The position numbers were made by a program, and so were the translations under genes. Of a stretch of 64,000 bases of DNA, positions 1 to 64,000 are shown piece after piece (position 1 is the stretch's first letter; the number at the start of each line of letters is the position of its first letter). The notes under the pieces were generated by a model. The model searched no databases and was not told the origin of the DNA. It worked only from the letters and a program-made list of their open reading frames with translations. Source of the DNA: Candidatus Dadabacteria bacterium (GTDB lineage Bacteria > Desulfobacterota_D > UBA1144 > Nemesobacterales > CSP1-2); NCBI GenBank assembly GCA_963805855.1, contig CAWDVW010000007.1, positions 544,001 through 608,000 on the forward strand, read 5' to 3'.

Positions 1-1956
1 TGTCAAGGCTTCAAACGTATCGGATGCTGAATTTTCATCTGAGCTTACGGCTTTAGCAAATTCTCTTGGCGTCATCGAATCGTGTTTAGTAAACCCTTTT
101 TTGGATAACATATAGAGCGCTTTTTTGTAAATTGAAGAGGCTCTTTTCTCAGTGTCGCTTTCTCGAAACCCGGGCAGTCTTGTGAATACGGGCGTTTTCA
201 AGAATAACAAGGCGGTAAAAGCCAAAATGCCTAATGCTATTAACCATCTTTTATCAACTAAGTGTTCACTAAAACTCTTGTTTTGTAAGTTTCTCTTTTG
301 CCAGACCCACTTGCTCCTCAGATGCCTGAAAAATTGATTTTGATCCTTTTGATCATAATCTATTACATACCTACTCCAACGGAATCTCAAGTAATCCAAG
401 TATGAACTAAAGAAATAAAAGGCACCCCTTTCCGCATCCGGGTCCGCACTCTCTGGTGTTGGGTCGAAACTAACCCAACCATATGTCGGGAAGTAAACCT
501 CTACCCAGGAGTGGGCATCGCTTTCTCTTATTAAAAAAAAGTCGCCGAGTGCGTTCCACTGACCATCAATGAATCCATTGACGACTCTTGAAGGGATACC
601 CAGAACCCTAAGCATAACCGTCATGGATGTAGCAAAGTATTCACAATGTCCAGCCCTATTTTCGAAGAGAAAATCATCTAACGGGAATTCGCTGGTTCCC
701 CTTTCTAGGGTTCTCGTATATTTTAAATTGTTTTGAAGATAATTTTTGATAGAAACCACCCTATCGTATGCATTGGTTTTGTCTTTTGTCAACTGTTTTG
801 CAAGATCTTGAATTTTTTTATTTAGAATTGGTAGTTGGAGATAAATATTCATTATTTCAGCAGGATATACCCCTTGGTCGGCTCTCAGGGCATAGGCCTC
901 CGGGACTTGCAAATCTGAGTATGCTAAATATTTGAGCTTATACGATGTGTTGTTCGGAAGAATGTAGGAGTCATTTATCTCAGTGATCATACGTCCCTCC
1001 AGGCCCTGAAAGCCAACAGGAACATTAGCTGAAAATAGAATGTCCGTGTCTATCGGTTCAGTTAATATCTCCTGGGCTAATAACTCATTTCCCGAGCGCT
1101 TTACCATTGTTTCTCCATCGGATTTTTTTCTGATGGTTTGATAGTTGCGATTACTGGCTCTCCAATGAGTTCCATCAAATTGATCAAGCGCTATGCCTCT
1201 CCAATAAATAGGTCTTGGAACACGTTTGATCTCCTTGTTTAAAATCATTACCCGCATCACGGGTGAATTATCGAACTTAATTTGTCCAACCTGCCCTAGT
1301 TTTACTTCATCTGAGAATCCGGTCCTCAATGATTCGGGTCTGATAAAATTACTCATAAAAAAACCTGTTCTAATTCTTGGGACAGAAATAAAGATCATTG
1401 CAGTAAATACTAAAACGCAAATTCCGATCAAAGCAGTGGTACTTAAAAATTTTCCAGTAACAAAGTTAGGATCCTCCTTACTAGAAGTAACACGAGATTC
1501 TTTTGTGATATTAAGAATAACCATTGCGGAAAGAGATACTGCTACATACGCCACGAATGCAACTCCATAGCCAAAATTGATAGCAACTACAGACCCAGCA
1601 ATGAATTGAAAGAAACTTAGTATGTAGATTTGTACAATGTCTCTTATTGCCTTCCTTGCGAGGAGTTTAATGATCTGGGTATAGATTAAGAAAATTAAAA
1701 TTGCCTTAAAGACTTCGACCCCTAGAACAAAGAAGCTCATTAGAACATAGACTACAAGCGATATAGCGAGGAATGTGGAGAGGCTTTCGTTGATATAGTA
1801 TTGTCTACGACTCTTTGAATTTATGAAACTAAATGTTAACGCTGCTACAAAAACAATGGCGGATAGCTCGTCAACCGCCCCCGTAATCCATATGGAAAAA
1901 AATCCTAACAGAGCAATCAGATGCGTGAACAGAACCTGTGCCCGCGATAGGTTCAC
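1..1956 (-). CDS. Membrane transglutaminase-like protein (TgpA/DUF3488 type); 3' end lies outside the window
   Basis: Absent from the ORF track because no stop codon falls in the window. GTG at 1956 overlaps the uvrB TGA. Manual translation gives N-terminal TM helices (MNLSRAQVLFTHLIALLGFF...), the motifs TGFSDEVKLG and YWRGIALDQFDG, and the catalytic-triad motifs GHCEYFA, AHSWVEVY and GWVSFDPTP. Confidence 0.9.
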   Translation of the reverse strand, partial: MNLSRAQVLFTHLIALLGFFSIWITGAVDELSAIVFVAALTFSFINSKSRRQYYINESLSTFLAISLVVYVLMSFFVLGVEVFKAILIFLIYTQIIKLLARKAIRDIVQIYILSFFQFIAGSVVAINFGYGVAFVAYVAVSLSAMVILNITKESRVTSSKEDPNFVTGKFLSTTALIGICVLVFTAMIFISVPRIRTGFFMSNFIRPESLRTGFSDEVKLGQVGQIKFDNSPVMRVMILNKEIKRVPRPIYWRGIALDQFDGTHWRASNRNYQTIRKKSDGETMVKRSGNELLAQEILTEPIDTDILFSANVPVGFQGLEGRMITEINDSYILPNNTSYKLKYLAYSDLQVPEAYALRADQGVYPAEIMNIYLQLPILNKKIQDLAKQLTKDKTNAYDRVVSIKNYLQNNLKYTRTLERGTSEFPLDDFLFENRAGHCEYFATSMTVMLRVLGIPSRVVNGFIDGQWNALGDFFLIRESDAHSWVEVYFPTYGWVSFDPTPESADPDAERGAFYFFSSYLDYLRFRWSRYVIDYDQKDQNQFFRHLRSKWVWQKRNLQNKSFSEHLVDKRWLIALGILAFTALLFLKTPVFTRLPGFRESDTEKRASSIYKKALYMLSKKGFTKHDSMTPREFAKAVSSDENSASDTFEALT

Positions 1957-3968
1957 TTTATCTCTCCCAGGTACTTAATTTCCAGATCACGGAGTCTTTT
2001 TATCTTATCTCTGCTGCGGGCTGCATTCTCAAACTCGAGCTTATTCGCAGCAAGTTTCATTTCCTCCGTAAGTTTTTTAATAAGGCCCGGAATCTTTTCA
2101 GGAGTAACATCTAATATCTCACCCTCATCATGCTTAGGAACGGTGAAATAGTCTGCTTCGTATATGGAAGCGAGTATATCGCTTATACCCTTCTCGATAC
2201 TCCTCGGTGTGATATGATTTGACTTGTTAAATGCCAATTGAATTTCTCTTCGTCGGCGGGTTTCATAAATTGCCCTCGACATCGAATTCGTAATCGTATC
2301 TGCGTACAATATGACCCTTCCCCGTATATTCCGGGCAGCTCGGCCGAAGATCTGTACAAGGGATGTTTCAGAACGCAGGTATCCTTCCTTGTCCGCATCT
2401 AATACGGCAACAAGTGACAGCTCAGGTATATCAAGCCCTTCGCGCAGAAGATTGATGCCTATTAGAACATCAAAAACCCCAACCCTTAGGTCTCTTATAA
2501 TTCTAATCCTCTCCAGTGTTTCAATGTCGGAATGTATATACCTTACCCTTACACCGAGTCGTCTATAATATTCGGCCAAATCCTCTGCCATGCGTTTGGT
2601 AAGAGTAGTTATAAGGACCCGATCAGACATTTCTATCGTCTTTTTTATTTCCTCTAGGAGATCGTCTACCTGGTTCTCTGCCGGTCGTATTTCGATCTCA
2701 GGATCAGCTAGTCCGGTGGGGCGTATGATCTGCGGAACAACCTCCGTGTCACAATTAGAAAGTTCATATGGCCCGGGAGTAGCCGAGACAAAAATCACCT
2801 GATTGATCTTATCCTCAAACTCAGAGAAGTTAAGCGGCCGGTTGTCGATAGCGGAGGGAAGCCTAAAGCCGTGCTCCACCAGAGTTAGCTTCCTGCTCCT
2901 GTCACCCTCATACATTCCCCTAAGCTGCGGGACTGTTTGATGACTTTCATCTATTATAAATAATGAACCCTTTGGAAAATAGTCCAACAGTGTCCAAGGA
3001 GGTTCGCCCGGTCTCCTCCCCGATAGGTGTCTTGAATAGTTTTCGATCCCCGGGCAGAAACCGATTGTAGAGAGAAGTTCGAGATCATAATTTGTTTTTT
3101 CCTCGATTCTTTTCTTTTCCAAGGTCATGCCCCGAGATTCAAAGTAGCCTATTCTCTCTATTAGCTCTTCCTTTATACCTTTTATTGCACGAATGACCTT
3201 CTCCGTCGGCGCAACGTAATGCGTGTTCGGATATATGATCGCTTTTTTTATTTTTCTTATCGTTCTCCTTGTTAATGGTTCAATCTCCTTTATTGATTCG
3301 ACATAATTACCAAAAAATTCCACCCTTAACGCTATCGACTCCTCATGTGATGGAAAGAGCTCTACCGAATCGCCTCTGACAGTAAAACTACCTCGGTAAA
3401 ACTCGTTTTTGCTCCTCTCATAATGGGCATCGGCAAGCTTCCTAAGAAATTCGTCCCTCTCGACATCCATTCCCTCCTCAATTATGGTAAGCATGCCGTA
3501 ATAGTCCTCGGGAGAGCCTATACCATAAATACACGAAACGCTTGCAACTATAATTACGTCTCTTCTATCGAAGAGCGATGAGGTTGCCGCGTGTCTTAGT
3601 CTATCGATATGCTCATTTATAGATGCATCCTTCTCTATATATGTGTCGGTTTGGGGTATATAGGCTTCGGGCTGATAGTAATCATAGTAGCTGACAAAGT
3701 AATGCACCGCATTTTCTGGAAACAGCTCTTTGAGTTCTCCATACAATTGTGCGGCAAGTGTCTTATTATGTGCAATAATTAATGTTGGCTTGTCCAGATT
3801 AGCGATTACTTTCGCAATGGTAAATGTCTTACCACTTCCTGTGACTCCTAGCAGTACTTGATGCTTAAAACCCTTAAGGACGCCTTTTGTAAGCTTATCT
3901 ATGGCTGACGGCTGATCACCTTTAGGAGAGAATTCCGTCTTAATTTTAAAGAGATTTGACACAATCAC
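1953..3968 (-). CDS. uvrB: Excinuclease ABC subunit B
   Basis: GVTGSGKT Walker A, FVSYYDYYQPEAY beta-hairpin, DESH, GINLLREGLD and C-terminal UVR domain. Confidence 0.99.
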   Translation of the reverse strand: MIVSNLFKIKTEFSPKGDQPSAIDKLTKGVLKGFKHQVLLGVTGSGKTFTIAKVIANLDKPTLIIAHNKTLAAQLYGELKELFPENAVHYFVSYYDYYQPEAYIPQTDTYIEKDASINEHIDRLRHAATSSLFDRRDVIIVASVSCIYGIGSPEDYYGMLTIIEEGMDVERDEFLRKLADAHYERSKNEFYRGSFTVRGDSVELFPSHEESIALRVEFFGNYVESIKEIEPLTRRTIRKIKKAIIYPNTHYVAPTEKVIRAIKGIKEELIERIGYFESRGMTLEKKRIEEKTNYDLELLSTIGFCPGIENYSRHLSGRRPGEPPWTLLDYFPKGSLFIIDESHQTVPQLRGMYEGDRSRKLTLVEHGFRLPSAIDNRPLNFSEFEDKINQVIFVSATPGPYELSNCDTEVVPQIIRPTGLADPEIEIRPAENQVDDLLEEIKKTIEMSDRVLITTLTKRMAEDLAEYYRRLGVRVRYIHSDIETLERIRIIRDLRVGVFDVLIGINLLREGLDIPELSLVAVLDADKEGYLRSETSLVQIFGRAARNIRGRVILYADTITNSMSRAIYETRRRREIQLAFNKSNHITPRSIEKGISDILASIYEADYFTVPKHDEGEILDVTPEKIPGLIKKLTEEMKLAANKLEFENAARSRDKIKRLRDLEIKYLGEIK

Positions 3969-4105
3969 CCGACCAAAATTCTAATTGAATTGTATAACTG
4001 TGTAAATAATACCCATCGACTTGTGCTAAGTCGGGCAAAGAAATAGCTAACGGCTATAGCCCTCAAGAATTATACTCCGTTGAATGGTGAGAAGGTCGAA
4101 ACGGC

Positions 4106-4525
4106 TTATTTATGTTTCTTCTTAAATTCAGTGAACCTGATTTTGTGTAGCTTTTCCCTTTGCTCCGGTGTCAGTACTTCTCTTATTTTTAACAACATAT
4201 CTAGCCTGAGTCTTTTCAATTTTGTCTTTAAGTGCACCACCTCATCATTTAGTTCGAGAACTTCATCCCTGCTTGAATTTGGGTCTTCGATCTTCGATCG
4301 GAACTCTGATTGTTTCTGTTTTAGTTGTGAATTCAAGTCTGCTATTTGGCCTTTATTACTGTTGAATATTTGCTCTATGAGGTTGACTTGATCCTCTGTT
4401 AAATTAAGTTCCTTGACAACTCCGGCATCTTTCCACCACTTGGCACTCCCATAGCCACCATGACTGTAAGCGTTTAGTGAGTAAAACAATATTAAAGATA
4501 AAATAATGAAGTAAGTCTTTTTCAA
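4106..4525 (-). CDS. Periplasmic Spy/CpxP-family (LTxxQ) protein
   Basis: Signal peptide, two LTxxQ motifs (LTEDQ, LTPEQ) and helical composition. Confidence 0.85.
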   Translation of the reverse strand: MKKTYFIILSLILFYSLNAYSHGGYGSAKWWKDAGVVKELNLTEDQVNLIEQIFNSNKGQIADLNSQLKQKQSEFRSKIEDPNSSRDEVLELNDEVVHLKTKLKRLRLDMLLKIREVLTPEQREKLHKIRFTEFKKKHK

Positions 4526-4528
4526 TTC

Positions 4529-5020
4529 CTATCCTCCCTTGTTGTTATCATTGTCAACCTTCCAAAGCCCATAGATCTCCAACATGTCCGCACTGTCGAA
4601 AGAGATTGTTCTGTCAACTTCGAATAGTAGCTTTTCGTCCTCTCTGTCCTTCTCCGTATACTTAACTACACGATTTTCCGTGGTCACATATACAATTGCA
4701 ACCACAAATATAATGAGGAATAGAAACACAACGGATATATACGACCAATTCGGCACCCGGTAGTTAAATAGATTGAATAACGATGGCTTACGGCCTACTT
4801 CCCGATGACCCGATCTTTCCCAAAACTTTGTTATATAATCGTCTTTTGGTTCGATCCCTTCCCACTTATCCAATAACTTCCATTCCAGGTCTGCGAATGA
4901 CAGAAATTCATTACATTCGTTGCACACGTCCAAATGAGCCTTCAACTCGTTCATCCGTGACTCGTCTAGGTCATCGATAGTGTAATCGAGTATCAAGCTC
5001 TTAAAATTCTCACAACTCAT
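4529..5020 (-). CDS. Zinc-binding (zf-HC2) transmembrane anti-sigma factor
   Basis: HLDVCNEC (HxxxCxxC), one TM helix, overlaps the ECF sigma gene. Confidence 0.9.
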   Translation of the reverse strand: MSCENFKSLILDYTIDDLDESRMNELKAHLDVCNECNEFLSFADLEWKLLDKWEGIEPKDDYITKFWERSGHREVGRKPSLFNLFNYRVPNWSYISVVFLFLIIFVVAIVYVTTENRVVKYTEKDREDEKLLFEVDRTISFDSADMLEIYGLWKVDNDNNKGG

Positions 5021-5594
5021 TTTCTCCCCTCTCTTCCAAAATTGGTTTTAATTTTTCGATCAGTTTCATTCTCCCTCTATGAATATAAGTCTTAACAGCA
5101 CCCACGGTGCATTCTATTACACCGGCTACCTCATCATAGGACAACCCTTCGTATTTGCAAAGAATAATCGAAATCCTCTCTTTCTCAGGTATTGAATTTA
5201 ACGCTTGAAAAATGCTATCCTTAATGTCCCTTCGGTTGATCAAATCATAACCACTCGGCGAATTCGAATCTCCGATATCTTGCCTATTCTCCTGAATTTC
5301 ATCTAAACTCACTTTATTCATCCTGCCTCTTACTTTTATTTCAGTTAGGCACACATTCGTAGCAATCTTATAGAGCCATGTGGAAAATTTAGCCTGCGGT
5401 TTGTATTCTTGCACCGATCGGTAAACCCTTAAAAAGACTTCTTGGGCTAAGTCTTCTGAATCATTTCTATCATTAGTAAAACGATATATATAATTCATAA
5501 TAGACTTGTAGTGTCTTTTCATTAATTCTGTGAAAGCACTGTCATCCCCTGATTTGACTCTCCTCATGAGCTCGATATCAGTTTCCATCTGCAT
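5010..5594 (-). CDS. ECF-family RNA polymerase sigma factor
   Basis: EDLAQEVF, FSTWLYKIATN and region 4 GAVKTYIHRGR. Confidence 0.97.
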   Translation of the reverse strand: MQMETDIELMRRVKSGDDSAFTELMKRHYKSIMNYIYRFTNDRNDSEDLAQEVFLRVYRSVQEYKPQAKFSTWLYKIATNVCLTEIKVRGRMNKVSLDEIQENRQDIGDSNSPSGYDLINRRDIKDSIFQALNSIPEKERISIILCKYEGLSYDEVAGVIECTVGAVKTYIHRGRMKLIEKLKPILEERGENEL

Positions 5595-5617
5595 GCAGAT
5601 TAGATTTTATATTTTAG

Positions 5618-5643
5618 TAACTAAAAATCAAAGAAAATGTTAC
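5618..5643 (-). promoter_or_regulatory. Possible autoregulatory ECF promoter
   Basis: Minus strand reads GTAAC-N17-GTTA just upstream of the ECF gene, resembling AAC...GTT ECF promoters. Confidence 0.35.
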
Positions 5644-5913
5644 GGATCTATTAAACATGTTATTTAACTAGGTATAATAAGCACGGAACGAAAAATTTGC
5701 CAGATACCTACAAACATTCTTAGATTTCCTTAACCACCAATCGATTCGTTATCATGTGATTCACCAATTGATAATTATTTTTGAGGCAATCAGTATGGCA
5801 AAAAAAGTAGATTAACAATGACAAACCCATTGTTTAGCATAGCTCAGAATTAGATTTAATTGAACTATTTCAGTGTCAAGGACTCATACAACCCACGTTC
5901 AACCGGAGAACAC

Positions 5914-7539
5914 ATGAAAAAAAGAGCCTTAGGTAATGACTCGACTAACTTTGTACGATTTGATGCGCCTGAAAACCTATCCACCCCAGATCGGACCGAA
6001 GATGCCTTACAGTCTCCCATGATCTCCAAATCCAGAAGAATGTTTGTCACCATGGGGCTAATGATCGGAATGTTTCTAAGTGCACTTGAAGCTACGGCTG
6101 TTAGCACCGCAATGCCTACTGTTGTCTCAAGTCTGGGGGGCCTGAGCATCTACAGTTGGGTCTTTTCCGCCTACGTTCTGACCTCGACTATTTCGCTTCC
6201 CTTCTGGGGAAGACTGTCAGACCTTTATGGGAGGAAAAGGTTCTACATTATCGGCATTGCCATATTCCTTATAGGATCTGCACTCTCGGGACAATCAAAG
6301 TCCATGAATGCTTTAATTTTATTTCGTGCACTTCAGGGATTCGGCGGCGGCGCGCTTTTGACCTTGGGAATGATAATCGTCGGAGAAATGTTCTCACTAA
6401 AGGAAAGGGCAAGGGTGCAGGGTCTTTTCGGCGGTGTTTGGGGCCTCTCTAGCATTGTCGGACCAATTCTAGGAGGCGTTATTACAGATCAGTTTTCGTG
6501 GAGATGGGTTTTTTACCTTAATATTCCCTTCGGAGTCATCGCCGTATTGGTAATATGGTTTGCACTCAAAGAAAACACAGTTACTAACAGGAAAGTATTT
6601 CTTGATATTAAGGGAGCGACAGTATTAACTGCACTTGTCTCACTTTTTCTAATTGGTCTGACACAGATCGGCAAGGGGGACAGCTTACACTATCTGGTTG
6701 TAACTCTGATGCTGGTATCATGCATCCCTTTAATGTGGCTATTTATCAAAACACAGAAGCTTGCGAAAGATCCAATCCTCCCACTCGAATTGTTTTCAAA
6801 CCCATTTTTCAAGACCTCCGTCATTACCGGCTTCCTCGTGGGAATGGCAATGTTCGGGTCAATATCATTCATACCTTTATTTATTCAAGGGGTAATTGGA
6901 ACGAATGCTACGCAAGCGGGCACCATTCTTACGCCATTGTTACTGAGTTGGGTTTTTTTCTCAAGCATCTCCGGGAAATTAATGCTTCGATTTGGTTATC
7001 GACAGATCATTATAATTGGCACTGCTCTATTATCTATTGGATTTTTTCTTCTCAGCGGTATGAGTAAGGATACATCGCATAGTGGTACTATCGTAGTATT
7101 GCTTATCCTTGGGACAGGAATGGGTATGATCTTCATTCCTTTGCTCCTTGCCGTTCAAAATTCCGTTCCTAGATTTAGGCTCGGAATCGCTACCTCCGCA
7201 ACTCAATTCTTCCGGTCCATGGGTGCTACAATCGGAGTAAGTGTAATGGGAATGGTCCTGAGTACCACCATGCTATTTGGAACCGGCTCACTTTCAAAGT
7301 CATTTGAGGCCTCGGAATTGCACTATCTAAAGAATCCAGATTTGATTGTGAACCCCGAAGCAAGGAGTTCATTATCCCCTGAAATCCATAATGCATTAAC
7401 CCAGCTGTTAGCTAGCTCACTAAGAAATGTATTTTTAACCGGATTATTCATCGCAGTAGTTGCCTTTATTTCTGCATTCCTCATGCCTAAGGGAAGGTTC
7501 ATAGACATGAGAGAAGAAGAAAAGAAATTGTTTAGTTAA
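5914..7539 (+). CDS. MFS drug:H+ antiporter (DHA2, EmrB/QacA-like)
   Basis: About 14 TM helices, GRLSDLYGRK motif A, GPILGG and WRWVFYLNIP. Start placed at ATG 5914 after GGAG. Confidence 0.93.
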   Translation: MKKRALGNDSTNFVRFDAPENLSTPDRTEDALQSPMISKSRRMFVTMGLMIGMFLSALEATAVSTAMPTVVSSLGGLSIYSWVFSAYVLTSTISLPFWGRLSDLYGRKRFYIIGIAIFLIGSALSGQSKSMNALILFRALQGFGGGALLTLGMIIVGEMFSLKERARVQGLFGGVWGLSSIVGPILGGVITDQFSWRWVFYLNIPFGVIAVLVIWFALKENTVTNRKVFLDIKGATVLTALVSLFLIGLTQIGKGDSLHYLVVTLMLVSCIPLMWLFIKTQKLAKDPILPLELFSNPFFKTSVITGFLVGMAMFGSISFIPLFIQGVIGTNATQAGTILTPLLLSWVFFSSISGKLMLRFGYRQIIIIGTALLSIGFFLLSGMSKDTSHSGTIVVLLILGTGMGMIFIPLLLAVQNSVPRFRLGIATSATQFFRSMGATIGVSVMGMVLSTTMLFGTGSLSKSFEASELHYLKNPDLIVNPEARSSLSPEIHNALTQLLASSLRNVFLTGLFIAVVAFISAFLMPKGRFIDMREEEKKLFS

Positions 7540-7974
7540 GAAGCCTTAATAATTGCTCAGACCGTCAATCGTCTAAAAAAAGAATTGTTATTATAGATTT
7601 GGTTTTATGATTGGAAGCGACCGAAAATGAAGAGAGATAATTGCCAGTCTACTATTTCTAATATCATTTGCTTGAGGCCGTTATAATAATAATGAGAGTG
7701 CAAAAGGGTTTAATCCGAATTTGGTTGAACATCCCCGTTGGCATTGAAAGCTTTAATTATATTGACCCGGCCTTGGAGAATCGTATGATCACTTGTGCCA
7801 AGCCGGGTAAAGATGCGCAACACTTATGGGTCAAGGAGATCCATCAAACATTCCCAGTGAATGACGATCCCTTAGGGGAATATAGACCAACCGACAATCA
7901 TTCAATTCAAGAAGCATCTCAAAGCAAATCTCCTTGACAAGCAACAATTCCTTCGGATTTCTTTTAGTTAATCA

Positions 7975-9504
7975 ATGATGAAAAAGGGAATAGTATATCT
8001 CATTGGTGCTGGTCCGGGAGATCCGGGACTACTAACGCTAAAGGGCAAGAAATTCTTGGCGCAGGCGGAAGTAATAGTATACGACCACCTGGTAAACCCA
8101 GAGCTGCTTATATTTGCTAGAGAAGGAGCGGAGATTATATATGTTGGAAAAAAAAGAGGCCATAAGGAGATTCCACAAAAAGAAATAAACAGGCTGATCA
8201 CCAACAAAGCACTGGAGGGAAAAATCGTTGCAAGGCTCAAAGGCGGAGACCCATTTATATTTGGAAGGGGGGGCGAGGAAGCGGTTGAACTTTCAAAGCA
8301 CGGTATTCGGTTTGACGTAATTCCGGGTGTATCATCTCCCATAGGGGTGACGTCGTATGCCGGGATACCGCTTACACACAGAGATTATTCATCATCGTTT
8401 GCAGTGGTTACAGGCCATGAGGGCCCAAAAAAGGTAAAAACTTCGCTGCCTTGGGAAGCCCTGGCCAAGATAGGCACACTGGTATTCCTTATGGGAGTTG
8501 AAAAACTGGAACAGAATATGAAAAAGCTAATCGAGATGGGGAAGTCACCTAAGACCCCAGTGGCCATTATAACTTGGGGCACTCTCCCAAATCAATCAAC
8601 GCTCACAGGAACTATAGGGAATATCGTTAGCTTATCAAAAGAAAAGAAAATATCTTCACCGTCGATCATCGCGGTCGGCGACGTGGTTAATTTAAGAGAT
8701 AAGATAAATTGGTTTGAATCAAAGCCCCTCTTTGGTAAAACGGTTCTGGTGACTAGGGCCATAATCCAGGCAAAAATATTTGCCGAACTCCTAGAAGAGG
8801 AAGGAGCACAGGTAATTGAGTTTCCCACTATCGAAGTGGTACCTCTCAGGACTTGGACCAGAATCGATAAGGCCATTGAGAATTTAGACCGCTACAATTG
8901 GCTTATTTTTACGAGTGTAAACGGGGTAATCTTCTTTTTCCAAAGGCTCAGGCAAAAGCAAAGCGATGTAAGGGACCTCAAGGGTATAAGGATCGCAGCC
9001 ATTGGAGAACAGACAAAAAATGAGATTAACAAGATGGGTATTAATGCGGATTTGATTCCTGAAGAGTACAGGGCTGAAGGTTTAATAAAGCTTTTTGAGA
9101 AAATCAATGTTAAGGGAAGTCGGGTTCTTATACCCAGGGCAAGGATAGCAAGAAAAATACTTCCAATGAAACTCAGAAACATGGGTGCCAGTGTCGATGT
9201 ATTTCCCGTCTACGAAACCAAGATGCCTGGAAAATTGAAAATAGATAAGGTTAGAAAGTTGCTGCGGAACGGTTTCATAGATGTTATAACATTTACAAGT
9301 TCATCGACTGTTAAAAACTTCTTTTCAATGATTGGAAGGGATAAAAAAATCATCTCGCGATCGACAATTGCATGTATTGGACCAATAACAGCCGAAACGA
9401 TAAGAAGTTATGGAATCGAACCTGAGATTATTTCAGGAACATACACGGTTCAAGGACTTACAAAAGAAATTGCATCTTATTTCACCGCCAGACAAACAAA
9501 GTAA
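7975..9504 (+). CDS. cobA: Uroporphyrinogen-III C-methyltransferase / uroporphyrinogen-III synthase fusion (CobA-HemD)
   Basis: GAGPGDPGLLT and RLKGGDPFIFGRGGEE, followed by a HemD domain (FTSVNGV, FTSSSTV, CIGPITA). Confidence 0.97.
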   Translation: MMKKGIVYLIGAGPGDPGLLTLKGKKFLAQAEVIVYDHLVNPELLIFAREGAEIIYVGKKRGHKEIPQKEINRLITNKALEGKIVARLKGGDPFIFGRGGEEAVELSKHGIRFDVIPGVSSPIGVTSYAGIPLTHRDYSSSFAVVTGHEGPKKVKTSLPWEALAKIGTLVFLMGVEKLEQNMKKLIEMGKSPKTPVAIITWGTLPNQSTLTGTIGNIVSLSKEKKISSPSIIAVGDVVNLRDKINWFESKPLFGKTVLVTRAIIQAKIFAELLEEEGAQVIEFPTIEVVPLRTWTRIDKAIENLDRYNWLIFTSVNGVIFFFQRLRQKQSDVRDLKGIRIAAIGEQTKNEINKMGINADLIPEEYRAEGLIKLFEKINVKGSRVLIPRARIARKILPMKLRNMGASVDVFPVYETKMPGKLKIDKVRKLLRNGFIDVITFTSSSTVKNFFSMIGRDKKIISRSTIACIGPITAETIRSYGIEPEIISGTYTVQGLTKEIASYFTARQTK

Positions 9505-9512
9505 AAATTAAA

Positions 9513-10236
9513 GTGGCTAGATTTCCGATCAGTAACAGGAATATATCCAATCGACAGGTAATCATTACGGGCTCCGATTATAGGCATATTGTCAAGGTGC
9601 TAAGATTAAAACCAGGCCACGAAGTAGTGCTCTTTGATGAAACATCCTTTGAACATGTCGGCAAGATAATTGAGATCAATAAAACGCAGATAAGGGTGGA
9701 GATACTCACCTCCACCAAGGTTAATGTCGAATCCAACACCGAAATAACCCTTTTACAGGGCATACCAAAAGCAAGTAAGATGGACTTTATCATTGAGAAG
9801 GCAACGGAGCTAGGAGTTGATTCTATAGTACCGGTTGTAACTGAGAGATCCCAAGTGAGAGAAACGAAGAAGGCTTTGAGATGGCAGAGAATTGCATTAG
9901 AAGCTTCGAAGACAATGTGGTAGGGTGAAGGCTCCTAAAATTCACGAGGTTATTGGGTTTGACGGCTGTGGAATCTACTGTCGTGATAGCGACTTAAGAC
10001 TTATATGTTATGAGCATTCTAAAACTAAGTTAAGTGATTACATCAAGAACATATCACAACCTCCTAAGACTGTTACAATATTCATAGGCCCGGAAGGAGG
10101 TCTTTCGGAATTTGAGATAAAATTAGCCATGGAGTGGGGATTTTCACCTGTTGGTCTTGGTCCAAGAATACTAAGGACTGAAACAGCCAGCGTTGTTGCC
10201 GTCGCTTTAATTCAACATATTCTGGGGGATATTTAA
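9513..10236 (+). pseudogene. rsmE: 16S rRNA m3U1498 methyltransferase RsmE split by a +1 frameshift (pseudogene or sequencing error)
   Basis: H..VLR and EKATELGV in the first frame; IGPEGG and LGPRILRTETA in the second. Removing the A at ~9912 restores EASKQCGR. Confidence 0.9.
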
Positions 10237-10316
10237 TTAGCGAAGCCCCCTACCCTGCTGCAGGAAGTCTCGGATTCCATAAAATTTAACTTCGTTCAGT
10301 GATTCTCTGAACCAGT

Positions 10317-11774
10317 TTAATTAGTCTCTCTTTTTTCTCCGTACGCGACCTTTTTATATATTTCTTCATCCAACCCTCCCCCCTCAAATCTATCGTCGAG
10401 CTCCGCGATCTCCTGTATCAACAAGGCCTTTTCCTTTTCAATATCATTCAAGGTCTCCTTGCTTTCGTTTCTATCAAACCCCTTCCCTTTGAAAATAAAT
10501 GCGTATAGTATCCCACCCCCGACAACAAGCAAAACCACGCCAACTGCCGCCCACTTGGCGATTGATTCACGATCAAACGATTTATTAATAGTTACCACTA
10601 TTGAGGAGCCAGATTTTAGATTGCTGCCAGTCCACTGAACAAACTTTTCATTTTGAATATCTACGACATCACCTCCACTAAGACCCTCCACAGTCACCTT
10701 CTCATCCAAATCAGAAACAAGAAGTAAGAAACTATCAGTGGGATAATTCACCCTGTCTTCGATCACATTTTTCCCGGATTTAAATGGAATTGTATACGTG
10801 TAAACTACCCTGCTAACACCTGGCCAAATCGGAGACGTATCCGAAAATCCGGATTCGGTTTGAACAACGTTTTCACTCGTAATACCATGGATGAACTGAA
10901 TATTGCTAGCATCACCGGGTAGATGAAACTTTAAGGTCTCCCTTTTACCATCAACCACCTCAGAACCGACGTATATCTTCTTATCTTTGTTTTCAAACAT
11001 CAGTAATTCTGCAACCGAAATCGAGTCCGTAGCGACCTGTAAAATCATATGAGCTTGTTTTATTATTATTTCACTGTCGCTTTCGGTTGGTTCATATACG
11101 GGTAGCTCAGTAGTCTTCGTATCCTCATCCGGGTAAAAAACCAACTTATCCGTTACATATTCGGTGCCCCTATAATTTAGGGTAATCGTATAGCTACGGT
11201 TCCAGGGTAAATCTCTGAATTCAAAAGCTCCATTTTTGTCTGTCATAAGTTTCTTTTCATCCGTAACACGATCTCCTAACATTTCACGCAGGGTGAGTTC
11301 GATTCCACCCGTGAGCTCGTCACTAGTTTTGTTCGTGACACTACCCTTAATATCACCATAATCTTTTGTAGATTGAACGGGCTTCTTAGAAAAAAGATAG
11401 TCTGCAATGACGTCAATGTGAGCTTGCGGAACCTGTAGCGGAGGCATCGGAGGATAGCCCTCGTTTATGGGCATTTTACCCTTTGCCTGGTACACCTGTT
11501 GAGGATTCTCTATCCATTGCTTTATTTCATCTTTACTATATTTGCTGCTGATCCCTGCCAGGTCTGGGCCCACAAATGTACCCCTGCCAATTGTATGACA
11601 ATTAACGCATCGATTTTGGATAAATAGATCCTTTCCAAGATCCGCTTTCTCGGCATCCACCTGAGCAAATATATCCACTCCTAAAAAGACCGTAGACGAC
11701 AGAAGCAAAAATGCGATCGTCGAGATAACAGACAAATTATTTATTCCTTTCAAATTAGGCACCTTAGCTGACAT
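10317..11774 (-). CDS. Monoheme cytochrome c fused to a carboxypeptidase-regulatory-like beta domain and C-terminal TM/coiled coil (ccm operon accessory protein)
   Basis: CVNCH ... GPDL ... MPP class I cytochrome c domain, beta-rich middle region, TM helix near the C-terminus. The true end may be 10286 if the A5 run at 10351-10355 has an extra base. Confidence 0.75.
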   Translation of the reverse strand: MSAKVPNLKGINNLSVISTIAFLLLSSTVFLGVDIFAQVDAEKADLGKDLFIQNRCVNCHTIGRGTFVGPDLAGISSKYSKDEIKQWIENPQQVYQAKGKMPINEGYPPMPPLQVPQAHIDVIADYLFSKKPVQSTKDYGDIKGSVTNKTSDELTGGIELTLREMLGDRVTDEKKLMTDKNGAFEFRDLPWNRSYTITLNYRGTEYVTDKLVFYPDEDTKTTELPVYEPTESDSEIIIKQAHMILQVATDSISVAELLMFENKDKKIYVGSEVVDGKRETLKFHLPGDASNIQFIHGITSENVVQTESGFSDTSPIWPGVSRVVYTYTIPFKSGKNVIEDRVNYPTDSFLLLVSDLDEKVTVEGLSGGDVVDIQNEKFVQWTGSNLKSGSSIVVTINKSFDRESIAKWAAVGVVLLVVGGGILYAFIFKGKGFDRNESKETLNDIEKEKALLIQEIAELDDRFEGGGLDEEIYKKVAYGEKRETN

Positions 11775-12291
11775 CTTTTAGGCCGATACCGCACCTTGAA
11801 CAAAAAAGATCCCCTGCGCTGTATTGCCTCCCACAATTCATACATGTTAGATATTTATTTTTATCGTTGTTCTGTTTTCGGGCTTTCAAAATTTCCTCTT
11901 CGATTTCATTTTCTTCCGGTAACTTTGACTTCCTTATTGCCGTTATCTCTTTTTCTAATTCATCTTCTAACTCCGTAGAATGTACACCTTTACCAATTTC
12001 ATCTATCTCTTTAAGTACGGACACGGCTTTTGCTTTGTAATCTCGTTTAAGTTCGTCATAATCTTCTCTCGATAGTTTTCCCAGTCCATAATCAAATTCT
12101 ATATCATTTAACGCCGTGTAAAGTAATTCCTTCTCAGAGTTAAGCTTTTTCAACTCTTTTAGAGAAGGGTTTTCAACAGGATTAGATATCTGCTCAATTG
12201 GGTTTTCTACGTCGGCGTTTTTTTTGAAGAAAGGCAAGGTTATAAAGACTGCTGTAAGAATCACTATCGCCAACAAGATAATTATTTCCAA
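11764..12291 (-). CDS. CcmI-like membrane protein with C-terminal zinc ribbon
   Basis: N-terminal TM, L.DIEFDY..GKLS.EDY motif, CxxC...FCxxCG; lies downstream of ccmF. Confidence 0.75.
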   Translation of the reverse strand: MEIIILLAIVILTAVFITLPFFKKNADVENPIEQISNPVENPSLKELKKLNSEKELLYTALNDIEFDYGLGKLSREDYDELKRDYKAKAVSVLKEIDEIGKGVHSTELEDELEKEITAIRKSKLPEENEIEEEILKARKQNNDKNKYLTCMNCGRQYSAGDLFCSRCGIGLKDVS

Positions 12292-12357
12292 TTTGACATT
12301 CCTAGCTTTCTGGAACTATTCAATAATAAGGATTAAAATGGCAATGAGAGGAAATTT

Positions 12358-14358
12358 CTAAACTTCTGCCGTCATGTCCTTTGATCCTATGCTATATCTG
12401 GCAAGTACTTCCTGTTCCTTTTTGATGGGAGTAGGCCACATAATAACGATTGCCCCCAAAAGTAGAACCACGCCGCCGGCCCAAATCCACGATATCATTG
12501 GATTTATTAAAACCCTGAAGCTAGCGCTACCATCTTGAAAATTTGAAAGTATTACATAGAGGTCATGTGTAAACGAAGAAAGAATTGCAACCTCAGTTTC
12601 TTGATTAATTTCACGATTTCCGGAGTAAATATACACATTCTTTTCTGGAACTATTTCTCCGACCTTTCTCTCGCCATTAAATACTGAGAGGCTAGCGGCT
12701 GTCACATGTTTCGCATCTGTCGTATACTGGTTGATATTTCCAAACCTCAAAGTGACATCACCAACACTCATAGATTCCCCTGGCTTCAGTGTTGCCTCTT
12801 TTTGCTTAACAAAAACAGATGAGCCAGTCACACCGATCACTACCAAAACAACTCCGAGGTGGACTATGTAACCACCGTATCTCCTGCGGTTCTTGGATAC
12901 GAGTCTCCCGAAGGCTCGCAAATAATTTTCCCCTCTCCTAACCCGGACCTTCATCCCCCTGTAGTATTCTACAAACACGGTTGCGGTCACATACGCGCAC
13001 AGACCGAAGGAAATAAGAGCATAAATGTGTCTGATTCCGAAAACAAATAAGATTACAGATGTCAGAATTCCGGTTGCTACTGGAAACGTGAAATTCCTGA
13101 TTAAATTATCCTTCGACGCCTTCCTCCAGGAAATTAGCGGACCAATTCCCATCAGAAGTATCAATACTAAGCCGATCGGAACGTTCACCTTATTAAAATA
13201 CGGGGGACCGACAAGAATCTTGTTCCGCGTGACTAGTTCGGATATGAGTGGGAATATTGTTCCCAGAAATACGGTAAAAGCAGCGCCCAGAAAAAGAAGG
13301 TTATTAAATATGAAAGCGCTCTCTCTAGATAAAATGGAGTCGAAATGATTATCGCTTTTAAGATCATCTAATCTAAGAATAAACATGGCAAATGAGAAAA
13401 TAAGTATGAAACCTATAAAACCTAAGAAATAGGGACCAATGTCTGACTGGGCAAACGAATGAACCGAGGAAAGTATCCCGCTTCTGGTAACAAAGGTGCC
13501 AAATATTGCCAGGAAAAACGTTAGTATTATCAGCGATAAATTCCACTTTTTTAGCATTCCTCTTTTTTCTTGAATCATTACCGAGTGAACAAACGCCGTT
13601 CCGACAAGCCATGGCATAAATGCGGCATTCTCCACGGGATCCCATGCCCAGTAACCACCCCAACCTAATTCCAAGTAAGCCCACCTTGCACCCAGCAACA
13701 AACCAAGGCTTAAGAATGTCCATGCAAGCAGTGCCCATTTTCTAGATTGTCTTATCCACTCGTCATCCAACTTGCCGCTCAGAAGGGCGCCCATCCCAAA
13801 TGCAAAGGGTACCGTGACTCCAACATAACCAAGGTATAAGGTTAGAGGATGAATGGCCATATAGCCATTCTGCAGAATCGGGTTTAGCCCCCGTCCCTCT
13901 TCAGCGACGAAGGGTAGCTTTTCGAAAGGACTCTCAACAAAGGCTACAAGAAATATGAAGAAGGCCGAAACAGCAGCGAGTGTCGCGAGGACATATGGTG
14001 TGAACCTGCTTCGTCGCCTGTTCTGAAGCACTACAAGGGATGTATATATTGAGAGTATTAGGCACCATAGAAGCAGGGATCCAGCCTGGCCCGCCCACAA
14101 TGCGGTTATCCTGTAAATGGTAGACAGATCGCTACTTGCGTTTAAGGCGACATATTTAAGGCTGAAATCTAGATTCAGGAGAGCATGTATCAACGAGACG
14201 GCTGCTATGATTAGAAGAAAACAGACTGCAAGTGACCCGTTCTCGGCACTTTTGATTAAATCGTTCCTTCTGGTTTTCGCTCCAACGACCGAAGCAAATA
14301 TCGCGTACACGGAGAGTATAAAAGCTAAAAATATAGAAATGCTTCCAGTTTCGACCAT
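12358..14358 (-). CDS. ccmF: Cytochrome c heme lyase CcmF
   Basis: GLNPILQN, IHP, WAYLELGWGGYWAWDPVENA and SVHSF. Confidence 0.98.
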   Translation of the reverse strand: MVETGSISIFLAFILSVYAIFASVVGAKTRRNDLIKSAENGSLAVCFLLIIAAVSLIHALLNLDFSLKYVALNASSDLSTIYRITALWAGQAGSLLLWCLILSIYTSLVVLQNRRRSRFTPYVLATLAAVSAFFIFLVAFVESPFEKLPFVAEEGRGLNPILQNGYMAIHPLTLYLGYVGVTVPFAFGMGALLSGKLDDEWIRQSRKWALLAWTFLSLGLLLGARWAYLELGWGGYWAWDPVENAAFMPWLVGTAFVHSVMIQEKRGMLKKWNLSLIILTFFLAIFGTFVTRSGILSSVHSFAQSDIGPYFLGFIGFILIFSFAMFILRLDDLKSDNHFDSILSRESAFIFNNLLFLGAAFTVFLGTIFPLISELVTRNKILVGPPYFNKVNVPIGLVLILLMGIGPLISWRKASKDNLIRNFTFPVATGILTSVILFVFGIRHIYALISFGLCAYVTATVFVEYYRGMKVRVRRGENYLRAFGRLVSKNRRRYGGYIVHLGVVLVVIGVTGSSVFVKQKEATLKPGESMSVGDVTLRFGNINQYTTDAKHVTAASLSVFNGERKVGEIVPEKNVYIYSGNREINQETEVAILSSFTHDLYVILSNFQDGSASFRVLINPMISWIWAGGVVLLLGAIVIMWPTPIKKEQEVLARYSIGSKDMTAEV

Positions 14359-14359
14359 T

Positions 14360-14776
14360 TTATATATTTTCAGACCTTTTTAAAGAATCTGTGGATTCGT
14401 ACTTGGTGGGACATTTGGCCAACAACAAACTAGCCACAAATACGTTATCCGGCGTATATAGACCCTCAACGACCGCTTCGATGTCATCTTTAAATATATC
14501 AGGAACTATTCCCTTATACTTTACATCCAATGTTTCTTCCCCGTCCGCAATCGTAAACTCTAGACTTCCATCAATCTCATTCCTAATCGATCCGGGAACG
14601 ACCTTTCCCGAGACCCTTACTTTTTGCTGATACACTGAAGGTACCTTATCCTTCAATTCCTGAACGGTAAGATAGTAGATCATCGTATCATTGACACCAC
14701 CGTAAACGAGGTATGCTATAGCAACTGCGATCACAACGATGGCTACTATGAATTTTGTCTTTCCTTTTAGCATCAA
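14360..14776 (-). CDS. ccmE: Heme chaperone CcmE, CxxxY variant
   Basis: YYLT, VRVSG, YKGIVPDIF and AKCPTKY. Confidence 0.96.
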   Translation of the reverse strand: MMLKGKTKFIVAIVVIAVAIAYLVYGGVNDTMIYYLTVQELKDKVPSVYQQKVRVSGKVVPGSIRNEIDGSLEFTIADGEETLDVKYKGIVPDIFKDDIEAVVEGLYTPDNVFVASLLLAKCPTKYESTDSLKRSENI

Positions 14777-14803
14777 TTAACCGTCCTCACTGCAATAAAT
14801 AAG

Positions 14804-14947
14804 CTACCGACCTCCTTCATTTGAATCGAGAGAAGACTCGATAGACTCTAACTGATTTTTCAAGTCATGGTTTTTTCTAATAAGATAATAAACATATAGT
14901 AAAAGTACAATCCAAAAAATTACTTGCGACCAGAAAAGATAAGACAT
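14804..14947 (-). CDS. ccmD: CcmD family small membrane protein (47 aa, below the track cutoff)
   Basis: Manual translation MSYLFWSQVIFWIVLLLYVYYLIRKNHDLKNQLESIESSLDSNEGGR*; located between ccmC and ccmE. Confidence 0.85.
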   Translation of the reverse strand: MSYLFWSQVIFWIVLLLYVYYLIRKNHDLKNQLESIESSLDSNEGGR

Positions 14948-14952
14948 CTGCT

Positions 14953-15612
14953 TTACCTTGCCTCCATTAATCTAAGCCTAAGGATATTATCTTTCATGAT
15001 TTCTAGTTCTACTCTATGCTTAAGTATCAACAGGAACAAAAAAGTAAAAGCTACTAGTGTAACGAGCAATGCGACCATCATCTCCGGCGCAATACCACCG
15101 CCACCGGATCCAAATACAACCGGGGAGATTCCACGCATAACTCTCGCCGAAATGTAAACAAGCGGCAAGTCTAAAAACGCGATAATCCCAAAAACAGCGG
15201 CAAATTTTGCTTTCCTTATATCATTACCCGCAGATGAACGCAGTATCATATAAACAATGTAGAGAATCCAGAGAATAAATGTAGTAGTGAGTTGCGGATC
15301 CCAAGTCCACCAAGTCCCCCAGATGGGTTTTGCCCAAATACTACCCGATACTAGTGTAAGCGTAATAAAAACCACACCTATTTCAGCGGCAGAGTAAGCC
15401 AGGATATCCCAGTTACGACTCTCTTTTCTCAGATACTGTATACTTGCAACAAATACGATTACAAATGAAATAGTGGCGACCCAAACGGTTCCCATATGGA
15501 AATAAAAAATTTTTTGGATCGGTCCCATAACCTTCTCGGTCGGCGCGTAAATAAATGAAGCATAGAGCGAACCAATCATTGATATAAAAGTCAGAGCTAA
15601 AAGAAGATTCAT
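14953..15612 (-). CDS. ccmC: Heme exporter CcmC
   Basis: KIFYFH and the WWD domain [17 protein letters not shown]. Confidence 0.96.
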
Positions 15613-16383
15613 GATTAACCCGAGTAAAATCTATATTTATTCAATCTTTTCCTGCTACAAACTCAAAGACTCCAGACCAGATTTCGAATCAATTATATCG
15701 GATGTCATTACAACTTGCAAAGCACAACCCGAATACTCTACTGAACTTCCATCCCGCGCCCATGAACCCGACCTAATTAAGCCGATCATAGATGGCATAG
15801 TCAGAAGGAATAGCAAAATGCGAACTGGTGCTTCAGACAGTTTCGTAATTACGTGAACAGCCATCGCTTCAATAGTGCACGAATAAATAACTGGGATAAA
15901 AATGACACTCAGCTTATTATTCCCTCTCATCATCAGTTCACTCCTAGAAACAACAGCAAATTTCATACCAATATAATATGAACGTCTTCCCAATGTCTTA
16001 GCTGGATACGAATCGGCTTTAATCTGCAAACCTAACTTATTCAACTGTTCCAAAGAGTGATAGGTCATATAGATCATACCTTTTACTCATAGGAAAGGTT
16101 TCTGATATCTTCGAGCTCCATATCAATGATACCCGGGGCCTCAATGGCTTTATCCTCTCCAGTAGTCTGGTAACCCTTGATGAGAGCTTTATGGAAAATT
16201 AGAAGTAGCGGTCGTCAATTTTCTTCTCAAAGTACTCTCCTACTTTTTATGGCTTTGTCAGCCATTAATGTCAGTTTATTTGACATCTGACAGCTTGACG
16301 CCACGCCTGTATCGTAACATACACAAATCATTATAAACATTAGGCCTCCGTTCGATTCGAGTCTATTATATTCTATCATAAGA

Positions 16384-16453
16384 ATTCATATATGTCTTGA
16401 CATATATGAATCTGCATTGTATAATTCGTTCATATCTGCATAAGCGAATATGA
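16384..16453 (+). promoter_or_regulatory. Consensus sigma-70 promoter with overlapping operator-like palindromes
   Basis: TTGACA 16397-16402, 17 bp spacer, TATAAT 16420-16425. Perfect 13-2-13 inverted repeat at 16384-16411 and TCATAT-N12-ATATGA at 16430-16453. Confidence 0.8.
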
Positions 16454-16474
16454 TATAAGGGAGGGATAAATAAG

Positions 16475-16795
16475 GTGGTACAAATTATGAAAGGTATTGC
16501 TGCTGTTATATTTATCGCATTGTTGGCTCCTTACGCCGTTGGTGCAATGCTTATTGCCCTTTTAGGCATGATAGTCATTATTGTTTACTTCGGGGTAGAA
16601 GCTATCTCAATATCGAAACGACTAGTAATGAAAACCTTTTTCTGCCCCTTTAAAAGAAAGGTTGTGTCAGCGAAATTCGAGCCCAGTATCTTCACTTTTC
16701 GGCAATACGATGATGTTACTCAGTGTTCGGCATTTAATAGCGGCAAAGTCAGATGCAAAAAGAAGTGCTTGGATCTTCCGCAACTCAGCGCGTAA
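16475..16795 (+). CDS. Hypothetical membrane protein with Cys-rich C-terminal domain
   Basis: GGAGG RBS, hydrophobic N-terminus, then FFCP...QCSAF...CKKKC. Confidence 0.7.
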   Translation: MVQIMKGIAAVIFIALLAPYAVGAMLIALLGMIVIIVYFGVEAISISKRLVMKTFFCPFKRKVVSAKFEPSIFTFRQYDDVTQCSAFNSGKVRCKKKCLDLPQLSA

Positions 16796-17505
16796 ATGAA
16801 GGCGAAAGCACATTGGGCAGTATTGGGGTGGATTTTAAAATAGATTTTTATGATTAATTCGCTCCGCGGAGGGTATAATCATATCTGAAGGCCACCGATG
16901 GATAAGGTCTTAGCATATTTTTTTTGATCACTCGCGCCAGATAACGGTGCCACTTATTTGAGCGACGTAATTCCTTTTTCTAGTATATTACACTTACCTG
17001 CTTGGCTAATTTCATGACGATCAATCAGCTGTTTCTAGTGTAGAATCGGGAACATTGAATTCGTTAAATCCGACATAATCTATCTGCCGAGCCTTAATAA
17101 TACAGCCCATTGCAATAACAATTTTCCCCACGAAGAGGAGGTTTGGATAACGTCTAAGACGAGATGAAATGAGAATAAAAGGAATTAATTTCACCACCTG
17201 TTGTGCTTAGACGTATTTATGTGATTGAAATGTTGGAGTTGTAAAATGTCCTAAAATCTTACACCACAAAGAAGGAGTTATTGACAAGGAATAAGCCGAT
17301 CATCTATAAATTTGCCAGAATTTTAACTCGAAAATCCATATTTAATTCTTTTGTCCCAATGCCCAGCCAAATCTATGAAGTTCATAGCCAATAACTACAG
17401 GAAATCCCTATTCTAACAAACCCACTTTTACCACAATTCTCTTGATATATTTTTAGGTTCCACTTAGATCGTAACTGCGCTTCTGGAATGAATGAGCCAT
17501 CTCAT

Positions 17506-17521
17506 TGGCCTTATTTTTGCA
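17506..17521 (+). promoter_or_regulatory. Sigma-54 -24/-12 element upstream of feoB
   Basis: TGGCCTTATTTTTGCA (GG-N10-GC). Confidence 0.6.
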
Positions 17522-17569
17522 CGTATGTCATAAAAATTGAAAATTAATTGTTCATGTGGCGCTCTATAA

Positions 17570-19534
17570 ATGTTTAGCAAAGCCAAGTCTGAGAACCCCA
17601 CTCATCCAAAGAAGGCTGCTTTAATCGGAAATCCTAATGTCGGGAAAAGCTTAATTTTTGGTGCCCTTACCAAAAGATACGTTACCGTTTCAAATTATCC
17701 AGGAACAACGGTCGAGATAACCTCGGGAGAGATGAAAATCGGCTCAGAAACGATTTCTCTTATAGACACGCCCGGGGTTAATAGCCTGACGCCGACGTCG
17801 GAAGACGAAAGGGTTGTTAGAAATATTATATTCGAAGATGACATTAACTTTATAATTCAGGTTATAGATGCAAAAAACCTGGAGAGGGGTCTGTATATAA
17901 CAATTCAGGTTGCAGAAATGGGACTTCCCTTACTCATAGTTCTTAATATGATGGATGAAGCGCAACAAAGAGGAGTCGACATTAACATAGCAAATCTCTC
18001 TCATAAACTTGGGGTTCCTATCGTTCCGACTGTGGCAATCGAAAGAAAAGGAATAGAAGGAATTAAGAACGAACTTGTAAATTCGAGTATCCCTCAACTG
18101 AGAGTTCCTTACTCTCAAGCCATAGAAGGAATGTTAGCAGAAGTGAAACAAATTCTATCAAACCCTCATTTCTCAAGATTTATAGGCCTTTCTATCATAT
18201 CAGGCGACTGCAGAATGGATGAAGACATTATTAACAGAATTCCTAAAGAAAAGCTAGACTCAATTGCTGGACTTGATCCTCTCTCCAAGCTCGGCTCAAG
18301 GGAATATCCTATAAGCTATTTCATCGGTCTGAAGAGGCTTGAGCTCGCAAAAGAAATCGTTCAGAAGGTATCAACTGCCTCTTTTAAATCAGGCAACCGA
18401 ACCCTGGATCTTTTAGGACGGACATCGACTCATCCTGTATTTGGAATTCCTATATTAATTTTGATACTGTACCTCGCATATCTCTTCGTGGGAAAACTGG
18501 GGGCAGGAACATTCGTTGATTTCTTGGAGGTAACCGTCTTTGAAGGATATATAAACCCCTTTTTTAAAATAGTCATACCCAAAATTATTCCCTTCAAGAT
18601 ACTGATTGATTTTCTGGTAGGTGATTTTGGAATAATTACTATGGCGCTGACATACTCACTTGCAATCATTTTTCCGGTAATCTGCACATTTTTCATCTTT
18701 TTTAGTATCCTCGAAGATTCCGGATACCTCCCAAGGCTGGCCATTATGGTTGACAGGGTGTTTAAGTTAATGGGGCTAAATGGAAAAGTTGTACTCCCGA
18801 TGGTACTGGGGCTGGGATGTGACACAATGGCAACCCTTACCACGAGGATGCTCGAGACGAAAAAAGAAAGGCTAATTGTGATATTTCTTCTGGCTGTAGG
18901 AATCCCGTGTTCGGCCCAGCTCGCTGTGGTATTTGCTATGGCCTCTACTCTACCTCCGTGGGGTATTTTCTTTTGGGGAGTAGAAATTTGTGTTGTTCTT
19001 TTCGCAGTTGGCTTCCTCGCTTCTTACTTTGTAAAAGGAGAAAGCCGAGACCTTATTATTGAGGTTCCGCCCATAAGGATTCCACAAATCGGCAACGTAA
19101 TCGTTAAGACTATTGCGCGGCTTGAATGGTATTTGAAAGAAGCGGTCCCGCTCTTTATCTTGGGAACGATAATACTTTTTGTCTTGGATAGGCTCAAGGT
19201 TCTTGGATTTTTACAGAATCTGGCTTCACCGATCGTAGTAAAATTTCTTGACCTTCCTAAAGAGGCCACTAATGCCTTTTTAATCGGATTCCTGAGAAGA
19301 GACTATGGTGCTGCCGGCCTTTTCGATCTTCAACAGAGTGGATATTTGAGCAGCCATCAGGTTTTGGTAAGTCTTGTCACGATTACGCTATTTGTCCCCT
19401 GTGTTGCCAATTTTCTAATAATTATAAAGGAACAAGGGCTCAGAACCGCCCTTATTATAGTTGGGATAGTTCTTTTCATAGCCATTATTGTAGGAGGTAT
19501 GACGAATTGGATACTGTGGAGCCTCGGAATCTAA
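17570..19534 (+). CDS. feoB: Ferrous iron transporter B
   Basis: GNPNVGKS, NYPGTTVE, DTPG, NMMD, LEDSGYLPRLA and gate motifs. Confidence 0.97.
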   Translation: MFSKAKSENPTHPKKAALIGNPNVGKSLIFGALTKRYVTVSNYPGTTVEITSGEMKIGSETISLIDTPGVNSLTPTSEDERVVRNIIFEDDINFIIQVIDAKNLERGLYITIQVAEMGLPLLIVLNMMDEAQQRGVDINIANLSHKLGVPIVPTVAIERKGIEGIKNELVNSSIPQLRVPYSQAIEGMLAEVKQILSNPHFSRFIGLSIISGDCRMDEDIINRIPKEKLDSIAGLDPLSKLGSREYPISYFIGLKRLELAKEIVQKVSTASFKSGNRTLDLLGRTSTHPVFGIPILILILYLAYLFVGKLGAGTFVDFLEVTVFEGYINPFFKIVIPKIIPFKILIDFLVGDFGIITMALTYSLAIIFPVICTFFIFFSILEDSGYLPRLAIMVDRVFKLMGLNGKVVLPMVLGLGCDTMATLTTRMLETKKERLIVIFLLAVGIPCSAQLAVVFAMASTLPPWGIFFWGVEICVVLFAVGFLASYFVKGESRDLIIEVPPIRIPQIGNVIVKTIARLEWYLKEAVPLFILGTIILFVLDRLKVLGFLQNLASPIVVKFLDLPKEATNAFLIGFLRRDYGAAGLFDLQQSGYLSSHQVLVSLVTITLFVPCVANFLIIIKEQGLRTALIIVGIVLFIAIIVGGMTNWILWSLGI

Positions 19535-19719
19535 TCTCCTGCCCGTTGTGTGGAGAGGAATTTCATAGGGAGGAGGGAACCGAAAAGTGTATAAGTTGCC
19601 CTATAAGTATAGGAGACTGCCTGTTGATCTGCTGCCCGAGATGTGGATATTCCTTCCCCCAGGAGTCAAAACTTATCCTGTGGCTAAAGAAAATCTTTAA
19701 ACCAGAGGGAAGAGCATGA
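19507..19719 (+). CDS. Small Cys-rich FeoB-associated protein (FeoC-like metal or Fe-S binder)
   Basis: CPLC...CISCP...C...CCPRCGY; overlaps feoB and the regulator gene (ATGA). Confidence 0.7.
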   Translation: MDTVEPRNLISCPLCGEEFHREEGTEKCISCPISIGDCLLICCPRCGYSFPQESKLILWLKKIFKPEGRA

Positions 19720-20372
19720 AATACGATGAAGAAAGCGATGAACTGCTTGAGCTTATCTGGAAGCTCAGGGAAGAAAGCATCCAAGACGAAGAAACAATCT
19801 ACAAAAGGTCTTGGAACAAAGACGTGAAAAAAGCTATGACATGTGCTCTGGACGCGAATCTTTTAAGTAAGAGTGACGGCAAAATCAACCTTACCACAAC
19901 CGGCGAAGCGAGGGCAAAAATGATAGTCAGGCGCCACCGTCTCGCCGAGAAGCTTCTTAAAGATATACTCCGGGTAGGGTCCATTGAAATGGACTCTACA
20001 GCCTGTGAGCTTGAACATATTCTTGGTCCCGAGGTCACGGAATCTATTTGTGCTTTCCTTGGACATCCCAGGTTTTGTCCACATGGAAAACCGATTCCTC
20101 TAGGAGAATGCTGCGGAATTCTTAAAGAAGAAACTAAGGAATTTGTCGTTCCACTCGCGAAAATAATCCCCGGAGATAGGGCAAAGATAATCTTTTTGGT
20201 ACCCAGGCACCATATAAGATTGCATCAACTTACCAACCTGGGAATCATTCCCGGAGCTGAAATCGTCCTTCACCAAAAACAACCTGCATATGTATTAAGA
20301 GCAGGAGAGACAGATATTGCCATAGATGATGAAATTGCGAGACATATATACGTAAGGAAGGTTTCGACTTAG
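19716..20372 (+). CDS. DtxR/MntR family metal-dependent regulator with C-terminal FeoA domain
   Basis: RRHRLAE, ACELEH, CPHGKPIP and FeoA-like LGIIPG. Confidence 0.93.
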   Translation: MKYDEESDELLELIWKLREESIQDEETIYKRSWNKDVKKAMTCALDANLLSKSDGKINLTTTGEARAKMIVRRHRLAEKLLKDILRVGSIEMDSTACELEHILGPEVTESICAFLGHPRFCPHGKPIPLGECCGILKEETKEFVVPLAKIIPGDRAKIIFLVPRHHIRLHQLTNLGIIPGAEIVLHQKQPAYVLRAGETDIAIDDEIARHIYVRKVST

Positions 20373-20466
20373 ATCCATTGGCTACCAAATTCTAGAGGAA
20401 TTTGAAAAAACTAACTGAGTTTTTTCGTTTAAAGCATTGTTAGATAAAAAATATGCCGATCTATTA

Positions 20467-20482
20467 TGGCACATTTATTGCA
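20467..20482 (+). promoter_or_regulatory. Sigma-54 promoter
   Basis: TGGCACATTTATTGCA, a perfect TGGCAC-N5-TTGCA. Confidence 0.85.
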
Positions 20483-20606
20483 CTAACTTTAAACAAAGGA
20501 GCGATTTTCCAACATAAAAATTTTAAAAACGTTGTTACCCGTGAAAAAAATACTACAAGAAAAAGAGGTGGTAATTATTTTTTCATATCGTGAAACGGAG
20601 TAAGGT

Positions 20607-21356
20607 ATGCCTCAACAGATAAAATATCTTCTCGCCCTTTCTATTGTCTTAATTCTCATTTTCCTAATTGCCCGCCATTTTCTTATGCCCGCAAGTTTTG
20701 GGCAATACGGTCATTATCGTGCCGATTCATTACAATCTGCAGTATCCAGGGAAATTAAATATGGCGGGGAAACTGCATGCAACGAATGCCATGATGATAT
20801 ATACATTTTAAAAGACAAATCATACCATCGGGGGGTTGCCTGCGAAGTATGCCATGGGCCTGCCTATGCCCATACCCAGGACCCGTATGAGTACAAACCC
20901 CCTGCACCAAGAAAACGCGCCTATTGTCCGTTGTGTCATGGATATAATCCCACAAGACCCACAGGATTCCCACAGATTGACCCTGTAAGACATAATCCCG
21001 GTAAGCCCTGCATTTTCTGCCATAATCCCCATGACCCGGTTCCTCCTGTTACGCCCCAGGAATGCGACCCATGCCACACGCAAATCGCCCGGACTAAAAT
21101 TGTCTCACCCCACGCACCCCTACCCTGTACTCGATGCCACGAAGCGAAGGAAGAGCATAAATTAAATCCAAGGATGGCTTTGCCGGATAAACCGAGGAAT
21201 AGAGAATTCTGTGGACAGTGCCACGCACAGGAGGCAGAAAGTTCCCCTGAAATTCCGCGTGTGGACATCAAAACTCATGGCAACGGTTTTTTGTGCTGGG
21301 AGTGTCACTATCCCCATTATCCTGAAGCCGGCATAAAGGAGGATGAGAAGCAATGA
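20607..21356 (+). CDS. Membrane-anchored octaheme cytochrome c
   Basis: N-terminal TM helix and 8 CxxCH motifs. Confidence 0.93.
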   Translation: MPQQIKYLLALSIVLILIFLIARHFLMPASFGQYGHYRADSLQSAVSREIKYGGETACNECHDDIYILKDKSYHRGVACEVCHGPAYAHTQDPYEYKPPAPRKRAYCPLCHGYNPTRPTGFPQIDPVRHNPGKPCIFCHNPHDPVPPVTPQECDPCHTQIARTKIVSPHAPLPCTRCHEAKEEHKLNPRMALPDKPRNREFCGQCHAQEAESSPEIPRVDIKTHGNGFLCWECHYPHYPEAGIKEDEKQ

Positions 21357-22165
21357 ATACTAAAGAGCTTCTTGATAACGTAACAAATAGGAGGAACTTT
21401 CTTAAAAGCCTCCTCATAATTCCCTCCGGGTTTTTTCTTGGCGGTCTTTTTTCTAAAATATTCCCCTTCTTCAAAAAGGCATCTCGTGAAAACACTTCCA
21501 CATTGGAAAGTATTTATGGGAAATACAATCCGAAGGAGCACTACTATGCGATGGGTATTGACATCGACAAGTGCATAGGGTGTGGACGATGTGTAGAGGC
21601 GTGCAAGATCGAAAATAATGTTCCTCAGGAACCCTATTTCTTCAGAACCTGGGTGGAAAGATATACTATTACAGTCGATGGAGAAACGAGTGTGGATAGT
21701 CCTGAAGGTGGAATGCATGGCTTCCCCGAGCCCGTTAGTGAGAAAGAAATCCTTCGCACCTTTTTCGTTCCAAAGTTATGTAATCAATGTGACAATCCAC
21801 CCTGTGTGCAGGTCTGTCCTGTTGGAGCCACATACCAGACAATAGATGGAGTTGTCCTTGTTGATAAAGACTACTGTATAGGATGTCGTTACTGCATTCA
21901 GGCCTGTCCTTATGGAGCGAGATATCTCAATCCTGAGACTAAGACGGCGGACAAATGCACATTTTGTTATCACAGAATCGTAAAGGGATTGCAGCCTGCT
22001 TGCGTAGAGGTATGTCCCACTGGAGCAAGAACTTTTGGAGAAGTAAAACCACGCAACAATCCCCTTGCGCGATTTGTCCGATTCAACAATATTGGTGTCT
22101 TAAAGCCCTATCTTAACACAGAACCCAAGGTCTACTATGCTAATCTAGACAAGGAGGTTACCTAG
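21353..22165 (+). CDS. Tat-exported 4x[4Fe-4S] protein (NrfC/DsrO family)
   Basis: NRRNFLK Tat motif; CIGCGRC, CNQCDNPPCVQVCP, CIGCRYCIQACP and KCTFC. Confidence 0.95.
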   Translation: MNTKELLDNVTNRRNFLKSLLIIPSGFFLGGLFSKIFPFFKKASRENTSTLESIYGKYNPKEHYYAMGIDIDKCIGCGRCVEACKIENNVPQEPYFFRTWVERYTITVDGETSVDSPEGGMHGFPEPVSEKEILRTFFVPKLCNQCDNPPCVQVCPVGATYQTIDGVVLVDKDYCIGCRYCIQACPYGARYLNPETKTADKCTFCYHRIVKGLQPACVEVCPTGARTFGEVKPRNNPLARFVRFNNIGVLKPYLNTEPKVYYANLDKEVT

Positions 22166-23368
22166 TTGGATCCCTTACTTGAGAGACTTGCCATTTCCCT
22201 TAAAGAAGTTACAGGCTTCATCTATCCCAATGAGATTGAGCTCCATTGGAGCATCCTAATTGTTGTTTATCCCTATCTTACGGGTCTTGTAGCAGGGGCT
22301 TTTATTCTGGCTTCACTGGAAAGGGTTTTTAATGTTAAAGAGGTAGAGCCTACTTACCGGCTTTCTCTTCTCACTGCGCTTGCTTTCCTTATTGTCGCGC
22401 CTCTTCCTCTTGTGGCTCATCTAGGACATCCCGAACGGGCCTATGAAATTTTCCTCACACCCAATTTCAAGTCTGCTATGGCTATGTTTGGCTTTGTATA
22501 TGGCTGGTATCTATTAGTTGTTCTTCTCGTGGAATTGTGGTTTGAGTACAGGAAGGATATCGTTGTCTGGTCTAACAAAGAAAGAGGGTTGAAAAGGTTT
22601 ATTTATCTCATCTTAACCCTTGGGGCTTCAGACCTTTCAGAAAGATCTCTTCAGTTTGACAGAAAGGCTGCAAAATTTATAACCATCATAGGCATTCCAT
22701 CCGCTTTCCTCCTTCATGGTTATGTGGGTTTTATCTTCGGCTCTGTGAAGGCGAACCCCTGGTGGAGCAGTGTGCTTATGCCAGTAGTTTTTTTGTTTTC
22801 CGCTATAGTATCGGGGATCGCGCTTGTGATGTTACTCTACATGGTTATTACTCTCTTTCGACGAAAAAGTGTGGATATGGCCTGTATGGATAAGCTCGCT
22901 TCCTTTTTGCTCTATGCAATGATACTGGACTTCTCACTGGAAAACCTTGACTTCATTCACCGCATTTACGAATCAGAAGAATCCATAAAAATACTGTACC
23001 AGCTTTTAATCAGCAAGCTATTCATCAGTATGGTTGTGATTCAGATGCTGTTAGGAACTATAATTCCAATGGTCTTATTGGCATGGACAAAGTTGACGCG
23101 CCTTCCTGATGAGTTAAGGCGTCTTATCTACTTTGGGAGCGCAATTCTTACCCTGATAGGAATTTTTAGTATAAGATGGAATGTGGTTATCGGGGGGCAA
23201 TTATTTTCCAAGAGCTTAAGAGGGCTTACAACGTACAAAATGGAATTGCTCGGAATTGAAGGACTCTTGGTGGCGTTATTCTTTCTAACGCTCCCATTTA
23301 TTATTCTGTACATCCTCGTTGCTCTGTTGCCGCCATGGAAGGAAGCAGAGGTTAAAATTGAAACGTAG
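22166..23368 (+). CDS. nrfD: NrfD/PsrC family quinol-interacting membrane subunit
   Basis: W...IVVYPYLTGLVAG, HLGHPER, multiple TM helices and RWNVVIGGQ. Confidence 0.92.
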   Translation: MDPLLERLAISLKEVTGFIYPNEIELHWSILIVVYPYLTGLVAGAFILASLERVFNVKEVEPTYRLSLLTALAFLIVAPLPLVAHLGHPERAYEIFLTPNFKSAMAMFGFVYGWYLLVVLLVELWFEYRKDIVVWSNKERGLKRFIYLILTLGASDLSERSLQFDRKAAKFITIIGIPSAFLLHGYVGFIFGSVKANPWWSSVLMPVVFLFSAIVSGIALVMLLYMVITLFRRKSVDMACMDKLASFLLYAMILDFSLENLDFIHRIYESEESIKILYQLLISKLFISMVVIQMLLGTIIPMVLLAWTKLTRLPDELRRLIYFGSAILTLIGIFSIRWNVVIGGQLFSKSLRGLTTYKMELLGIEGLLVALFFLTLPFIILYILVALLPPWKEAEVKIET

Positions 23369-23575
23369 AAGTTTTTCAGTTAGGGGCTATAGGAAGCTAA
23401 AGATATATCTGAAAAGTGTGACTTAAAAATCCGTTTGATTTCGTAACGAAATGAAAGGATTCAGGTGAAAAAACATGTATAAATTTCCCGCACGTCTTGG
23501 TTTGATGGTCAAAGATACCGGTTGCACCAAGCTATTAGCTGTATGTTAAAGAAAAGGCAACATGTGATACAAGTT

Positions 23576-25582
23576 ATGCGATCAAATGAGCGATTGTTTC
23601 TCTTAACTCTTTTCTTTTTAATTTTTTGTCCCTTCACAGTTACTTCCGGTTCTGATGAGCTTAAAAGTGAAGACTGCCTTATATGTCACGAGACGATGGA
23701 GCCCTTGGTTGATAAAGGACTCTTAGATGCCTCAATCCATAGTGGTTTCGAGTGCACAGATTGTCATCAGGACGTAACACAGATACCCCACGAAGAAGTC
23801 CCGAAGAAGGTTGATTGCTCTTCATGTCACCCAGAGATTGCGAAAGAATACTCTGAAAGTATACATGGTGAAGCAATAGCGAGGGGTGATCGCGATGCCC
23901 CAATTTGTACGAGTTGTCACGGCTCACACGGCATTCTTCCAAAGAATAACCCTAAATCTCATATAAACCCCTTGAATATTCCTGCGACATGTTCAAATTG
24001 CCATACAAGTGAAAAGATTACAAAGCAGCACCCACTCCCGTCACCGGAATTTATTGAGAGTTACAGTAAAAGTGTTCACGGCCGTGGCGTCCTTGTCAGT
24101 GGGCTAGTTGTCTCCGCGGTTTGTTCCGACTGCCATGGTGCGCATAATATAAAGCCCAAAAGTGACAAAAACTCCGGTGTCTATAGGGCAAATATACCGC
24201 TAACCTGTAAGAAGTGCCATCTTGGAATCTATGATGACTATGAGAGGAGCATCCATGGACAGCTCTGGAAAGAAGGTTTCGAAGCGGGACCAGTGTGTAC
24301 GACATGCCACAAATCCCATCAGATCACAGAGCCTGTGTCAGCTGGATTCAGGCTTCAGATATCTGAGGAGTGTAGTGGATGCCATGAGGCCAGAGCACTT
24401 ACCTATCGGGACACATTCCACGGGCAGTCAACGTCTCTAGGGTTTGTTCAGGTCGCAAAATGCTCAGATTGCCATACCCCTCACCTAAATCTTCCAGAAG
24501 AAAACCCACTTTCATCAGTCTATTCCGGAAATCTCATCGACACTTGCGGCAAATGTCACTCCAATATAAATAAGAAATTTATCACCTATGACCCACATGC
24601 CGATCCTCACGATAAGGATAGATCTCCTCTGCTTTATTACGTAAATACCCTCATGAATTGGCTTCTCATTTCAGTTTTTGGCTTTTTTGGCTTACATCTG
24701 GTTCTTTGGCTTCAGCGCTCAGCCGTAGCAGTAGCAAGGGGCGAGATTCCCACCCACTGGAGCGGCGACAAGTATGTTCGCCGGTTTAGCCTTCCCCACA
24801 GGATTACGCACGTTACTCTTGTCATAAGCTTCCTAGGACTTGCTGCTACGGGACTTCCACTCATGTATAATTACACGGCGTGGGGAAAAATTCTCGAAGG
24901 AATTCTAGGCGGCGTTGAGGTTACAAGGTACTTCCATAGATTCTTTGCAATAGTGACATTGGGTTACATTAGTTTTCATCTCGGTTATATGCTAGACAAG
25001 ATATTTTTAAAGGGCAACATAAGCCTTCTCTATGGTCCTAATTCTATGATTCCTAGGAGTGAAGACATTGTGGATCTCTACAAGAACATAAGGTGGTTCT
25101 TATACTTAGGTCCCCGTCCGAAACTGGACAGATGGACATATTGGGAGAAGTTCGATTATTTTGCGGTTTTCTGGGGAATACCGGTGATAGGCTTCTCCGG
25201 ACTTATGCTCTGGTTTCCCGAGGTCTTTACAAAGATTCTTCCTGGCTACTTTCTAAATGTGGCAATGATAGTCCACGGAGAGGAAGCCCTTCTTGCAGTT
25301 GGATTCATATTCACATTCCATTTCTTCCACACCCATCTCCGACCTGAGAGTTTTCCGTTAGACACTGTCATTTTTACCGGCAAAATACCTCTGGAAAGAT
25401 TTATCGAGGAAAGACCCGAAGAATACAATAGGCTACTCAAAGAGGGAAGGCTTGAAGAAATCATTGTTGAACCGCCATCACAACTTGCTATCATGTTCTC
25501 TAAGTGGTTTGGTTTTGCTGCACTAGGCGTAGGATTGATCTTGATCATCGCGATCTTTGCGACCTTCCTTGCTAATATTTAG
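23576..25582 (+). CDS. cbcL: CbcL-like fusion of an 11-heme cytochrome c and a diheme cytochrome b domain
   Basis: 11 CxxCH, then FdnI/HydC-type cytochrome b (RF...HR..H, FHR, YWEKFDYFAVFWG, HGEEALLA, HFFHTH). The track ORF begins at 23522; ATG 23576 gives a better signal peptide. Confidence 0.85.
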   Translation: MRSNERLFLLTLFFLIFCPFTVTSGSDELKSEDCLICHETMEPLVDKGLLDASIHSGFECTDCHQDVTQIPHEEVPKKVDCSSCHPEIAKEYSESIHGEAIARGDRDAPICTSCHGSHGILPKNNPKSHINPLNIPATCSNCHTSEKITKQHPLPSPEFIESYSKSVHGRGVLVSGLVVSAVCSDCHGAHNIKPKSDKNSGVYRANIPLTCKKCHLGIYDDYERSIHGQLWKEGFEAGPVCTTCHKSHQITEPVSAGFRLQISEECSGCHEARALTYRDTFHGQSTSLGFVQVAKCSDCHTPHLNLPEENPLSSVYSGNLIDTCGKCHSNINKKFITYDPHADPHDKDRSPLLYYVNTLMNWLLISVFGFFGLHLVLWLQRSAVAVARGEIPTHWSGDKYVRRFSLPHRITHVTLVISFLGLAATGLPLMYNYTAWGKILEGILGGVEVTRYFHRFFAIVTLGYISFHLGYMLDKIFLKGNISLLYGPNSMIPRSEDIVDLYKNIRWFLYLGPRPKLDRWTYWEKFDYFAVFWGIPVIGFSGLMLWFPEVFTKILPGYFLNVAMIVHGEEALLAVGFIFTFHFFHTHLRPESFPLDTVIFTGKIPLERFIEERPEEYNRLLKEGRLEEIIVEPPSQLAIMFSKWFGFAALGVGLILIIAIFATFLANI

Positions 25583-25730
25583 AGCCTCTTCGAGAGACGG
25601 AGTTATACTAAATGTTGATAATTAATTTAGAAAACAAAGCACAGTCTTCGATATAAACATAAACTTGAAACGCGGGTATATTTTTGGTGAGACTACTGAT
25701 GAATCTTAGATCCACAAGGGAGAAGTTCAC

Positions 25731-27239
25731 ATGAGATTACCTAGGCTTGTCCACAATTGGTTAAGCTATGCCGGTGCGGCTATAGCGGCTCTGTCGCTAA
25801 TTCTTTTTATCTTCCTATTTGCCCTTCACTCAATCGTTGATACCTCAGGAGTGCCGTACGCCGGGCTGATCATCTTCGTACTTGTTCCGATGATTTTTGT
25901 TTTCGGTATGATACTCATCCCGATCGGCATGTTGCTGGAGTGGCGCCTCTGGAGAACCAAGCGTATAAGATCATTACCGCGGTTTCCTATAATCGACTTA
26001 AACAACCCAAACCAACGGAATGCGACATTCATCTTTTTAGTGGGCTCAATCCTGCTCATACTTCTTGTTACTGTTAGTGGTTACAAAGCCTATCATGTGA
26101 CTGATTCGGTCGCCTTCTGCGGCACGCTTTGCCACAGCGTGATGCAACCCGAGTACACCGCTTATCAGAATTCGCCCCATGCAAGGGTCCGCTGCGTCGA
26201 CTGCCATGTGGGACCAGGGGCGGACTGGTTTGTCAAATCCAAAATGTCAGGACTATACCAGGTTTACGCGGTTCTCCTTAACAAATACCCGAGGCCTATT
26301 CCGGTCCCAATCGAGAGCTTACGCCCTGCCCAGGAAACATGTGAGCAGTGTCACTGGCCCGAGCAATTTTTTGGGGCCCAACAAAAAAGGCTGATCCATT
26401 TTTTGCCTGACGAGAATAATACTCGTTGGGATATTAATCTGCTTATCAAAATCGGTGGGGGCAGCCCTGAGACCGGGCTGACCGAAGGAATCCACTGGCA
26501 CATGAACATTGCCAATCGGGTTGAATATATCGCCACGGATGAGATCCGACAGGAGATTCCCTGGGTAAGAATGACGAATTTGGAAACTGGAGAGGCTATC
26601 GAGTACATGTCAACCGAAAATCCACTTTCAGAGGAAGAAATCGGCAATGCACATATACGGAAGATGGACTGCATGGATTGCCACAACCGACCCACGCACA
26701 TTTTCCGTTCCCCTAGCTACTCGATGAATCTCGCTTTAGGCACCGGCAAGATAGATCCTACGTTGCCCTTCATTAAACAAACCGGCGTCAAACTGCTGTC
26801 TGGAAATTATGACTCCACGGAATTGGCGCTTGGGGAAATTGAGAGTGGGGTCAAAAAATTCTACCGGGACGGAAATTCTGACTTGACAAATCACAAAGAA
26901 GATTTGATTTCCGGTGCAATAGTGGGGATCCAGGACATTTATCAGAACAACTTTTTCCCTGATATAATGAAGGTGCGGTGGGACGTCTACCCGAATAACG
27001 TCGGTCACCTGAATTCCCCTGGGTGCTTTCGCTGTCACGATGGACTTCACAAGACTGCAGACGGAAAGATGATCACGACTAAGTGTACTGCCTGCCATAC
27101 TATCATATCACAGGGAACACCAGAGAATATGGAGTATTCAATGGAACCAGACGGGCTTGCTTTTCGGCATCCCGAGGATATCGGAGAGATGTGGAAGGAG
27201 ATAAAGTGTAGCGACTGCCACACCGGCCAACTGCCATGA
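25731..27239 (+). CDS. imcH: ImcH-like NapC/NirT family heptaheme inner-membrane cytochrome
   Basis: 3 N-terminal TM helices, FCGTLCH (CX3CH) plus 6 CxxCH, RPAQETCEQCHWP, GIHWH and CMDCHNRPTH; 502 aa. Confidence 0.85.
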   Translation: MRLPRLVHNWLSYAGAAIAALSLILFIFLFALHSIVDTSGVPYAGLIIFVLVPMIFVFGMILIPIGMLLEWRLWRTKRIRSLPRFPIIDLNNPNQRNATFIFLVGSILLILLVTVSGYKAYHVTDSVAFCGTLCHSVMQPEYTAYQNSPHARVRCVDCHVGPGADWFVKSKMSGLYQVYAVLLNKYPRPIPVPIESLRPAQETCEQCHWPEQFFGAQQKRLIHFLPDENNTRWDINLLIKIGGGSPETGLTEGIHWHMNIANRVEYIATDEIRQEIPWVRMTNLETGEAIEYMSTENPLSEEEIGNAHIRKMDCMDCHNRPTHIFRSPSYSMNLALGTGKIDPTLPFIKQTGVKLLSGNYDSTELALGEIESGVKKFYRDGNSDLTNHKEDLISGAIVGIQDIYQNNFFPDIMKVRWDVYPNNVGHLNSPGCFRCHDGLHKTADGKMITTKCTACHTIISQGTPENMEYSMEPDGLAFRHPEDIGEMWKEIKCSDCHTGQLP

Positions 27240-27309
27240 ATCGACTCAGTCAATCGAATTAGGGTCTCGACAAAAACAACGGACTGAGGTTGTAAGGGCT
27301 TGATCACTC

Positions 27310-27969
27310 TTAGGGTGTTATCTCTATTAATCCCTTTCGAATGGCAAATTTTATGAGGTCGGTTCGGGTGTGAATATTAAGCTTTTCCATTATGTGTGTT
27401 CGATGGCCCATCACAGTTTTAACACTCATGTAAAGCATATCAGCGATCTCATTGTTCTTATAGCCCTCTGCAACAAGCTTTAGCACCTGTTTTTCTCTAT
27501 TAGTGAGGCTTTCGTAAGGGTCTTCTTCAATATCTTTATCCTTTCCTTGCAGGTACCCCTCTATCACAACAGGAGCGACCTCGGGATGCAAAAACGTACT
27601 GCCTCTCATCGCTGCTTGAATCGCGGATATAAGCTCTGTACTCGTTGCTTTTTTAAGGACATAGCCAGAAGCACCTGCTTTTAAGAACCTGTATATATAT
27701 TCTTTATTATCATACTGGGTAAGGACAATGATTTTTGTCTTAGGGCAGGCATTTCGTATCTCCAGAGTGGCTTCGAGCCCACCTAGGCCAGGCATAGCGA
27801 TATCCATTAGCACCACATCCGGCTTGACCTTTCGGGCTTTTTCTATAGCTTCCCTACCATCTGTGGCATCGCCCACGACGTCAATGTCTCCGCAACCCTC
27901 TAGAAGCGCCCTTATGCCTTCACGTATAAGGGCATGGTCGTCGGCGATAAGCACCTTTATATTACTGAT
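27310..27969 (-). CDS. NarL/LuxR family response regulator
   Basis: ADDH, DVVLMD, GASGYVLK and LTNRE HTH. Start extended from GTG 27954 to ATC 27969 (see findings). Confidence 0.95.
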   Translation of the reverse strand: MSNIKVLIADDHALIREGIRALLEGCGDIDVVGDATDGREAIEKARKVKPDVVLMDIAMPGLGGLEATLEIRNACPKTKIIVLTQYDNKEYIYRFLKAGASGYVLKKATSTELISAIQAAMRGSTFLHPEVAPVVIEGYLQGKDKDIEEDPYESLTNREKQVLKLVAEGYKNNEIADMLYMSVKTVMGHRTHIMEKLNIHTRTDLIKFAIRKGLIEITP

Positions 27970-27970
27970 T

Positions 27971-29827
27971 TTAGCTAACCTCCCTTAATGGAACCGTAAC
28001 TACAACCCTTGTCCCAGATCCGGGTTGTGACTGTACTTCAAGCTTTCCATCCAGAAGTAAGACCCGTTCCTTCATTCCGAGAAGCCCAAGCCCCCGGCTA
28101 CCCGACTCTGTACTTGATATACTCCCCAAATCAAATCCAATGCCATCGTCTTCAATCTCTAAACTAATGAAACTATCTTCAATCTCCAGATTAATAATAA
28201 CATTTTCCGCTTGAGAGTGCTTGGCTATATTCGTTATAGCCTCTTGAGCAACCCTAAATAGCACGGTTTCGATCTGGGTCTGAAATCTTTTTTCAAACAG
28301 ATCTCCTTCGTAGCGGAAATTAATGCCCAAGGGCTTGAGGCGTTCTTCTGCATACCACTTTATAGCAGCAGGAAGCCCGAGGTCATCAAGGATAGCAGGA
28401 CGGAGGTCAAAAATCATGCGGTGTGTGCTATCTATAGCACGAAGTGCGAGTTTCCTTGCATTATCTATTTTCACCTCAAGCAACTTAGGTGCGCTCGCCT
28501 CTCTTATTGCTTCGAGGGAAATGAGCATTGCAGCAAGAGTTTGGCTCATTTCATCGTGTAACTCCCTTGCAATTCTCTTCCGTTCTTCTTCCTGGGCTGA
28601 GATTATCCTACGGAGGAGTTCTCCTCGCTTCTCCTCCTTCTTCCTGAGTTCCTCATACAGAGAAAGGGTTTCTTTTGTTCTCTTATCCACCCTCCTCTCA
28701 AGTTCTCCTGTCCAGGCAGCGATTTCGTCCCGGGAATCCTTGAGCTTAATCCTCATTTCATCCAGGGTTTTGCCAAGTTGCCCGATTTCATCGTCTCCGG
28801 ATATAGAAATAGGCTCAAAGAGATTGCCAGAAGCAATTCTCCGGGCAGACATTGTTAAAGATTTAACCGGTGCAATAACGCTCTGAGCTACCCCTAGGGT
28901 TAGAATTAGAGTGACTACAAACAATACGGCGCCAAACGTAAAAAAGCGCCTTTTCATACTCTCCACAGGAGCAAGGGCTTCCCTCTCAGACTGTCTGATA
29001 TCGATTCCCCAAGGGATCTCGGAGAGAGGAGCAAAAGCCATGATCTCTTTTTTTGGCTCATCCTTTACGGCCTTCTCGTGGCAGTTGTGGCATGTTCCTA
29101 CGCTGGGCTGGCCCGTCTTGATAAGTCCTGAAAGAGTTCCGCCATGGTCACTCTCCGTTAGGATGTTTTCCGGTTTCGTAGAGGCTAAAACAAACCCGTT
29201 TCCGTCTACTATTTCGATATACCCTGTCTCCCCAATCTTTACTGGACGGATAACCCTAGCCAATGCAGGTCCGGTAGGGTCAATTTCCCCTCCTACGACA
29301 CCCAATGTTCTTCCATTCTTAACCATAGGGATCAGAGCGAATACCGCCTTTTTTGCTTGAGGCCTTATCTCGAATAAATTAGAAACGATAGGCTTCCCCG
29401 TGAGAATAGACTCTCTAACAGGGGGAAAACCCCCGAAATTTGATTCGGCAAGGGCTGGACGAGGAGGTTCTATCCACAAGAGATGCCCTCTACCGTCAAG
29501 CAAAAACACGTTGGCGAAAATTGACCGCAATAATGCATTGTGAAGAGCGGCTTTCTCCGCTGCCAGGTCTTCGTCTGCCAGATTGACGCCCTTGGAGAAA
29601 GCAACTTCTTGAAGATACATAAGATTCTGCCTGATTAAATCCTCGAGATTGCTCGCAACTGTTTGGGCAAGCACGAGCCGCTCTCGAAGCATTTGGTTGA
29701 CACTGTCGCGCATACTCAAAAAATCCGAGACACCAAGTATTGCTAGTATGGTCAGCACACCAGAGGCGCTGAGTAAGATTATTCTTCTTCGCAGGCTGGG
29801 TCTTTCAAAAAAGGATCTTAAGCCCAT
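27971..29827 (-). CDS. HisKA_3 sensor kinase with a periplasmic Cache-like domain containing a CxxCH, plus HAMP
   Basis: ERKRIARELHD, DDGIGF and GLGLLGMKER; TCHNCH lies between the two TM helices. Confidence 0.95.
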   Translation of the reverse strand: MGLRSFFERPSLRRRIILLSASGVLTILAILGVSDFLSMRDSVNQMLRERLVLAQTVASNLEDLIRQNLMYLQEVAFSKGVNLADEDLAAEKAALHNALLRSIFANVFLLDGRGHLLWIEPPRPALAESNFGGFPPVRESILTGKPIVSNLFEIRPQAKKAVFALIPMVKNGRTLGVVGGEIDPTGPALARVIRPVKIGETGYIEIVDGNGFVLASTKPENILTESDHGGTLSGLIKTGQPSVGTCHNCHEKAVKDEPKKEIMAFAPLSEIPWGIDIRQSEREALAPVESMKRRFFTFGAVLFVVTLILTLGVAQSVIAPVKSLTMSARRIASGNLFEPISISGDDEIGQLGKTLDEMRIKLKDSRDEIAAWTGELERRVDKRTKETLSLYEELRKKEEKRGELLRRIISAQEEERKRIARELHDEMSQTLAAMLISLEAIREASAPKLLEVKIDNARKLALRAIDSTHRMIFDLRPAILDDLGLPAAIKWYAEERLKPLGINFRYEGDLFEKRFQTQIETVLFRVAQEAITNIAKHSQAENVIINLEIEDSFISLEIEDDGIGFDLGSISSTESGSRGLGLLGMKERVLLLDGKLEVQSQPGSGTRVVVTVPLREVS

Positions 29828-29828
29828 C

Positions 29829-30389
29829 TCAATCGTGAATGCTCCTTGCTATTTTAAGTAAATCCTCAACCGACCCGTTAGATCTTAAGACTATCTTTCT
29901 ATCCCCTTGTCTCCAGCTTAGCTGTGTCCACCGGCTTCCTTTCTCCACTACACCGAGTTCTAGCGTCCCTTTCGCTCCACCGACCGAGACTTGAATCTCT
30001 TCGGAATCTCTATTGGGTTCCATTAAATCGACTCCCAACCCTTTGCTTTCATCTGTGTTTGAAATAATTTCGTAAATTACCAAGCTAGGCCTACCATCTC
30101 CTTGTGAAATGAATACCAGTGTTATAATGAGGGAGGGCTTTCTTACCACCCTGATTTCTTCAGGCGGCCAGATGAGATAATCTGGGAAGTATGAGGGAAG
30201 AAATATTTTTAATCCAAGTGAAAATTCAGCTTCTTCTACGCTACTGTAAAATTTGTGTTCGCTTTCCTTTATATATGCGGGGACTTTTTTCAAAATGTAT
30301 AGTGATATCAATACCACACACATCAAGATAGTGATAGATAACACTATTTTCGACATTTCTCTTAAAAAGTAAGTAGCTTTTCCAGTCAT
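29829..30389 (-). CDS. Single-pass membrane protein with extracytoplasmic DUF4367-like domain
   Basis: One TM helix, SVEEAE...LPSYFP and EDLLKIARSI. The family call is by eye only. Confidence 0.6.
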   Translation of the reverse strand: MTGKATYFLREMSKIVLSITILMCVVLISLYILKKVPAYIKESEHKFYSSVEEAEFSLGLKIFLPSYFPDYLIWPPEEIRVVRKPSLIITLVFISQGDGRPSLVIYEIISNTDESKGLGVDLMEPNRDSEEIQVSVGGAKGTLELGVVEKGSRWTQLSWRQGDRKIVLRSNGSVEDLLKIARSIHD

Positions 30390-30437
30390 AACTTTAGGCC
30401 GTTTGCCTTAATTCAAATTGTGAGAGCATCTTAGCGC

Positions 30438-31460
30438 TCATACGACAAAGAATAGCAGCACAATTAGCGAAAAAGCTGTTATACCGAGTCGAATATTTGG
30501 ATACGGAGGTTTATAGATATTCTTTGGGCGTACCAACCTTGTTACTCTGTTCTCGATTCGTACCCTGTGCGAGTGACTCTCAATATTATGAGCTATTGAT
30601 AAGATTCTACCTCTAAAGCCGGACTTTGATATTTGAGAAGACCCACCTGCTTTACCCATCCGAAAAATTTTTACTAAGCTTGAAGCGATAGCAAGCGGCT
30701 TCCCGGTAAACGTTGAAGCAAGATCATCGCAGAGTGTCTCTCGTTCATTTATGATTCTTCGAAATTCAACAAGGACAACCGGATTATAAAACATGATGAA
30801 TCGAAAAGTGAATAATACCCAACCTGTGGCGTTATCCTTTCTCAATACGTGACCCATCTCATGGGCAAGCACCCCTTGTAGCTCTTCAAGGTCGAGAGCC
30901 TCTATGAGAGAATAGGAGATGTTGATGGAACCGTTCGTCAGCCCTTTTGCATATATTATAGGCTCTTTCCCGTTTAATAGGAAAATCCTTGGCACAGCCA
31001 TAGGTAACCTTTGCTCCAGATCTCTTATGACTCCATCAAGTTTAGGAATTGTACCACTCCTATAAAGGGTCTTATCGTCCTCTCCAGCATAGTGATGAAT
31101 TAGTGTCGGAATAGCTTCTTGTACAACAAAAATAAGGGTCACAACTCCCAATAGGACAAGAGCTAAATGCCAAACCAAAATGCCGTCAACCAATCTTAAA
31201 AGTAGCCATTGGTTTATATCGAAGATAGCCATATCTTCACGGAACTCCGAGCTTCCGCGATGAGGATAGATCAGTTGATACAGAGGGAAAGATAAAACCG
31301 GAATCAGTATTACGAGACTACGAAACCTGATTTGTAGGAGCGGACGCTCTTCATGCCATATTTTTAATAATACTTCAATAACAAGGGCTATGATAAAAGA
31401 ATGCAGTACACACTGAAACACATATTGACTAAAACTAAATTCCAAAAAATCCATTTCCAT
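30438..31460 (-). CDS. Membrane zinc metallopeptidase, M56/M48 (BlaR1/HtpX-like)
   Basis: LAHEMGH, FYNP, ERETLCDD and several TM helices. Confidence 0.88.
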   Translation of the reverse strand: MEMDFLEFSFSQYVFQCVLHSFIIALVIEVLLKIWHEERPLLQIRFRSLVILIPVLSFPLYQLIYPHRGSSEFREDMAIFDINQWLLLRLVDGILVWHLALVLLGVVTLIFVVQEAIPTLIHHYAGEDDKTLYRSGTIPKLDGVIRDLEQRLPMAVPRIFLLNGKEPIIYAKGLTNGSINISYSLIEALDLEELQGVLAHEMGHVLRKDNATGWVLFTFRFIMFYNPVVLVEFRRIINERETLCDDLASTFTGKPLAIASSLVKIFRMGKAGGSSQISKSGFRGRILSIAHNIESHSHRVRIENRVTRLVRPKNIYKPPYPNIRLGITAFSLIVLLFFVV

Positions 31461-31517
31461 ATTCTATCAATAGACCACCTAAATACCATTTGCCCCAATG
31501 AATATCCACTGAATTTA

Positions 31518-32312
31518 TTATACATTATCCCCTTTTTCGTCCCCAGCAAGTTCTTTATTCTCTTCATTCTTAGTCCAGGATTTAATAACCTCTGCGTATT
31601 CTAAAGGGTGATCTTTTTCCATTCTCTCTCGTGAAATCTTTCCAGTGAATATACTCGGGTCGAATGGAAATACATCGGGGTTAAAATGTGCTCCATACAT
31701 ATGCCAGATAATTATGACGAGAAAGGCAAGCAGAGCCTCATAACCGTGGACAGTTTCCGCTACAGGTATGATCACTCCCGGTAAGAATTTTGTAAAAAAG
31801 ATCGGAAAGTAGAGGACAAAGCCTGAAACGATCATAAACATCCCGCCGAGTACAAGTCCCCAATATTCAAACTTTTGCCTAAAATCGTAGCGACCGAATT
31901 TAGGGTGCTCCTCGGAAAGCCCCATGTAGTATCTAAGCATTCCCACGGCATCGTTGAAATCCTTAAATGTTGGGATTATCGAAGGTCGTACCTTTCTCAG
32001 AAGAACTAATAGAGTAATACGACCCAAATGCCAAACGACCAGTGCGGCAAACAGAATACCAAACATGCGGTGGATAAAACGAGTCATGTCAATACCCCCA
32101 AGCCTCGTTATAATCCATGCTGACCACCGGGCTTCAAAAAATTCCTGAGGGAGCCCTGTAATCACGAGCATGATAAAAAAAATCATAACCAGAAGGTGCT
32201 CTACCCTTTGAAGGAGACTAAATCTTACAAACTTATCTGGAAGATACATTCCCCGCTGCATAAACTCATTTTTGGAATTATTACCTTCTTCAAGATTTAT
32301 CTCATCCTTCAT
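31518..32312 (-). CDS. Diheme cytochrome b (FdnI/HydC type; CbcL C-terminal homolog)
   Basis: RF...QRVEH, IHR, QKFEYW, HGYEALLA and WHMY. Confidence 0.9.
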   Translation of the reverse strand: MKDEINLEEGNNSKNEFMQRGMYLPDKFVRFSLLQRVEHLLVMIFFIMLVITGLPQEFFEARWSAWIITRLGGIDMTRFIHRMFGILFAALVVWHLGRITLLVLLRKVRPSIIPTFKDFNDAVGMLRYYMGLSEEHPKFGRYDFRQKFEYWGLVLGGMFMIVSGFVLYFPIFFTKFLPGVIIPVAETVHGYEALLAFLVIIIWHMYGAHFNPDVFPFDPSIFTGKISRERMEKDHPLEYAEVIKSWTKNEENKELAGDEKGDNV

Positions 32313-32340
32313 TTTATTATCCCTTTGAATCTTTACTCAG

Positions 32341-33411
32341 TTATCTATTTGTCGCCACACGCCAGACATGAAGCAAGATATGGAGCACTAGCCCGCCTAT
32401 GGTAAAAGAAATAAATATCTTATAAAAGAGCTTTATATAATACACGAGGGGAGCCTTGTCAGGGCTCGGTTCGTAGTGAGAAAGCCACGCCCCAGGAAAG
32501 TTTGTGGTGGCATCCGGGTGGCATTTTTTACACGTGTGTACAAGATTCGCTTTTAGAACAGGAGAATCTGGGTCACTTACTTTGGTAATATTGTGAACGC
32601 CGTGGCAATCGGTACAAACAGGCTTCCAGGAGCTGATATCCTCTGTTTGGCTCTTATAGAATGTAACACTTACCCCATGAAAGTCCTTGAGATAAGTTTC
32701 TAAAACCTTAGTCGAGAGCCCATATTTCTTCATGAGTGCTTCATTTGCATGACACTTCCCGCATAGCTCAGGGGTTTTTAACAGAAAGGTACGGGTTCTC
32801 GGATCGTCTATATTATGCGCATGGTGGCAATCACTACACACCGGAACGTCCGGGTTGTTTTCTTCAATTAAAGCCCTCCCGTGAACGCTTTTGCTATAAA
32901 TTTCGAAGATCCCGGCATGGCACTTCTTGCAGGTTTGGGAAATTCTCGCTTTCGGCCTATCGGGCCTTGTTACATAGTGGGCTCCATGACAATCAACGCA
33001 GACAGGCGCCGCTGTATTTCCATTTGATAGGAGACTGTAATGAATGCTCTCTAAGGTTTTTGTATAGTTGGCAAAATGACACCGTTTACAACTCTGATAG
33101 AGAGCTAAGCTGTAGGCGCGTCTGTTTTCGAGCTCCTTTTCGGGGTGTGGATAATCTGATATGTCGCTATGACAGTCGGTACAGGCCAGTTTGTCACCAT
33201 GAATCGATGAGGCGAAATTACCTGGGTTCACGTAGAGGGACATTTCCTCTTTGCTCGGCAATACAATACTGAGGCTTGGATCACTATGACACGCTAGACA
33301 AAACTCTACTTCCTCTGACAACTTCGCTTCGGGCTCAGCCAGAGCAAAAATGGGAAATATCAAGACCAAATTAACATATATGAAGATCCGCGTCAGCGTA
33401 GCTAAAGACAT
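32341..33411 (-). CDS. Nonaheme cytochrome c with C-terminal TM (CbcL N-terminal homolog)
   Basis: Signal peptide, 9 CxxCH with repeated S(I/V)HG spacing, C-terminal TM carrying His residues. Confidence 0.92.
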   Translation of the reverse strand: MSLATLTRIFIYVNLVLIFPIFALAEPEAKLSEEVEFCLACHSDPSLSIVLPSKEEMSLYVNPGNFASSIHGDKLACTDCHSDISDYPHPEKELENRRAYSLALYQSCKRCHFANYTKTLESIHYSLLSNGNTAAPVCVDCHGAHYVTRPDRPKARISQTCKKCHAGIFEIYSKSVHGRALIEENNPDVPVCSDCHHAHNIDDPRTRTFLLKTPELCGKCHANEALMKKYGLSTKVLETYLKDFHGVSVTFYKSQTEDISSWKPVCTDCHGVHNITKVSDPDSPVLKANLVHTCKKCHPDATTNFPGAWLSHYEPSPDKAPLVYYIKLFYKIFISFTIGGLVLHILLHVWRVATNR

Positions 33412-33450
33412 CGATGCATCTTTTGGACCTCTTTATCTTATGACGTCATA

Positions 33451-33912
33451 TTAACTTTTATTCGCCTCTTCGCGCTTCTTTGCGATTTCCTTTTCTAGTT
33501 CGCTGATAAGGTCAGGAGCCTCGGGTTTTTTCTCTTCTTTTAGACCCTCCTGAAACTGTTGCCTTTCGCCCCTTTCGGATCCTCTTCGCCACGTGAGGTA
33601 GGCCACACCGGGCATCCAATGCAGCGTAGCTTCTCTCAGCAGGCTCTCCCTTAGCAACCGCAATCCCAGTAGCGCTTTGCTAGCCACGAGGCCCAAAACC
33701 ATCGCAAAGGAGATAAACGGCAAGAAGATCACGTACATTAACCCCATAATTGGTCCCAACGCAATCATGGCTATGGGCTGTATCTTCACGTACCGTTCGT
33801 CACTTGCGCCCGGTAAAGGGTCGCTTTCATTCTCTATAGTGACAAAATCCCTTCGCTTGAGACTGAGATAAATTCCCCTCTTTACGAGTTGATTACCAAA
33901 GTACCTTTTCAT
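33451..33912 (-). CDS. Hypothetical membrane protein, first gene of the split-CbcL operon
   Basis: ATG at 33912 after a G-rich RBS; central hydrophobic hairpin. Confidence 0.7.
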   Translation of the reverse strand: MKRYFGNQLVKRGIYLSLKRRDFVTIENESDPLPGASDERYVKIQPIAMIALGPIMGLMYVIFLPFISFAMVLGLVASKALLGLRLLRESLLREATLHWMPGVAYLTWRRGSERGERQQFQEGLKEEKKPEAPDLISELEKEIAKKREEANKS

Positions 33913-33945
33913 GATTATTACCCCCTTTTTTTTGATCTCACCCTT

Positions 33946-33993
33946 AATATAGTGAAAGGGGGCTAGTCCTTGCAATAGGGAAAACGCCCTATT
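33946..33993 (-). promoter_or_regulatory. Sigma-70-like promoter with adjacent NarL/LuxR-type inverted repeat
   Basis: TTGCAA-N18-TATATT on the minus strand; AATAGGG-N6-CCCTATT at 33974-33993 abuts the -35. Confidence 0.55.
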
Positions 33994-34076
33994 TTTAGTG
34001 GAAAAAATACCCTGTTTTTCATATCCGAACGACCTATGCTATATCGAGGCTAAAGTTTATTTTGTCCAGACCTATT

Positions 34077-34409
34077 TTATTTAAGGCTCATCAGATAGGT
34101 CACAAGCGCTTCGAGTTGCTCATCCGTACCTTTAAAAGGCGGTTGTTTCGTATCTGGAATGACGGATTTCGGGTCCTTTAGAAATCCCTTTATCCACTCG
34201 GCATCCTTCCTGCTGCCCACGCCTGAAAGTTCAGGACCAATCTTCCCTCCAACTCCTTCTATCTTGTGACACATGGGGCATTTCATCTCGCTGTATACCT
34301 TTTTTCCCGCCTCAATCTGATCTGCCTCCTGAGCGAATCCAGTAATCCCAAACAATAAAACTCCCACAACACCAACAGCCAGACACGAAAAGATGTTTCT
34401 ACATATCAT
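34077..34409 (-). CDS. Periplasmic monoheme cytochrome c
   Basis: Signal peptide, CPMCH and GPELSGVG. Confidence 0.93.
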   Translation of the reverse strand: MICRNIFSCLAVGVVGVLLFGITGFAQEADQIEAGKKVYSEMKCPMCHKIEGVGGKIGPELSGVGSRKDAEWIKGFLKDPKSVIPDTKQPPFKGTDEQLEALVTYLMSLK

Positions 34410-34470
34410 TTACCTACCTCCTTAATTTTATTCTGTAATTATGACCCTCTTCACCTTGAACTTTCTTTCC

Positions 34471-35085
34471 TCAATCGTATTTTGATAAGTCGATCTCAAA
34501 CCTCTTTTCCCCCCGGGGTTTCTGGAGAATAAACGTAATCTTTTCATTACCTTTTTTCTTCCCGTAATCAAAGTAGTAATAATTCGCAGCTTTATAAGAA
34601 GGTGATTGCGGCCAAGCAAGGGACGGAATCGCCCAGACCATAGGTTTTACTTCTACAGGCCGAATAACTCTATCCCCTATCTTTATCACACCGCGAATAT
34701 CCGTTGCGAAATTTACATCGTCTCCCAAAAGATAAGCCTTGATATAAAAGCTTTTTGCATTTATTATTCCGGCGATATCCTTTTCGCTAAGCTTTTGGCC
34801 ACGTTTCTCATTGAAAGCTGACAGTAGCTTCAGCAAACTAACCTTAGTAACCACAGCTACGAATTCCTCTTCACCTGATATAGATGGATAGCTGTATTCT
34901 TGTTTTATCTTCTCTATCTCATCCTTGTGTTTCTCACCATAGACGACAGCCTCATTTACCTGCTTCTCCGTCGGGTTTATGATCATAGCCCTGGACGGAG
35001 AAGCAGTAATCAGACTGATAGCTGTAACTAGGAGCCAAGAGATCTTTCCGTTTTTTAAGGCTGAAAATAGACTTATAAAAACCAT
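34471..35085 (-). CDS. Hypothetical exported protein
   Basis: 204 aa ORF with a signal-peptide-like N-terminus, co-oriented within the operon. Confidence 0.7.
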   Translation of the reverse strand: MVFISLFSALKNGKISWLLVTAISLITASPSRAMIINPTEKQVNEAVVYGEKHKDEIEKIKQEYSYPSISGEEEFVAVVTKVSLLKLLSAFNEKRGQKLSEKDIAGIINAKSFYIKAYLLGDDVNFATDIRGVIKIGDRVIRPVEVKPMVWAIPSLAWPQSPSYKAANYYYFDYGKKKGNEKITFILQKPRGEKRFEIDLSKYD

Positions 35086-35202
35086 AACTCCTATCCTGTA
35101 AAGTTTTTAGTTAGCTTCACGATCCAGTTTTATCCACTAAGCCAAGCCCCTTTCAGCTCATGATTAAACTTAGAGGGCGGAACCGTATCTTTTGAATGTC
35201 CT

Positions 35203-36198
35203 TTAACCTGTAGCGACAGCCTCCTTAAACCCGACTATTCTCTCAAGGTTTTTCAACACCAAAGTAGCCCCCGGGGTTTGAACAAACATAGCCGCTACAA
35301 GAGGAATTAATACAGTAGTCTCGTTAAACATAAGAACTGCAAGTCCCGCTGTAATGGTAAAGTTCTTTAAGTAACCTCCATAGAAAAACGCCACTCCGTC
35401 TTGATAACTGGAAACCAGCCTTCGGGTTAAAGGAAAGAGAAGCATGGTCATTGCCCCGTAGTATATAATCCAGAGAATCACGATCTTTCCTATAACTACA
35501 GGATATTGGATAATGAACCCAGCTTGAATACTCATAGCACAGAAGATTACGCCAAAAAGTCCAATAGCGGTTAGTAATGGTAACACCAGTTCCACCCTTC
35601 CGTACACCTCCTTTCCGGCAAATTTGGTGAGGCTTAACCGTGTCAAAAAACCGGCAACCAGTGGTACGATAATAACAATACAGATCTTCTTGAACATAAA
35701 GACCGGACTCAAGGCAACTGCCTTTGGGAGCAGAGCCCAGCTTAACAGAGGAACCGCACCGATTGCAATAATGAAACCGACCGCCAGCAGAGTCACGCCA
35801 AGAAGGATGTTGCCGTTACCCAATCCTACCCATCCGGGCAGCATCGCACATGCGGGAACTATTACGGTTAATATCACACCTGTATATAGATAAGTGTCGT
35901 CAGGAACAAAACTTTTTGCCAAAACAACACCCAAAATCGGCGCCACTACCACCTGAAATCCCATACAGGTTAGTATAATCTTAGGCATCTTTACAATATC
36001 GGCAATTCTTTCCACCCTCGTCCTAATCATCATCGGATAGACCATAAGAAAAAATAGGGGAAGAAAAAGGAAACCTAGACTCTTAACCGCTTCCGGCAGG
36101 GTAATACCTACCAGGATAGCGACCGCAATAACTATGACGTAGAGGTAAAAAAGGTTGTTTTTTATAAAAGAATTTACCTTCGTGAATAGCTCAACCAT
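35203..36198 (-). CDS. BASS/ACR3 family (bile acid:sodium / arsenite) transporter
   Basis: About 10 TM helices, MVYPMM, PACAM...W..L.NGN and KNFTI. Confidence 0.8.
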   Translation of the reverse strand: MVELFTKVNSFIKNNLFYLYVIVIAVAILVGITLPEAVKSLGFLFLPLFFLMVYPMMIRTRVERIADIVKMPKIILTCMGFQVVVAPILGVVLAKSFVPDDTYLYTGVILTVIVPACAMLPGWVGLGNGNILLGVTLLAVGFIIAIGAVPLLSWALLPKAVALSPVFMFKKICIVIIVPLVAGFLTRLSLTKFAGKEVYGRVELVLPLLTAIGLFGVIFCAMSIQAGFIIQYPVVIGKIVILWIIYYGAMTMLLFPLTRRLVSSYQDGVAFFYGGYLKNFTITAGLAVLMFNETTVLIPLVAAMFVQTPGATLVLKNLERIVGFKEAVATG

Positions 36199-36542
36199 TT
36201 TTCCCCTCCTTTTACAATTAAATTCCCCAGTCGAAACTCACCTGCCCGCAACAAGGGCAATCTAAATTCTGATGCGTAACTTGAACGCGCATAACCGTGC
36301 ATACTAAAAAACCCCACAACACATCCGCCTTCCCGAAGAGTCCTCGGATACGCCTGGCCGACATTCAGATTGCATCCTTTTCTTCCGAAATTTATATCCT
36401 GAATCTACACTCAACATTCCTACTCCGATCTTCAAAGCAACCACCCAAACGATAAAACCTCCCAGAGTTGAATTTAGGCTAATTTCCCGGGGATTTATTC
36501 CCCCTTTCTCCAAAAGCTCAAACTTCCTATTGTCCCCAATAT

Positions 36543-36558
36543 TGCAAATTCTATGCCA
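36543..36558 (-). promoter_or_regulatory. Sigma-54 promoter
   Basis: TGGCATAGAATTTGCA on the minus strand. Confidence 0.8.
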
Positions 36559-36772
36559 AAAAGGTTCCGAAGTTATTTAGAAATTCGAAATTACTCAACT
36601 CTTTTGAAATGTGTTCCATTTTCTGACACCTTACACCTAAATTGGGTTTTTTTTAGAATACGGACTCAGTAACTCATCCAAGCAGAAAAAATAATTATCC
36701 TCATGTATTTTGGACAGCTTTGGTTTAATTCCAATTAAGCTCGAACATGTTTAGAAGAATTTTAAGAACACT

Positions 36773-36788
36773 TGGTACGAATTTTGCA
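36773..36788 (+). promoter_or_regulatory. Sigma-54 promoter
   Basis: TGGTACGAATTTTGCA. Confidence 0.75.
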
Positions 36789-36817
36789 ACTGCGAATATA
36801 CTAATGGAGTTACACAT

Positions 36818-37153
36818 ATGAACCAAATAGATCAAGTTTTGCAGGAAAAAGAACCTAAGAGCACTGTCTGGAGTGGAATAGGCCAAAAAGCCCGAGGTAA
36901 AAATGTCACCATCTCTTTAAATGAGGAATTTTGCAAAGGCTGTGAGATATGCGTCGAAATATGCCCAAATAAATGTGTGGAGATGAACGGGGCTTACCGA
37001 ATGGTAAAAATTCCCAAAGGAACGGAGCGATTAAACTTAAGCGCCCTTGAAGCGGGGATAGAACTGGCACTAGAAGCTTATGATAAGGTCCCGCCCAATG
37101 CTGCATACGCTGGCGATAAAGTACAAGGCTTGGGCAAGGACTTCGATGTCTAA
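36818..37153 (+). CDS. Ferredoxin-like chimeric ORF (possible KorD N-terminus fused to KorC C-terminus)
   Basis: A single CKGCEICVEICP motif followed by IPKGTERLNLSALEAGIELA. Confidence 0.55.
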   Translation: MNQIDQVLQEKEPKSTVWSGIGQKARGKNVTISLNEEFCKGCEICVEICPNKCVEMNGAYRMVKIPKGTERLNLSALEAGIELALEAYDKVPPNAAYAGDKVQGLGKDFDV

Positions 37154-37232
37154 CCACTTAACTCTTTATTCGTTATTTGCAATATCGAATTTTTGCAGGT
37201 CATAATAATATATAGTCAAAGGAGGGATTATA

Positions 37233-38522
37233 ATGGCTAAAGATGGCTTATCCATAACTGATAATCGTACCGGCAGTAGTTTCGAAATCCCGATAACTCA
37301 GGGGACGATTGGTGCTATGGACCTGAGACAGATCAAGGTCTCTGACGATGACTTTGGACTCATGAGTTACGACCCTGCGTTCGGGAATACAGCGAGCTGT
37401 AAGAGTAATATTACCTTTATCGACGGAGATAAGGGTATTCTGCGCTACAGGGGATTTCCGATTGAGCAACTGGCAGAAGGAAGCAACTATTTGGAAACAG
37501 CCTTCCTACTTCTGCATGGAGAACTCCCTTCCAAATCCGAATATGAAGAATGGATATATGATATAACCCATCATACGTTTATTCATGAAAATATCAAAAA
37601 ATTCATGGAGGGATTCCGCTATGATGCTCATCCGATGGGTATGCTTTTAAGCACAGTTGGAGCACTATCAACCTTTTATCCAGAAGCTAAAAATATCTTT
37701 GATGAAAACGTACGTAAAAAGCAGATTCATCGCCTGATTGCAAAGATGCCAACTCTTGCCGCATTTGCTTACCGGCATGGCCGAGGCTTGCCCTACGCAT
37801 ACCCTGATAATGACCTGAGTTATACCGGCAATTTTCTAAATATGATGTTTAAGATGACAGAGTCAAAGTATAAGCCTAGTCCCGTTATAGAAAGGGCTCT
37901 TGATATACTTTTTATACTCCATGCAGACCATGAACAGAATTGTAGTGCCAATGCCGTTCGCGCAGTGGGTAGCTCCCATGTAGATCCCTATTCCGCCATT
38001 GCGGCGGGTGTCGCAGCCCTTTATGGACCCTTACACGGAGGGGCAAACGAAGCGGCCCTGCGAATGCTAAATGAAATTGGTTCTAAGGATAAAGTTCCTG
38101 AGTTTATTAAGAGGGTCAAAGCCGGTGAAGGTAGACTCATGGGGTTCGGCCATCGCATTTATAAGGCCTATGACCCGAGGGCAAAGATTATCAAGGATAC
38201 TGCTGATCAAGTGTTTGGCGTCACAGGTATGAATCCACTGCTTGAAATAGCACTAGAGGTAGAAAGGATTGCGCTTGAGGATGAATACTTTATTAAGCGC
38301 AGACTATACCCCAATGTGGACTTTTATACTGGTTTGATCTACCAGAGCCTAGGTTTCCCTGTTGACATATTTCCGGTGCTTTTTGCCATTCCTCGGACCT
38401 CAGGCTGGCTGGCACAGTGGGAAGAAATGCTAATCGATAAAGACACAAGAATAGCCCGACCAAGACAGGTCTACGTGGGAAAGGACAAACGTGATTATAA
38501 ACCGATTGCAAAAAGGAGATAG
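37233..38522 (+). CDS. gltA: Citrate synthase
   Basis: IDGDKGILRYRG, HADHEQNCS, GPLHGGANE, MGFGHRIY and YPNVDFY. Confidence 0.98.
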   Translation: MAKDGLSITDNRTGSSFEIPITQGTIGAMDLRQIKVSDDDFGLMSYDPAFGNTASCKSNITFIDGDKGILRYRGFPIEQLAEGSNYLETAFLLLHGELPSKSEYEEWIYDITHHTFIHENIKKFMEGFRYDAHPMGMLLSTVGALSTFYPEAKNIFDENVRKKQIHRLIAKMPTLAAFAYRHGRGLPYAYPDNDLSYTGNFLNMMFKMTESKYKPSPVIERALDILFILHADHEQNCSANAVRAVGSSHVDPYSAIAAGVAALYGPLHGGANEAALRMLNEIGSKDKVPEFIKRVKAGEGRLMGFGHRIYKAYDPRAKIIKDTADQVFGVTGMNPLLEIALEVERIALEDEYFIKRRLYPNVDFYTGLIYQSLGFPVDIFPVLFAIPRTSGWLAQWEEMLIDKDTRIARPRQVYVGKDKRDYKPIAKRR

Positions 38523-38527
38523 ATAGT

Positions 38528-39775
38528 ATGTCTGTTAAAAACGGGAAACAGAAAGACACAGCGCACGATCAGTTCAAACCGACATTTAAGAGAATGATGA
38601 ACCAGGTAGTGGCCGCGGGAAGCTGTTGCGGCTGTTCAATGTGCGTGGTTAGTTGTCCATATGGCGTAATAAAATACGACCACAATTCTACGATGCCATA
38701 TATAGCAAAGCCAATCCTTGGATTTGATTATTGCCCTATAAGTGAGAATATTGGTTGTGATGTGTGTTCAAACGCATGCTCCGGATTGGGATTAGAGCCC
38801 TCGAAGCCGCTAGAACCCGAAGAAATAGACATACGCCGTTTTGGAAGAAAGAGACGCGAAGATGAGCCCTATGGGATCACTCGATTTATATGTGCCACCA
38901 GGAGCGCTGATCCAGGAGTAGTTGCAAATGCACAAGATGGTGGAGCAATAAGGGAGATTCTGAGGTGTGCTTTTGAGGAAGGGATCATCGAAGGTGCCGC
39001 AGTAGCTGGTCCTTCCGATAATCTATGGCTCGAGCCTGTACCAACAGTTGTAAAAAGCGTAGAAGAGCTAAGGCGTACTTCAAAATCTTGGTATACGTAT
39101 TGCCCAACCCCACTGGCCCTTGTCGAGGCCGTAGATAAATACAAGTTAAAGAATCTCGCTTTAGTTGGGGTCCCCTGTGAAATCTCAGGATATGCCGCTG
39201 CCTTAGGAGCGGATACAGACTTTATAACTCCCGACAGAGGTTCAAAAAACGTAGAAAAACAGAAAAAGCACCTCAAGCAATATGTGGATTCCGTAAGATT
39301 GGCAATAGGTCTTTTCTGTACCGAATCCTATGATTACGACGGGTACATGCGTGAATACATAATAGGAAAACTCGGGCTTGATCCTCGTGAAATAATCAAA
39401 GTAAACATAAAGAGAAAGGTTTTTATACACTTGAGAGATGGAACAAGAATTGAAACTGCCCTCGACGAATTAAAGCCTTATCACAGGGAACAGTGTCAAT
39501 ACTGTGGTGACTTTAGCGCTGAGTACGCCGATATTTCAGCCGGCGGTGTGGGAACAGAAGGATGGACAATACTTATCATTAGATCCGAATTGGGAGAAAG
39601 TATACTTAATCGTACCGTGCAAAAGGGGTATCTGCAGGTTAAGAACGCATCCGAGTTTGAACAGTCCGTAAGTCTTTTGAAAAGATTCACCAACAAGAAA
39701 AGAGCAAAGCAAATGAACAACTTATCCCAATTGACGGATATAGAGGCACACGATGTGTTAAAAAGCGCCAAATAA
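38528..39775 (+). CDS. FrhB/FdhB family (F420 hydrogenase beta subunit-like) flavo-iron-sulfur protein
   Basis: N-terminal CCGCSMCVVSCP, AQDGG, VGVPCE, IGLFC and CQYCGDFSAEYADISAG. Confidence 0.9.
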   Translation: MSVKNGKQKDTAHDQFKPTFKRMMNQVVAAGSCCGCSMCVVSCPYGVIKYDHNSTMPYIAKPILGFDYCPISENIGCDVCSNACSGLGLEPSKPLEPEEIDIRRFGRKRREDEPYGITRFICATRSADPGVVANAQDGGAIREILRCAFEEGIIEGAAVAGPSDNLWLEPVPTVVKSVEELRRTSKSWYTYCPTPLALVEAVDKYKLKNLALVGVPCEISGYAAALGADTDFITPDRGSKNVEKQKKHLKQYVDSVRLAIGLFCTESYDYDGYMREYIIGKLGLDPREIIKVNIKRKVFIHLRDGTRIETALDELKPYHREQCQYCGDFSAEYADISAGGVGTEGWTILIIRSELGESILNRTVQKGYLQVKNASEFEQSVSLLKRFTNKKRAKQMNNLSQLTDIEAHDVLKSAK

Positions 39776-39906
39776 ATCGGGCGATACGTACGTACTTATC
39801 CAGGTGTTAAAGGTTTCTCACAATTAGCTTCACGTTAAAAATTAATTTTTACCTTATGATCATGGTTCAAGATAATGGGTTTAGCTGACCCCGTTTTTTG
39901 ACGAAG

Positions 39907-40704
39907 TTAAGACAAGGATTTCCTATAATTGTGAATCACAAATGCTGAGATAAAAAGAAACACGATGAGGATTCCTCCAAAGATCTTCCTGCGTTTGATT
40001 ATAGTTTCATCGTCCTGTACATCATTTTCGATCTTGTCAAGATCACCTGTAATCGTGCCCGTCTTGTCTATTATCAAGTCTACCGAAAGAACATGTGTTA
40101 AACGGTGAAACTGGTTTCTATTTGCAAAAAGTGCATCTTCAATGCTTTTAGTATCAAAACCCTCTTCCTTAACCTTTTCAATAGTTTTATTAAGCTGGTT
40201 TATCTTCATCTCCGTTCCTTCCATAACAAATTTTATCTTTTTTGCCCGTTCATATGTGTGACACCTTGAGCAATTCTCTTCGTTTATAAGACCCAAGGTA
40301 GCCCTTTGCTGATGGTGAGCGGTATGGCATGTAGTGCAAACTGGGCGTTTCTGCTTCTCGGTTAGCCAATGAGGACTCTTCATATAGTTCTCCATAACTG
40401 CCACATGGCACTTTCCACAGAACTGAGGAACCTCATCTTCTGTAGGGGCCCCAACAAAACCTTCCTCCGGGCCCATCGCGTCCATATCCTGTAAATCAGG
40501 GTTACCACCGTGACAGTTGTTACAAGATATGCCATTTTGTTTATGAATGCTTTCTTGCCAAAGCTCTACAGGCTTTGCCAGGTCATCTCCCATCTCGGTA
40601 TGACAAGAAATGCAGGAGGTTTCCGGTTCTTGGGCAACAACCTGAGCGACAAAAGCAAAGATAAGCAGCAAAAAAGAAAAAAGGAGTAAGTATTTGACAA
40701 ACAT
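39907..40704 (-). CDS. Pentaheme cytochrome c with C-terminal membrane anchor
   Basis: Signal peptide, 5 CxxCH, coiled coil and C-terminal TM. Confidence 0.92.
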   Translation of the reverse strand: MFVKYLLLFSFLLLIFAFVAQVVAQEPETSCISCHTEMGDDLAKPVELWQESIHKQNGISCNNCHGGNPDLQDMDAMGPEEGFVGAPTEDEVPQFCGKCHVAVMENYMKSPHWLTEKQKRPVCTTCHTAHHQQRATLGLINEENCSRCHTYERAKKIKFVMEGTEMKINQLNKTIEKVKEEGFDTKSIEDALFANRNQFHRLTHVLSVDLIIDKTGTITGDLDKIENDVQDDETIIKRRKIFGGILIVFLFISAFVIHNYRKSLS

Positions 40705-40716
40705 TTCGTCTCCTTT

Positions 40717-41772
40717 TTATAGAATTTTTCCTAAAACTGTAAGGGCTAAAAAGACCAAAACCCCAAGAATTGCCAGCGTCAGGAAAACCGGCCTTCTTAG
40801 CGGATTTCTTTCACGGCCAACATCGATTAGAGGTAAGAGAATAAGAAAGAGAATTAGCAAAATCTGTATAAACACACCAAGAAACTTATTCGGAATTAGC
40901 TTTAGCATCTGGTAGGTTGCAAGAAAATACCACTCAGGCTTTATATGAGGAGGTGTAAAAAATGGGTCCGCCCGTTCCAAGGCATCCGTTGGGAAATAAA
41001 GCTTCGGGTAAAAGAAGACAAAAATGAAAAGGATCCCGAGGAAAAAGTATATAACCTTCACGTCCTCTAACGCAAACTGGGGCACGAAGGGCACCTTTTT
41101 CACCTCTTCCTTCTTAGTCCCAGGAGGATAGGATATACCCGTTCTCCTCATAAAGAACAGATGCATTGCGACCAGCATTAGAAACAATAAAGGCACGACT
41201 ATGACATGCAGGGTGAAAAATCTACCCAACGTTGCTTGCCCTACACTTTCACTGCCTCTTACCCACTTTACTAGTTCATTGCCAATATAAGGCACCGCAC
41301 TTATCGTATCCGTTGCAACTGTAGTAGCCCAATAAGAGAGCTGGCTCCAAGGAAGGAGATAGCCCGAGAGTGCTGCTAAAAATCCCAAAGACAAGAGCAC
41401 GCAGCCCGAGATCCACTGTAGCTCTCTGGGCTTCTTATAAGAGCCCATAAAAAGAGTGCTCGCCATATGGAGAAAGAGTACAGCTATGAATATGTTCGCT
41501 GCCATCGCATGAACCCTTCTAATTAACCACCCGAATGGGACCCCGTTAGTTATATAGGTGACACTATCAAAGGCTTTGTCTACATCGGGGATATAATATA
41601 TGAGAAGCAAGATCCCGGATATAAACTGGATTAAAAGCATTGCGATGAGTGCGGCGCCCATAGAGTACCAAAAACTCAGATTCGCCGGGACCATATAGCC
41701 GGTGAGATTACTTTTTATTACCTCTCTAATTCCAACTCTTTCATCGATCCAATCAACGATTTTCTTCAACAT
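40717..41772 (-). CDS. petB: Cytochrome b of a Rieske/cytochrome b complex (unsplit)
   Basis: GWLIRRVH, GYLLPW.QLSYWA, RFFTLH and IKPEWYF. Confidence 0.96.
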   Translation of the reverse strand: MLKKIVDWIDERVGIREVIKSNLTGYMVPANLSFWYSMGAALIAMLLIQFISGILLLIYYIPDVDKAFDSVTYITNGVPFGWLIRRVHAMAANIFIAVLFLHMASTLFMGSYKKPRELQWISGCVLLSLGFLAALSGYLLPWSQLSYWATTVATDTISAVPYIGNELVKWVRGSESVGQATLGRFFTLHVIVVPLLFLMLVAMHLFFMRRTGISYPPGTKKEEVKKVPFVPQFALEDVKVIYFFLGILFIFVFFYPKLYFPTDALERADPFFTPPHIKPEWYFLATYQMLKLIPNKFLGVFIQILLILFLILLPLIDVGRERNPLRRPVFLTLAILGVLVFLALTVLGKIL

Positions 41773-41773
41773 A

Positions 41774-42217
41774 TCAAGCCTCTGAAAGTTTTATTTCATT
41801 CTCCACAACTTTAACACCGTAGTGGGGAAGTGGCTTGGGAGGCGGTCCTGAAATGACGTTTCCATTGGCGTCAAATCTACCCGCATGACAAGGACACAAA
41901 AATATACCCGCGTCCTTTTCCCACTGTACAATACATCCAAGGTGTGTACATACGGCTGAAAAGGCTCTGATCTCGCCCTTATAATCGATGACAACTGTTG
42001 GGTGACCGAAAGCAAGTCCCGTTTTTGATCCTTCTTCTGATACAGCCGACACCATTATGGGTTTACCCGAAGGGTTTACAAAAACCTTTTCTGTCCCGGC
42101 CGTCGATTTCGGTAAAAGGTATGCTACCGTAGGAGGTATCCAGCTTAACGCTGTAAGACCGAATATCCATTTAACGACTGTGCCAAAGAAATCCCTTCTC
42201 CCGATTTCATCGCCCAT
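41774..42217 (-). CDS. Rieske [2Fe-2S] protein
   Basis: ATG 42217 after GGAGG, Tat motif GRRDFF, CTHLGC and CPCH. Confidence 0.96.
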
Positions 42218-42222
42218 GGGGG

Positions 42223-43470
42223 TTACCTCCTTAGTCTTTGATATGTTATCTGCAGTAAAAACAAAACTACCAAAACTGCGGCGAGTAAAGCAAACCAACC
42301 CCATATGCCTATACTTCCTTTCCCAATTTTTATTAATTGTTCATCCTCTGCCATCTCTACCTTCATTATGTTTGGTTCGAGGAAAGGAACCCTGAATTCA
42401 TAATACAAGTAAGATTCAACCAATAGTGTCTCGCCAATTCCTTTCGGAAGAGGAAAGGTAAACTCCTCTCTCCGCGTCTCCTTTGGCCTGATTCGGTTAT
42501 CGCTCTTTACAGACGTAGCTTTTAGAAACATATCTTTAATATTTTCTTCCGGAATCTCTCTTCCCTCCCCATCAACAAGAACTCGTCTGTATACGATCTC
42601 CTCACTTTCAAGCTCCTGTCCCCTGGGGTCGAGAAGTTTAACCGTGAGTATTACTTTACGCGAAGGAATGCCAGTGGGTAGAGAGTGCCCCGCTTCTGCG
42701 TTCGTTACATAGACTACCACCGAGATATGGTCATCGGCTTTTTCGACAACCTGGGTCAGCGTTGCCGCCTTGGTTATATTTATCTGAGAATGTCCACCTA
42801 GAAATTTATGCGCAGTTACATTATGTTGGGTTTTTGCAAATTCAGGATTCACAATAGGGACCCCAAACTCCTCTGGCATATGACAATTCTGACATTGGAT
42901 CCCCTTTTCCGCATAAGGTCCCCGTTTCCATTCCGTATACGTACTCATCACGTGAAATCCATTTTCGTTTACGACTTCATGACATCCGGCGCAGAATTCA
43001 GCCTTTAGGTGGATCTCAGAAAAATGATTCTGATGTCCTATTTCCAAGTCGCTCTTGATTGGACCTCTTTTTACAAAGCCTAGCGCAAATTCAAATGGCT
43101 CTTCCTTACTTAGATCCACGCCTTTTATGGTATGACAAAAATCACATGTAACCCCTTCCTTGGTTATGGGCTGGGTGAGGTTATAATCGCCGGTAACCCT
43201 CACTGTAGGAGCATGACATTTAAGGCAGAATCTTCTATTTTCTTCCCTCTCGACTTCATTATAAAAACCGAGAAAAACAGGGTCGCTGATGGAAGAAGCA
43301 TGTAAAGAATTTTTCCACTGCTTATGTATCATTGTATGGCAGGAGCCACAGACCTGACTCTCTGTGTACCCTTCCTTTTTAACAATGGGATGGTCCGTCA
43401 CGGCTCCTACAGTGACTGTACTAACGAGCAGGGCTAGAAGAACGTTTATAAGATCAGATTTCTTGAGCAT
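42223..43470 (-). CDS. Pentaheme cytochrome c (c554-like N-terminus) with C-terminal TM
   Basis: 5 Cxx[15 protein letters not shown] and C-terminal TM. Confidence 0.9.
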
Positions 43471-43619
43471 ACCGGAAAGAGTTTCCTACAAGTAAGACAT
43501 CCTGTAAAGAAAGTAAAATTTTCTATTCAGTCGCCGCAACAATTTCAGACTTAATTTATCTTATTCTACATCAAGAGTCCAGTTCCTATTCAGGCTCTAT
43601 GTTTCATTGTTTCATTGAG

Positions 43620-43635
43620 AGCAAGTTCCATGCCA
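43620..43635 (-). promoter_or_regulatory. Sigma-54 promoter of the Rieske/cytochrome b operon
   Basis: TGGCATGGAACTTGCT on the minus strand. Confidence 0.8.
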
Positions 43636-43811
43636 ATAGCTCACCAGGCCTTAGAATCTAGTCTTTTTGCTCCCACGGAATTGTGGTCATCAGGGAAAGC
43701 AAGTCGACTGTATGAAAATCTGACATACTAAGTGTTTTACCTCTAATAAAACCCCTGTAGCGAACCCTAGGGAAATCGCTAGTTAAACTGTTTTAGCGAT
43801 CTGTAATTCTT

Positions 43812-43827
43812 TGGCACAAAGTTTGCT
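43812..43827 (+). promoter_or_regulatory. Sigma-54 promoter of hemA
   Basis: TGGCACAAAGTTTGCT. Confidence 0.85.
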
Positions 43828-43847
43828 CAGTGATACTCTTCAAGAAG

Positions 43848-45158
43848 ATGAGATTGGTTCTTGTCGGACTTAATCATAAGACTGCTCCTGTTGAGGTGAG
43901 GGAAAATCTCTATTTTGAAAATTCTTCTCTCGGAGCTGGACTAGATGACTTGCGGCAGAAAGCCGGAATTAGAGAATGTGCAATCCTCTCGACCTGTAAT
44001 CGTGTGGAGGTATATGGTGTAACAGAAAATGAAGACGGCATAGAGGAAATTACACAATTTCTATCCGAATTTCATGGTGTTCCTACACTGAACTTCGCTC
44101 CTTACCTCTATGTTATGACGAGAAACGCTGTTACAAGGCACATGCTTCGAGTTACGTCCAGCCTAGATTCTATGGTGGTGGGTGAACCCCAAATACTGGG
44201 ACAGGTTAAGGATGCTTATAGAATGGCTGTTGGAAAGAAGACCGCAGGGCCTATACTCAACCGCCTCTTCAATCATGCCTTTTTTGTTGCAAAGAGGGTG
44301 AGAGCCGAAACCGGAATAGGACACTATACCACCTCGGTAAGTCATGCAGCGGTGGAGCTTGCAAAAAGAATATTTGACGACCTTTCAGGGAGAAGGGTCA
44401 TGCTCATAGGAGCAGGAGGAATGGGAAAGCATGCTCTGACTCATCTTGTAGCAGCAGGGGTAAGAGACTTAATCGTTGCCAATCGGACAATTGGGCGAGC
44501 CCAAGAGATTACTGAAAAATTGGGCGGTAGAGCGATAAGAATTGAAGAGGCTTACAATTACTTAAAGGAATCGGATATCGTGATTACCGCTACCGGTTCT
44601 AATGATTTTATAATAAAGCCACAGAACGTTCTCGATGCTCTAAAGCTCCGGCGCAATGAGCCCATGTTTATGATAGATATTGGAGTCCCGAGAGATGTTG
44701 ACCCGAGGGTTGGAGAGCTAGAAAACGTCTATCTTTACGATATAGACGACCTTCAGGGTGTCGTAGTTGAAACCTCTAAGATAAGACACGTTCACCTAGA
44801 AAAGGCTGAAGAGATAATTCTTCAAGGAGATACGGGGTTCCATCAGTGGCTCGAAGGGCTTAAGGCCGTACCGACCATCATCTCCATAAGACGACGGTTT
44901 AATGAAATTAAATGCATTGAGGTTGAGAAGGCCTTAAAGAGGTTAGGCAACATCTCGGAAAGAGAGAGGGAGATCATAGAAGGGATGGCATCTGCAATTA
45001 TAGGTAAGATTCTTCATCACCCGGTAACCAGGTTAAAAACAGAGGCTTCTAAGTTAACAGGGGATATCTATGCAGATACGATCAGAGAAATATTTAACCT
45101 TGATGAACAATCCAAGTTACAAGAATACTGCGTAGTGAATTCTGAAAATGAGGTTTAG
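43848..45158 (+). CDS. hemA: Glutamyl-tRNA reductase
   Basis: GLNHKTAP, STCNRVE, GEPQILGQ and DIGVPRD. ATG 43848 is preferred because GTG 43830 lies upstream of the predicted sigma-54 +1. Confidence 0.97.
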   Translation: MRLVLVGLNHKTAPVEVRENLYFENSSLGAGLDDLRQKAGIRECAILSTCNRVEVYGVTENEDGIEEITQFLSEFHGVPTLNFAPYLYVMTRNAVTRHMLRVTSSLDSMVVGEPQILGQVKDAYRMAVGKKTAGPILNRLFNHAFFVAKRVRAETGIGHYTTSVSHAAVELAKRIFDDLSGRRVMLIGAGGMGKHALTHLVAAGVRDLIVANRTIGRAQEITEKLGGRAIRIEEAYNYLKESDIVITATGSNDFIIKPQNVLDALKLRRNEPMFMIDIGVPRDVDPRVGELENVYLYDIDDLQGVVVETSKIRHVHLEKAEEIILQGDTGFHQWLEGLKAVPTIISIRRRFNEIKCIEVEKALKRLGNISEREREIIEGMASAIIGKILHHPVTRLKTEASKLTGDIYADTIREIFNLDEQSKLQEYCVVNSENEV

Positions 45159-45162
45159 TGGG

Positions 45163-45552
45163 CTACTGTACCTCGCCCTTAACGAGCTCGGAATTGCGAA
45201 TACCTCGAATGGGATTGAATAAAAAACAAAAAATTACGCCCTTAGTATCAGCGAGATTATGAATCCTGTAGGGCTCATTATCGAATATTGATATACCCTC
45301 GCCGCGAAGAAGTTCGTAGTACCTATCACCGACTTCAAATGCCAGGTTGCCCTCGACAATCATGTGAAATGACGCATTGTACCAGAGGTAGGATTCATCA
45401 ACCGAAGATTTCGGCCCTAGTTCTATTGTTAATAACTCAATTGGATCACTTTCGTATATTACACGAATACAGGTTGTTCCTCGCTGAATAGACCTTAAAG
45501 AGTGCCCCTTCTTAAAAACCCGTACATCCGCGTGTTCCATCTTTCTTTCCAC
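45163..45552 (-). CDS. Cupin-fold protein
   Basis: IVEGNL..EVGDRYYEL..GEGI...EPYRIHN cupin-like pattern lacking the usual metal-binding His. Confidence 0.65.
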   Translation of the reverse strand: MERKMEHADVRVFKKGHSLRSIQRGTTCIRVIYESDPIELLTIELGPKSSVDESYLWYNASFHMIVEGNLAFEVGDRYYELLRGEGISIFDNEPYRIHNLADTKGVIFCFLFNPIRGIRNSELVKGEVQ

Positions 45553-45579
45553 AAGTGCTTACAATTAAATTATCTACGT

Positions 45580-45595
45580 GGCAATATCCATACCG
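45580..45595 (-). promoter_or_regulatory. Weaker sigma-54-like element
   Basis: CGGTATGGATATTGCC (GG-N10-GC) just upstream of the cupin gene. Confidence 0.5.
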
Positions 45596-45968
45596 AAGCA
45601 TAAGAACGTTCGGGCGAAAAATTGCCCATTTCTAACCGCCTATAATTAAATAGTATTTCTTAAAATCCGAATTCCTGTCAAAGACGGGATTCCGAGAATT
45701 TATAGAGCAGACGATTTCAAAATGAAATGGTTTTTCTCTAATTGACTGAAATGATTGATTTTTACAATATTACAATTTGCAATAAATTCTTAAATATTGT
45801 TCAAAATGCAATATATCAATTTTTTATCACGGCGATAATGAATCACAGCTCTACCGAGCTTTTCTATATTTTAAGCCGGGTTGATTCTAACATACCGTCA
45901 AGGTTAATTTTATTGCGAGTGAAATGGTATTTCGACACACTATCTCAGCATTTTGAATGGATGGTTTC

Positions 45969-45984
45969 TGGCATGATAATTGCT
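45969..45984 (+). promoter_or_regulatory. Sigma-54 promoter
   Basis: TGGCATGATAATTGCT. Confidence 0.8.
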
Positions 45985-46098
45985 CCTATATGATGGTTGT
46001 GAACTCAAAAAGAGATACAACAAAATCGAAACGGCTGTCGTCCCATAATTGGTTTTCCAGTGTAGAAGCAATAAAAAAAAGCTTAAAGGAGTAAAAGC

Positions 46099-48585
46099 AT
46101 GGCAAAGGAAATAAGTTATACACTCTTTACCATTTTCCTCTCTATACTAATGTTTAGCATCATTAGCTGTGATGGAGGGGGAGGGGGAGGAGGAGGAGGT
46201 GGCGGAGGATCCAGGGTGGAGCTTGATCAAACCCAGTGCAAAAGCGTGGGATTTGGTGCACAGGCTAATGTTCAGGTGATTGCGCCTGCGAATGCGTCTA
46301 TCGAGTGGACATTCGCCGACTGGCCTGGCAGCGACCCAGAGTTTGGTATACCAGCCCCTAGCCTCACAGGTGCTAATACCGATACTGTGTCCTTTACCAC
46401 GTTTAGTATCGAGGACACTCTAGCCAATCTGAACAGAGGCCTTCGCGACAGATTCGAGATCCTGCCTTTCAGCGCGCAGGAGGTGAACTATATCCTCGAC
46501 GTTAAGGTGAGCTCCGGTGGAAACGAAGTGGAGGAATCGATAAGATGCACGTCCGCTCCTCAGTATGGGGGTTGGGAAAACGAATATATTCCCTTGAATT
46601 TCGATCCCGAAACCGAGACCCTTCCCTTCCAGGCCAACACACATCTAGGACTTCCTGTTTATTTTAACGGGGGAACTCAGGACTCTTACAACTGGTCAAT
46701 TACTAGCAAGCCCGCTGGATCAAGCGCATCAATCGTAGATGCGTCTTCAAGAACCCCTCACTTCACCCCCGACGTAGCCGGAGATTATCAGATCGCAGAA
46801 TCCATGTCCGGAAACAGTTTCAGCATATTCAACGTCAGCGAATGGCTCGGTGTCACTGCGGGAGGAAGCTGCTCTGCGTGTCACTCGATAGACCAGACCA
46901 GATCATCTGACGGCAGAATCATGACGCCGAAATATCAACCATGGCTCGCTACCGGTCACGCAACATTCTTCGAAGAAAGCATTGACGGACAAAAATCCTC
47001 CCATTACAACGAAAGCTGCATATACTGTCACACGGTGGGTTACAACCTGGGGAACACGATCTATAATAACGGGTTTGATGACGTTCAGGAAGTGGTTGGC
47101 TGGGAATTTCCTGCCACGCTTATGCCCGGAAACTTCGATGCTATCCCGTCGGACCTCCAGGAACTGGCGAATATACAGTGTGAAAATTGCCATGGGCCGG
47201 GACAGCGGCATGCTTCTATGGGCGGAGACCCCGATGCCATAATAACGAACTACACAGCTAACGATTGCTTCCAGTGTCACGATGAACCCCCAAATCACCT
47301 TAGAGCTAATCAATGGAATAATTCCCCCCACTCAAAATTTGTGACCACAGGAGATCTTCAAATAAGTCCCCTGGGAGAAGATGACCCTGCACTAAGGGGA
47401 ACCTGTGCAAATTGTCACAGCACAGCCGGCAACGTGATATGGATCAGAAGCGGCGGCGAGCCTCAGGATCTTGTAGACTTTGCACCGCCAGCGGATTTCG
47501 CCGAGCCACAAACGTGTTCAGCGTGCCATGATCCGCACAATGAAGCCAACTGCGAGCACCAGGTGAGGCGATGCAGCAGCTTTACCACCGTTGCCATGTA
47601 TACAGTGCCGGATAGCGTGGGATTGGGCGCAACGTGCTTTGGTTGCCATAACTCAAGGAGACCAATAAGCAACCCGAGCACATTGACAAACCAAAATGAT
47701 GCGCACGCAGCCCTTCAGGGGGACACGTTCCTGGGTGAAAATATGTGGTTTGAAGAGGATGCGCCCGGTGGAGTATATCCAAATTCACCTCATACGACCG
47801 CTACCAAAGAGGCATGCGTAGACTGCCACATGGCCCAGAATCCCGACCAGGACGGCCCCGAGCGCAATAAGGTTGGAGAGCATACACATCTTGTAATTGA
47901 CGAGGAGACGGAATTTGAGAACACGGGTATAGCTCCGACAGCCGATGACCCCCAAGGGTCGGGCTGTCTGTCATCGGGATGTCATGCCACGTCGGCCGAT
48001 ATATTTGAGTTCAATATTCCGCACACTTATGGAGACTTCAACGGCAATGGCATTAGAGAAGGCGTACAGACCGAGGTACTGGGGCTTTTAGACAAACTGG
48101 GAGACGCAATAGGTGAATTTGCGATGGATGCCGGCTGGGATGCCGGTTGCGTTCCGCAAGGGAAACCCACTCCGGTTCCGTTCCACGGAAGGGTAAGGCT
48201 CCTGAAGAGTTGCTGCACCATAGAACAGGCGGAAACAGACGATACCTGCTTTACGCAGCCTGCGGGAATGATCCCCGACGCAGATATCTATAAGGCAGCC
48301 TTCAACTATCTCTTTGTAGAGGAAGACAAGAGCGAAGGGGTGCATAACACGGCTTTCGAAGTCACTGCACTGAGAACCTCATACGAACAGGTCACCGGGG
48401 AGGAGTTCAGTGGGGAAAAGTATCCGCACAGCGAAGAAACATGGCCTGGCGCCCATCCGGGGGTTGTCAAGGCAGATAACGTAGCCAGATGCGTGGGTTG
48501 TCACTTTGCCGGCAATCCGTACGGTGCTCCGTTCCCGGCGCCATTTCCTCTTGGCGTTCCAGTGTGCAGCTCATGCCATCAGTAA
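46099..48585 (+). CDS. Large multiheme lipoprotein cytochrome c (10 CxxCH + 1 CX4CH) with Ig/PKD-like N-terminal region
   Basis: Lipobox IISC, Gly12 tether, YNWSITSKPAGS...FTPDVAGDY, heme motifs and C-terminal DKSEGVHN. Confidence 0.9.
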   Translation: MAKEISYTLFTIFLSILMFSIISCDGGGGGGGGGGGGSRVELDQTQCKSVGFGAQANVQVIAPANASIEWTFADWPGSDPEFGIPAPSLTGANTDTVSFTTFSIEDTLANLNRGLRDRFEILPFSAQEVNYILDVKVSSGGNEVEESIRCTSAPQYGGWENEYIPLNFDPETETLPFQANTHLGLPVYFNGGTQDSYNWSITSKPAGSSASIVDASSRTPHFTPDVAGDYQIAESMSGNSFSIFNVSEWLGVTAGGSCSACHSIDQTRSSDGRIMTPKYQPWLATGHATFFEESIDGQKSSHYNESCIYCHTVGYNLGNTIYNNGFDDVQEVVGWEFPATLMPGNFDAIPSDLQELANIQCENCHGPGQRHASMGGDPDAIITNYTANDCFQCHDEPPNHLRANQWNNSPHSKFVTTGDLQISPLGEDDPALRGTCANCHSTAGNVIWIRSGGEPQDLVDFAPPADFAEPQTCSACHDPHNEANCEHQVRRCSSFTTVAMYTVPDSVGLGATCFGCHNSRRPISNPSTLTNQNDAHAALQGDTFLGENMWFEEDAPGGVYPNSPHTTATKEACVDCHMAQNPDQDGPERNKVGEHTHLVIDEETEFENTGIAPTADDPQGSGCLSSGCHATSADIFEFNIPHTYGDFNGNGIREGVQTEVLGLLDKLGDAIGEFAMDAGWDAGCVPQGKPTPVPFHGRVRLLKSCCTIEQAETDDTCFTQPAGMIPDADIYKAAFNYLFVEEDKSEGVHNTAFEVTALRTSYEQVTGEEFSGEKYPHSEETWPGAHPGVVKADNVARCVGCHFAGNPYGAPFPAPFPLGVPVCSSCHQ

Positions 48586-48626
48586 AGGGACACTGCTGAC
48601 GGCGGTCAGTGTTTATTTTCGAGTAT

Positions 48627-48672
48627 AGGATCAGGGCCCGGTTTCAGAACATGGGTCCTGATCCTTTTTTTT
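48627..48672 (+). terminator. Rho-independent terminator
   Basis: AGGATCAGGGCCC / GGGTCCTGATCCT stem followed by a T tract. Confidence 0.85.
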
Positions 48673-50074
48673 ACTCTGTGTTTTCTTTGCCGAGCTTTCG
48701 CCAGATTGTGACAGGGGAGATTCCAAGGATCTCTGCCGCCTTAATTCTGTTTCCGCCGCAGAGCCTTAGAACCTCCTCGATATAGCCATCCTCAACCTCT
48801 CTTAATGTCCGGAACCCTTTTTCTCCTAGATCCCTCTTTGCCTCCTTTCCACTATCCGGAGGGGGGATTTCAGTTCCTTCAAAAATTTGCTGTGGAAGGT
48901 GACGAGTTCGGATAAGGCCGTCTTTTTCTGCGAATATTACCGCGCGCTCAATCGCATTCTTGAGCTCTCTTACGTTTCCCGGCCAGTTATAATTGGTGAT
49001 ACGCGCCATTGCCCGTTCAGAAAAATCAAAAATATTTTTTTTCAACTCCTCCGAGTACTTCCTAAGAAAGTGTCTGGCAAACATGGGAATGTCTTCTCTC
49101 TGCTCGCGTAAGGGCGGGATATTTATCTGTACAACGTTAAGTCTATAGTAGAGATCATCACGGAAGTTGCCCTCTCTCACCTCCTGTGCGATCTCCCTAT
49201 TAGTTGCGGCGACTACCCTTACATCCACGCTGATTTCATCCTCTGAACCCACCGTCTTTATCTTTCTTGCCTCCAGTGCACGAAGAATCTTAGCCTGCAT
49301 ATCCTTTTTCATCTCGCTTATCTCATCCAAGAAAAGAGTCCCCCCATCTGCCAGCTCAAAACTACCCTTCTTTGTATAGATTGCCCCCGTAAAAGCACCC
49401 TTCTTATGACCAAAGAGCTCGCTTTCCAGAAGTGCCTCGGGTATAGCGGCACAATTCACTGTTACGAAGGGGTTGTTGCTTCGGAAGCTCTTGAAGTGAA
49501 TTATACGTGCAAGAACCTCTTTTCCTGTTCCACTCTCTCCTAAAATTAACACGCTCGAATCTGTCTCAGATACCTTGAGAGCCAGCTCAAACACTTCATG
49601 CATTTTCTTACTATTGCCGATGACGACATCCTGCCCGTAGAAGTTTCCCAGTTCATCTCTTAGGAATATGCTCTCATCTCCCAGTTTCTTCTTTTGAAAA
49701 GCTCTATTGACAATAAAACGGATCTGATCGGGTTTAAAGGGCTTTGTAATATAGTCTATGGCTCCATGCCGCATAGAGGTTATTGCCGTATCAATCGACG
49801 CATATCCGGTAATCATACAGACAATAATTCTATGATTAAACTCTTTAATTTGGTCCAGTATTTGAAGTCCATCCTGATCCGGGAGACGGATGTCGCAGAT
49901 AACCATATCGTAGGCGTCTGCGCGGACCATTTTCAGAGCTTCATATCCATCATGAGAAGTGCTGACTGAATAACCGCTTCGCTCAAGCGTCTTCTTTATA
50001 GACTCACAAATATTTTGCTCATCGTCTACTACCAGAATCCGTCCCTTGCTCTCTTCCGTATCGCTCATACGCAT
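48671..50074 (-). CDS. NtrC-family sigma-54 enhancer-binding response regulator
   Basis: REC domain, GESGTGKE, ESELFGH..GAFTGA, WPGNVREL and Fis HTH. Confidence 0.97.
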   Translation of the reverse strand: MRMSDTEESKGRILVVDDEQNICESIKKTLERSGYSVSTSHDGYEALKMVRADAYDMVICDIRLPDQDGLQILDQIKEFNHRIIVCMITGYASIDTAITSMRHGAIDYITKPFKPDQIRFIVNRAFQKKKLGDESIFLRDELGNFYGQDVVIGNSKKMHEVFELALKVSETDSSVLILGESGTGKEVLARIIHFKSFRSNNPFVTVNCAAIPEALLESELFGHKKGAFTGAIYTKKGSFELADGGTLFLDEISEMKKDMQAKILRALEARKIKTVGSEDEISVDVRVVAATNREIAQEVREGNFRDDLYYRLNVVQINIPPLREQREDIPMFARHFLRKYSEELKKNIFDFSERAMARITNYNWPGNVRELKNAIERAVIFAEKDGLIRTRHLPQQIFEGTEIPPPDSGKEAKRDLGEKGFRTLREVEDGYIEEVLRLCGGNRIKAAEILGISPVTIWRKLGKENTE

Positions 50075-50077
50075 TGA

Positions 50078-51673
50078 TTAACCCTCTATCGAGATAAGGA
50101 TTTTTATATCCGTTCCCGTTACTTGTAAACCTGTCTCGTTTTTGTTTTCATCGCTTGTAGTGCTGTAAATTTCAATCCTCCCACCATGGTCATGAATAAT
50201 TCTGTGGCTAATCGAAAGCCCAAGCCCCGTGCCGTCTCTCTTTGTTGTAAAGAATGGATCAAAGACCTTTTTCTTCAATCCCAGTGGGATACCCGGCCCG
50301 TTATCTCGAATTGAGACAATGATAAAAGTTCCATTAAGGGAAGTCCTGAGGGTCAGGATTCCACGCCCCTGTACTGCGTGAACCGCATTGGCGATTATAT
50401 TCATAAAAACCCGTTGTATTTGACCCGGATCACAATATACCGGAGGAAGATTTCTTGAGAAATCATCGCTTACAACCATTCTTTCGAAGTTCAGACTATG
50501 TCGTAACATATTGAGCGATTCCCCTAGTAGGGAATTTATGTCACAGGGGGTCTTATCAGGAATATTGTGTCTCGAAAAATCAAGCAGTTCATTGATTATC
50601 CGTATGCATCTATTAGTGTCCTCATTGATTTTTTCAAGCTCATTGTAAAGATCGGAGCTTACTTCGACATCTTCCATCAAAAGACCAACGCTCATAAGGA
50701 TGCTTGTCAACGGATTATTGAGCTCATGAGCAACTCCGCCGGCTAAGAGTCCTATCGAGGCTAACTTTTCGGACTGGCGTAGATCCTCGTCCTTTCGCAT
50801 CAATTCCTCTGTTCTCTGCTTGACCTTCTCTTCCAGAGTTCTGCTGTAGTTTTCGATCTGTCCTCTGTACCTTTTAATTTCATCAATCATGGAGTTAAAC
50901 GATTCGGAAAGCTCTCCCACCTCGTCACGCTGTGCGACATTAACATGCCAGTCCAGGTTCCCTTCGATAATATGTTTGGTGCCCCGCATGAGACTACGGA
51001 TAGGATTGGCTATTTTTCGGGAAATGATGTACGCGACGGATGTTGACATTGCTATGACCAATAGAGTAAAGACAAATAGATAGCGAAGAGCCTTACGGCC
51101 CTCCTCGTGCGATTGCGTCTGGAGCAGCTGGACACGTTCAATCAGCGACCGGGACATAAAGTTAAGACGCGTACTCAGAAAGTAAAGTATATTGTTAATC
51201 TCGTTAACTACATTTGTACCCTCGGAGTTCCTTGACGGATTGTCGAGACCAAAGAGCCCTTGGGCAAGAGCCTTCACGTTGCTCACACCGAGAAGAGTAC
51301 TGTTTGCCATTTCCCTTGGCTCCTTTGACGCAAAGTGGCAGGAAGAATTTGCACAGCTGTTTAGTTTCTTATCAACTGTGTTTAATAATCTGTCAAAACT
51401 ATCCCTGGTACGAATATCCTTATTAACAATATATTCGCTCACCGGCATAACTAGGTTTGCAACGGCTATGTTTAACTCTCTGGTCGCCTCAAGGGAGGTG
51501 TTAATTTCCTCCAGCTCGTTATTTATCCCGATGAGTTTGCGAATCGAGTAATAACTGAATCCTCCCAATATAAGAGCTGCCGGTATTAAAACAACCAGAA
51601 AACCGAGCATCAGTTTAGTGGCTATAGTTATCCTCATATTGATCAAGAAGACGTTTTGCAAGAACGATACCAC
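50078..51673 (-). CDS. NtrB-type sensor histidine kinase (HAMP, HisKA) with periplasmic CX4CH
   Basis: AHELNNPL, DNGPGI, FFTTK..GTGLGL; CANSSCH in the periplasmic helical domain. Probable start is ATG 51637. Confidence 0.95.
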   Translation of the reverse strand: MVSFLQNVFLINMRITIATKLMLGFLVVLIPAALILGGFSYYSIRKLIGINNELEEINTSLEATRELNIAVANLVMPVSEYIVNKDIRTRDSFDRLLNTVDKKLNSCANSSCHFASKEPREMANSTLLGVSNVKALAQGLFGLDNPSRNSEGTNVVNEINNILYFLSTRLNFMSRSLIERVQLLQTQSHEEGRKALRYLFVFTLLVIAMSTSVAYIISRKIANPIRSLMRGTKHIIEGNLDWHVNVAQRDEVGELSESFNSMIDEIKRYRGQIENYSRTLEEKVKQRTEELMRKDEDLRQSEKLASIGLLAGGVAHELNNPLTSILMSVGLLMEDVEVSSDLYNELEKINEDTNRCIRIINELLDFSRHNIPDKTPCDINSLLGESLNMLRHSLNFERMVVSDDFSRNLPPVYCDPGQIQRVFMNIIANAVHAVQGRGILTLRTSLNGTFIIVSIRDNGPGIPLGLKKKVFDPFFTTKRDGTGLGLSISHRIIHDHGGRIEIYSTTSDENKNETGLQVTGTDIKILISIEG

Positions 51674-51938
51674 GGAAAATCGTGTTCGTATCGTGGGTAG
51701 TCAGTTGAAGAATGTTGTAAGGTGTCCTAAATTCAGACGGCACAAATTGATGGTGTCATTCTCATGAAGAGGCTGGTAAGCGACTTCACAGCATATTGAC
51801 CCGCGAATTCTCATTAGCTTCCTACAGGCTTGGCACCGTCACCAATGTGATACACAATCCTCCGCTTCTGCGTCATTGCTAAATTTGCCCTTTGATTTGC
51901 TCAGGATAAGCTCCCAATTTAAAATAATCTCAGAACCC

Positions 51939-52012
51939 GTCATTCCCGCGGACTGTTAGCGGGAATCCACCTCTTTATTTCTGGATCCCCGACAGATATC
52001 CTCGGGGATGAC
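51939..52012. repeat. Palindromic extragenic repeat GTCATTCCCGCG..GCGGGAATCCA..TGGATCCCCG..CGGGGATGAC (copy 1)
   Basis: Nested inverted repeats; a near-identical copy lies at 59217-59291. Confidence 0.85.
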
Positions 52013-52351
52013 AACCGGGGGATCCGGCCTCCCGAAAAATCCTGTCCCTGCATATTTCTGGTGGTAGTAAGTCCTAACCCGGGTTTGCTCCCATTCTGTC
52101 TTTGCGAGGAGTTTTATCCCGAAGCAATCTCATTTTTTTCGTTTGAGTTTGCTAGGCCCCCTTCGGGTAGGTCACGAGTCTTGCTCGTGACAAAAAAGGC
52201 AATGAATTAAGAGACTGCTTTTTCGTATGCTTATACCCCGCAGCTTGCTGACAGCTTATTTATATATGAACAGGCTTACTTGCTGATCCTTGATGTAACC
52301 TGTCACAAATCCGGGCTCGATTTGCCTAATCTATTCCCCTCTTCGCCGGAA

Positions 52352-52691
52352 TTAGTTAGCTTTCTTCAGGCTCATCAAATATGCCACCAAGTCCTGTAGC
52401 TCTTCATCGCTCCCTTTGAAAACAGGCATCTTGGCTTCAGGCAAAAGAGATTTCGGATTCCTTCATGTATTTTGTCAACCACTCGGCATCCCTTTTATCG
52501 CCTACATCAGAGAGGTCTCCACCTTTCTTACCGCCACTTCCATCTACCGTGTGACATAGGCCACACTTTTTTGCACTAAAAAGCTCTTTCCCCTTATCTG
52601 CTGATCCTTCCTGAGCCTGGGCAAGGCTACCGCTCATAGCGGAACCCATCAAAATAGCGATCCCAATTATAAGAATTAATATATGCTTCAT
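52352..52691 (-). pseudogene. Monoheme cytochrome c with a +1 frameshift (pseudogene or sequencing error)
   Basis: CGLCH. Deleting one base at 52458-52459 gives KDPKSLLPEAKMPVFKGSDEELQDLVAYLMSLKKAN*, matching the paralog at 34077-34409. Confidence 0.88.
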
Positions 52692-52875
52692 CTCGAACGA
52701 GCCTCCTTTTATAAAAAGATTAATTTTCGACTTCATACCTTCTCCTAACACCCTTCTACATAACCTATAAACCTCGTAATCCATCTATTGTTTCAAGCAT
52801 TAGCCTGATAATTCCCTGCAGCTTGTTACTGGCTATACACTGTCCCTGCTTTGACACACAACCCCACCGTTGTGC

Positions 52876-52979
52876 GTCATTGCGAAATTTGAGAAGAAAA
52901 TTGAAGCAATCTTATCTTTTCTTACTTGTTTTAGATTGCTTCGTCCCCTTCGGCCTGGCTCAGGGTTCCTCGCAATGAC
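52876..52979. repeat. Palindromic repeat GTCATTGCG..GAAGCAATC..GATTGCTTCG..CGCAATGAC (copy 1)
   Basis: Nested inverted repeats; related copy at 58956-59076 and degenerate copies near 51871, 52098 and 59580. Confidence 0.8.
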
Positions 52980-53150
52980 ACGATTGACTGATTGTTTAGG
53001 TATTGATACTCTGCCGCCTGTTGCCAGCCTATTTGCACTTTTTTCGTAATAGCTACATTTGCATCGCATGTTTCGTATAAATAAATCTTCTATTCTGAGA
53101 GAGTCATTTGTAAGTTATGGATAAAACTCTTCTTTTGTTTTAAGCCCGGA

Positions 53151-53708
53151 TTACTTCTTCTCCTGCTCCTCTCGCATATGCTCCTGAATCCCCTCCCATT
53201 CCTTTATAGAGCCCGCTGTTATGGGGCTGATAGATGTTGTGGGAATCAGAGGATAAAAATGGACCCCGCTCTTAACGTGGCAGTTAACACAACTAGCATA
53301 GAGCTTTCCGAAAGCGGCCTGAAACACATCCGATTGTTTGGAATCTATCGCTTCGATTAGCCCCGGAAAGTTCGCTGAGAGAAGTCCCTCTATTCCCGGT
53401 CTTCTCGTCGGATCGACGACTGCCGCCTTTTCCAATGTCTCTTTGATCTTCCTTGCTTGGAGGTTTGCATATTGTGTTTTCCCGGTAACCCCCGCTGCAA
53501 ACAACTCATTAAGGCGGATTCCAGTCCACAACATGAGGTCCGCATAGGACGGTTGAACAAGTCCGAGCTCATTTACCTTTTCTTCAGTTGATCCCGTAAG
53601 CCAAGCAGGCAAGGGAGGTTTATAAAAGCCCGTCTCCTTCTTGACAGCTAATCCTACTCCAACAATGAGAAAGGAGATAATGATTGAAACAAATAAGGCT
53701 TTCTTCAT
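53151..53708 (-). CDS. Monoheme helical-bundle (c'-like) cytochrome c
   Basis: N-terminal signal or TM, helical body, single CVNCH near the C-terminus. Confidence 0.8.
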   Translation of the reverse strand: MKKALFVSIIISFLIVGVGLAVKKETGFYKPPLPAWLTGSTEEKVNELGLVQPSYADLMLWTGIRLNELFAAGVTGKTQYANLQARKIKETLEKAAVVDPTRRPGIEGLLSANFPGLIEAIDSKQSDVFQAAFGKLYASCVNCHVKSGVHFYPLIPTTSISPITAGSIKEWEGIQEHMREEQEKK

Positions 53709-53854
53709 ATGACTTATCCTCCGTGTCTGAAATTACTGTGAAACATTGTATCTGGAATCCAGTTAGAATCAAGGATTTAAACACACGATTAAGCCCTGCT
53801 GAGCTGTTCTACCATTTCAAAGCCGTTGCTGGCATATTCTTTAAAAAGTATGAA

Positions 53855-54388
53855 TCAATTAGGCGTAACATGACAATTCTTACAGAGCTTGCTATCTTCG
53901 ACTGGAAGGCGGAGACGCACCTTTGTTTTCTGGGGTAGCCCAATCTTTCCCCCAAACTCAGGGATTACAACTTGGGCTAGAAAATCCTTCTCATGTTTTC
54001 CAAGATTTGCGTCATAGACGACCCTGCCTTCGATGATTCCCTGTGGATGGGGGTCATGACAAGAAAAACACGCAATCTTGTTGTTCTCATCCCCCGGAAG
54101 ACTACTCGATTGGGGAATCGAGTATTCCAAGTGCTCCTTTGATCCGACATGATGAGTTGGCAAATGGCACACCAGACAGACCTCTGACGGTTCAAAGTTG
54201 AGAAGGTACTTAGGCGCCTTCTCTCCCGGCTTAGGCATCTCGGAATGGCAAAAAAGGCAATTGTTTTCATCCTTAGGATTTTGCTCCATCGCCGCGTGGG
54301 GACTTTCTTGAGCTCCGGAAATCGAATACGGAAGCAAAACGAAAACTATCAATACTAATATCTTCTTGCCTCTTAATCTACCTGTCAT
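53855..54388 (-). CDS. Tetraheme periplasmic cytochrome c
   Basis: Signal peptide; CLFCH, CLVCH, CFSCHDPH and CKNCH. Confidence 0.88.
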   Translation of the reverse strand: MTGRLRGKKILVLIVFVLLPYSISGAQESPHAAMEQNPKDENNCLFCHSEMPKPGEKAPKYLLNFEPSEVCLVCHLPTHHVGSKEHLEYSIPQSSSLPGDENNKIACFSCHDPHPQGIIEGRVVYDANLGKHEKDFLAQVVIPEFGGKIGLPQKTKVRLRLPVEDSKLCKNCHVTPN

Positions 54389-55004
54389 ATCCGCCTCTCA
54401 TATGGCATTTTTCACAGAAAGACTTAAGCTCGTGACAGTTCCCACATTCTCTGGGATTTGCTCTGGCTTCAATCCCATGAATAAATCTAAAATTCCTGTC
54501 GTGAACCCTCAAGGTGGGAAGATCTCTCCTCTTATGGCAATCTTCGCAGAACCTGGGGCTGTGGCAGGTGTTGCAAAAAGTCGCATCCGCCTTCGCGAAT
54601 ACTGCATGTTTTACTCTCCAGTCGAAGTTATGGTTGGCCGGCATGATATCGCGCATGTTGGTATGGCAAGTGTCACAACTACTCGGTGCGATACTGCCCG
54701 CCTGAGGATTAAAATGACAAAAATGACAGGTTTGTTTACCCGGGACGAGAGCCTCATGTGAAATTTCGGCTCTTTTCTCTTGTTCTTGTTCCTTCGCTTC
54801 TATTACAAAACCCACCGGATGACATACTTGACAGTTAAATCCCTCTTGGCTCAGAACCTTCTGATGCACTTTGTGAGAAAACTTCTGCTGGGGTGTGACC
54901 GGCTTGTTCTTTTGCCACCCCCACTCGATGTCACGCTCCTGCTTGCGGCATCCGTAAAATGCAACGAGAACCAAAAGTGTAATCAAGAAAAGTTTCTTCT
55001 TCAT
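54378..55004 (-). CDS. Heptaheme lipoprotein cytochrome c
   Basis: Lipobox FYGC, c7-like FSHKVH and 7 CxxCH. Confidence 0.9.
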   Translation of the reverse strand: MKKKLFLITLLVLVAFYGCRKQERDIEWGWQKNKPVTPQQKFSHKVHQKVLSQEGFNCQVCHPVGFVIEAKEQEQEKRAEISHEALVPGKQTCHFCHFNPQAGSIAPSSCDTCHTNMRDIMPANHNFDWRVKHAVFAKADATFCNTCHSPRFCEDCHKRRDLPTLRVHDRNFRFIHGIEARANPRECGNCHELKSFCEKCHMRGGYDR

Positions 55005-56302
55005 TTTGTCACCGAGAAATTATAGCTGAGTCCCAAGTCAACTCTCGCGTCCTGATTGAAATCAGGATTCGTATTTAATTCAACATCAGCCCTTAATACC
55101 AGGTTTTTAATAAGAAGGTATTCAAAGCCCATTATGTAGCTAAATGCGTTACCCTTCTGATTGGTTATCTTTTTGTAATTGGCATAGGCAAAGGCGAATT
55201 GTAAATCCAATCCGTTGTAGATCTGTTCGTTTAAATTAAAATTGAGACCAAACGCATGGTCCTTGTCCCCTGCATCGATATAATAAAAACCATTAAACGC
55301 CGTGAGACCGATATCGCGCCAGAAGTCCCACGAAAATCCAAGCCGTGCGATATTCCCGTTTCTGTCTATATCATCAAGAATATGGTAGTTAGAATAGGCG
55401 TAACTGGCTTTAACCGTGAGGAAATTGGCAGGTATTAAGGTCACACCCACCTTGGCCTGATTAAGGCGTCCAACCGAAAAGATGTCATAAATCGGATCAA
55501 GCTGGAATTTTTCCCGCTCCTCATCAAGATTGTAGTTATCGTATTCGAGATTGACGTATAGGGATTTAGTCACTGTGATTCCCAATCCGGCTGTCCCCAA
55601 GCCTAGATTTCCCTGGCCTACATCAATTTCGGCCAGGCCGTAAAATTCTGCGAAATCGGTAAAAGGTATAGCCCTGTTGAGGGAGATATTTACAAAGTTT
55701 CTTGAGGAAAAATCCTGCGGATTATAAAATTGATAGCCGACTGAGAATAAAGCGCCCAGGATCTTACTGGACTTCAATTTAATTCCTGCTGCAGCAAAGC
55801 TTCTGAAAGGTCTCTCGGGCTCAGGCTGGAGATCTTTATCCTGGTACCCGCCGTACGCTACAAGTTCGATTCCGTCCACCGGCTTAAACCTTACCAAACC
55901 GCCGTCGAGAAGAAAAAAGGTGACGCTTTCTGTTATGATCTGCCTGCCTAAACGAACCTCAAACGTATTTGATTTATTAGAATATTGTAAAAATGCGTTA
56001 TAAACATCGAAAGACTCGTCCTCGCCACTGAATATATCCCTGTATCTCATAAAGGTGTTAAAAGAGAGGCCGCTTGATGGGCTTGAGGCATTCAATTCCA
56101 GATACTGATAAAACGGATAGAGATTCTTTCTGCTTCTATCCGGCGGAGTACGAATCGGACTGGGCGCCTGAAATAGAGAAAGGGTGTTCCCGAAGAAACC
56201 TAAGCTTCTCGGACGGACCATCTCTTCCTGGCCGTACCCAGACCTTTCCCCCAACAAGATGATTAGAATTATGAATGATGCGGGTAGAAATGCTCTTTTC
56301 AC
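55001..56302 (-). CDS. Outer-membrane beta-barrel (porin of a porin-cytochrome conduit)
   Basis: Signal peptide, alternating amphipathic strands rich in aromatics, VRLGRQ...DGG and C-terminal VDLGLSYNF; overlaps both neighbouring cytochrome genes. Confidence 0.82.
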   Translation of the reverse strand: MKRAFLPASFIILIILLGERSGYGQEEMVRPRSLGFFGNTLSLFQAPSPIRTPPDRSRKNLYPFYQYLELNASSPSSGLSFNTFMRYRDIFSGEDESFDVYNAFLQYSNKSNTFEVRLGRQIITESVTFFLLDGGLVRFKPVDGIELVAYGGYQDKDLQPEPERPFRSFAAAGIKLKSSKILGALFSVGYQFYNPQDFSSRNFVNISLNRAIPFTDFAEFYGLAEIDVGQGNLGLGTAGLGITVTKSLYVNLEYDNYNLDEEREKFQLDPIYDIFSVGRLNQAKVGVTLIPANFLTVKASYAYSNYHILDDIDRNGNIARLGFSWDFWRDIGLTAFNGFYYIDAGDKDHAFGLNFNLNEQIYNGLDLQFAFAYANYKKITNQKGNAFSYIMGFEYLLIKNLVLRADVELNTNPDFNQDARVDLGLSYNFSVTK

Positions 56303-56598
56303 TCATCAACTCCGTTATCACCATGACATATAGGACAAGCAGCAAGCCCTTCTTCGTCAACCAGTGCCTGAATATCCTCTAACGGAAGTAGACCCCCGGT
56401 GCGGTCGACCTGATGAATGTCAAATTCCGGGTGGCATGCGAAGCAATCCGAACGACCCCATCCGTCCGGGTGCTCTTCTATTGTAAGAATTAACCCTTCA
56501 GGGCTGTCAAGAATATTGCCAAAGCCTTGACCCTGGTTTTCTTCGCCTACGCAACCTATGATCAATAAAATCAATAAAATCGCCAGTAGGCTCTTCAT
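56299..56598 (-). CDS. Small diheme lipoprotein cytochrome c
   Basis: Lipobox IIGC; CFACH and CPICH. Confidence 0.87.
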   Translation of the reverse strand: MKSLLAILLILLIIGCVGEENQGQGFGNILDSPEGLILTIEEHPDGWGRSDCFACHPEFDIHQVDRTGGLLPLEDIQALVDEEGLAACPICHGDNGVDE

Positions 56599-56615
56599 AT
56601 GATTACCTCGCTAAA

Positions 56616-58779
56616 TCATTGAGGACGATTGATACGTTGATCCGGCGGGAGAAAAGGCAGATGTACCACTTCCACACCCAGAGGCTCACCAACGCCGTGG
56701 CAGTTTATACACGCGCTCTCAGGCTGAGGTCCTCCCAGATGGTTTTCTCCCGTAAGTGCGTCCCCAGCTGCATTGACTCCAAGATTGTCATGACATGCCG
56801 TGCATGTCGAAATAATCGGCGTGGTCGTAAAATTTGTCCAGCTTTCCAGTGTATCGTCAGTCTTTGTAAAGTCGCGTACGATGGTGTCCAGTATGTCAGG
56901 TCCTAAAATACCACGACCGGGGTCTAAAAGATTGGTGGTAGGCAGATGGCATACCTCACAGTCGGCCGTATTGCCCGGGTATAGGAGATCGCTAAAGTTC
57001 TGGGGGTTCCCGCCGAATCCGTAGATAATATAGGGTTTTACCGTCAGGTTCTCCCCTGTATGGATCTTATGGATCATGACCCTGAAATTAATCGAAGCCG
57101 TAGGCATCGCTGCGTCGGCGGGCCTTGTGTCTATGTCGTCGTTAGAGGGGTTATGGCAGAGGACACAATATTCGGTATTATTCCTGAGATTCCCGTGGAT
57201 GCTGAAGTCCTTGGAAAAAGTCCCATGGCAGGCATTACAGAACTGATCCTCCGTGGTATTATCAACTACAATCCGCCTCGGCACGGCGACTGGGTCGGTT
57301 ACAGGAAAATAGAAAACCACATTTTGCCCCGCCTCCTCCACTTCCTCCTGCAGGATAAGATTATTGCCCCCAACGGTTCTTGGAATCCTGCCTTCGATAC
57401 CCACGGCATACGTGCCCGTGCCATTCGGCGGTATCATTCCCTTAAACGTATAAGTAAAGTTTCCCGAAGCATCGGGACCCACCGAGTCTTGCGCCTGTCT
57501 TTCTCGCAAAACATTATCCTCTCCCGGCACGGGTGGTACATTGCCATGATAGTCCTGAATATTATAGTCTGTTGTAGGGCCGGATATCACCAGGCTCGAT
57601 GGAATTCATATCTTTCGGGTCAATAACGTCTCCGGCGTCCGTTTTAATGCTGTAAGTCACAACGGCATGCTCCCCCGGGCCCACCGTAGTCGACCCGGTC
57701 TCAGCACTCCGTACATCCACAATCTCGAAGTTCACCCCCGGGAGGGTGTCTGCCCTGAGCGGGATTGTATGAGCACCTGTCACAGAACGATCAAACTGTG
57801 TTCCAGAATCAGGAATGTGGCAGCCGGAACAATTTCCGTCGTTAAGCTGCACACCGCCGCCGTGGTTTTCTCCGGTGTCAAAGTTGACATCATCATGACA
57901 GGACCCGCAGGCCACCCTGGACGGATCTTCCTTATAGTCATCACTCTGAGTCGCTTGAGATGTATGACATTTTGTGCAGTTCCTTATGTCCTGAGGGAAC
58001 TCGACGTTAGAGTAATCGTGTCCTCCAACCACGTACGGGATTCCAGCCTCAACACTAGGGAGCATCGCCCCCCTGTGAATCTTATGCACCATGACCTTAA
58101 AATCGACGGTGTTGCCAGCGTCGTCAGTCGTCTGAGGGGTATGACATAGCACACAGAGCCTCACATCCCTCCTGAAACCACCGTGTAATGCTAGGGGATC
58201 ATGACAAACATTACAGGCGTCGGTACTCACTACATCCCTGACAACTGTCACCGTAGCTCCCGATGGCACAAAGTCAAACGCGCTGTTCGCAACAAACCTC
58301 CTAGCAACGTTATCAACGGTAGCCTGCCTGTCTGCATAAATACCCACAGTATGAGTTACATCCATCTCATAGCCTTCGGGCAGGACAGTATGAAAGGAAT
58401 ACTCATAAACACCATCACCTAGGGGTTCCAGGGTTCCCTCGTTTGAGTCTTCGGCGGCAGCTTGGCCGTCCTCGTTGGTTATGTAGTCGGTGTATTGGCT
58501 GTCACCCTTTCCAATGAATGCAATAATAAGGCGTATCCTCACGCCTTCAGTGGTCAGAGGGTTCCCCATATCGTCTGTAAGCTTAATGGTCACAATCGGT
58601 CTTCTATCAGGCGGTATCGTGGCATCAAGAATGTCGACTATTAGACCGCTGCCGGTAGCAAGCGGTGGGGGATTTACGCCCCCTCCTCCCCCGTCATCGC
58701 ATCCCACAAGTGTTAAGGAAAATCCCGATAAAATGATAAGTAAGAGATTAAAAAGGGTGTACTTTTTCACGGCTCTCAT
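56616..58779 (-). pseudogene. OmcA/MtrC family decaheme lipoprotein split by a +1 frameshift near 57597 (pseudogene or sequencing error)
   Basis: Lipobox LVGC; beta domain, 5 hemes, beta domain, 5 hemes, with CNxCH...HG.R...CVLCH and MxHKIH duplicated. Removing one base joins ...DMNSI to SLVISGPTTDY. Confidence 0.88.
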
Positions 58780-58829
58780 CCTCTCTTTTCAGTAGATATT
58801 TATATTATAAACTTTTATTCTAGTCAAGA

Positions 58830-58892
58830 GGCAATTTTAGTGCCAGGATATTGAAGTTTCTCTATTCTTGCAGTCTCGCAAGAATGGTGCCA
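58830..58892 (-). promoter_or_regulatory. Two tandem sigma-54 elements
   Basis: TGGCACTAAAATTGCC (58830-58845) and TGGCACCATTCTTGCG (58877-58892). Confidence 0.75.
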
Positions 58893-58955
58893 ATAGTAGA
58901 ACCTTTCGTTATCCCCTGTAATCGGATGGATAACCAAACCCTCTGCCGGAGTGCT

Positions 58956-59076
58956 GTCATTGCGAGCGTTAGCGAAGCAATCTGCAACCCAACTACTGTA
59001 TAGGCCGCTGCAAATCGAAACGCTCTGCTGATTTTGCAGCAGATTGCTTCGGGACTTTTCAGTCCCTCGCAATGAC
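58956..59076. repeat. Palindromic repeat, GTCATTGCG..CGCAATGAC family (copy 2)
   Basis: GTCATTGCGAG..GAAGCAATCTGC..GCAGATTGCTTCG..CTCGCAATGAC. Confidence 0.85.
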
Positions 59077-59216
59077 ACTTCCCGGACTGCCATTGGCGTA
59101 GATGCCAAGTAATTCGGGGACAGAATCTTCATAAGCTTCTCCCTCATTTGTATTAACCTTATTTCTATCTTCTTTGTCTTGATACAAAGACGCAAAAATC
59201 AAGGTTGTCCCCTTTT

Positions 59217-59291
59217 GTCATTCCCGCGGATTGTTGGCGGGAATCCATGCTTTTTCGCTCTGGATCCCCGACTACCGATTTCGGGGATGAC
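59217..59291. repeat. Palindromic repeat, GTCATTCCCGCG family (copy 2)
   Basis: Matches 51939-52012 in the stem segments. Confidence 0.85.
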
Positions 59292-59736
59292 ACAATGACT
59301 TCAAGAAATTTAATCCAACTGCAACCCGGTCATCCTGAGCCCGGTCGAAGGATGATTTTAGATCACCAGGTCGAGTAATTGCACACTTCGATGAACTCAG
59401 TGTGAACGGGTTAGGAAGATTTTAACGCGTTCATTCTCGATTATCGTAACGCAATTTTTGGAAGGCCATTAAAGTCATTTTCATTCCAAAAAGCATTAAT
59501 CAAGATATATTTATCCACTAAATCGTATGAATTTTCCCCGAAATATCTAACATCTACAGCAATGACGGTTCCGCGGCTGGCATTGCGAACACTTCGATTC
59601 CTCAGGGCAGGATTGCTCGTGACTATGGGCTATCTCAAGTCAGGGGGCAATTTTAGTGTCAATTTTAGTGCTAACATGGTGAAGCACACAGCATATTTTG
59701 CCTAGCAAAAATCATGCTTGGATCTGAATCTCAAAG

Positions 59737-59762
59737 GCGGCAAGGCTGGTTGGCCTTGCCGC
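59737..59762 (-). terminator. Probable terminator hairpin
   Basis: GCGGCAAGGC-N6-GCCTTGCCGC just downstream of the 59790 stop codon. Confidence 0.7.
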
Positions 59763-59789
59763 TTGTGAACTCTTTAAACCGTATGACTG

Positions 59790-60917
59790 TCACTGGGTTT
59801 TATCGACGAACCCTTCCTCATCTCCGCCCGGGCCGTAGTGGCAGTTGTAGCACCAGCCGCTATCGATGGTGATGTCTGCGGGATCATCCTCTTTTGAGGT
59901 CAAAGTGTCGTGGCAGATCATGCATTGAGCAGGGTCTTCGCCCTCGGTATCACCATGATTGTCCTGCGTGGCCGAGCCAAGAATCCACGTCGATAAAGGA
60001 GGCATAATAGCAAAGGGGAAGGGATGGTTAGTATTAAGGGGTGTAAAAGAAGACACCGGATCCGCCGTGCCGAGCACGTTTATCTCTAGACTTTGGGGAT
60101 TGGTCTTCACGGAGATTAGGACGTAGGCGAACTCCTCTGGGGAGACGTCGGTGCCATCTGAGTACTTAACCACTGGATGTTCGTCTTGTCCTTTGGAGAA
60201 GGTTAGGATGCGGTATGTCGGATCTTCCAAGCTGCCGATGACCGTCGCCCGTAACGCTTCCCCCACAAACTGGTTAACATTTACTGTTGGGTCATCAATG
60301 CGTGTCGGCACAAGATCATCGCCCAGGTCATTCACCTCGATGAAGAAATCGCCCATCGTCACGCCGCTCAGATCAAACACTGCAGTTGTGCCGTCCATCG
60401 ATATGGTTCCCGTCGCGACGACCATGCTATCCGTATCAAGCAGTTCAGCCTTTGTGAAGGATGTCGCCTTGGTGTCTCCGTGGGTTATGCTGGGGTCCAG
60501 GGTGAGCGAAAGTGTGGCACCTGGGGGGGGTGTAGGTGTAGGGCCAGGGGTTGGTGTGGGAGCAGGCGTTGGTGTGGGAGCAGGCGTTGGTGTGGGAGCA
60601 GGCGTTGGTGTGGGTGTCGGCGCTGGTGTGGGAGTCGCAGTCGGCGTGGGTGTCGGACTGACTATCGGGATACACAACCCAAGATCTGCAGAACATTGCG
60701 CATTTTGGAAGAATTGTCCTCCCTGATCTGTACAGTTGTTTTGATCTATATTACCCTGACAAGTTTCAAGAAATTCACAACAATTCTTGCCCCCTTGATC
60801 TCTATTGTCGATGTCACAGCTATACAGTGCATAGAGAGTAAATATTAGTAATGAAAAAAGTAGTAAAAATGTGCCCGACAGTCTTATCCTCTTATTTATA
60901 TTTATTAGCCCACTCAT
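59790..60917 (-). CDS. Diheme lipoprotein cytochrome c with Cys-rich module and Pro/Thr repeat linker
   Basis: Lipobox LYSC, 5-Cys module, (PT/PAPT)n linker, beta domain, CMICH and CYNCH. Confidence 0.85.
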
Positions 60918-60953
60918 GGTATTTCCTCCTTGAAAGTTAATTTGCCCGTTCCT

Positions 60954-60982
60954 ATTTTAGACCACGGTATGCATGGTGTCAA
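60954..60982 (-). promoter_or_regulatory. Sigma-70 promoter of the 60917 gene
   Basis: TTGACA-N17-TAAAAT on the minus strand, followed by an AGGAGG RBS. Confidence 0.75.
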
Positions 60983-61112
60983 GAAGCAATTTGAAAAGGC
61001 AATTTTCAGCCCCGATGAGAGACGGGAGAATGTTGACGAAGACCCATCCCCGCGCCAGACTATGGGCTATCCCACCAGCAAGACTGGTGGGCTTATATGT
61101 TATGCTTCCCAA

Positions 61113-61250
61113 AGACCAACTTGGAGAGAGGACCCTGGTGGGCTTGTGGCCTGACCACTTTGGGTAGTTATGTCCCTCTCCAAGCTAATCATGCTCTAAG
61201 TTCCATAGTGTTACGTTCCTGGAGAACCCATATAAGAATAACAGAGCATC
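61113..61250 (+). ncRNA. IS110 bridge RNA (target-binding and donor-binding loops)
   Basis: Stem 61120-61133/61172-61184 encloses CTGGTGGGCT and TGGGTAG. Stem 61191-61197/61243-61249 encloses CATAGTGTTAC and CATATAAG. The RNA boundaries are approximate. Confidence 0.85.
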
Positions 61251-61288
61251 GAGGTCATTTAAAATCTAATTAATAAGGAGGCATAGAT

Positions 61289-62518
61289 ATGCTTTACTGT
61301 GGTATTGACTGGTCTTGGGAGCAATTAACTTTGTTCATCATAGATGACAAAGGTAATCCGATTAAAGATTTTGTAATCAACAATGATCTCGATGGCTTCA
61401 TGTATGCCCTTTCCACTATTCGTCACCTGTGTAAAGAGCACGAGATCATCTTCGCCATTGAGACCTCTAATCAAAGGGTTATAGACTTTTTAATCAGCTA
61501 CGACTACAAGGTCTATCTAATAAATTCCAACTCTATGGATAAGTTCAGAAAGAGGTATAAGACTTCAGGTGTAAAAAGCGATAGTTTCGACGCATTTGTT
61601 ATAGCAAATGTCTTGCGCACAGACATAAGTACTTTGAATGCAGTCACTGCAGACGATCAACTCACCCAAGAGCTCGGAATCGTTCTAAGGGATAGAGAAT
61701 CACTCGTTGAACTTAAGACGAAACTATCGAATCAGCTCAGAGATTCTCTGCGACAATATTTTCCACAGGCCCTCAATCTATTCAATGATATATCTTGTAT
61801 TGTGTCTCTGCAGTTCTTAGAGGCTTTTCCCACACACTGTGATGCTCAGAAGGCTACAAAGAAACAAATACAATCAGTTCTTAGAGAAAATGGCTATTAT
61901 TCTGAGAAGAAATTGCGAGAGATAACCCGAGTCCTAAGGAAAGAGCACTTTCCTCCAAGAGCCAACTTAATAAGGGCTGAGAAAGAATTTACACTTTTCC
62001 TTGTATCCATGATTAAACCACTAATACGGCAGATTAAGGCTTACGATGAGAAGATTGAGTCTCTTTTAGAAAAACACCCTGATACTAAGCTATTCTTAAG
62101 CCTACCGGGGGTAGGAAATAACTTGGCTGGTGGCATGATATCTACCCTGAGAGATGATCGGTCTAGATTTGACTCAGCTAAACAAATCCAATCCCTAGGA
62201 GGCACTGCCCCCATAACTAAATCAAGTGGTAATTATACGTATACTCAATTCAGATTCAGGTGCAACAAGACCTTAAGAAAAACCCTGCATCAATTTGCCT
62301 TCAGTAGCATTACGAAATCCCTTTGGGCTAAGAATTACTACAACAAAAAGCGTGGTGAGGGAAAAACAAGTTCACATGCTTTCCGGTGTCTTGCTAATGC
62401 ATGGGTTAAAGTTATATTTGCTGTCTGGAAAAACAAAACCGTTTATGATGAGAACCGTCATCTAGCATCTGTTTCGAGACATATGATGTCGCAAGATTAT
62501 GTGTTACCTTTGACATAG
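61289..62518 (+). CDS. IS110 family DEDD recombinase/transposase
   Basis: GIDWS, AIET, KSDSFDA, SLPGVG, GTAP...SSG (catalytic Ser) and AGGAGG RBS. Confidence 0.96.
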   Translation: MLYCGIDWSWEQLTLFIIDDKGNPIKDFVINNDLDGFMYALSTIRHLCKEHEIIFAIETSNQRVIDFLISYDYKVYLINSNSMDKFRKRYKTSGVKSDSFDAFVIANVLRTDISTLNAVTADDQLTQELGIVLRDRESLVELKTKLSNQLRDSLRQYFPQALNLFNDISCIVSLQFLEAFPTHCDAQKATKKQIQSVLRENGYYSEKKLREITRVLRKEHFPPRANLIRAEKEFTLFLVSMIKPLIRQIKAYDEKIESLLEKHPDTKLFLSLPGVGNNLAGGMISTLRDDRSRFDSAKQIQSLGGTAPITKSSGNYTYTQFRFRCNKTLRKTLHQFAFSSITKSLWAKNYYNKKRGEGKTSSHAFRCLANAWVKVIFAVWKNKTVYDENRHLASVSRHMMSQDYVLPLT

Positions 62519-62574
62519 TGTTACTACCCATTTATTTGTAATTATTTCTTGAATAAGAAAGATTTTGTCTGGAT

Positions 62575-62607
62575 AAAAAAAGGGAGGAGGGTTAACTACC
62601 CTCCTCC
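62575..62607 (-). terminator. Rho-independent terminator
   Basis: GGAGGAGGGT-N5-ACCCTCCTCC with an A7 tract on the + strand. Confidence 0.85.
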
Positions 62608-62642
62608 TAATCTACTGACTTGAATGTCATTTCAATTGGGTT

Positions 62643-64000
62643 TTATTGAGTGGCTAGGAAGTTAGCAATCGCCTGGACTTCTGCAGGTGTGAGAGAACTG
62701 AGGAATCCCATCCCACCCTTATTCTCGTCAATAGCAGTTTGTATCTGGGACGCGGAATCCCCTTGGACATTTACGCCACTGCTGCCTCCAGAACCATCGG
62801 GACCGTGACACCCAGCGCAGTTAGCTGCATAAAGAGCAGCACCATCCTGAGGAATAGGAGTAGCTGTCGGCATTGGTGTGGGAGTGGCTGTTGGAGTAGG
62901 AGTCGGAGTGGCTGTTGGTGTAGCTGTCGGCGTTGGCGTGGGAGTGGCTGTCGGTGTGGGTGTTGGTGTAGCTGTCGGCGTTGGCGTAGGAGTAGCTGTC
63001 GGTGTAGGAGTTGGAATAGGCACTAGGCCGGATCTCAGTTCACAATCATCCGTATCCACCGAAGAACTGTCTCTTTGATCGACAGCCTGCACGCCGCCGT
63101 CAATTACACAAATTGCAAATGGATCCCCAGATGGAAGAAAGTCCACTATAGAGTTATCTTCAGACAAGACTCCATTATTATCTGCAGTGACGAATATATT
63201 GCCTCCCACCAGAGCCACTGCCGAGTCGTTGGAAGTGCGAATCCCGTTATTACTCGCATTAATCGTCAGTGTTGGTGTCGCAGTTGCGTTAAGATTAACA
63301 TTCGCAGAATCCTGAGCAAGAATTCCATCTTCACAATTGTCGAGTGTAAGGTCGGCTACCACGATGTCGACACTGGAATCTCCCGAAGCTCCAATACAAT
63401 TCTCGCCTTCCCCTTCTACCGTAAGATCGGCGTTCGGTTCATTAATTGAAAATATCCCGCTACCACTCGTTCGGATTACAGGAGAGGTGATGTCAAAGTT
63501 ATCAATTTGCAAAGTGGGCGGATCGACATCTGTAATAAAAGTCAAATCTAAATCGACAGTACTGCTCGAAGTAACATTTATCTGAATACTCGCGCTTTCA
63601 GTAGCCGGTGGAAGAAGTGAAACCGTAATGGTATATGCGCCTCCCGACGGAACGTCGAGAGAATAGTTACCCAAATCATCGGTCGTAGTCGAAGTAACCA
63701 GGGACCCGTTCTGGAAAACCTCGACGAGAACAGATTCGCCCACCTGGGCAATAGAATCTTTTGTAAGTGTAAGAAAATTCTTGATCCTTTCTAATATCGA
63801 AGGCTTTTCCGGCGCTGGCGCATTCATCGCACCAGGGCCAACCACATTTATGGTGCCGACTATCAAAGTCTGACCTTTACCCCCTTGATCTCTGTTGTTT
63901 ATATCACAGCTATATAGTGCAAATACAGCGAGCAATAATAATGAGAAAATGAGTACGGATGCGCCTGATACTCTTACCCTCCTATTTATACTCTTTAAAC
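62643..64000 (-). CDS. Lipoprotein with Pro/Thr repeats and a C-terminal PgcA-like monoheme domain; start lies just outside the window
   Basis: The frame is open to the window edge (LKSINRRVRVSGASVLIFSLLLLAVFALYSC). It has a long (PT/ATPT)n tract, then DGAALYAANCAGCH...NKGGMGFLSSLT. Confidence 0.88.
   Translation of the reverse strand, partial: LKSINRRVRVSGASVLIFSLLLLAVFALYSCDINNRDQGGKGQTLIVGTINVVGPGAMNAPAPEKPSILERIKNFLTLTKDSIAQVGESVLVEVFQNGSLVTSTTTDDLGNYSLDVPSGGAYTITVSLLPPATESASIQINVTSSSTVDLDLTFITDVDPPTLQIDNFDITSPVIRTSGSGIFSINEPNADLTVEGEGENCIGASGDSSVDIVVADLTLDNCEDGILAQDSANVNLNATATPTLTINASNNGIRTSNDSAVALVGGNIFVTADNNGVLSEDNSIVDFLPSGDPFAICVIDGGVQAVDQRDSSSVDTDDCELRSGLVPIPTPTPTATPTPTPTATPTPTPTATPTPTPTATPTATPTPTPTATPTPMPTATPIPQDGAALYAANCAGCHGPDGSGGSSGVNVQGDSASQIQTAIDENKGGMGFLSSLTPAEVQAIANFLATQ

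Follow-up and report, generated by a model that had tools for sequence, protein, structure and literature searches.

A cytochrome-rich locus of a Candidatus Dadabacteria bacterium with a candidate route for extracellular electron transfer

Introduction

The MtrB barrel of Shewanella has 26 strands, the ExtABCD complex of Geobacter is a porin–cytochrome complex whose operon joins a porin-like barrel with periplasmic and lipoprotein multihaem cytochromes, and PgcA carries Pro-Thr (PT) repeats. The operon logic of ExtABCD is that of the Geobacter Pcc complex OmaB-OmbB-OmcB (PMC4245776), and in the extHIJKLMNOPQS (Cbc6) cluster of G. sulfurreducens a ~45-kDa porin-like protein, a 5-haem ExtKL-type cytochrome, more multihaem cytochromes, a Rieske protein and a cytochrome b lie together (PMC5877670). 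This cluster has been tied to selenite/tellurite reduction and not to Fe(III) (PMC5877670). ImcH homologues are reported solely from Fe(III) reducers (PMC6295460), and Desulfobacterota genomes in which Mtr, Omc and Pcc pathways occur together have been described (Shaw et al. 2025, PMC12133095).

Here, we analyse a 64,000-nt stretch of DNA (the window) from an uncultured salt-marsh bacterium, whose lineage label is Thermodesulfobacteriota and whose named relatives are in Candidatus Dadabacteria. A sequence-only reading had described positions 10317–64000, the block under study, as an island encoding an apparently complete extracellular electron transfer chain plus its supply lines.

Results

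The block contains 85 CXXCH and 2 CX3-4CH motifs, or 87 motifs over 19 ORFs, which bears out the ∼19 proteins and ∼88 motifs first estimated. Two of these ORFs are fragments of the same OmcA/MtrC-family gene, and another encodes a sensor kinase with just one CXXCH. Of all ORFs in the 3.11-Mb assembly, 14 carry three or more CXXCH (93 motifs), and 11 of these (75 motifs) fall within window positions 20607–58779, in 1.7% of the genome. This concentration is far above chance, and the block is most likely the main respiratory cytochrome locus of its host.

Table 1. Features of the block and its upstream flank (window positions)
Feature	Position	Strand	Evidence or remark
Fused cobA-hemD (uroporphyrinogen-III methyltransferase and synthase)	7975..9504	+	TIGR01469 305.8 bits (cut-off 185); PRK05928-type HemD models
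Two membrane proteins 3′ of ccmF	10317..12291	-	Pfam, TM segments
ccmF, ccmE, ccmC (system I cytochrome c maturation)	12358..15612	-	PF16327 226, PF03100 95.5, PF01578 101.7 bits
feoB; DtxR-type/FeoA regulator	17570..20372	+	PF02421 186 bits; PF02742 88.4 bits with PF04023
Sigma-54 -24/-12 box, perfect match	20467..20481	+	126 nt upstream of octahaem gene; conserved in G001, G007, G011, G003
Octahaem cytochrome, NrfC/DsrO/TtrB-type 4Fe-4S subunit, NrfD-type quinone subunit	20607..23368	+	CXXCH, Pfam
Fused CbcL-type protein, 11 CXXCH and C-terminal dihaem-b (b561/FdnI-type) membrane domain	23522..25582	+	
Putative ImcH-type inner-membrane cytochrome, 502 aa	25731..27239	+	PF03264 43.8 bits
NarL/LuxR-type response regulator, dCache-HAMP histidine kinase (one CXXCH), 186-aa anchored protein, M56/M48-type membrane peptidase	27310..31460	-	Pfam
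Split CbcL-type pair: 9-haem cytochrome with C-terminal TM helix, then separate dihaem-b subunit	31518..33411	-	PF01292 60.4 bits
Periplasmic monohaem class-I cytochrome c, 110 aa	34077..34409	-	PF00034 48.8 bits
Sigma-54 box, then ferredoxin-like ORF, citrate synthase, FrhB-like flavo-FeS protein	36773..39775	+	Domain and box searches
bc-type operon: ExtKL-like pentahaem (415 aa), Rieske protein, cytochrome b6/subunit-IV-like fusion, pentahaem with C-terminal TM	39907..43470	-	NCBIfam, Pfam
Sigma-54 box	43621..43635	-	151 nt upstream of bc-type operon; conserved in G001 at 18507
Sigma-54 box (perfect match), hemA (glutamyl-tRNA reductase)	43812..45158	+	PF05201 182.6 bits
828-aa lipoprotein cytochrome with sigma-54 box: IISC lipobox, poly-Gly linker, 10 CXXCH and 1 CX4CH	45969..48585	+	
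NtrC-type sigma-54 activator (receiver, AAA+, HTH_8), HAMP histidine kinase	48671..51673	-	PF00158 239.6 bits
Monohaem cytochrome c, reads 115 aa here (143 aa in relative)	52437..52784	-	Comparison with relative and run contigs
Conserved 185-aa anchored protein, one CXXCH	53151..53708	-	Beside outer-membrane module in G001, G007, G011
Tetrahaem periplasmic cytochrome, 177 aa	53855..54388	-	CXXCH, Pfam
Heptahaem lipoprotein, 208 aa	54378..55004	-	Alignment of relatives
Predicted outer-membrane beta-barrel, 433 aa, ∼22 strands, without plug domain	55001..56302	-	AF2, VIA
Dihaem lipoprotein, 99 aa	56299..56598	-	CXXCH, lipobox
Decahaem lipoprotein gene of the OmcA/MtrC family, broken into ORFs of 405 and 324 aa	56616..58779	-	TIGR03507
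Two perfect sigma-54 boxes	58831..58892	-	52 and 99 nt upstream of MtrC-family gene
Lipoprotein with long (TPTPAP)n linker, 2 CXXCH (PgcA-like architecture)	59790..60917	-	
IS110-family insertion sequence, 1432 bp	61092..62523	+	PF01548 108.6, PF02371 62.6 bits
455-aa lipoprotein: beta-sandwich domains, PT-repeat linker, C-terminal monohaem cytochrome c domain	62643..64000	-	Ends at window-equivalent 64007

Pfam, NCBIfam, protein architecture and a barrel model recovered all that the earlier reading had listed, namely five modules at the quinone pool, carriers in the periplasm, a barrel in the outer membrane and lipoprotein cytochromes (Table 1). In the most upstream module, the octahaem cytochrome has eight CXXCH and an N-terminal TM anchor, its NrfC-type partner carries a twin-arginine signal (PF13247, 98.9 bits) and resembles the TtrB, DsrO and NrfC models at 219.6, 177.7 and 151.9 bits, all below cut-off, and the NrfD-type subunit matches PF03916 at 149.7 bits. 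The putative ImcH-type protein has N-terminal TM helices, a CX3CH right after them and six CXXCH, an architecture that fits the description in PMC6295460. The fused CbcL-type protein is colinear with the split pair, with 37% identity between its b domain and the separate b subunit (31518–32312), and a TAA separates the two halves of the pair both here and in the same-genus relative. In the bc-type operon, the Rieske protein (PF00355) carries an RRDFF signal, the cytochrome b matches PF00033 and PDB 5ze8 was matched at 1.2e-19, while the NCBIfam scores (NF040886 72.1, NF040969 194.8, PRK03735 210.3 bits) all lie below cut-off. Among the smaller proteins, the monohaem cytochrome at 52437–52784 is truncated by an assembly error only, since the extra base at 52458/9 is lacking in all four sequencing runs compared; the 185-aa anchored protein matched no known family in Pfam and NCBIfam searches.

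The outer-membrane module is built around a protein with no Pfam domain and no match to ExtI or any other family, all 107 relatives of which are annotated ‘hypothetical’. Its AF2 model (pLDDT 81.8) aligned by VIA at Z 20.3 to 22-strand TonB-receptor barrels and at Z 16.6 to MtrB, and on this model the channel is a predicted barrel fold of a so far unnamed family. The dihaem, barrel, heptahaem and tetrahaem genes overlap by 4 to 11 nt, and the order of the module is the same in the relatives G001, G007 and G011. The lipobox Cys and all seven CXXCH of the heptahaem protein are kept across 42 aligned relatives, lipoboxes were found on five block cytochromes, and the 828-aa cytochrome has 413 representative relatives at E ≤ 1e-30. 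Outside the block, the genome also encodes a type II secretin (500.5 bits).

The OmcA/MtrC-family protein has a lipobox and two pentahaem PF22113 domains; its halves score 258.7 and 151.6 bits against TIGR03507 (cut-off 209.3), and it matches the structures of MtrF (3pmq, 2.7e-27), OmcA and MtrC. One extra base near 57597 splits the gene, which is the only MtrC-family gene in the genome, and calling the chain ‘complete’ therefore went too far. Its orthologues are intact in G001 and G011, and that at locus L001 has 738 aa. None of the sequencing runs compared corrects the site, although three DNA runs have coverage in its depth bin; the break may thus be a real one.

A search for sigma-54 boxes returned 12 matches in the window against 2.28 ± 1.43 expected, a number that 0 of 100 shuffles reached, and eight strict matches upstream of operons are conserved in relatives. 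Nearly all operons of the block are preceded by predicted sigma-54 promoter boxes, and the block has the highest box density of the 550 windows of 54 kb into which the genome was divided for comparison. The genome contains rpoN, and one of its 11 strong sigma-54 activators is encoded in the block; these operons could be co-regulated through the boxes by this activator, which, near bc-type cytochrome genes, recalls BccR (bioRxiv 10.1101/2021.04.15.440034). Unlike imcH and cbcL of Geobacter, which are described as constitutive and BccR-independent (PMC6295460; bioRxiv 10.1101/2021.04.15.440034), the ImcH- and CbcL-type genes here are adjacent behind one sigma-54 box.

The assembly of the block was compared with a separately assembled same-genus relative, in which 58 of the 65 ORFs match a single contig in the same order, and the core of the block was found again in two further genera (G007, G011). 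The block is therefore not chimeric, which removes an objection raised with the earlier reading. RNA-library contigs lie over the 828-aa cytochrome gene (46400–48617, with a depth reaching 67) and over four further cytochrome stretches, and depth over 48670–52004 is zero.

Supply genes were confirmed by Pfam and NCBIfam for CcmF, CcmE, CcmC, FeoB, a DtxR/FeoA protein, HemA and the fused cobA-hemD. The gene neighbourhood continues beyond the window, with CcmB, a CcmA-like ABC ATPase, a CcmG-like redoxin and a DsbD_N protein at window-equivalent 66309–71149, and beside ccmF lie a 485-aa monohaem cytochrome c with CarboxypepD_reg-like domains (PF00034, 37.4 bits) and a 175-aa TM and zinc-ribbon protein (PF13240, 25.8 bits). 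That supply genes belong to the island holds for ccm, feoB and hemA here, but this genus alone has hemA, citrate synthase and the 828-aa cytochrome within the block; in the genera of G007 and G011 they are outside it. The segment with the ferredoxin-like, citrate synthase and FrhB-like genes was not found on the examined G007 and G011 contig stretches.

Comparison with described systems

As in the ext cluster, the barrel module of G007 and G011 abuts the ExtKL-like/Rieske/cytochrome b operon. In contrast to that cluster, the block scores below the ext-model cut-offs (ExtKL 72.1/250, ExtP 194.8/290), has no rhodanese gene and no selenocysteine codon, and adds an MtrC-family cytochrome. The view that such genes are dispersed in Geobacter holds in part, but extHIJKLMNOPQS already joins a porin with a Rieske/cytochrome b complex (PMC5877670). 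With the Pcc complex OmaB-OmbB-OmcB the block shares operon logic (PMC4245776); the comparison is one of operon layout, and haem numbers are 4, 7, 2 and 10 here versus 8 and 12. The architectures of ImcH and CbcL of G. sulfurreducens recur in the block (PMC6295460), and the split pair has the layout described for CbcA/CbcB, in which a C-terminally anchored c-type subunit precedes a dihaem-b subunit (bioRxiv 10.1101/2021.04.15.440034). These likenesses are of architecture, and CbcL-type and split-pair haem counts are 11 and 9 here versus 9 and 7.

Like Shewanella MtrCAB (PDB 6R2Q) and OmcA/MtrC/MtrF/UndA, the block encodes a predicted surface cytochrome of the OmcA/MtrC family, with TIGR03507 above cut-off. 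Unlike MtrCAB, it pairs this frameshifted gene with the predicted ∼22-strand barrel (433 aa versus ∼650–700 aa for MtrB) and the heptahaem lipoprotein rather than with MtrAB. An MtrA/DmsE-family decahaem is absent (best 47.2 bits versus a cut-off of 192.2), and MtrB/PioB had no match in the genome, in a search whose control likewise matched nowhere. Since the OmcA/MtrC-family gene adjoins ImcH/CbcL-type genes, the label ‘hybrid’ is fair. In the genomes of PMC12133095, MtrC-family genes sometimes also lie apart from mtrAB, near cytochrome-biogenesis genes and a transposase; those genomes, mostly Desulfuromonadia, nevertheless keep mtrAB, whereas here MtrC stands with a different conduit.

The clustering is not singular: among 79 MtrC-like loci from other genomes, an ImcH-like gene lies within 10 kb in 19 and a CbcL-like gene in 15. 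The MtrC/ImcH/CbcL linkage recurs, partly in published form, in Acidobacteriota, where mtrC-mtrA-barrel-cbcL-imcH clusters (L013 and others) hold the nearest relative of the MtrC-family protein outside the host lineage. Locus L013 has a DmsE/MtrA-family decahaem (194.8 bits versus 192.2), and a 653-aa protein where the block has its 433-aa barrel, heptahaem and tetrahaem proteins. The proposed PgcA counterparts are alike in architecture only, as lipoproteins with haem domains on long PT-repeat linkers; they have 2 and 1 haems versus 3 in PgcA, and extra beta-sandwich domains (PMC5732950).

Discussion

In our judgement, it is reasonably likely that the host is a facultative aerobe that exports electrons outward to Fe(III)/Mn(IV). 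Speaking for this are the concentration of cytochromes, the ImcH architecture, the MtrC-family match, the conserved outer-membrane module, the sigma-54 boxes and the RNA-library contigs, as well as a 93.8% complete genome in which RuBisCO, acetyl-CoA synthase, NiFe hydrogenase and DsrA were not found. In the route that we infer, together with its direction, the contacts between its parts and their surface exposure, as many as five alternative inner-membrane modules would oxidise menaquinol (ImcH-type, fused CbcL-type, split CbcL-type, octahaem/NrfC/NrfD, and Rieske/cytochrome b with pentahaems). Tetrahaem and monohaem cytochromes would carry electrons across the periplasm, and the plug-less barrel, presumably threaded by the heptahaem lipoprotein encoded by an overlapping gene, would pass them through the outer membrane to the OmcA/MtrC-family decahaem, the 828-aa 11-haem lipoprotein and the PT-linker lipoprotein cytochromes at the surface.

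Direction cannot be read from the sequence, as the earlier reading had said; electrons can pass in either direction through MtrC-type conduits and CbcL/MtoC homologues (PMC6295460). They could instead enter by the same conduit from Fe(II), from reduced humics or from a partner cell, and flow through the Rieske/cytochrome b complex and monohaem c to haem-copper oxidases. Two full COX1 genes in the genome (541 and 519 bits) and an alternative-complex-III-like cluster (ActA/ActB-like pair at C7:54543-56582) could accept electrons brought in, a bc-type complex and three monohaem cytochromes of class I are encoded in the block, Fe(II) oxidisers are among the hosts of CbcL/MtoC homologues (PMC6295460), and the habitat is redox-oscillating marsh sediment. 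We nevertheless consider uptake rather unlikely: ImcH homologues are reported from Fe(III) reducers alone (PMC6295460), neither RuBisCO nor acetyl-CoA synthase was found in the genome, and the barrel, which has no CXXCH, is no fused cytochrome-porin.

Several NCBIfam likenesses point away from minerals and to the ext cluster, with ExtKL, ExtP, ExtN and ExtO models (‘selenite/tellurite reduction operon’) resembled below cut-off. Together with the sub-threshold TtrB, DsrO and NrfC likenesses of the NrfC-type subunit and PDB matches to the MccSep selenoprotein cytochrome and c552, they would fit a role in respiring or detoxifying soluble or colloidal acceptors (selenite/tellurite, polysulfide, tetrathionate, nitrite) at the periplasm or surface. 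This is improbable, since no catalytic molybdopterin, NrfA or Otr subunit was seen in the block, the ExtKL-like ORF has no in-frame TGA, and such acceptors do not need an MtrC-family surface cytochrome and PT-linker lipoproteins. Just as improbable is a strain losing its outer module, so that the block no longer functions as a complete chain. The uncorrected split of the sole MtrC-family gene, the IS110 element 2.3 kb away and the high-copy repeats flanking the operon favour such decay, but the other 55-odd shared genes are intact at 57–98% identity to the same-genus relative, the assembly has proven indel errors (e.g. at 52458, by comparison with sequencing-run contigs), and RNA-library contigs include 58023–58268 and 54053–54420. 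The insertion also sits between genes, is missing in the same-genus relative, and is lacking in contigs of runs X1 and X6 that join 61091 to 62524.

Thus, one neighbourhood holds nearly all of this bacterium's multi-haem cytochromes, a predicted new kind of outer-membrane channel and haem-attachment machinery. If the reading of outward export is true, it would be a wire-like route carrying respiratory electrons to minerals outside the cell.

Multihaem cytochrome genes are concentrated in one block

A six-frame scan of the block at 10317–64000 found 85 CXXCH and two CX3–4CH motifs in 19 ORFs, in accordance with the sequence-only reading, which had counted about 19 proteins and about 88 haem motifs. 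This concentration is extreme: the whole assembly (3,114,175 bases in nine contigs, 93.84% complete, 0.79% contamination) has 14 ORFs with at least three CXXCH, together holding 93 motifs, and 11 of these ORFs, with 75 motifs, lie at 20607–58779. The remaining ones are a pentahaem protein followed by a molybdopterin-family protein, a pair outside the block that looks like ActA/ActB of alternative complex III, and two large proteins on other contigs.

A chimeric assembly, which the sequence-only reading had itself raised as one outcome that could overturn it, was looked for and is excluded for the examined part by a colinear relative and by the contig cover of three DNA runs. Among public sequences, the closest relative of the MtrC-like gene comes from a Thermodesulfobacteriota bacterium MAG, a short-read assembly, and 58 of the 65 window ORFs match this relative's contig (E ≤ 1e-5, 80 kb fetched) with their order kept and orientation inverted; 56 of the 58 are 57–98% identical, and the two PT-repeat lipoproteins match in part only. 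The seven window ORFs without a match in the relative's 80 kb are the three at 34471–36513, three small ones and the IS110 transposase. The contigs of the three DNA runs, all marsh metagenomes, cover 29–30 of the 30 bins of 44001–64000. Small errors are present in the assembly: at 52458/9 the window has one base extra compared with the contigs of all four compared runs and with the relative, which shortens a 143-aa monohaem cytochrome to 115 aa. The corrected sequence at window 52458–52459 contains GATC.

We likewise reject a recently acquired mobile island, as the core and the left flank are syntenic in another genus, where the shared flank comprises the MFS transporter, cobA-hemD and neighbouring genes, but not uvrB. 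Searches of the window with Rfam (gathering threshold) and for tRNAs found nothing, and it is therefore without a tRNA-linked island signature.

Several repeated or mobile sequences were seen within the block. The IS110-family element is polymorphic: in sequencing run X1 (depth 2.6) and also in X6 (depth 11.6, where the shorter flank of the site has 115 letters), contigs lack the element and join 61091 to 62524. It abuts a short repeat at about 61058–61093 that in several runs also joins 52130–52194. High-copy short repeats lie at 58675–59560 and 52100–52200, where contig depth is 59–287 versus about 5–30 elsewhere, and a repeat pair at 51939–51993 and 59217–59272 is 83–94% alike.

Features of the block and its surroundings (window coordinates unless a contig is named)
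Feature	Position	Description
Membrane ORF	16475–16795	106 aa, no family
Octahaem/NrfCD module	20607–23368	Anchored octahaem, NrfC/DsrO/TtrB-type 4Fe-4S protein (twin-arginine signal), NrfD-type subunit
CbcL layout, fused	23522–25582	11 CXXCH fused to b561/FdnI-type membrane domain
ImcH layout	25731–27239	N-terminal helices, CX3CH directly behind, six CXXCH, 502 aa
Histidine kinase	27971–29827	dCache-HAMP
Split CbcL-type pair	32341–33411, then 31518–32312	9-haem protein with C-terminal helix, then dihaem-b subunit
Three ORFs	34471–36513	Among them an SBF-family transporter
Rieske/cytochrome b module	39907–43470	ExtKL-like pentahaem, Rieske, cytochrome b6 with fused subunit-IV-like part, anchored pentahaem
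828-aa cytochrome	45969–48585	Lipoprotein
Activator	48671–50074	Kinase beside
185-aa protein	53151–53708	Anchored, one CXXCH
Dihaem, heptahaem, tetrahaem genes	53855–56598	Flank the barrel
Barrel	55001–56302	433 aa
MtrC-family gene	56616–58779	Minus strand
PT-repeat lipoprotein	59790–60917	2 haems, LYSC lipobox-like signal, long TP-rich repeats
IS110-family element	61092–62523	
PT-repeat lipoprotein	62643–64007	1 haem, LYSC lipobox-like signal, long TP-rich repeats
Genes beyond the window end	64816–71149 equivalent	Radical-SAM/SPASM, CcmB, ABC ATPase, AhpC/redoxin-type and DsbD_N proteins
Pentahaem/molybdopterin pair	G000:C7:54543–56582	189 aa, then 995 aa; own genome, outside the block

Quinone-pool modules at the inner membrane

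ImcH has been defined as a protein of 495–519 aa with three N-terminal transmembrane helices, one CX3CH and six CX2CH (PMC6295460). The window protein falls within this size, a hydropathy scan gives overlapping segments at residues 9–42, 34–53, 41–73 and 95–121, amounting to 3–4 helices, and its CX3CH starts at residue 130, ahead of all six CXXCH. It is also NapC/NirT-like, scoring 43.8 bits with PF03264 (cut-off 24.1) and 73.7 bits with the NrfH model. Orthologues of this type were found in relatives and in Acidobacteriota loci, the assignment to ImcH being one of architecture.

The fused CbcL-type protein has the N-terminal multihaem c domain and C-terminal HydC/FdnI-type dihaem-b domain of the CbcL/MtoC/MtrH family, whose haem range of 3–23 (PMC6295460) includes the number of motifs found here. 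Its b domain scores 29.9 bits with PF01292, just below the cut-off of 30.1, and the separate b subunit of the split pair passes the same model at 60.4 bits and is 37% identical to the fused b domain (E 4e-41). Since the split pair is colinear with the fused protein (30% and 37% identity) and a TAA separates its two genes in the relative too, the earlier description of the pair as split CbcL-like was correct, and an assembly artefact as the origin of the split is rejected. The pair has the layout described for CbcA and CbcB (bioRxiv 10.1101/2021.04.15.440034). In the Rieske/cytochrome b module, every score with the NCBIfam equivalog models of the ext (Cbc6) cluster was below cut-off, among them ExtKL (72.1 against 250) and ExtP (194.8 against 290). 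The kinase that adjoins the split pair carries a single CXXCH in its periplasmic part and may be a haem-c redox sensor.

An outer-membrane module with an MtrC-family gene and a small barrel

The MtrC-family gene is read as two ORFs. The 405-aa ORF passes TIGR03507 at 258.7 bits (cut-off 209.3, model positions 7–360) and the 324-aa ORF scores 151.6 bits over model positions 407–672; both halves carry five CXXCH and one PF22113 domain, and the lipobox is LVGC. As in OmcA/MtrC, the gene thus combines a family match above cut-off and a lipoprotein signal with ten CXXCH that make up two pentahaem domains, and its PDB matches are MtrF, OmcA, MtrC and UndA (E 2.7e-27 to 1e-9). It is the sole MtrC-family member of its genome and is not a single reading frame: one extra base near 57597 shifts the frame, between gene nt 1182 and 1184 by comparison with the intact 738-aa orthologue at locus L001. 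The extra base is a G, absent from the relative and not in a homopolymer, and the orthologues in L001 and in G011, a genome of another genus, are uninterrupted. An assembly error would be one explanation. No indel is reported at the break site for any compared run, and the bin holding it, 57341–58007, is covered at depths of 4.3, 3.4 and 28.8 in three DNA runs. Because these same runs correct the error at 52458, we lean towards a real frame break.

The four genes downstream overlap by 4–11 nt and encode, in order, a 99-aa dihaem lipoprotein, the 433-aa barrel, a 208-aa heptahaem lipoprotein and a 177-aa tetrahaem cytochrome. The barrel has no Pfam or NCBIfam family, its PDB sequence search gave one chance-level match only, and its 107 relatives are all annotated hypothetical, with named sources in Thermodesulfobacteriota, Candidatus Dadabacteria (52% identity) and Candidatus Binatia (45%). 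An AlphaFold2 model built from a 45-sequence alignment is all-beta (pLDDT 81.8, pTM 0.70, 24 strand elements), and Foldseek matched it to outer-membrane barrels only. The top ranks in VIA-align are 22-strand TonB-dependent receptor barrels, with FyuA at Z 20.3 and rmsd 3.6 over 349 residues, all in the barrel part; MtrB ranks below them (Z 16.6, rmsd 4.4, 337 residues). The model and these matches point to a predicted large barrel without a plug domain. Barrel matches in four genomes (G005, G010, G011 and G033) are reported with one stop codon inside (TAA, TGA, TAA and TAG, respectively), which may mark a gene end that the alignment ran past or a real break. For the heptahaem lipoprotein we found 53 relatives, and an alignment of 42 of them retains all seven CXXCH and shows the lipobox Cys in at least 90% of the sequences.

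Of the MtrAB/MtoAB/PioAB type of conduit, no DmsE/MtrA-family decahaem was recognized in the window, the best protein reaching 47.2 bits with TIGR03508 (cut-off 192.2). The MtrB/PioB barrel model TIGR03509 had no match in the organism's own genome, and a control search likewise matched none of 14 genomes. With the Geobacter Pcc type (PMC4245776) the overlapping genes share a cluster make-up of a porin-like protein with periplasmic and outer-membrane multihaem cytochromes, a likeness of arrangement only.

Predicted surface lipoproteins and supply genes

The 828-aa lipoprotein has a lipobox, a 13-Gly linker and 11 haem sites. Its core (residues ∼180–670) recurs in 413 representative proteins (E ≤ 1e-30) and is repeated up to about 20 times in some giant proteins. 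By sequence it has no match among solved structures, as the PDB search returned antibody linkers only, via the poly-Gly run, and an Atlas search gave generic C554/C7/MtrC-domain clusters only. PgcA is a lipoprotein with PT-repeat linkers, and this build is shared by the two PT-repeat lipoproteins. PgcA has three haems (PMC5732950) and the two window proteins have 2 and 1 CXXCH, so that of the earlier label 'PgcA' the build stands and the haem number does not. The surface cytochrome genes have the highest G+C in the window, 0.51–0.52 versus a mean of 0.437 (sd 0.035).

Pfam and NCBIfam models recovered all the supply genes that the sequence-only reading had named: ccm genes (ccmF, ccmE and ccmC), feoB, hemA and cobA-hemD, the last as a fused gene. 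A DtxR/FeoA gene accompanies feoB. A CcmB protein (PF03379, 101.8 bits) and an ABC ATPase follow 2.3–4.2 kb past the window end, completing with CcmC, CcmE and CcmF the picture of a Ccm system I; CcmD and CcmH were not identified in the window or the stretch past its end. Since ccmCEF lie inside the window and the CcmB and ABC ATPase genes past its end, the cytochrome genes are bracketed by two halves of the maturation system. Just beyond the window end lies a radical-SAM/SPASM gene (L184:816–1913, G000:C7:608816–609913). Homologues with 40% identity stand between NrfD and CbcL-like genes in the compact blocks of two other genera (G007:C1:19682–20761 and G011:C17:12686–13759), and the protein may be a conserved maturase.

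Sigma-54 boxes precede the operons

Allowing one mismatch at most, TGGCAC-N5-TTGC occurs 12 times in the window versus 2.28 ± 1.43 times in shuffled sequence, and none of 100 shuffles reached 12. With GG and GC fixed, nine window matches remain. Eight of these belong to the block, where each lies between genes and upstream of an operon. Single boxes precede the octahaem/NrfCD–CbcL–ImcH run, the bc-type operon, hemA, the 828-aa gene, the ferredoxin-like/citrate synthase operon and the SBF-transporter side, and two precede the MtrC/barrel operon. The whole genome has 124 strict matches (19 perfect), or 0.040/kb, versus eight (four perfect), or 0.149/kb, in the block, which ranks first among 550 genome windows of 54 kb (mean 2.17, sd 1.8 boxes). 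Boxes were found at orthologous sites in the same-genus relative G001 (seven places) and in G003, G007 and G011, with boxes upstream of feoB as well in the last two. The genome carries rpoN (398 bits) and 11 strong activator genes, one of which lies in the block. At the sequence level, boxes upstream of operons, rpoN and an activator are what a sigma-54 regulon comprises, and we infer that the block's own activator serves the boxes. A scan of 51600–60000 for sigma-70 promoters and terminators gave promoters near the shuffled expectation.

Upstream of the MtrC-family gene the box and its flank at 58819–58845 are duplicated 816 nt further upstream, at 59635–59661; the two 27-nt copies are 85% alike with repeat DNA between them, and insertion of the repeat may have split off an older promoter. 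The 106-aa membrane ORF has a homologue preceded by a sigma-54 box in G001, G003 and G007, and in G007 this stands directly before the 185-aa/ExtKL-like/Rieske operon, just as the 104-aa ExtJ stands before ExtKL in Geobacter ext.

Distribution and history of the block

Strong ImcH-like matches occur in six of 41 genomes of the same order (own included), all six being among the 15 that represent the window's family, and the barrel occurs in 13 of the 41, across three families. In two other genera, represented by G007 and G011, a compact block has a common gene order: MtrC-like, dihaem, barrel, heptahaem, tetrahaem and 185-aa protein; ExtKL-like, Rieske, cytochrome b and pentahaem; in G007 only, monohaem, split CbcL pair, M56 peptidase, kinase and regulator; ImcH-like, CbcL-like, NrfD, NrfC and octahaem; feo genes and ccmCEF; and, in G007, cobA-hemD. 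The genes for hemA, the cupin, the 828-aa cytochrome, the sigma-54 two-component pair, citrate synthase and FrhB are not within these compact blocks. Since the core is kept in other genera and the extras lie outside their compact blocks, the core is old in the family, with additions made in the window's genus.

Around 79 loci fetched with the MtrC-like half, counting genes within 10 kb at a coverage of at least 50%, an ImcH-like gene was found at 19, a CbcL-like gene at 15 and both at 11; Rieske and cytochrome b genes were found at seven each, and the window's barrel at one (L001). In an Acidobacteriota locus (L013), the gene after MtrC encodes a DmsE/MtrA-family decahaem (194.8 bits, cut-off 192.2), with a 653-aa protein and then CbcL-like and ImcH-like genes beyond it. 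In a quick maximum likelihood tree of 75 MtrC-family rows, with the N-terminal half for the window and five loci with ORFs <550 aa omitted, the window groups with loci L001 and L002 (support 100) beside a Blastocatellia row (98), inside a 40-row clade (98) with 35 Acidobacteriota; 28 Pseudomonadota rows lie on the other side. Because the rows are best matches to the query and the tree is unrooted, we grade transfer of the MtrC-family gene from an Acidobacteriota type as likely only.

Physiology, habitat and RNA cover

Two complete haem-copper oxidase genes and a type II secretin gene are present in the genome, and in this 93.84% complete assembly no DsrA above cut-off, RuBisCO, NiFe hydrogenase or acetyl-CoA synthase was found; this gene content fits a facultatively aerobic heterotroph. 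A second secretin-like gene (G000:C5:49541–50770) gives two separate matches to the GspD model and has an internal TAA; either this gene is broken as well or the assembly contains one more error here.

The stretch 51000–60900 was found in 24 listed runs, all labelled salt marsh or marsh metagenome; in five of these runs half or more of its sampled words are present. One metatranscriptome library has contigs that cover 46400–48617 (depth up to 67), 52034–52544, 54053–54420, 58023–58268 and 59781–60020, and 15 of the 17 aligned contigs agree with the window at 99% or more. Carried-over DNA could also yield such contigs. Their cover is uneven, with zero depth across the regulator genes at 48670–52004, which argues for RNA; levels, strand and transcript starts are not given by contigs, and the stretches without cover served solely as an internal silent control for the covered ones.

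Direction of electron flow and meaning of the block

Outward electron export is the best-supported reading of the block. The main rival is electron uptake toward the haem-copper oxidases, which the genome does encode. ImcH is reported in PMC6295460 from Fe(III) reducers only, and the autotrophy markers searched for are absent; these two points tilt the balance towards export without settling the direction.

It is possible, though on balance we think it unlikely, that the block represents a third outer-membrane conduit architecture beside MtrCAB and Geobacter Pcc, with the whole chain forming one sigma-54 regulon and a near self-contained, transplantable cassette. A plug-less barrel of about 22 strands, from an unnamed family, would then be threaded by the heptahaem lipoprotein, with the tetrahaem cytochrome feeding this conduit from the periplasm and an MtrC-family decahaem acquired from an Acidobacteriota type as its cap. 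Everything from the five quinol oxidases out to the surface, with the genes for haem supply and attachment included, would make up a single sigma-54 regulon controlled by the two-component system encoded in the block.

ImcH, CbcL and MtrC are already known in print as families. One CbcL homologue is tabulated for Dadabacteria (PMC6295460), PMC8258643 mentions Dadabacteria once, on acetate activation, and Desulfobacterota MtrC genes are described as sometimes lying apart from mtrAB, near biogenesis genes and a transposase (PMC12133095). In the papers examined on Dadabacteria electron transfer and multihaem cytochromes we did not find an MtrC-family protein paired with a heptahaem lipoprotein and this small unnamed barrel, a conserved sigma-54 wiring that spans the block, or the bracketing by two ccm halves.

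The outer-membrane module is compact (about 5 kb), with an MtrC-family cytochrome and a small barrel of an unnamed family in place of MtrAB, and so bears on a question that Shaw et al. 2025 (PMC12133095) leave open, whether Desulfobacterota MtrC works with MtrAB. The sigma-54 boxes and the in-block activator are a candidate single switch for the whole electron-export pathway, and with nearly all parts in one place the block is a natural example useful for moving such a pathway to other hosts. If the chain works as read, members of this little-known Dadabacteria-related lineage would be facultative metal respirers in marsh sediments, a role for which the FeGenie paper (PMC7005843) gives a hint in a single sentence, on Geobacter-like porin-cytochrome operons of Candidatus Dadabacteria.

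What the first reader, a model, noticed from the sequence alone, without database searches (positions are those of the whole stretch)
61084..62530. IS110 element with a fully readable bridge RNA: all four guides match the real junctions
Seen: the non-coding left end folds into two stem/internal-loop/hairpin units. Loop 1 carries CTGGTGGGCT (61135-61144), identical to the left flank plus core (61084-61093), and TGGGTAG (61161-61167), the reverse complement of core plus right flank CTACCCA (62524-62530). Loop 2 carries CATAGTGTTAC (61204-61214), identical to the element right end (62514-62524), and CATATAAG (61229-61236), the reverse complement of core plus left end CTTATATG (61092-61099). Known: this is the LTG/RTG/LDG/RDG layout with a CT core described for the IS621 bridge recombinase. 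Inference: this is an intact natural RNA-guided recombinase (409 aa, ~140-nt RNA) with target CTGGTGGG-CT-ACCCA and donor CATAGTGTTA-CT-TATATG. The perfectly matching spans are long (15 and 18 bp), so it is a candidate programmable recombination tool.
Basis: partly seen in the sequence, partly recalled or inferred. Interest (0 to 1): 0.88.

Follow-up and report, generated by a model that had tools for sequence, protein, structure and literature searches.

The report
IS110 element with readable bridge RNA
This is an intact jumping gene of the IS110 family whose own small RNA spells out both its ends and the repeat it landed in, a neat but ordinary new example of the RNA-guided "bridge recombinase" system described in 2024.

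Summary
All four strings sit at the stated coordinates. Chance does not explain them: at most 3 of 50,000 control segments reached even two of the four matches.

The element is 61094-62523, with a CT core on each side. Its 409-aa ORF passes Pfam PF01548 and PF02371 and NCBIfam NF033542, "IS110 family RNA-guided transposase".

The 5' non-coding end folds into two stem / internal-loop / hairpin modules. A covariance model built from it finds the same RNA just upstream of homologous ORFs in many metagenomic and MAG loci. 34 of 35 base pairs show compensatory change.

Across 32 distinct relatives the loop sequences track each element's own flanks and ends. Both target guides are near-perfect in 14 of 32 own pairings against 3 of 992 swapped pairings.

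The target is a REP-like hairpin repeat that has unoccupied copies in the same genome. A second, truncated copy sits in the same kind of site. One metagenome contig joins 61091 to 62524, which is the predicted empty site; this is weak evidence.

This is a new member of a known kind, not a new mechanism. Activity and programmability are untested.

The parts
61071..61091 (+). REP-like hairpin of the target repeat (8-bp stem, 5-nt loop). Its 3' arm, 61084-61091, is the left target half.
   Evidence: One search lists it as a stem-loop. One search finds the same 21-mer at 5 places in the genome (2 of them occupied by the IS) and at 14 places within 2 mismatches. One search shows it as the left flank of the second copy too.
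61092..61093 (+). Left copy of the CT core.
   Evidence: The joint has a 2-letter ambiguity here.
61094..62523 (+). The insertion sequence proper: 1430 bp, or 1432 bp with one core.
   Evidence: Boundaries come from the guide matches. The second genomic copy starts at the same base. A contig skips exactly 1432 bases, 61091 to 62524.
61101..61106 (+). TATGCT, a -10-like box of the promoter that would form only in the circular RE-LE junction.
   Evidence: it lies 17 nt from the TTGACA of the right end when the ends are joined through one CT. In the integrated state the hexamers at that distance are CAAGAC, GCAAGA or AGCAAG.
61114..61256 (+). Bridge RNA (model match, 143 nt) with a closing stem 61114-61117 / 61253-61256.
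   Evidence: Model R1. Homologous matches upstream of homologous ORFs. Pair counts.
61120..61184 (+). Target-binding module: stem 61120-61133 / 61172-61184, hairpin 61146-61158, and loops 61134-61145 and 61159-61171.
   Evidence: helices 2-6, 92.7-95% of cells paired, all pairs with compensatory changes.
61135..61144 (+). Left target guide (LTG), identical to left flank plus core.
   Evidence: It covaries with left flanks in relatives.
61161..61167 (+). Right target guide (RTG), reverse complement of core plus right flank. The next base, 61168, also complements the last base of the right end (handshake position).
   Evidence: It covaries with right flanks.
61191..61249 (+). Donor-binding module: stems 61191-61197 / 61243-61249 and 61200-61202 / 61240-61242, hairpin 61215-61227, and loops 61203-61214 and 61228-61239.
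   Evidence: helices 7-9.
61204..61214 (+). Left donor guide (LDG), identical to the last 10 nt of the element plus the C of the core.
   Evidence: The variable 5 nt covary with right ends in relatives.
61229..61236 (+). Right donor guide (RDG), reverse complement of core plus the first 6 nt of the element.
   Evidence: Position 8 covaries in L015.
61275..61281 (+). AAGGAGG ribosome-binding site of the recombinase gene.
   Evidence: Read; 7 nt before the ATG at 61289.
61289..62518 (+). Recombinase gene, 409 aa (DEDD RuvC-like domain, middle region, Tnp domain).
   Evidence: Invariant D7, E58, D98, D101 and nearly invariant S313-G314 in 32 homologues.
62510..62515 (+). TTGACA, a -35 box at the right end, overlapping the last codons.
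   Evidence: and 24/25: TTGACA (or a one-base variant) followed by TAG, i.e. just before the donor sequence, in most of the relatives printed.
62514..62523 (+). Left donor half (right end of the element). It contains the stop codon TAG at 62516-62518.
62524..62530 (+). Right copy of the CT core plus the right target half ACCCA.
   Evidence: The reconstructed 15-bp target occurs unoccupied twice in the genome, and 17 times within 2 mismatches.

Best explanation
Bases 61094-62523 are one copy of an IS110-group insertion sequence. It encodes a DEDD/Tnp serine recombinase and, in its long left end, a bridge RNA of about 143 nt.

The RNA has two internal loops. The first (61134-61145 and 61159-61171) carries the sequence of the insertion site, CTGGTGGG-CT-ACCCA, which is part of a REP-like hairpin repeat. 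The second (61203-61214 and 61228-61239) carries the sequence of the joined element ends, CATAGTGTTA-CT-TATATG.

By analogy with IS621, the following steps are inferred:
- the element excises as a circle;
- joining the ends creates a TTGACA-17 nt-TATGCT promoter that transcribes the RNA and the gene;
- recombinase dimers bound to each loop pair the 5' guide with the bottom strand and the 3' guide with the top strand of target and donor;
- strands are exchanged at the CT core.

Shown here: the anatomy, the family membership of the protein, the conserved and covarying RNA fold, and the covariation of guides with junctions in relatives. Also shown: target-like sites and a second copy at the same kind of site. 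Inferred: transcription, circle formation, RNA-DNA pairing and present activity.
For: 1. The four exact matches lie in loops, and chance does not account for them.
2. The protein scores PF01548 3.3e-31 and PF02371 4.7e-17. It scores 171.8 bits on NF033542, 'IS110 family RNA-guided transposase', above the 140-bit cut-off. The only solved relatives are the ISCro4 and IS621 transposases. D7, E58, D98 and D101 are invariant, and S313 and G314 are conserved, in 32 aligned homologues.
3. Model R1 of the RNA gave 74 matches in 98 sources and 42 matches in 63 sources, nearly all on the ORF strand and ending just upstream of the ORF.
4. On alignment A5, 92.3% of cells pair against 59.2% in shuffles. 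34 of 35 pairs carry changes on both sides. The covariation score is 0.727 against 0.116 or less for slid partners.
5. Closest relatives:
   - L015: left flank GGAGCGG-CT equals its LTG; right end CATAGTGATA equals its LDG; left end CTTATATA equals the reverse complement of its RDG.
   - L011: the flank differs from its LTG by an A/G that gives a G:T wobble.
6. In 32 distinct elements:
   - left flank 7 nt + core matched at 8 or more of 9 in 20/32 own pairings against 7/992 swapped;
   - core + right flank 5 nt matched at 6 or more of 7 in 26/32 against 48/992;
   - both together in 14/32 against 3/992.
   The LDG variable 5 nt matched the right end at 4 or more in 29/32 against 115/992.
7. 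The second copy is 100% identical over 951 nt and has the same hairpin-CT left flank.
8. Unoccupied target sites exist in the genome.
9. One contig in run X2 skips exactly 61092-62523 with a 2-letter CT ambiguity.
10. The junction promoter geometry and the ATA...TAT sub-terminal repeat fit what Durrant et al. describe (passages).
Against: - No transcript over 61114-61256 was seen. The one RNA run held only two 151-nt contigs inside the ORF.
- No circle-junction joint was reported.
- The empty-site joint rests on one contig with only 21 letters on its shorter side, and a repeat adjoins the joint on the left, so it may come from a paralogous repeat.
- The single-sequence fold is weak (z -2.17) and differs from the consensus in the first module.
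- The base after the RDG (A, 61237) does not complement target position 7 (G), whereas it does in 28 of 32 relatives.
- Only one full copy is present in a 94%-complete genome.
- In the family test, 55 of 96 RNA matches were dropped because one or both junctions could not be placed. The junctions were placed with the help of the donor guides, so the donor-side figures are partly circular. The target-side figures are not.
- Alignment A5 is fitted to the model, which favours the structure.
Confidence: 0.88

Rival explanations
1. The element is a correctly read IS110 / bridge RNA unit but is no longer mobile. On this view it is a fossil whose guide matches merely record its last insertion.
For: There is only one full copy and one truncated copy in the genome. 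No circle junction was seen. The handshake position of the donor loop is mismatched to its target. No RNA cover was found over the bridge RNA.
Against: The ORF is open with all conserved catalytic-type residues. The two copies are 100% identical over 951 nt, which argues for recent movement. The guides show no decay. A contig with the precise empty site exists (weak). A 93%-identical protein occurs on other contigs (P0001).
Confidence: 0.25
2. The internal copies of the junction sequences act as DNA sites (sub-terminal recombinase-binding repeats) and not as RNA guides.
For: The matches are equally visible at DNA level. No RNA was observed here.
Against: Two of the four strings copy DNA outside the element, and in relatives they change with the flank. 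A fixed binding site would not do that. The strings sit in the loops of a fold kept by compensatory changes in 34 of 35 pairs. G:T wobble-type differences (L011, L015) fit RNA-DNA pairing. For IS621 the RNA was shown to be necessary for recombination in vitro (Durrant 2024, passage).
Confidence: 0.03
3. It is an IS1111-type element with a 3' seekRNA, and the 5' structure is incidental.
For: Both groups share the same protein family.
Against: The right end reaches only 5 nt beyond the stop codon, so there is no room for a 3' RNA. The left end is 195 nt. There are no long sub-terminal inverted repeats, only ATA...TAT. Durrant 2024 gives long LE / short RE / short STIR as the IS110-group pattern (passage).
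Confidence: 0.01

Closest known systems
IS621 of Escherichia coli: bridge recombinase and bridge RNA (Durrant et al. 2024, PMC11208160; Hiraizumi et al. 2024, PMC11208158; passages read)
   Same: - DEDD RuvC-like domain plus Tnp domain.
- RNA encoded in the left end, with a target-binding and a donor-binding internal loop.
- The 5' guides equal the top strand and the 3' guides complement it.
- CT core.
- A sigma-70 promoter split between the right and left ends.
- An ATA/TAT short sub-terminal repeat.
- Insertion into REP-type repeats.
   Different: - The protein is 409 aa against the 326 residues given for IS621.
- Only residues 247-392 align to the solved IS621 and ISCro4 chains, at E 3e-07 and 1e-08, so this is a distant clade.
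- Guides are a little longer: 8+2+5 for the target and 10+2+6 for the donor.
- The RNA model is about 143 nt against the 177-nt bRNA used for IS621.
- The host is an uncultured sediment bacterium.
- Nothing is tested biochemically.
ISCro4 / IS622 bridge recombinases used for genome rearrangement (10.1101/2025.05.14.653916, abstract only; PDB 9t56)
   Same: It is the best solved-structure match of the Tnp domain (E 1e-08), and the system has the same two components.
   Different: There is no detectable match of the N-terminal domain by phmmer. No activity data exist for the window's element.
ISPpu9 / ISPpu10 of Pseudomonas putida (PMC12288879 and 10.64898/2026.03.19.712850; abstracts only)
   Same: They are IS110-family elements that insert into repetitive extragenic palindromes or one conserved intergenic repeat. 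The ISPpu10 abstract raises target recognition beyond RNA-DNA base pairing; here the left target half is the 3' arm of a hairpin.
   Different: Whether the hairpin structure matters here is untested. ISPpu9 carries its small RNA gene downstream of the transposase, whereas here the RNA is upstream.
IS1111 group / seekRNA elements (named in the abstract of PMC13604230; group features from Durrant 2024)
   Same: The recombinase family and the RNA-guided logic are the same.
   Different: IS1111 elements have long right ends and 7-17-bp sub-terminal inverted repeats. The window's element has a 5-nt right end beyond the stop codon and a 195-nt left end.

Membership tests
IS110 family (IS110 group) bridge-recombinase element | N-terminal DEDD RuvC-like domain | tested here: met
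   PF01548 at residues 4-159, E 3.3e-31, 108.6 bits against a cut-off of 29. D7, E58, D98 and D101 are invariant in 32 homologues, with spacing like D11/E60/D102/D105 of IS621. The residue-to-residue equivalence is inferred, not aligned.
IS110 family (IS110 group) bridge-recombinase element | C-terminal Tnp domain with a conserved Ser-Gly | tested here: met
   PF02371 at residues 267-351, E 4.7e-17. S313 is nearly invariant and G314 invariant. S313-G314 align to the SG of ISCro4 in the printed alignment. IS621 has S241-G242.
IS110 family (IS110 group) bridge-recombinase element | Whole-protein equivalog model of NCBI | tested here: met
   NF033542, 'IS110 family RNA-guided transposase': 171.8 bits against a cut-off of 140.
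IS110 family (IS110 group) bridge-recombinase element | Long non-coding left end, very short right end, no long terminal or sub-terminal inverted repeats | tested here: met
   The left end is 195 nt (61094-61288) and the right end reaches 5 nt past the stop codon. Only ATA (62515-62517) and TAT (61096-61098) flank the donor. This is the pattern described.
IS110 family (IS110 group) bridge-recombinase element | Two-module RNA fold (stem, internal loop, hairpin, twice) conserved in relatives | tested here: met
   Model R1 matches upstream of homologous ORFs. 34 of 35 pairs carry compensatory changes. Caveats: the alignment is fitted to the model, and the single-sequence MFE agrees only partly.
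IS110 family (IS110 group) bridge-recombinase element | Loop 1 guides match the target and loop 2 guides match the donor, each around a shared core dinucleotide | tested here: met
   Exact in the window. They covary in relatives: both target guides are near-perfect in 14/32 own pairings against 3/992 swapped. The LDG against the right end scores 29/32 against 115/992.
IS110 family (IS110 group) bridge-recombinase element | Promoter reconstituted across the RE-LE junction of the circle | tested here: inconclusive
   The sequence geometry is present: TTGACA (62510-62515), a 17-nt spacer, TATGCT (61101-61106). TTGACA-like boxes sit at the right ends of relatives. No transcript and no circle were observed.
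IS110 family (IS110 group) bridge-recombinase element | RNA-dependent recombination of donor and target | not testable with these tools
   This needs an in vitro or plasmid assay.
Rfam RNA families | Match of the left end to a curated covariance model | tested here: not met
   No family matched 61094-61288 at E 1 or better. The only hit in 60800-62800 was sraA at 62522-62616, 30.5 bits against a gathering score of 56, and it lies on a terminator. This says only that no curated model caught it.

The most novel reading that the evidence does not exclude
This element represents a little-studied clade of larger (about 400 aa) bridge recombinases from anoxic sediment bacteria. The clade is currently mobile in salt-marsh populations. 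It specifies a longer target (15 bp) and donor (18 bp) than IS621, and it reads its target partly as a REP hairpin, using sequence plus structure. If so, it could be a more specific natural scaffold than the E. coli enzymes. The truncated second copy might record a bridge-RNA-guided half-site recombination.
Probability: 0.2. Interest if true: 0.5.

Novelty: new member of a known kind. Interest (0 to 1): 0.3.

Why it matters
The value is mainly in annotation and as a resource. The work gives exact boundaries, guides, target and donor for a natural bridge recombinase that is distant from the characterised IS621 and ISCro4 enzymes. It also gives a set of relatives whose guides can be read the same way.

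It shows that the two-loop design, the split promoter and REP targeting hold in a clade found in sediment bacteria of several phyla. It explains an otherwise odd 1.4-kb interruption of a REP-like repeat between two genes.

It does not reveal a new mechanism. Thousands of such RNAs were already predicted by Durrant et al. 2024, and NCBI already names the protein family 'RNA-guided transposase'.

Tried and rejected
- **Rfam**: no family covers the left end. The sub-threshold sraA hit lies on the terminator of the neighbouring gene and was dismissed.
- **Taxonomic relatives**: 40 relatives were searched with the protein. The best non-self matches are 23-28% identical, in 4 of the 40, so there is no orthologous copy for comparison.
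- **Orthologous empty site**: I searched five same-genus or same-family genomes with the right flank. Only coding-region matches of 66-80% turned up, plus two very short ones. The intergenic region is not conserved, so no empty site could be read there.
- **The search for related loci with the 32-sequence alignment**: it failed because no stretch was conserved enough. I repeated it with a 9-sequence alignment.
- **First alignment-free search for left-end boundaries**: it was noisy and mis-placed even the window's own end. I replaced it with the covariance-model alignment.
- **Sequencing runs**:
  - The RNA run X20 held only two 151-nt contigs inside the ORF (61552-61702, 61792-61936) and nothing over the bridge RNA. 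This shows neither expression nor silence.
  - No circle-junction joint was listed.
  - Contig breaks near 61991-62020 in X1 and X2, with a higher per-contig depth before them, fit the truncated second copy. Contig depth cannot rank parts, so this is only a hint.
- **Handshake positions**: own pairings (30/32 and 28/32) barely exceed swapped pairings (77% and 79%), because these positions vary little. They add no independent support.
- **Origin of the truncated copy**: I could not derive its right junction cleanly from a core-to-core or microhomology deletion. It is left unexplained.
- **Not run**: structure prediction, complex prediction and the Atlas were not used, because the family assignment was already clear.
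- **Supplementary files**: the supplements of the papers were not seen. Durrant et al.'s lists of predicted orthologues may already contain this element or its clade.
Full report
**1.

Reading the window:
- 61135-61144 (CTGGTGGGCT) repeats 61084-61093.
- 61161-61167 (TGGGTAG) is the reverse complement of 62524-62530.
- 61204-61214 (CATAGTGTTAC) repeats 62514-62524.
- 61229-61236 (CATATAAG) is the reverse complement of 61092-61099.

The two direct strings each occur exactly twice in 64 kb, where 0.03 and 0.02 are expected. 0 of 100 shuffles gave two or more.

I also ran a junction-anchored control. The observed match lengths are 10, 7, 11 and 8 nt.
- Among 50,000 random genome segments of the same length as the left end, 26, 312, 1 and 97 reached the observed length for the single guides. 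Only 3 reached it for two or more guides at once. The genome's own IS copies were not removed from this sample.
- Among 50,000 shuffles of the left end, the figures were 10, 470, 4 and 221, and 2 for two or more guides.

So the four matches together are not chance.

**2. The gene**

The only long ORF is 61289-62518 (+), 409 aa.
- It matches PF01548 (DEDD_Tnp_IS110, 3.3e-31) and PF02371 (Transposase_20, 4.7e-17).
- It scores 171.8 bits on NCBIfam NF033542, 'IS110 family RNA-guided transposase', above the curated cut-off of 140.
- Its only relatives with solved structures are the ISCro4 (9t56, E 1e-08) and IS621 (8wt6, E 3e-07) transposases. Both align only over residues 247-392, so this is a distant branch of the family.
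- In an alignment of 32 homologues, D7, E58, D98 and D101 are invariant, S313 is nearly invariant, and G314 is invariant in the closer set. This parallels the D11/E60/D102/D105 and S241-G242 residues of IS621 (passages of PMC11208158). The equivalence is inferred from spacing and from the printed ISCro4 alignment.

**3. Boundaries**

The guide matches place the element at 61094-62523, with CT on each side (61092-93 and 62524-25).

The genome (3.11 Mb, 9 contigs, 94% complete) holds a second copy on contig C5. It is 100% identical over element bases 1-951 and starts at the same base. It is preceded by the same hairpin plus CT.

One contig of a salt-marsh metagenome run (X2) joins 61091 to 62524. 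It skips 1432 bases with a 2-letter ambiguity, which is the predicted empty site. This is weak: it is one contig at depth 2.6, with only 21 letters on its shorter side, and a repeat adjoins the joint on the left.

**4. The RNA**

The single-sequence fold is only modestly better than shuffles (-56.8 kcal/mol, z -2.17; 5 of 200 shuffles fold as well). It also pairs part of the first loop. The structure therefore has to rest on relatives.

Homologous proteins are plentiful: 96 with E of 1e-30 or better, the best at 93%, 70%, 68% and 66% identity. They are absent from the host's taxonomic relatives, where the best non-self matches are 23-28% identical in 4 of 40 genomes. This suggests horizontal spread.

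I fetched 80 metagenome loci and 75 loci from MAGs and genomes of several phyla.

The left ends of the closest relatives (L011 and L012 at 70% protein identity, L015 at 67%) align with the window at 87% mean column identity. The differences are concentrated in the four guide stretches and the hairpin loops.

I wrote a structure onto this alignment with:
- a closing stem;
- a 13-bp stem with one bulge;
- a 12-nt loop, a 4-bp hairpin and a 13-nt loop;
- a second module of the same design.

From it I built covariance model R1. R1 gave 74 matches in 98 sources and 42 matches in 63 sources. Nearly all are on the ORF strand and end a few tens of bases before the ORF; seven of the 74 and a few of the 42 are weak opposite-strand or partial matches.

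On the 74-row alignment A5:
- 92.3% of cells form standard pairs, against 59.2% in shuffles.
- 34 of 35 pairs carry changes on both sides.
- The covariation score is 0.727, against 0.210 in shuffles and 0.116 or less when partners are slid.

The alignment is fitted to the model, which flatters these numbers. The contrast with slid partners is nonetheless large.

**5. Guides covary with junctions**

By eye:
- L015 has left flank GGAGCGG-CT and the same string in its first loop. Its right end CATAGTGATA equals its LDG. Its left end CTTATATA equals the reverse complement of its RDG. Its RTG pairs with its right flank if two G:T wobbles are allowed.
- L011 differs from its flank by an A/G that again gives a G:T wobble. 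Its right end changed TT to AA relative to the window, and its LDG changed with it.

Across the clade, the right end reads CATAG plus five variable bases, and the same five bases appear in the second loop.

For a count, I took the 96 plus-strand matches of at least 120 nt. I placed the left end with the RDG and the right end with the LDG, and kept the 41 in which both were placed at 7 or more of 8 with the same core. The other 55 were dropped. This left 36 non-identical rows and 32 distinct guide pairs.

With register-tolerant scoring:

| Comparison | Own pairings | Swapped pairings |
|---|---|---|
| Left flank 7 nt + core, 8 or more of 9 | 20/32 | 7/992 |
| Core + right flank 5 nt, 6 or more of 7 | 26/32 | 48/992 |
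| Both together | 14/32 | 3/992 |

The five variable bases of the right end match the LDG at 4 or more of 5 in 29/32 own pairings against 115/992 swapped.

The target-side test is independent of how the junctions were found. The donor-side test is partly circular.

**6. The target**

The left target half is the 3' arm of an 8-bp-stem hairpin (61071-61091).
- The 21-mer recurs 5 times exactly in the genome, and 14 times within two mismatches.
- Many of these copies are followed by CT and ACCC.
- The reconstructed 15-bp target occurs unoccupied twice exactly, and 17 times within two mismatches.

Earlier notes of this scan describe REP-type hairpin repeat families in the same genome. I confirmed only that this hairpin is a dispersed repeat.

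REP targeting is usual for the family, as in IS621, ISPpu9 and ISPpu10 (abstracts).

The insertion lies between two minus-strand genes. It is beyond the terminator of the upstream one (62583-62607) and upstream of a strong promoter-like site of the downstream one (60982-60954). It probably disrupts nothing.

**7. The mechanism**

Steps shown here: the anatomy, the family, and the covariation.

Steps inferred from IS621:
- excision to a circle;
- a promoter formed across the junction;
- dimers on each loop;
- 5' guides pairing with the bottom strand and 3' guides with the top strand;
- cleavage next to CT by a Ser-DEDD composite site, followed by a Holliday junction and its resolution.

Supporting details:
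- For the promoter, TTGACA at 62510-62515 lies 17 nt from TATGCT at 61101-61106 once the ends are joined. In the integrated copy the corresponding hexamers are poor. No promoter-like site precedes the RNA.
- The base after the RTG complements the last base of the right end, as in 30/32 relatives.
- The base after the RDG (A, 61237) does not complement target position 7 (G), unlike 28/32 relatives. This could lower efficiency.

**8. Comparison and verdict**

The layout is that of IS621 in every respect tested. The protein passes curated family thresholds.

The differences are of degree:
- a larger and distant protein;
- a shorter RNA;
- slightly longer matched spans (8+2+5 and 10+2+6, against 8-9 nt and 4-7 nt reported for the family).

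Durrant et al. already predicted thousands of such RNAs with the same kind of model. I could not see their supplementary lists.

The finding is therefore a correct reading of a new member of a known kind. Activity, expression and programmability remain to be tested.

Noticed in passing
G000 contig C5:922159-923108 (L002 1501-2450, minus strand): A second copy of the element is truncated after element base 951. It is then joined to sequence resembling the right half of the same target repeat family (...TACCCG..GGG..AGGGA). I could not derive the junction from a clean core-to-core or microhomology deletion. Contig breaks near 61991-62020 in two metagenome runs fit its presence in the population.
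   Followed up: partly
window 59790-60917 (-) and 62643-63998 (-): The two genes flanking the insertion look like paralogues. They have similar signal-peptide/lipobox N-termini (…LYSCDI(D/N)NRDQGGK…), long Pro-Thr-rich linkers and CxxCH haem-binding motifs. They may be surface-tethered c-type cytochromes.
   Followed up: no
window 61237: The handshake position after the right donor guide is A, while target position 7 is G. This is one of only 4 such non-complementary cases among 32 relatives.
   Followed up: partly
window 62583-62607 (-): This is the intrinsic terminator of the upstream gene (10-bp stem and a T run). It produced a sub-threshold Rfam sraA hit (30.5 against 56 bits), which is a terminator look-alike and not an sRNA.
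   Followed up: yes
L019, about 60-115 nt upstream of its ORF: A relative carries a tandem array of about seven copies of an 8-nt unit (GGAAACAT) between its bridge RNA and its recombinase gene. The array is absent from its near-identical sister loci L020 and L024.
   Followed up: no
L093 (also L117, L121, L160; Neomarinimicrobiota/Fidelibacterota MAGs): These relatives carry a roughly 25-nt insertion in the hairpin of the target-binding module, and the model aligned their donor module poorly. Their RNA may be a structural variant.
   Followed up: no
window 61289-62515 protein, residues 208-367: There is a weak sub-threshold match to NCBIfam NF052498, 'TIGR-Tas system RNA-guided endonuclease' (28 bits against a cut-off of 100). 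It may reflect a distant relation to other RNA-guided proteins; not followed up.
   Followed up: no
L011 flanks: The 70%-identical relative sits in a different hairpin whose loop has the same GCAAGAC sequence but a different stem, and its LTG has changed accordingly. Related REP-like hairpins in different hosts seem to be tracked by this IS lineage.
   Followed up: partly
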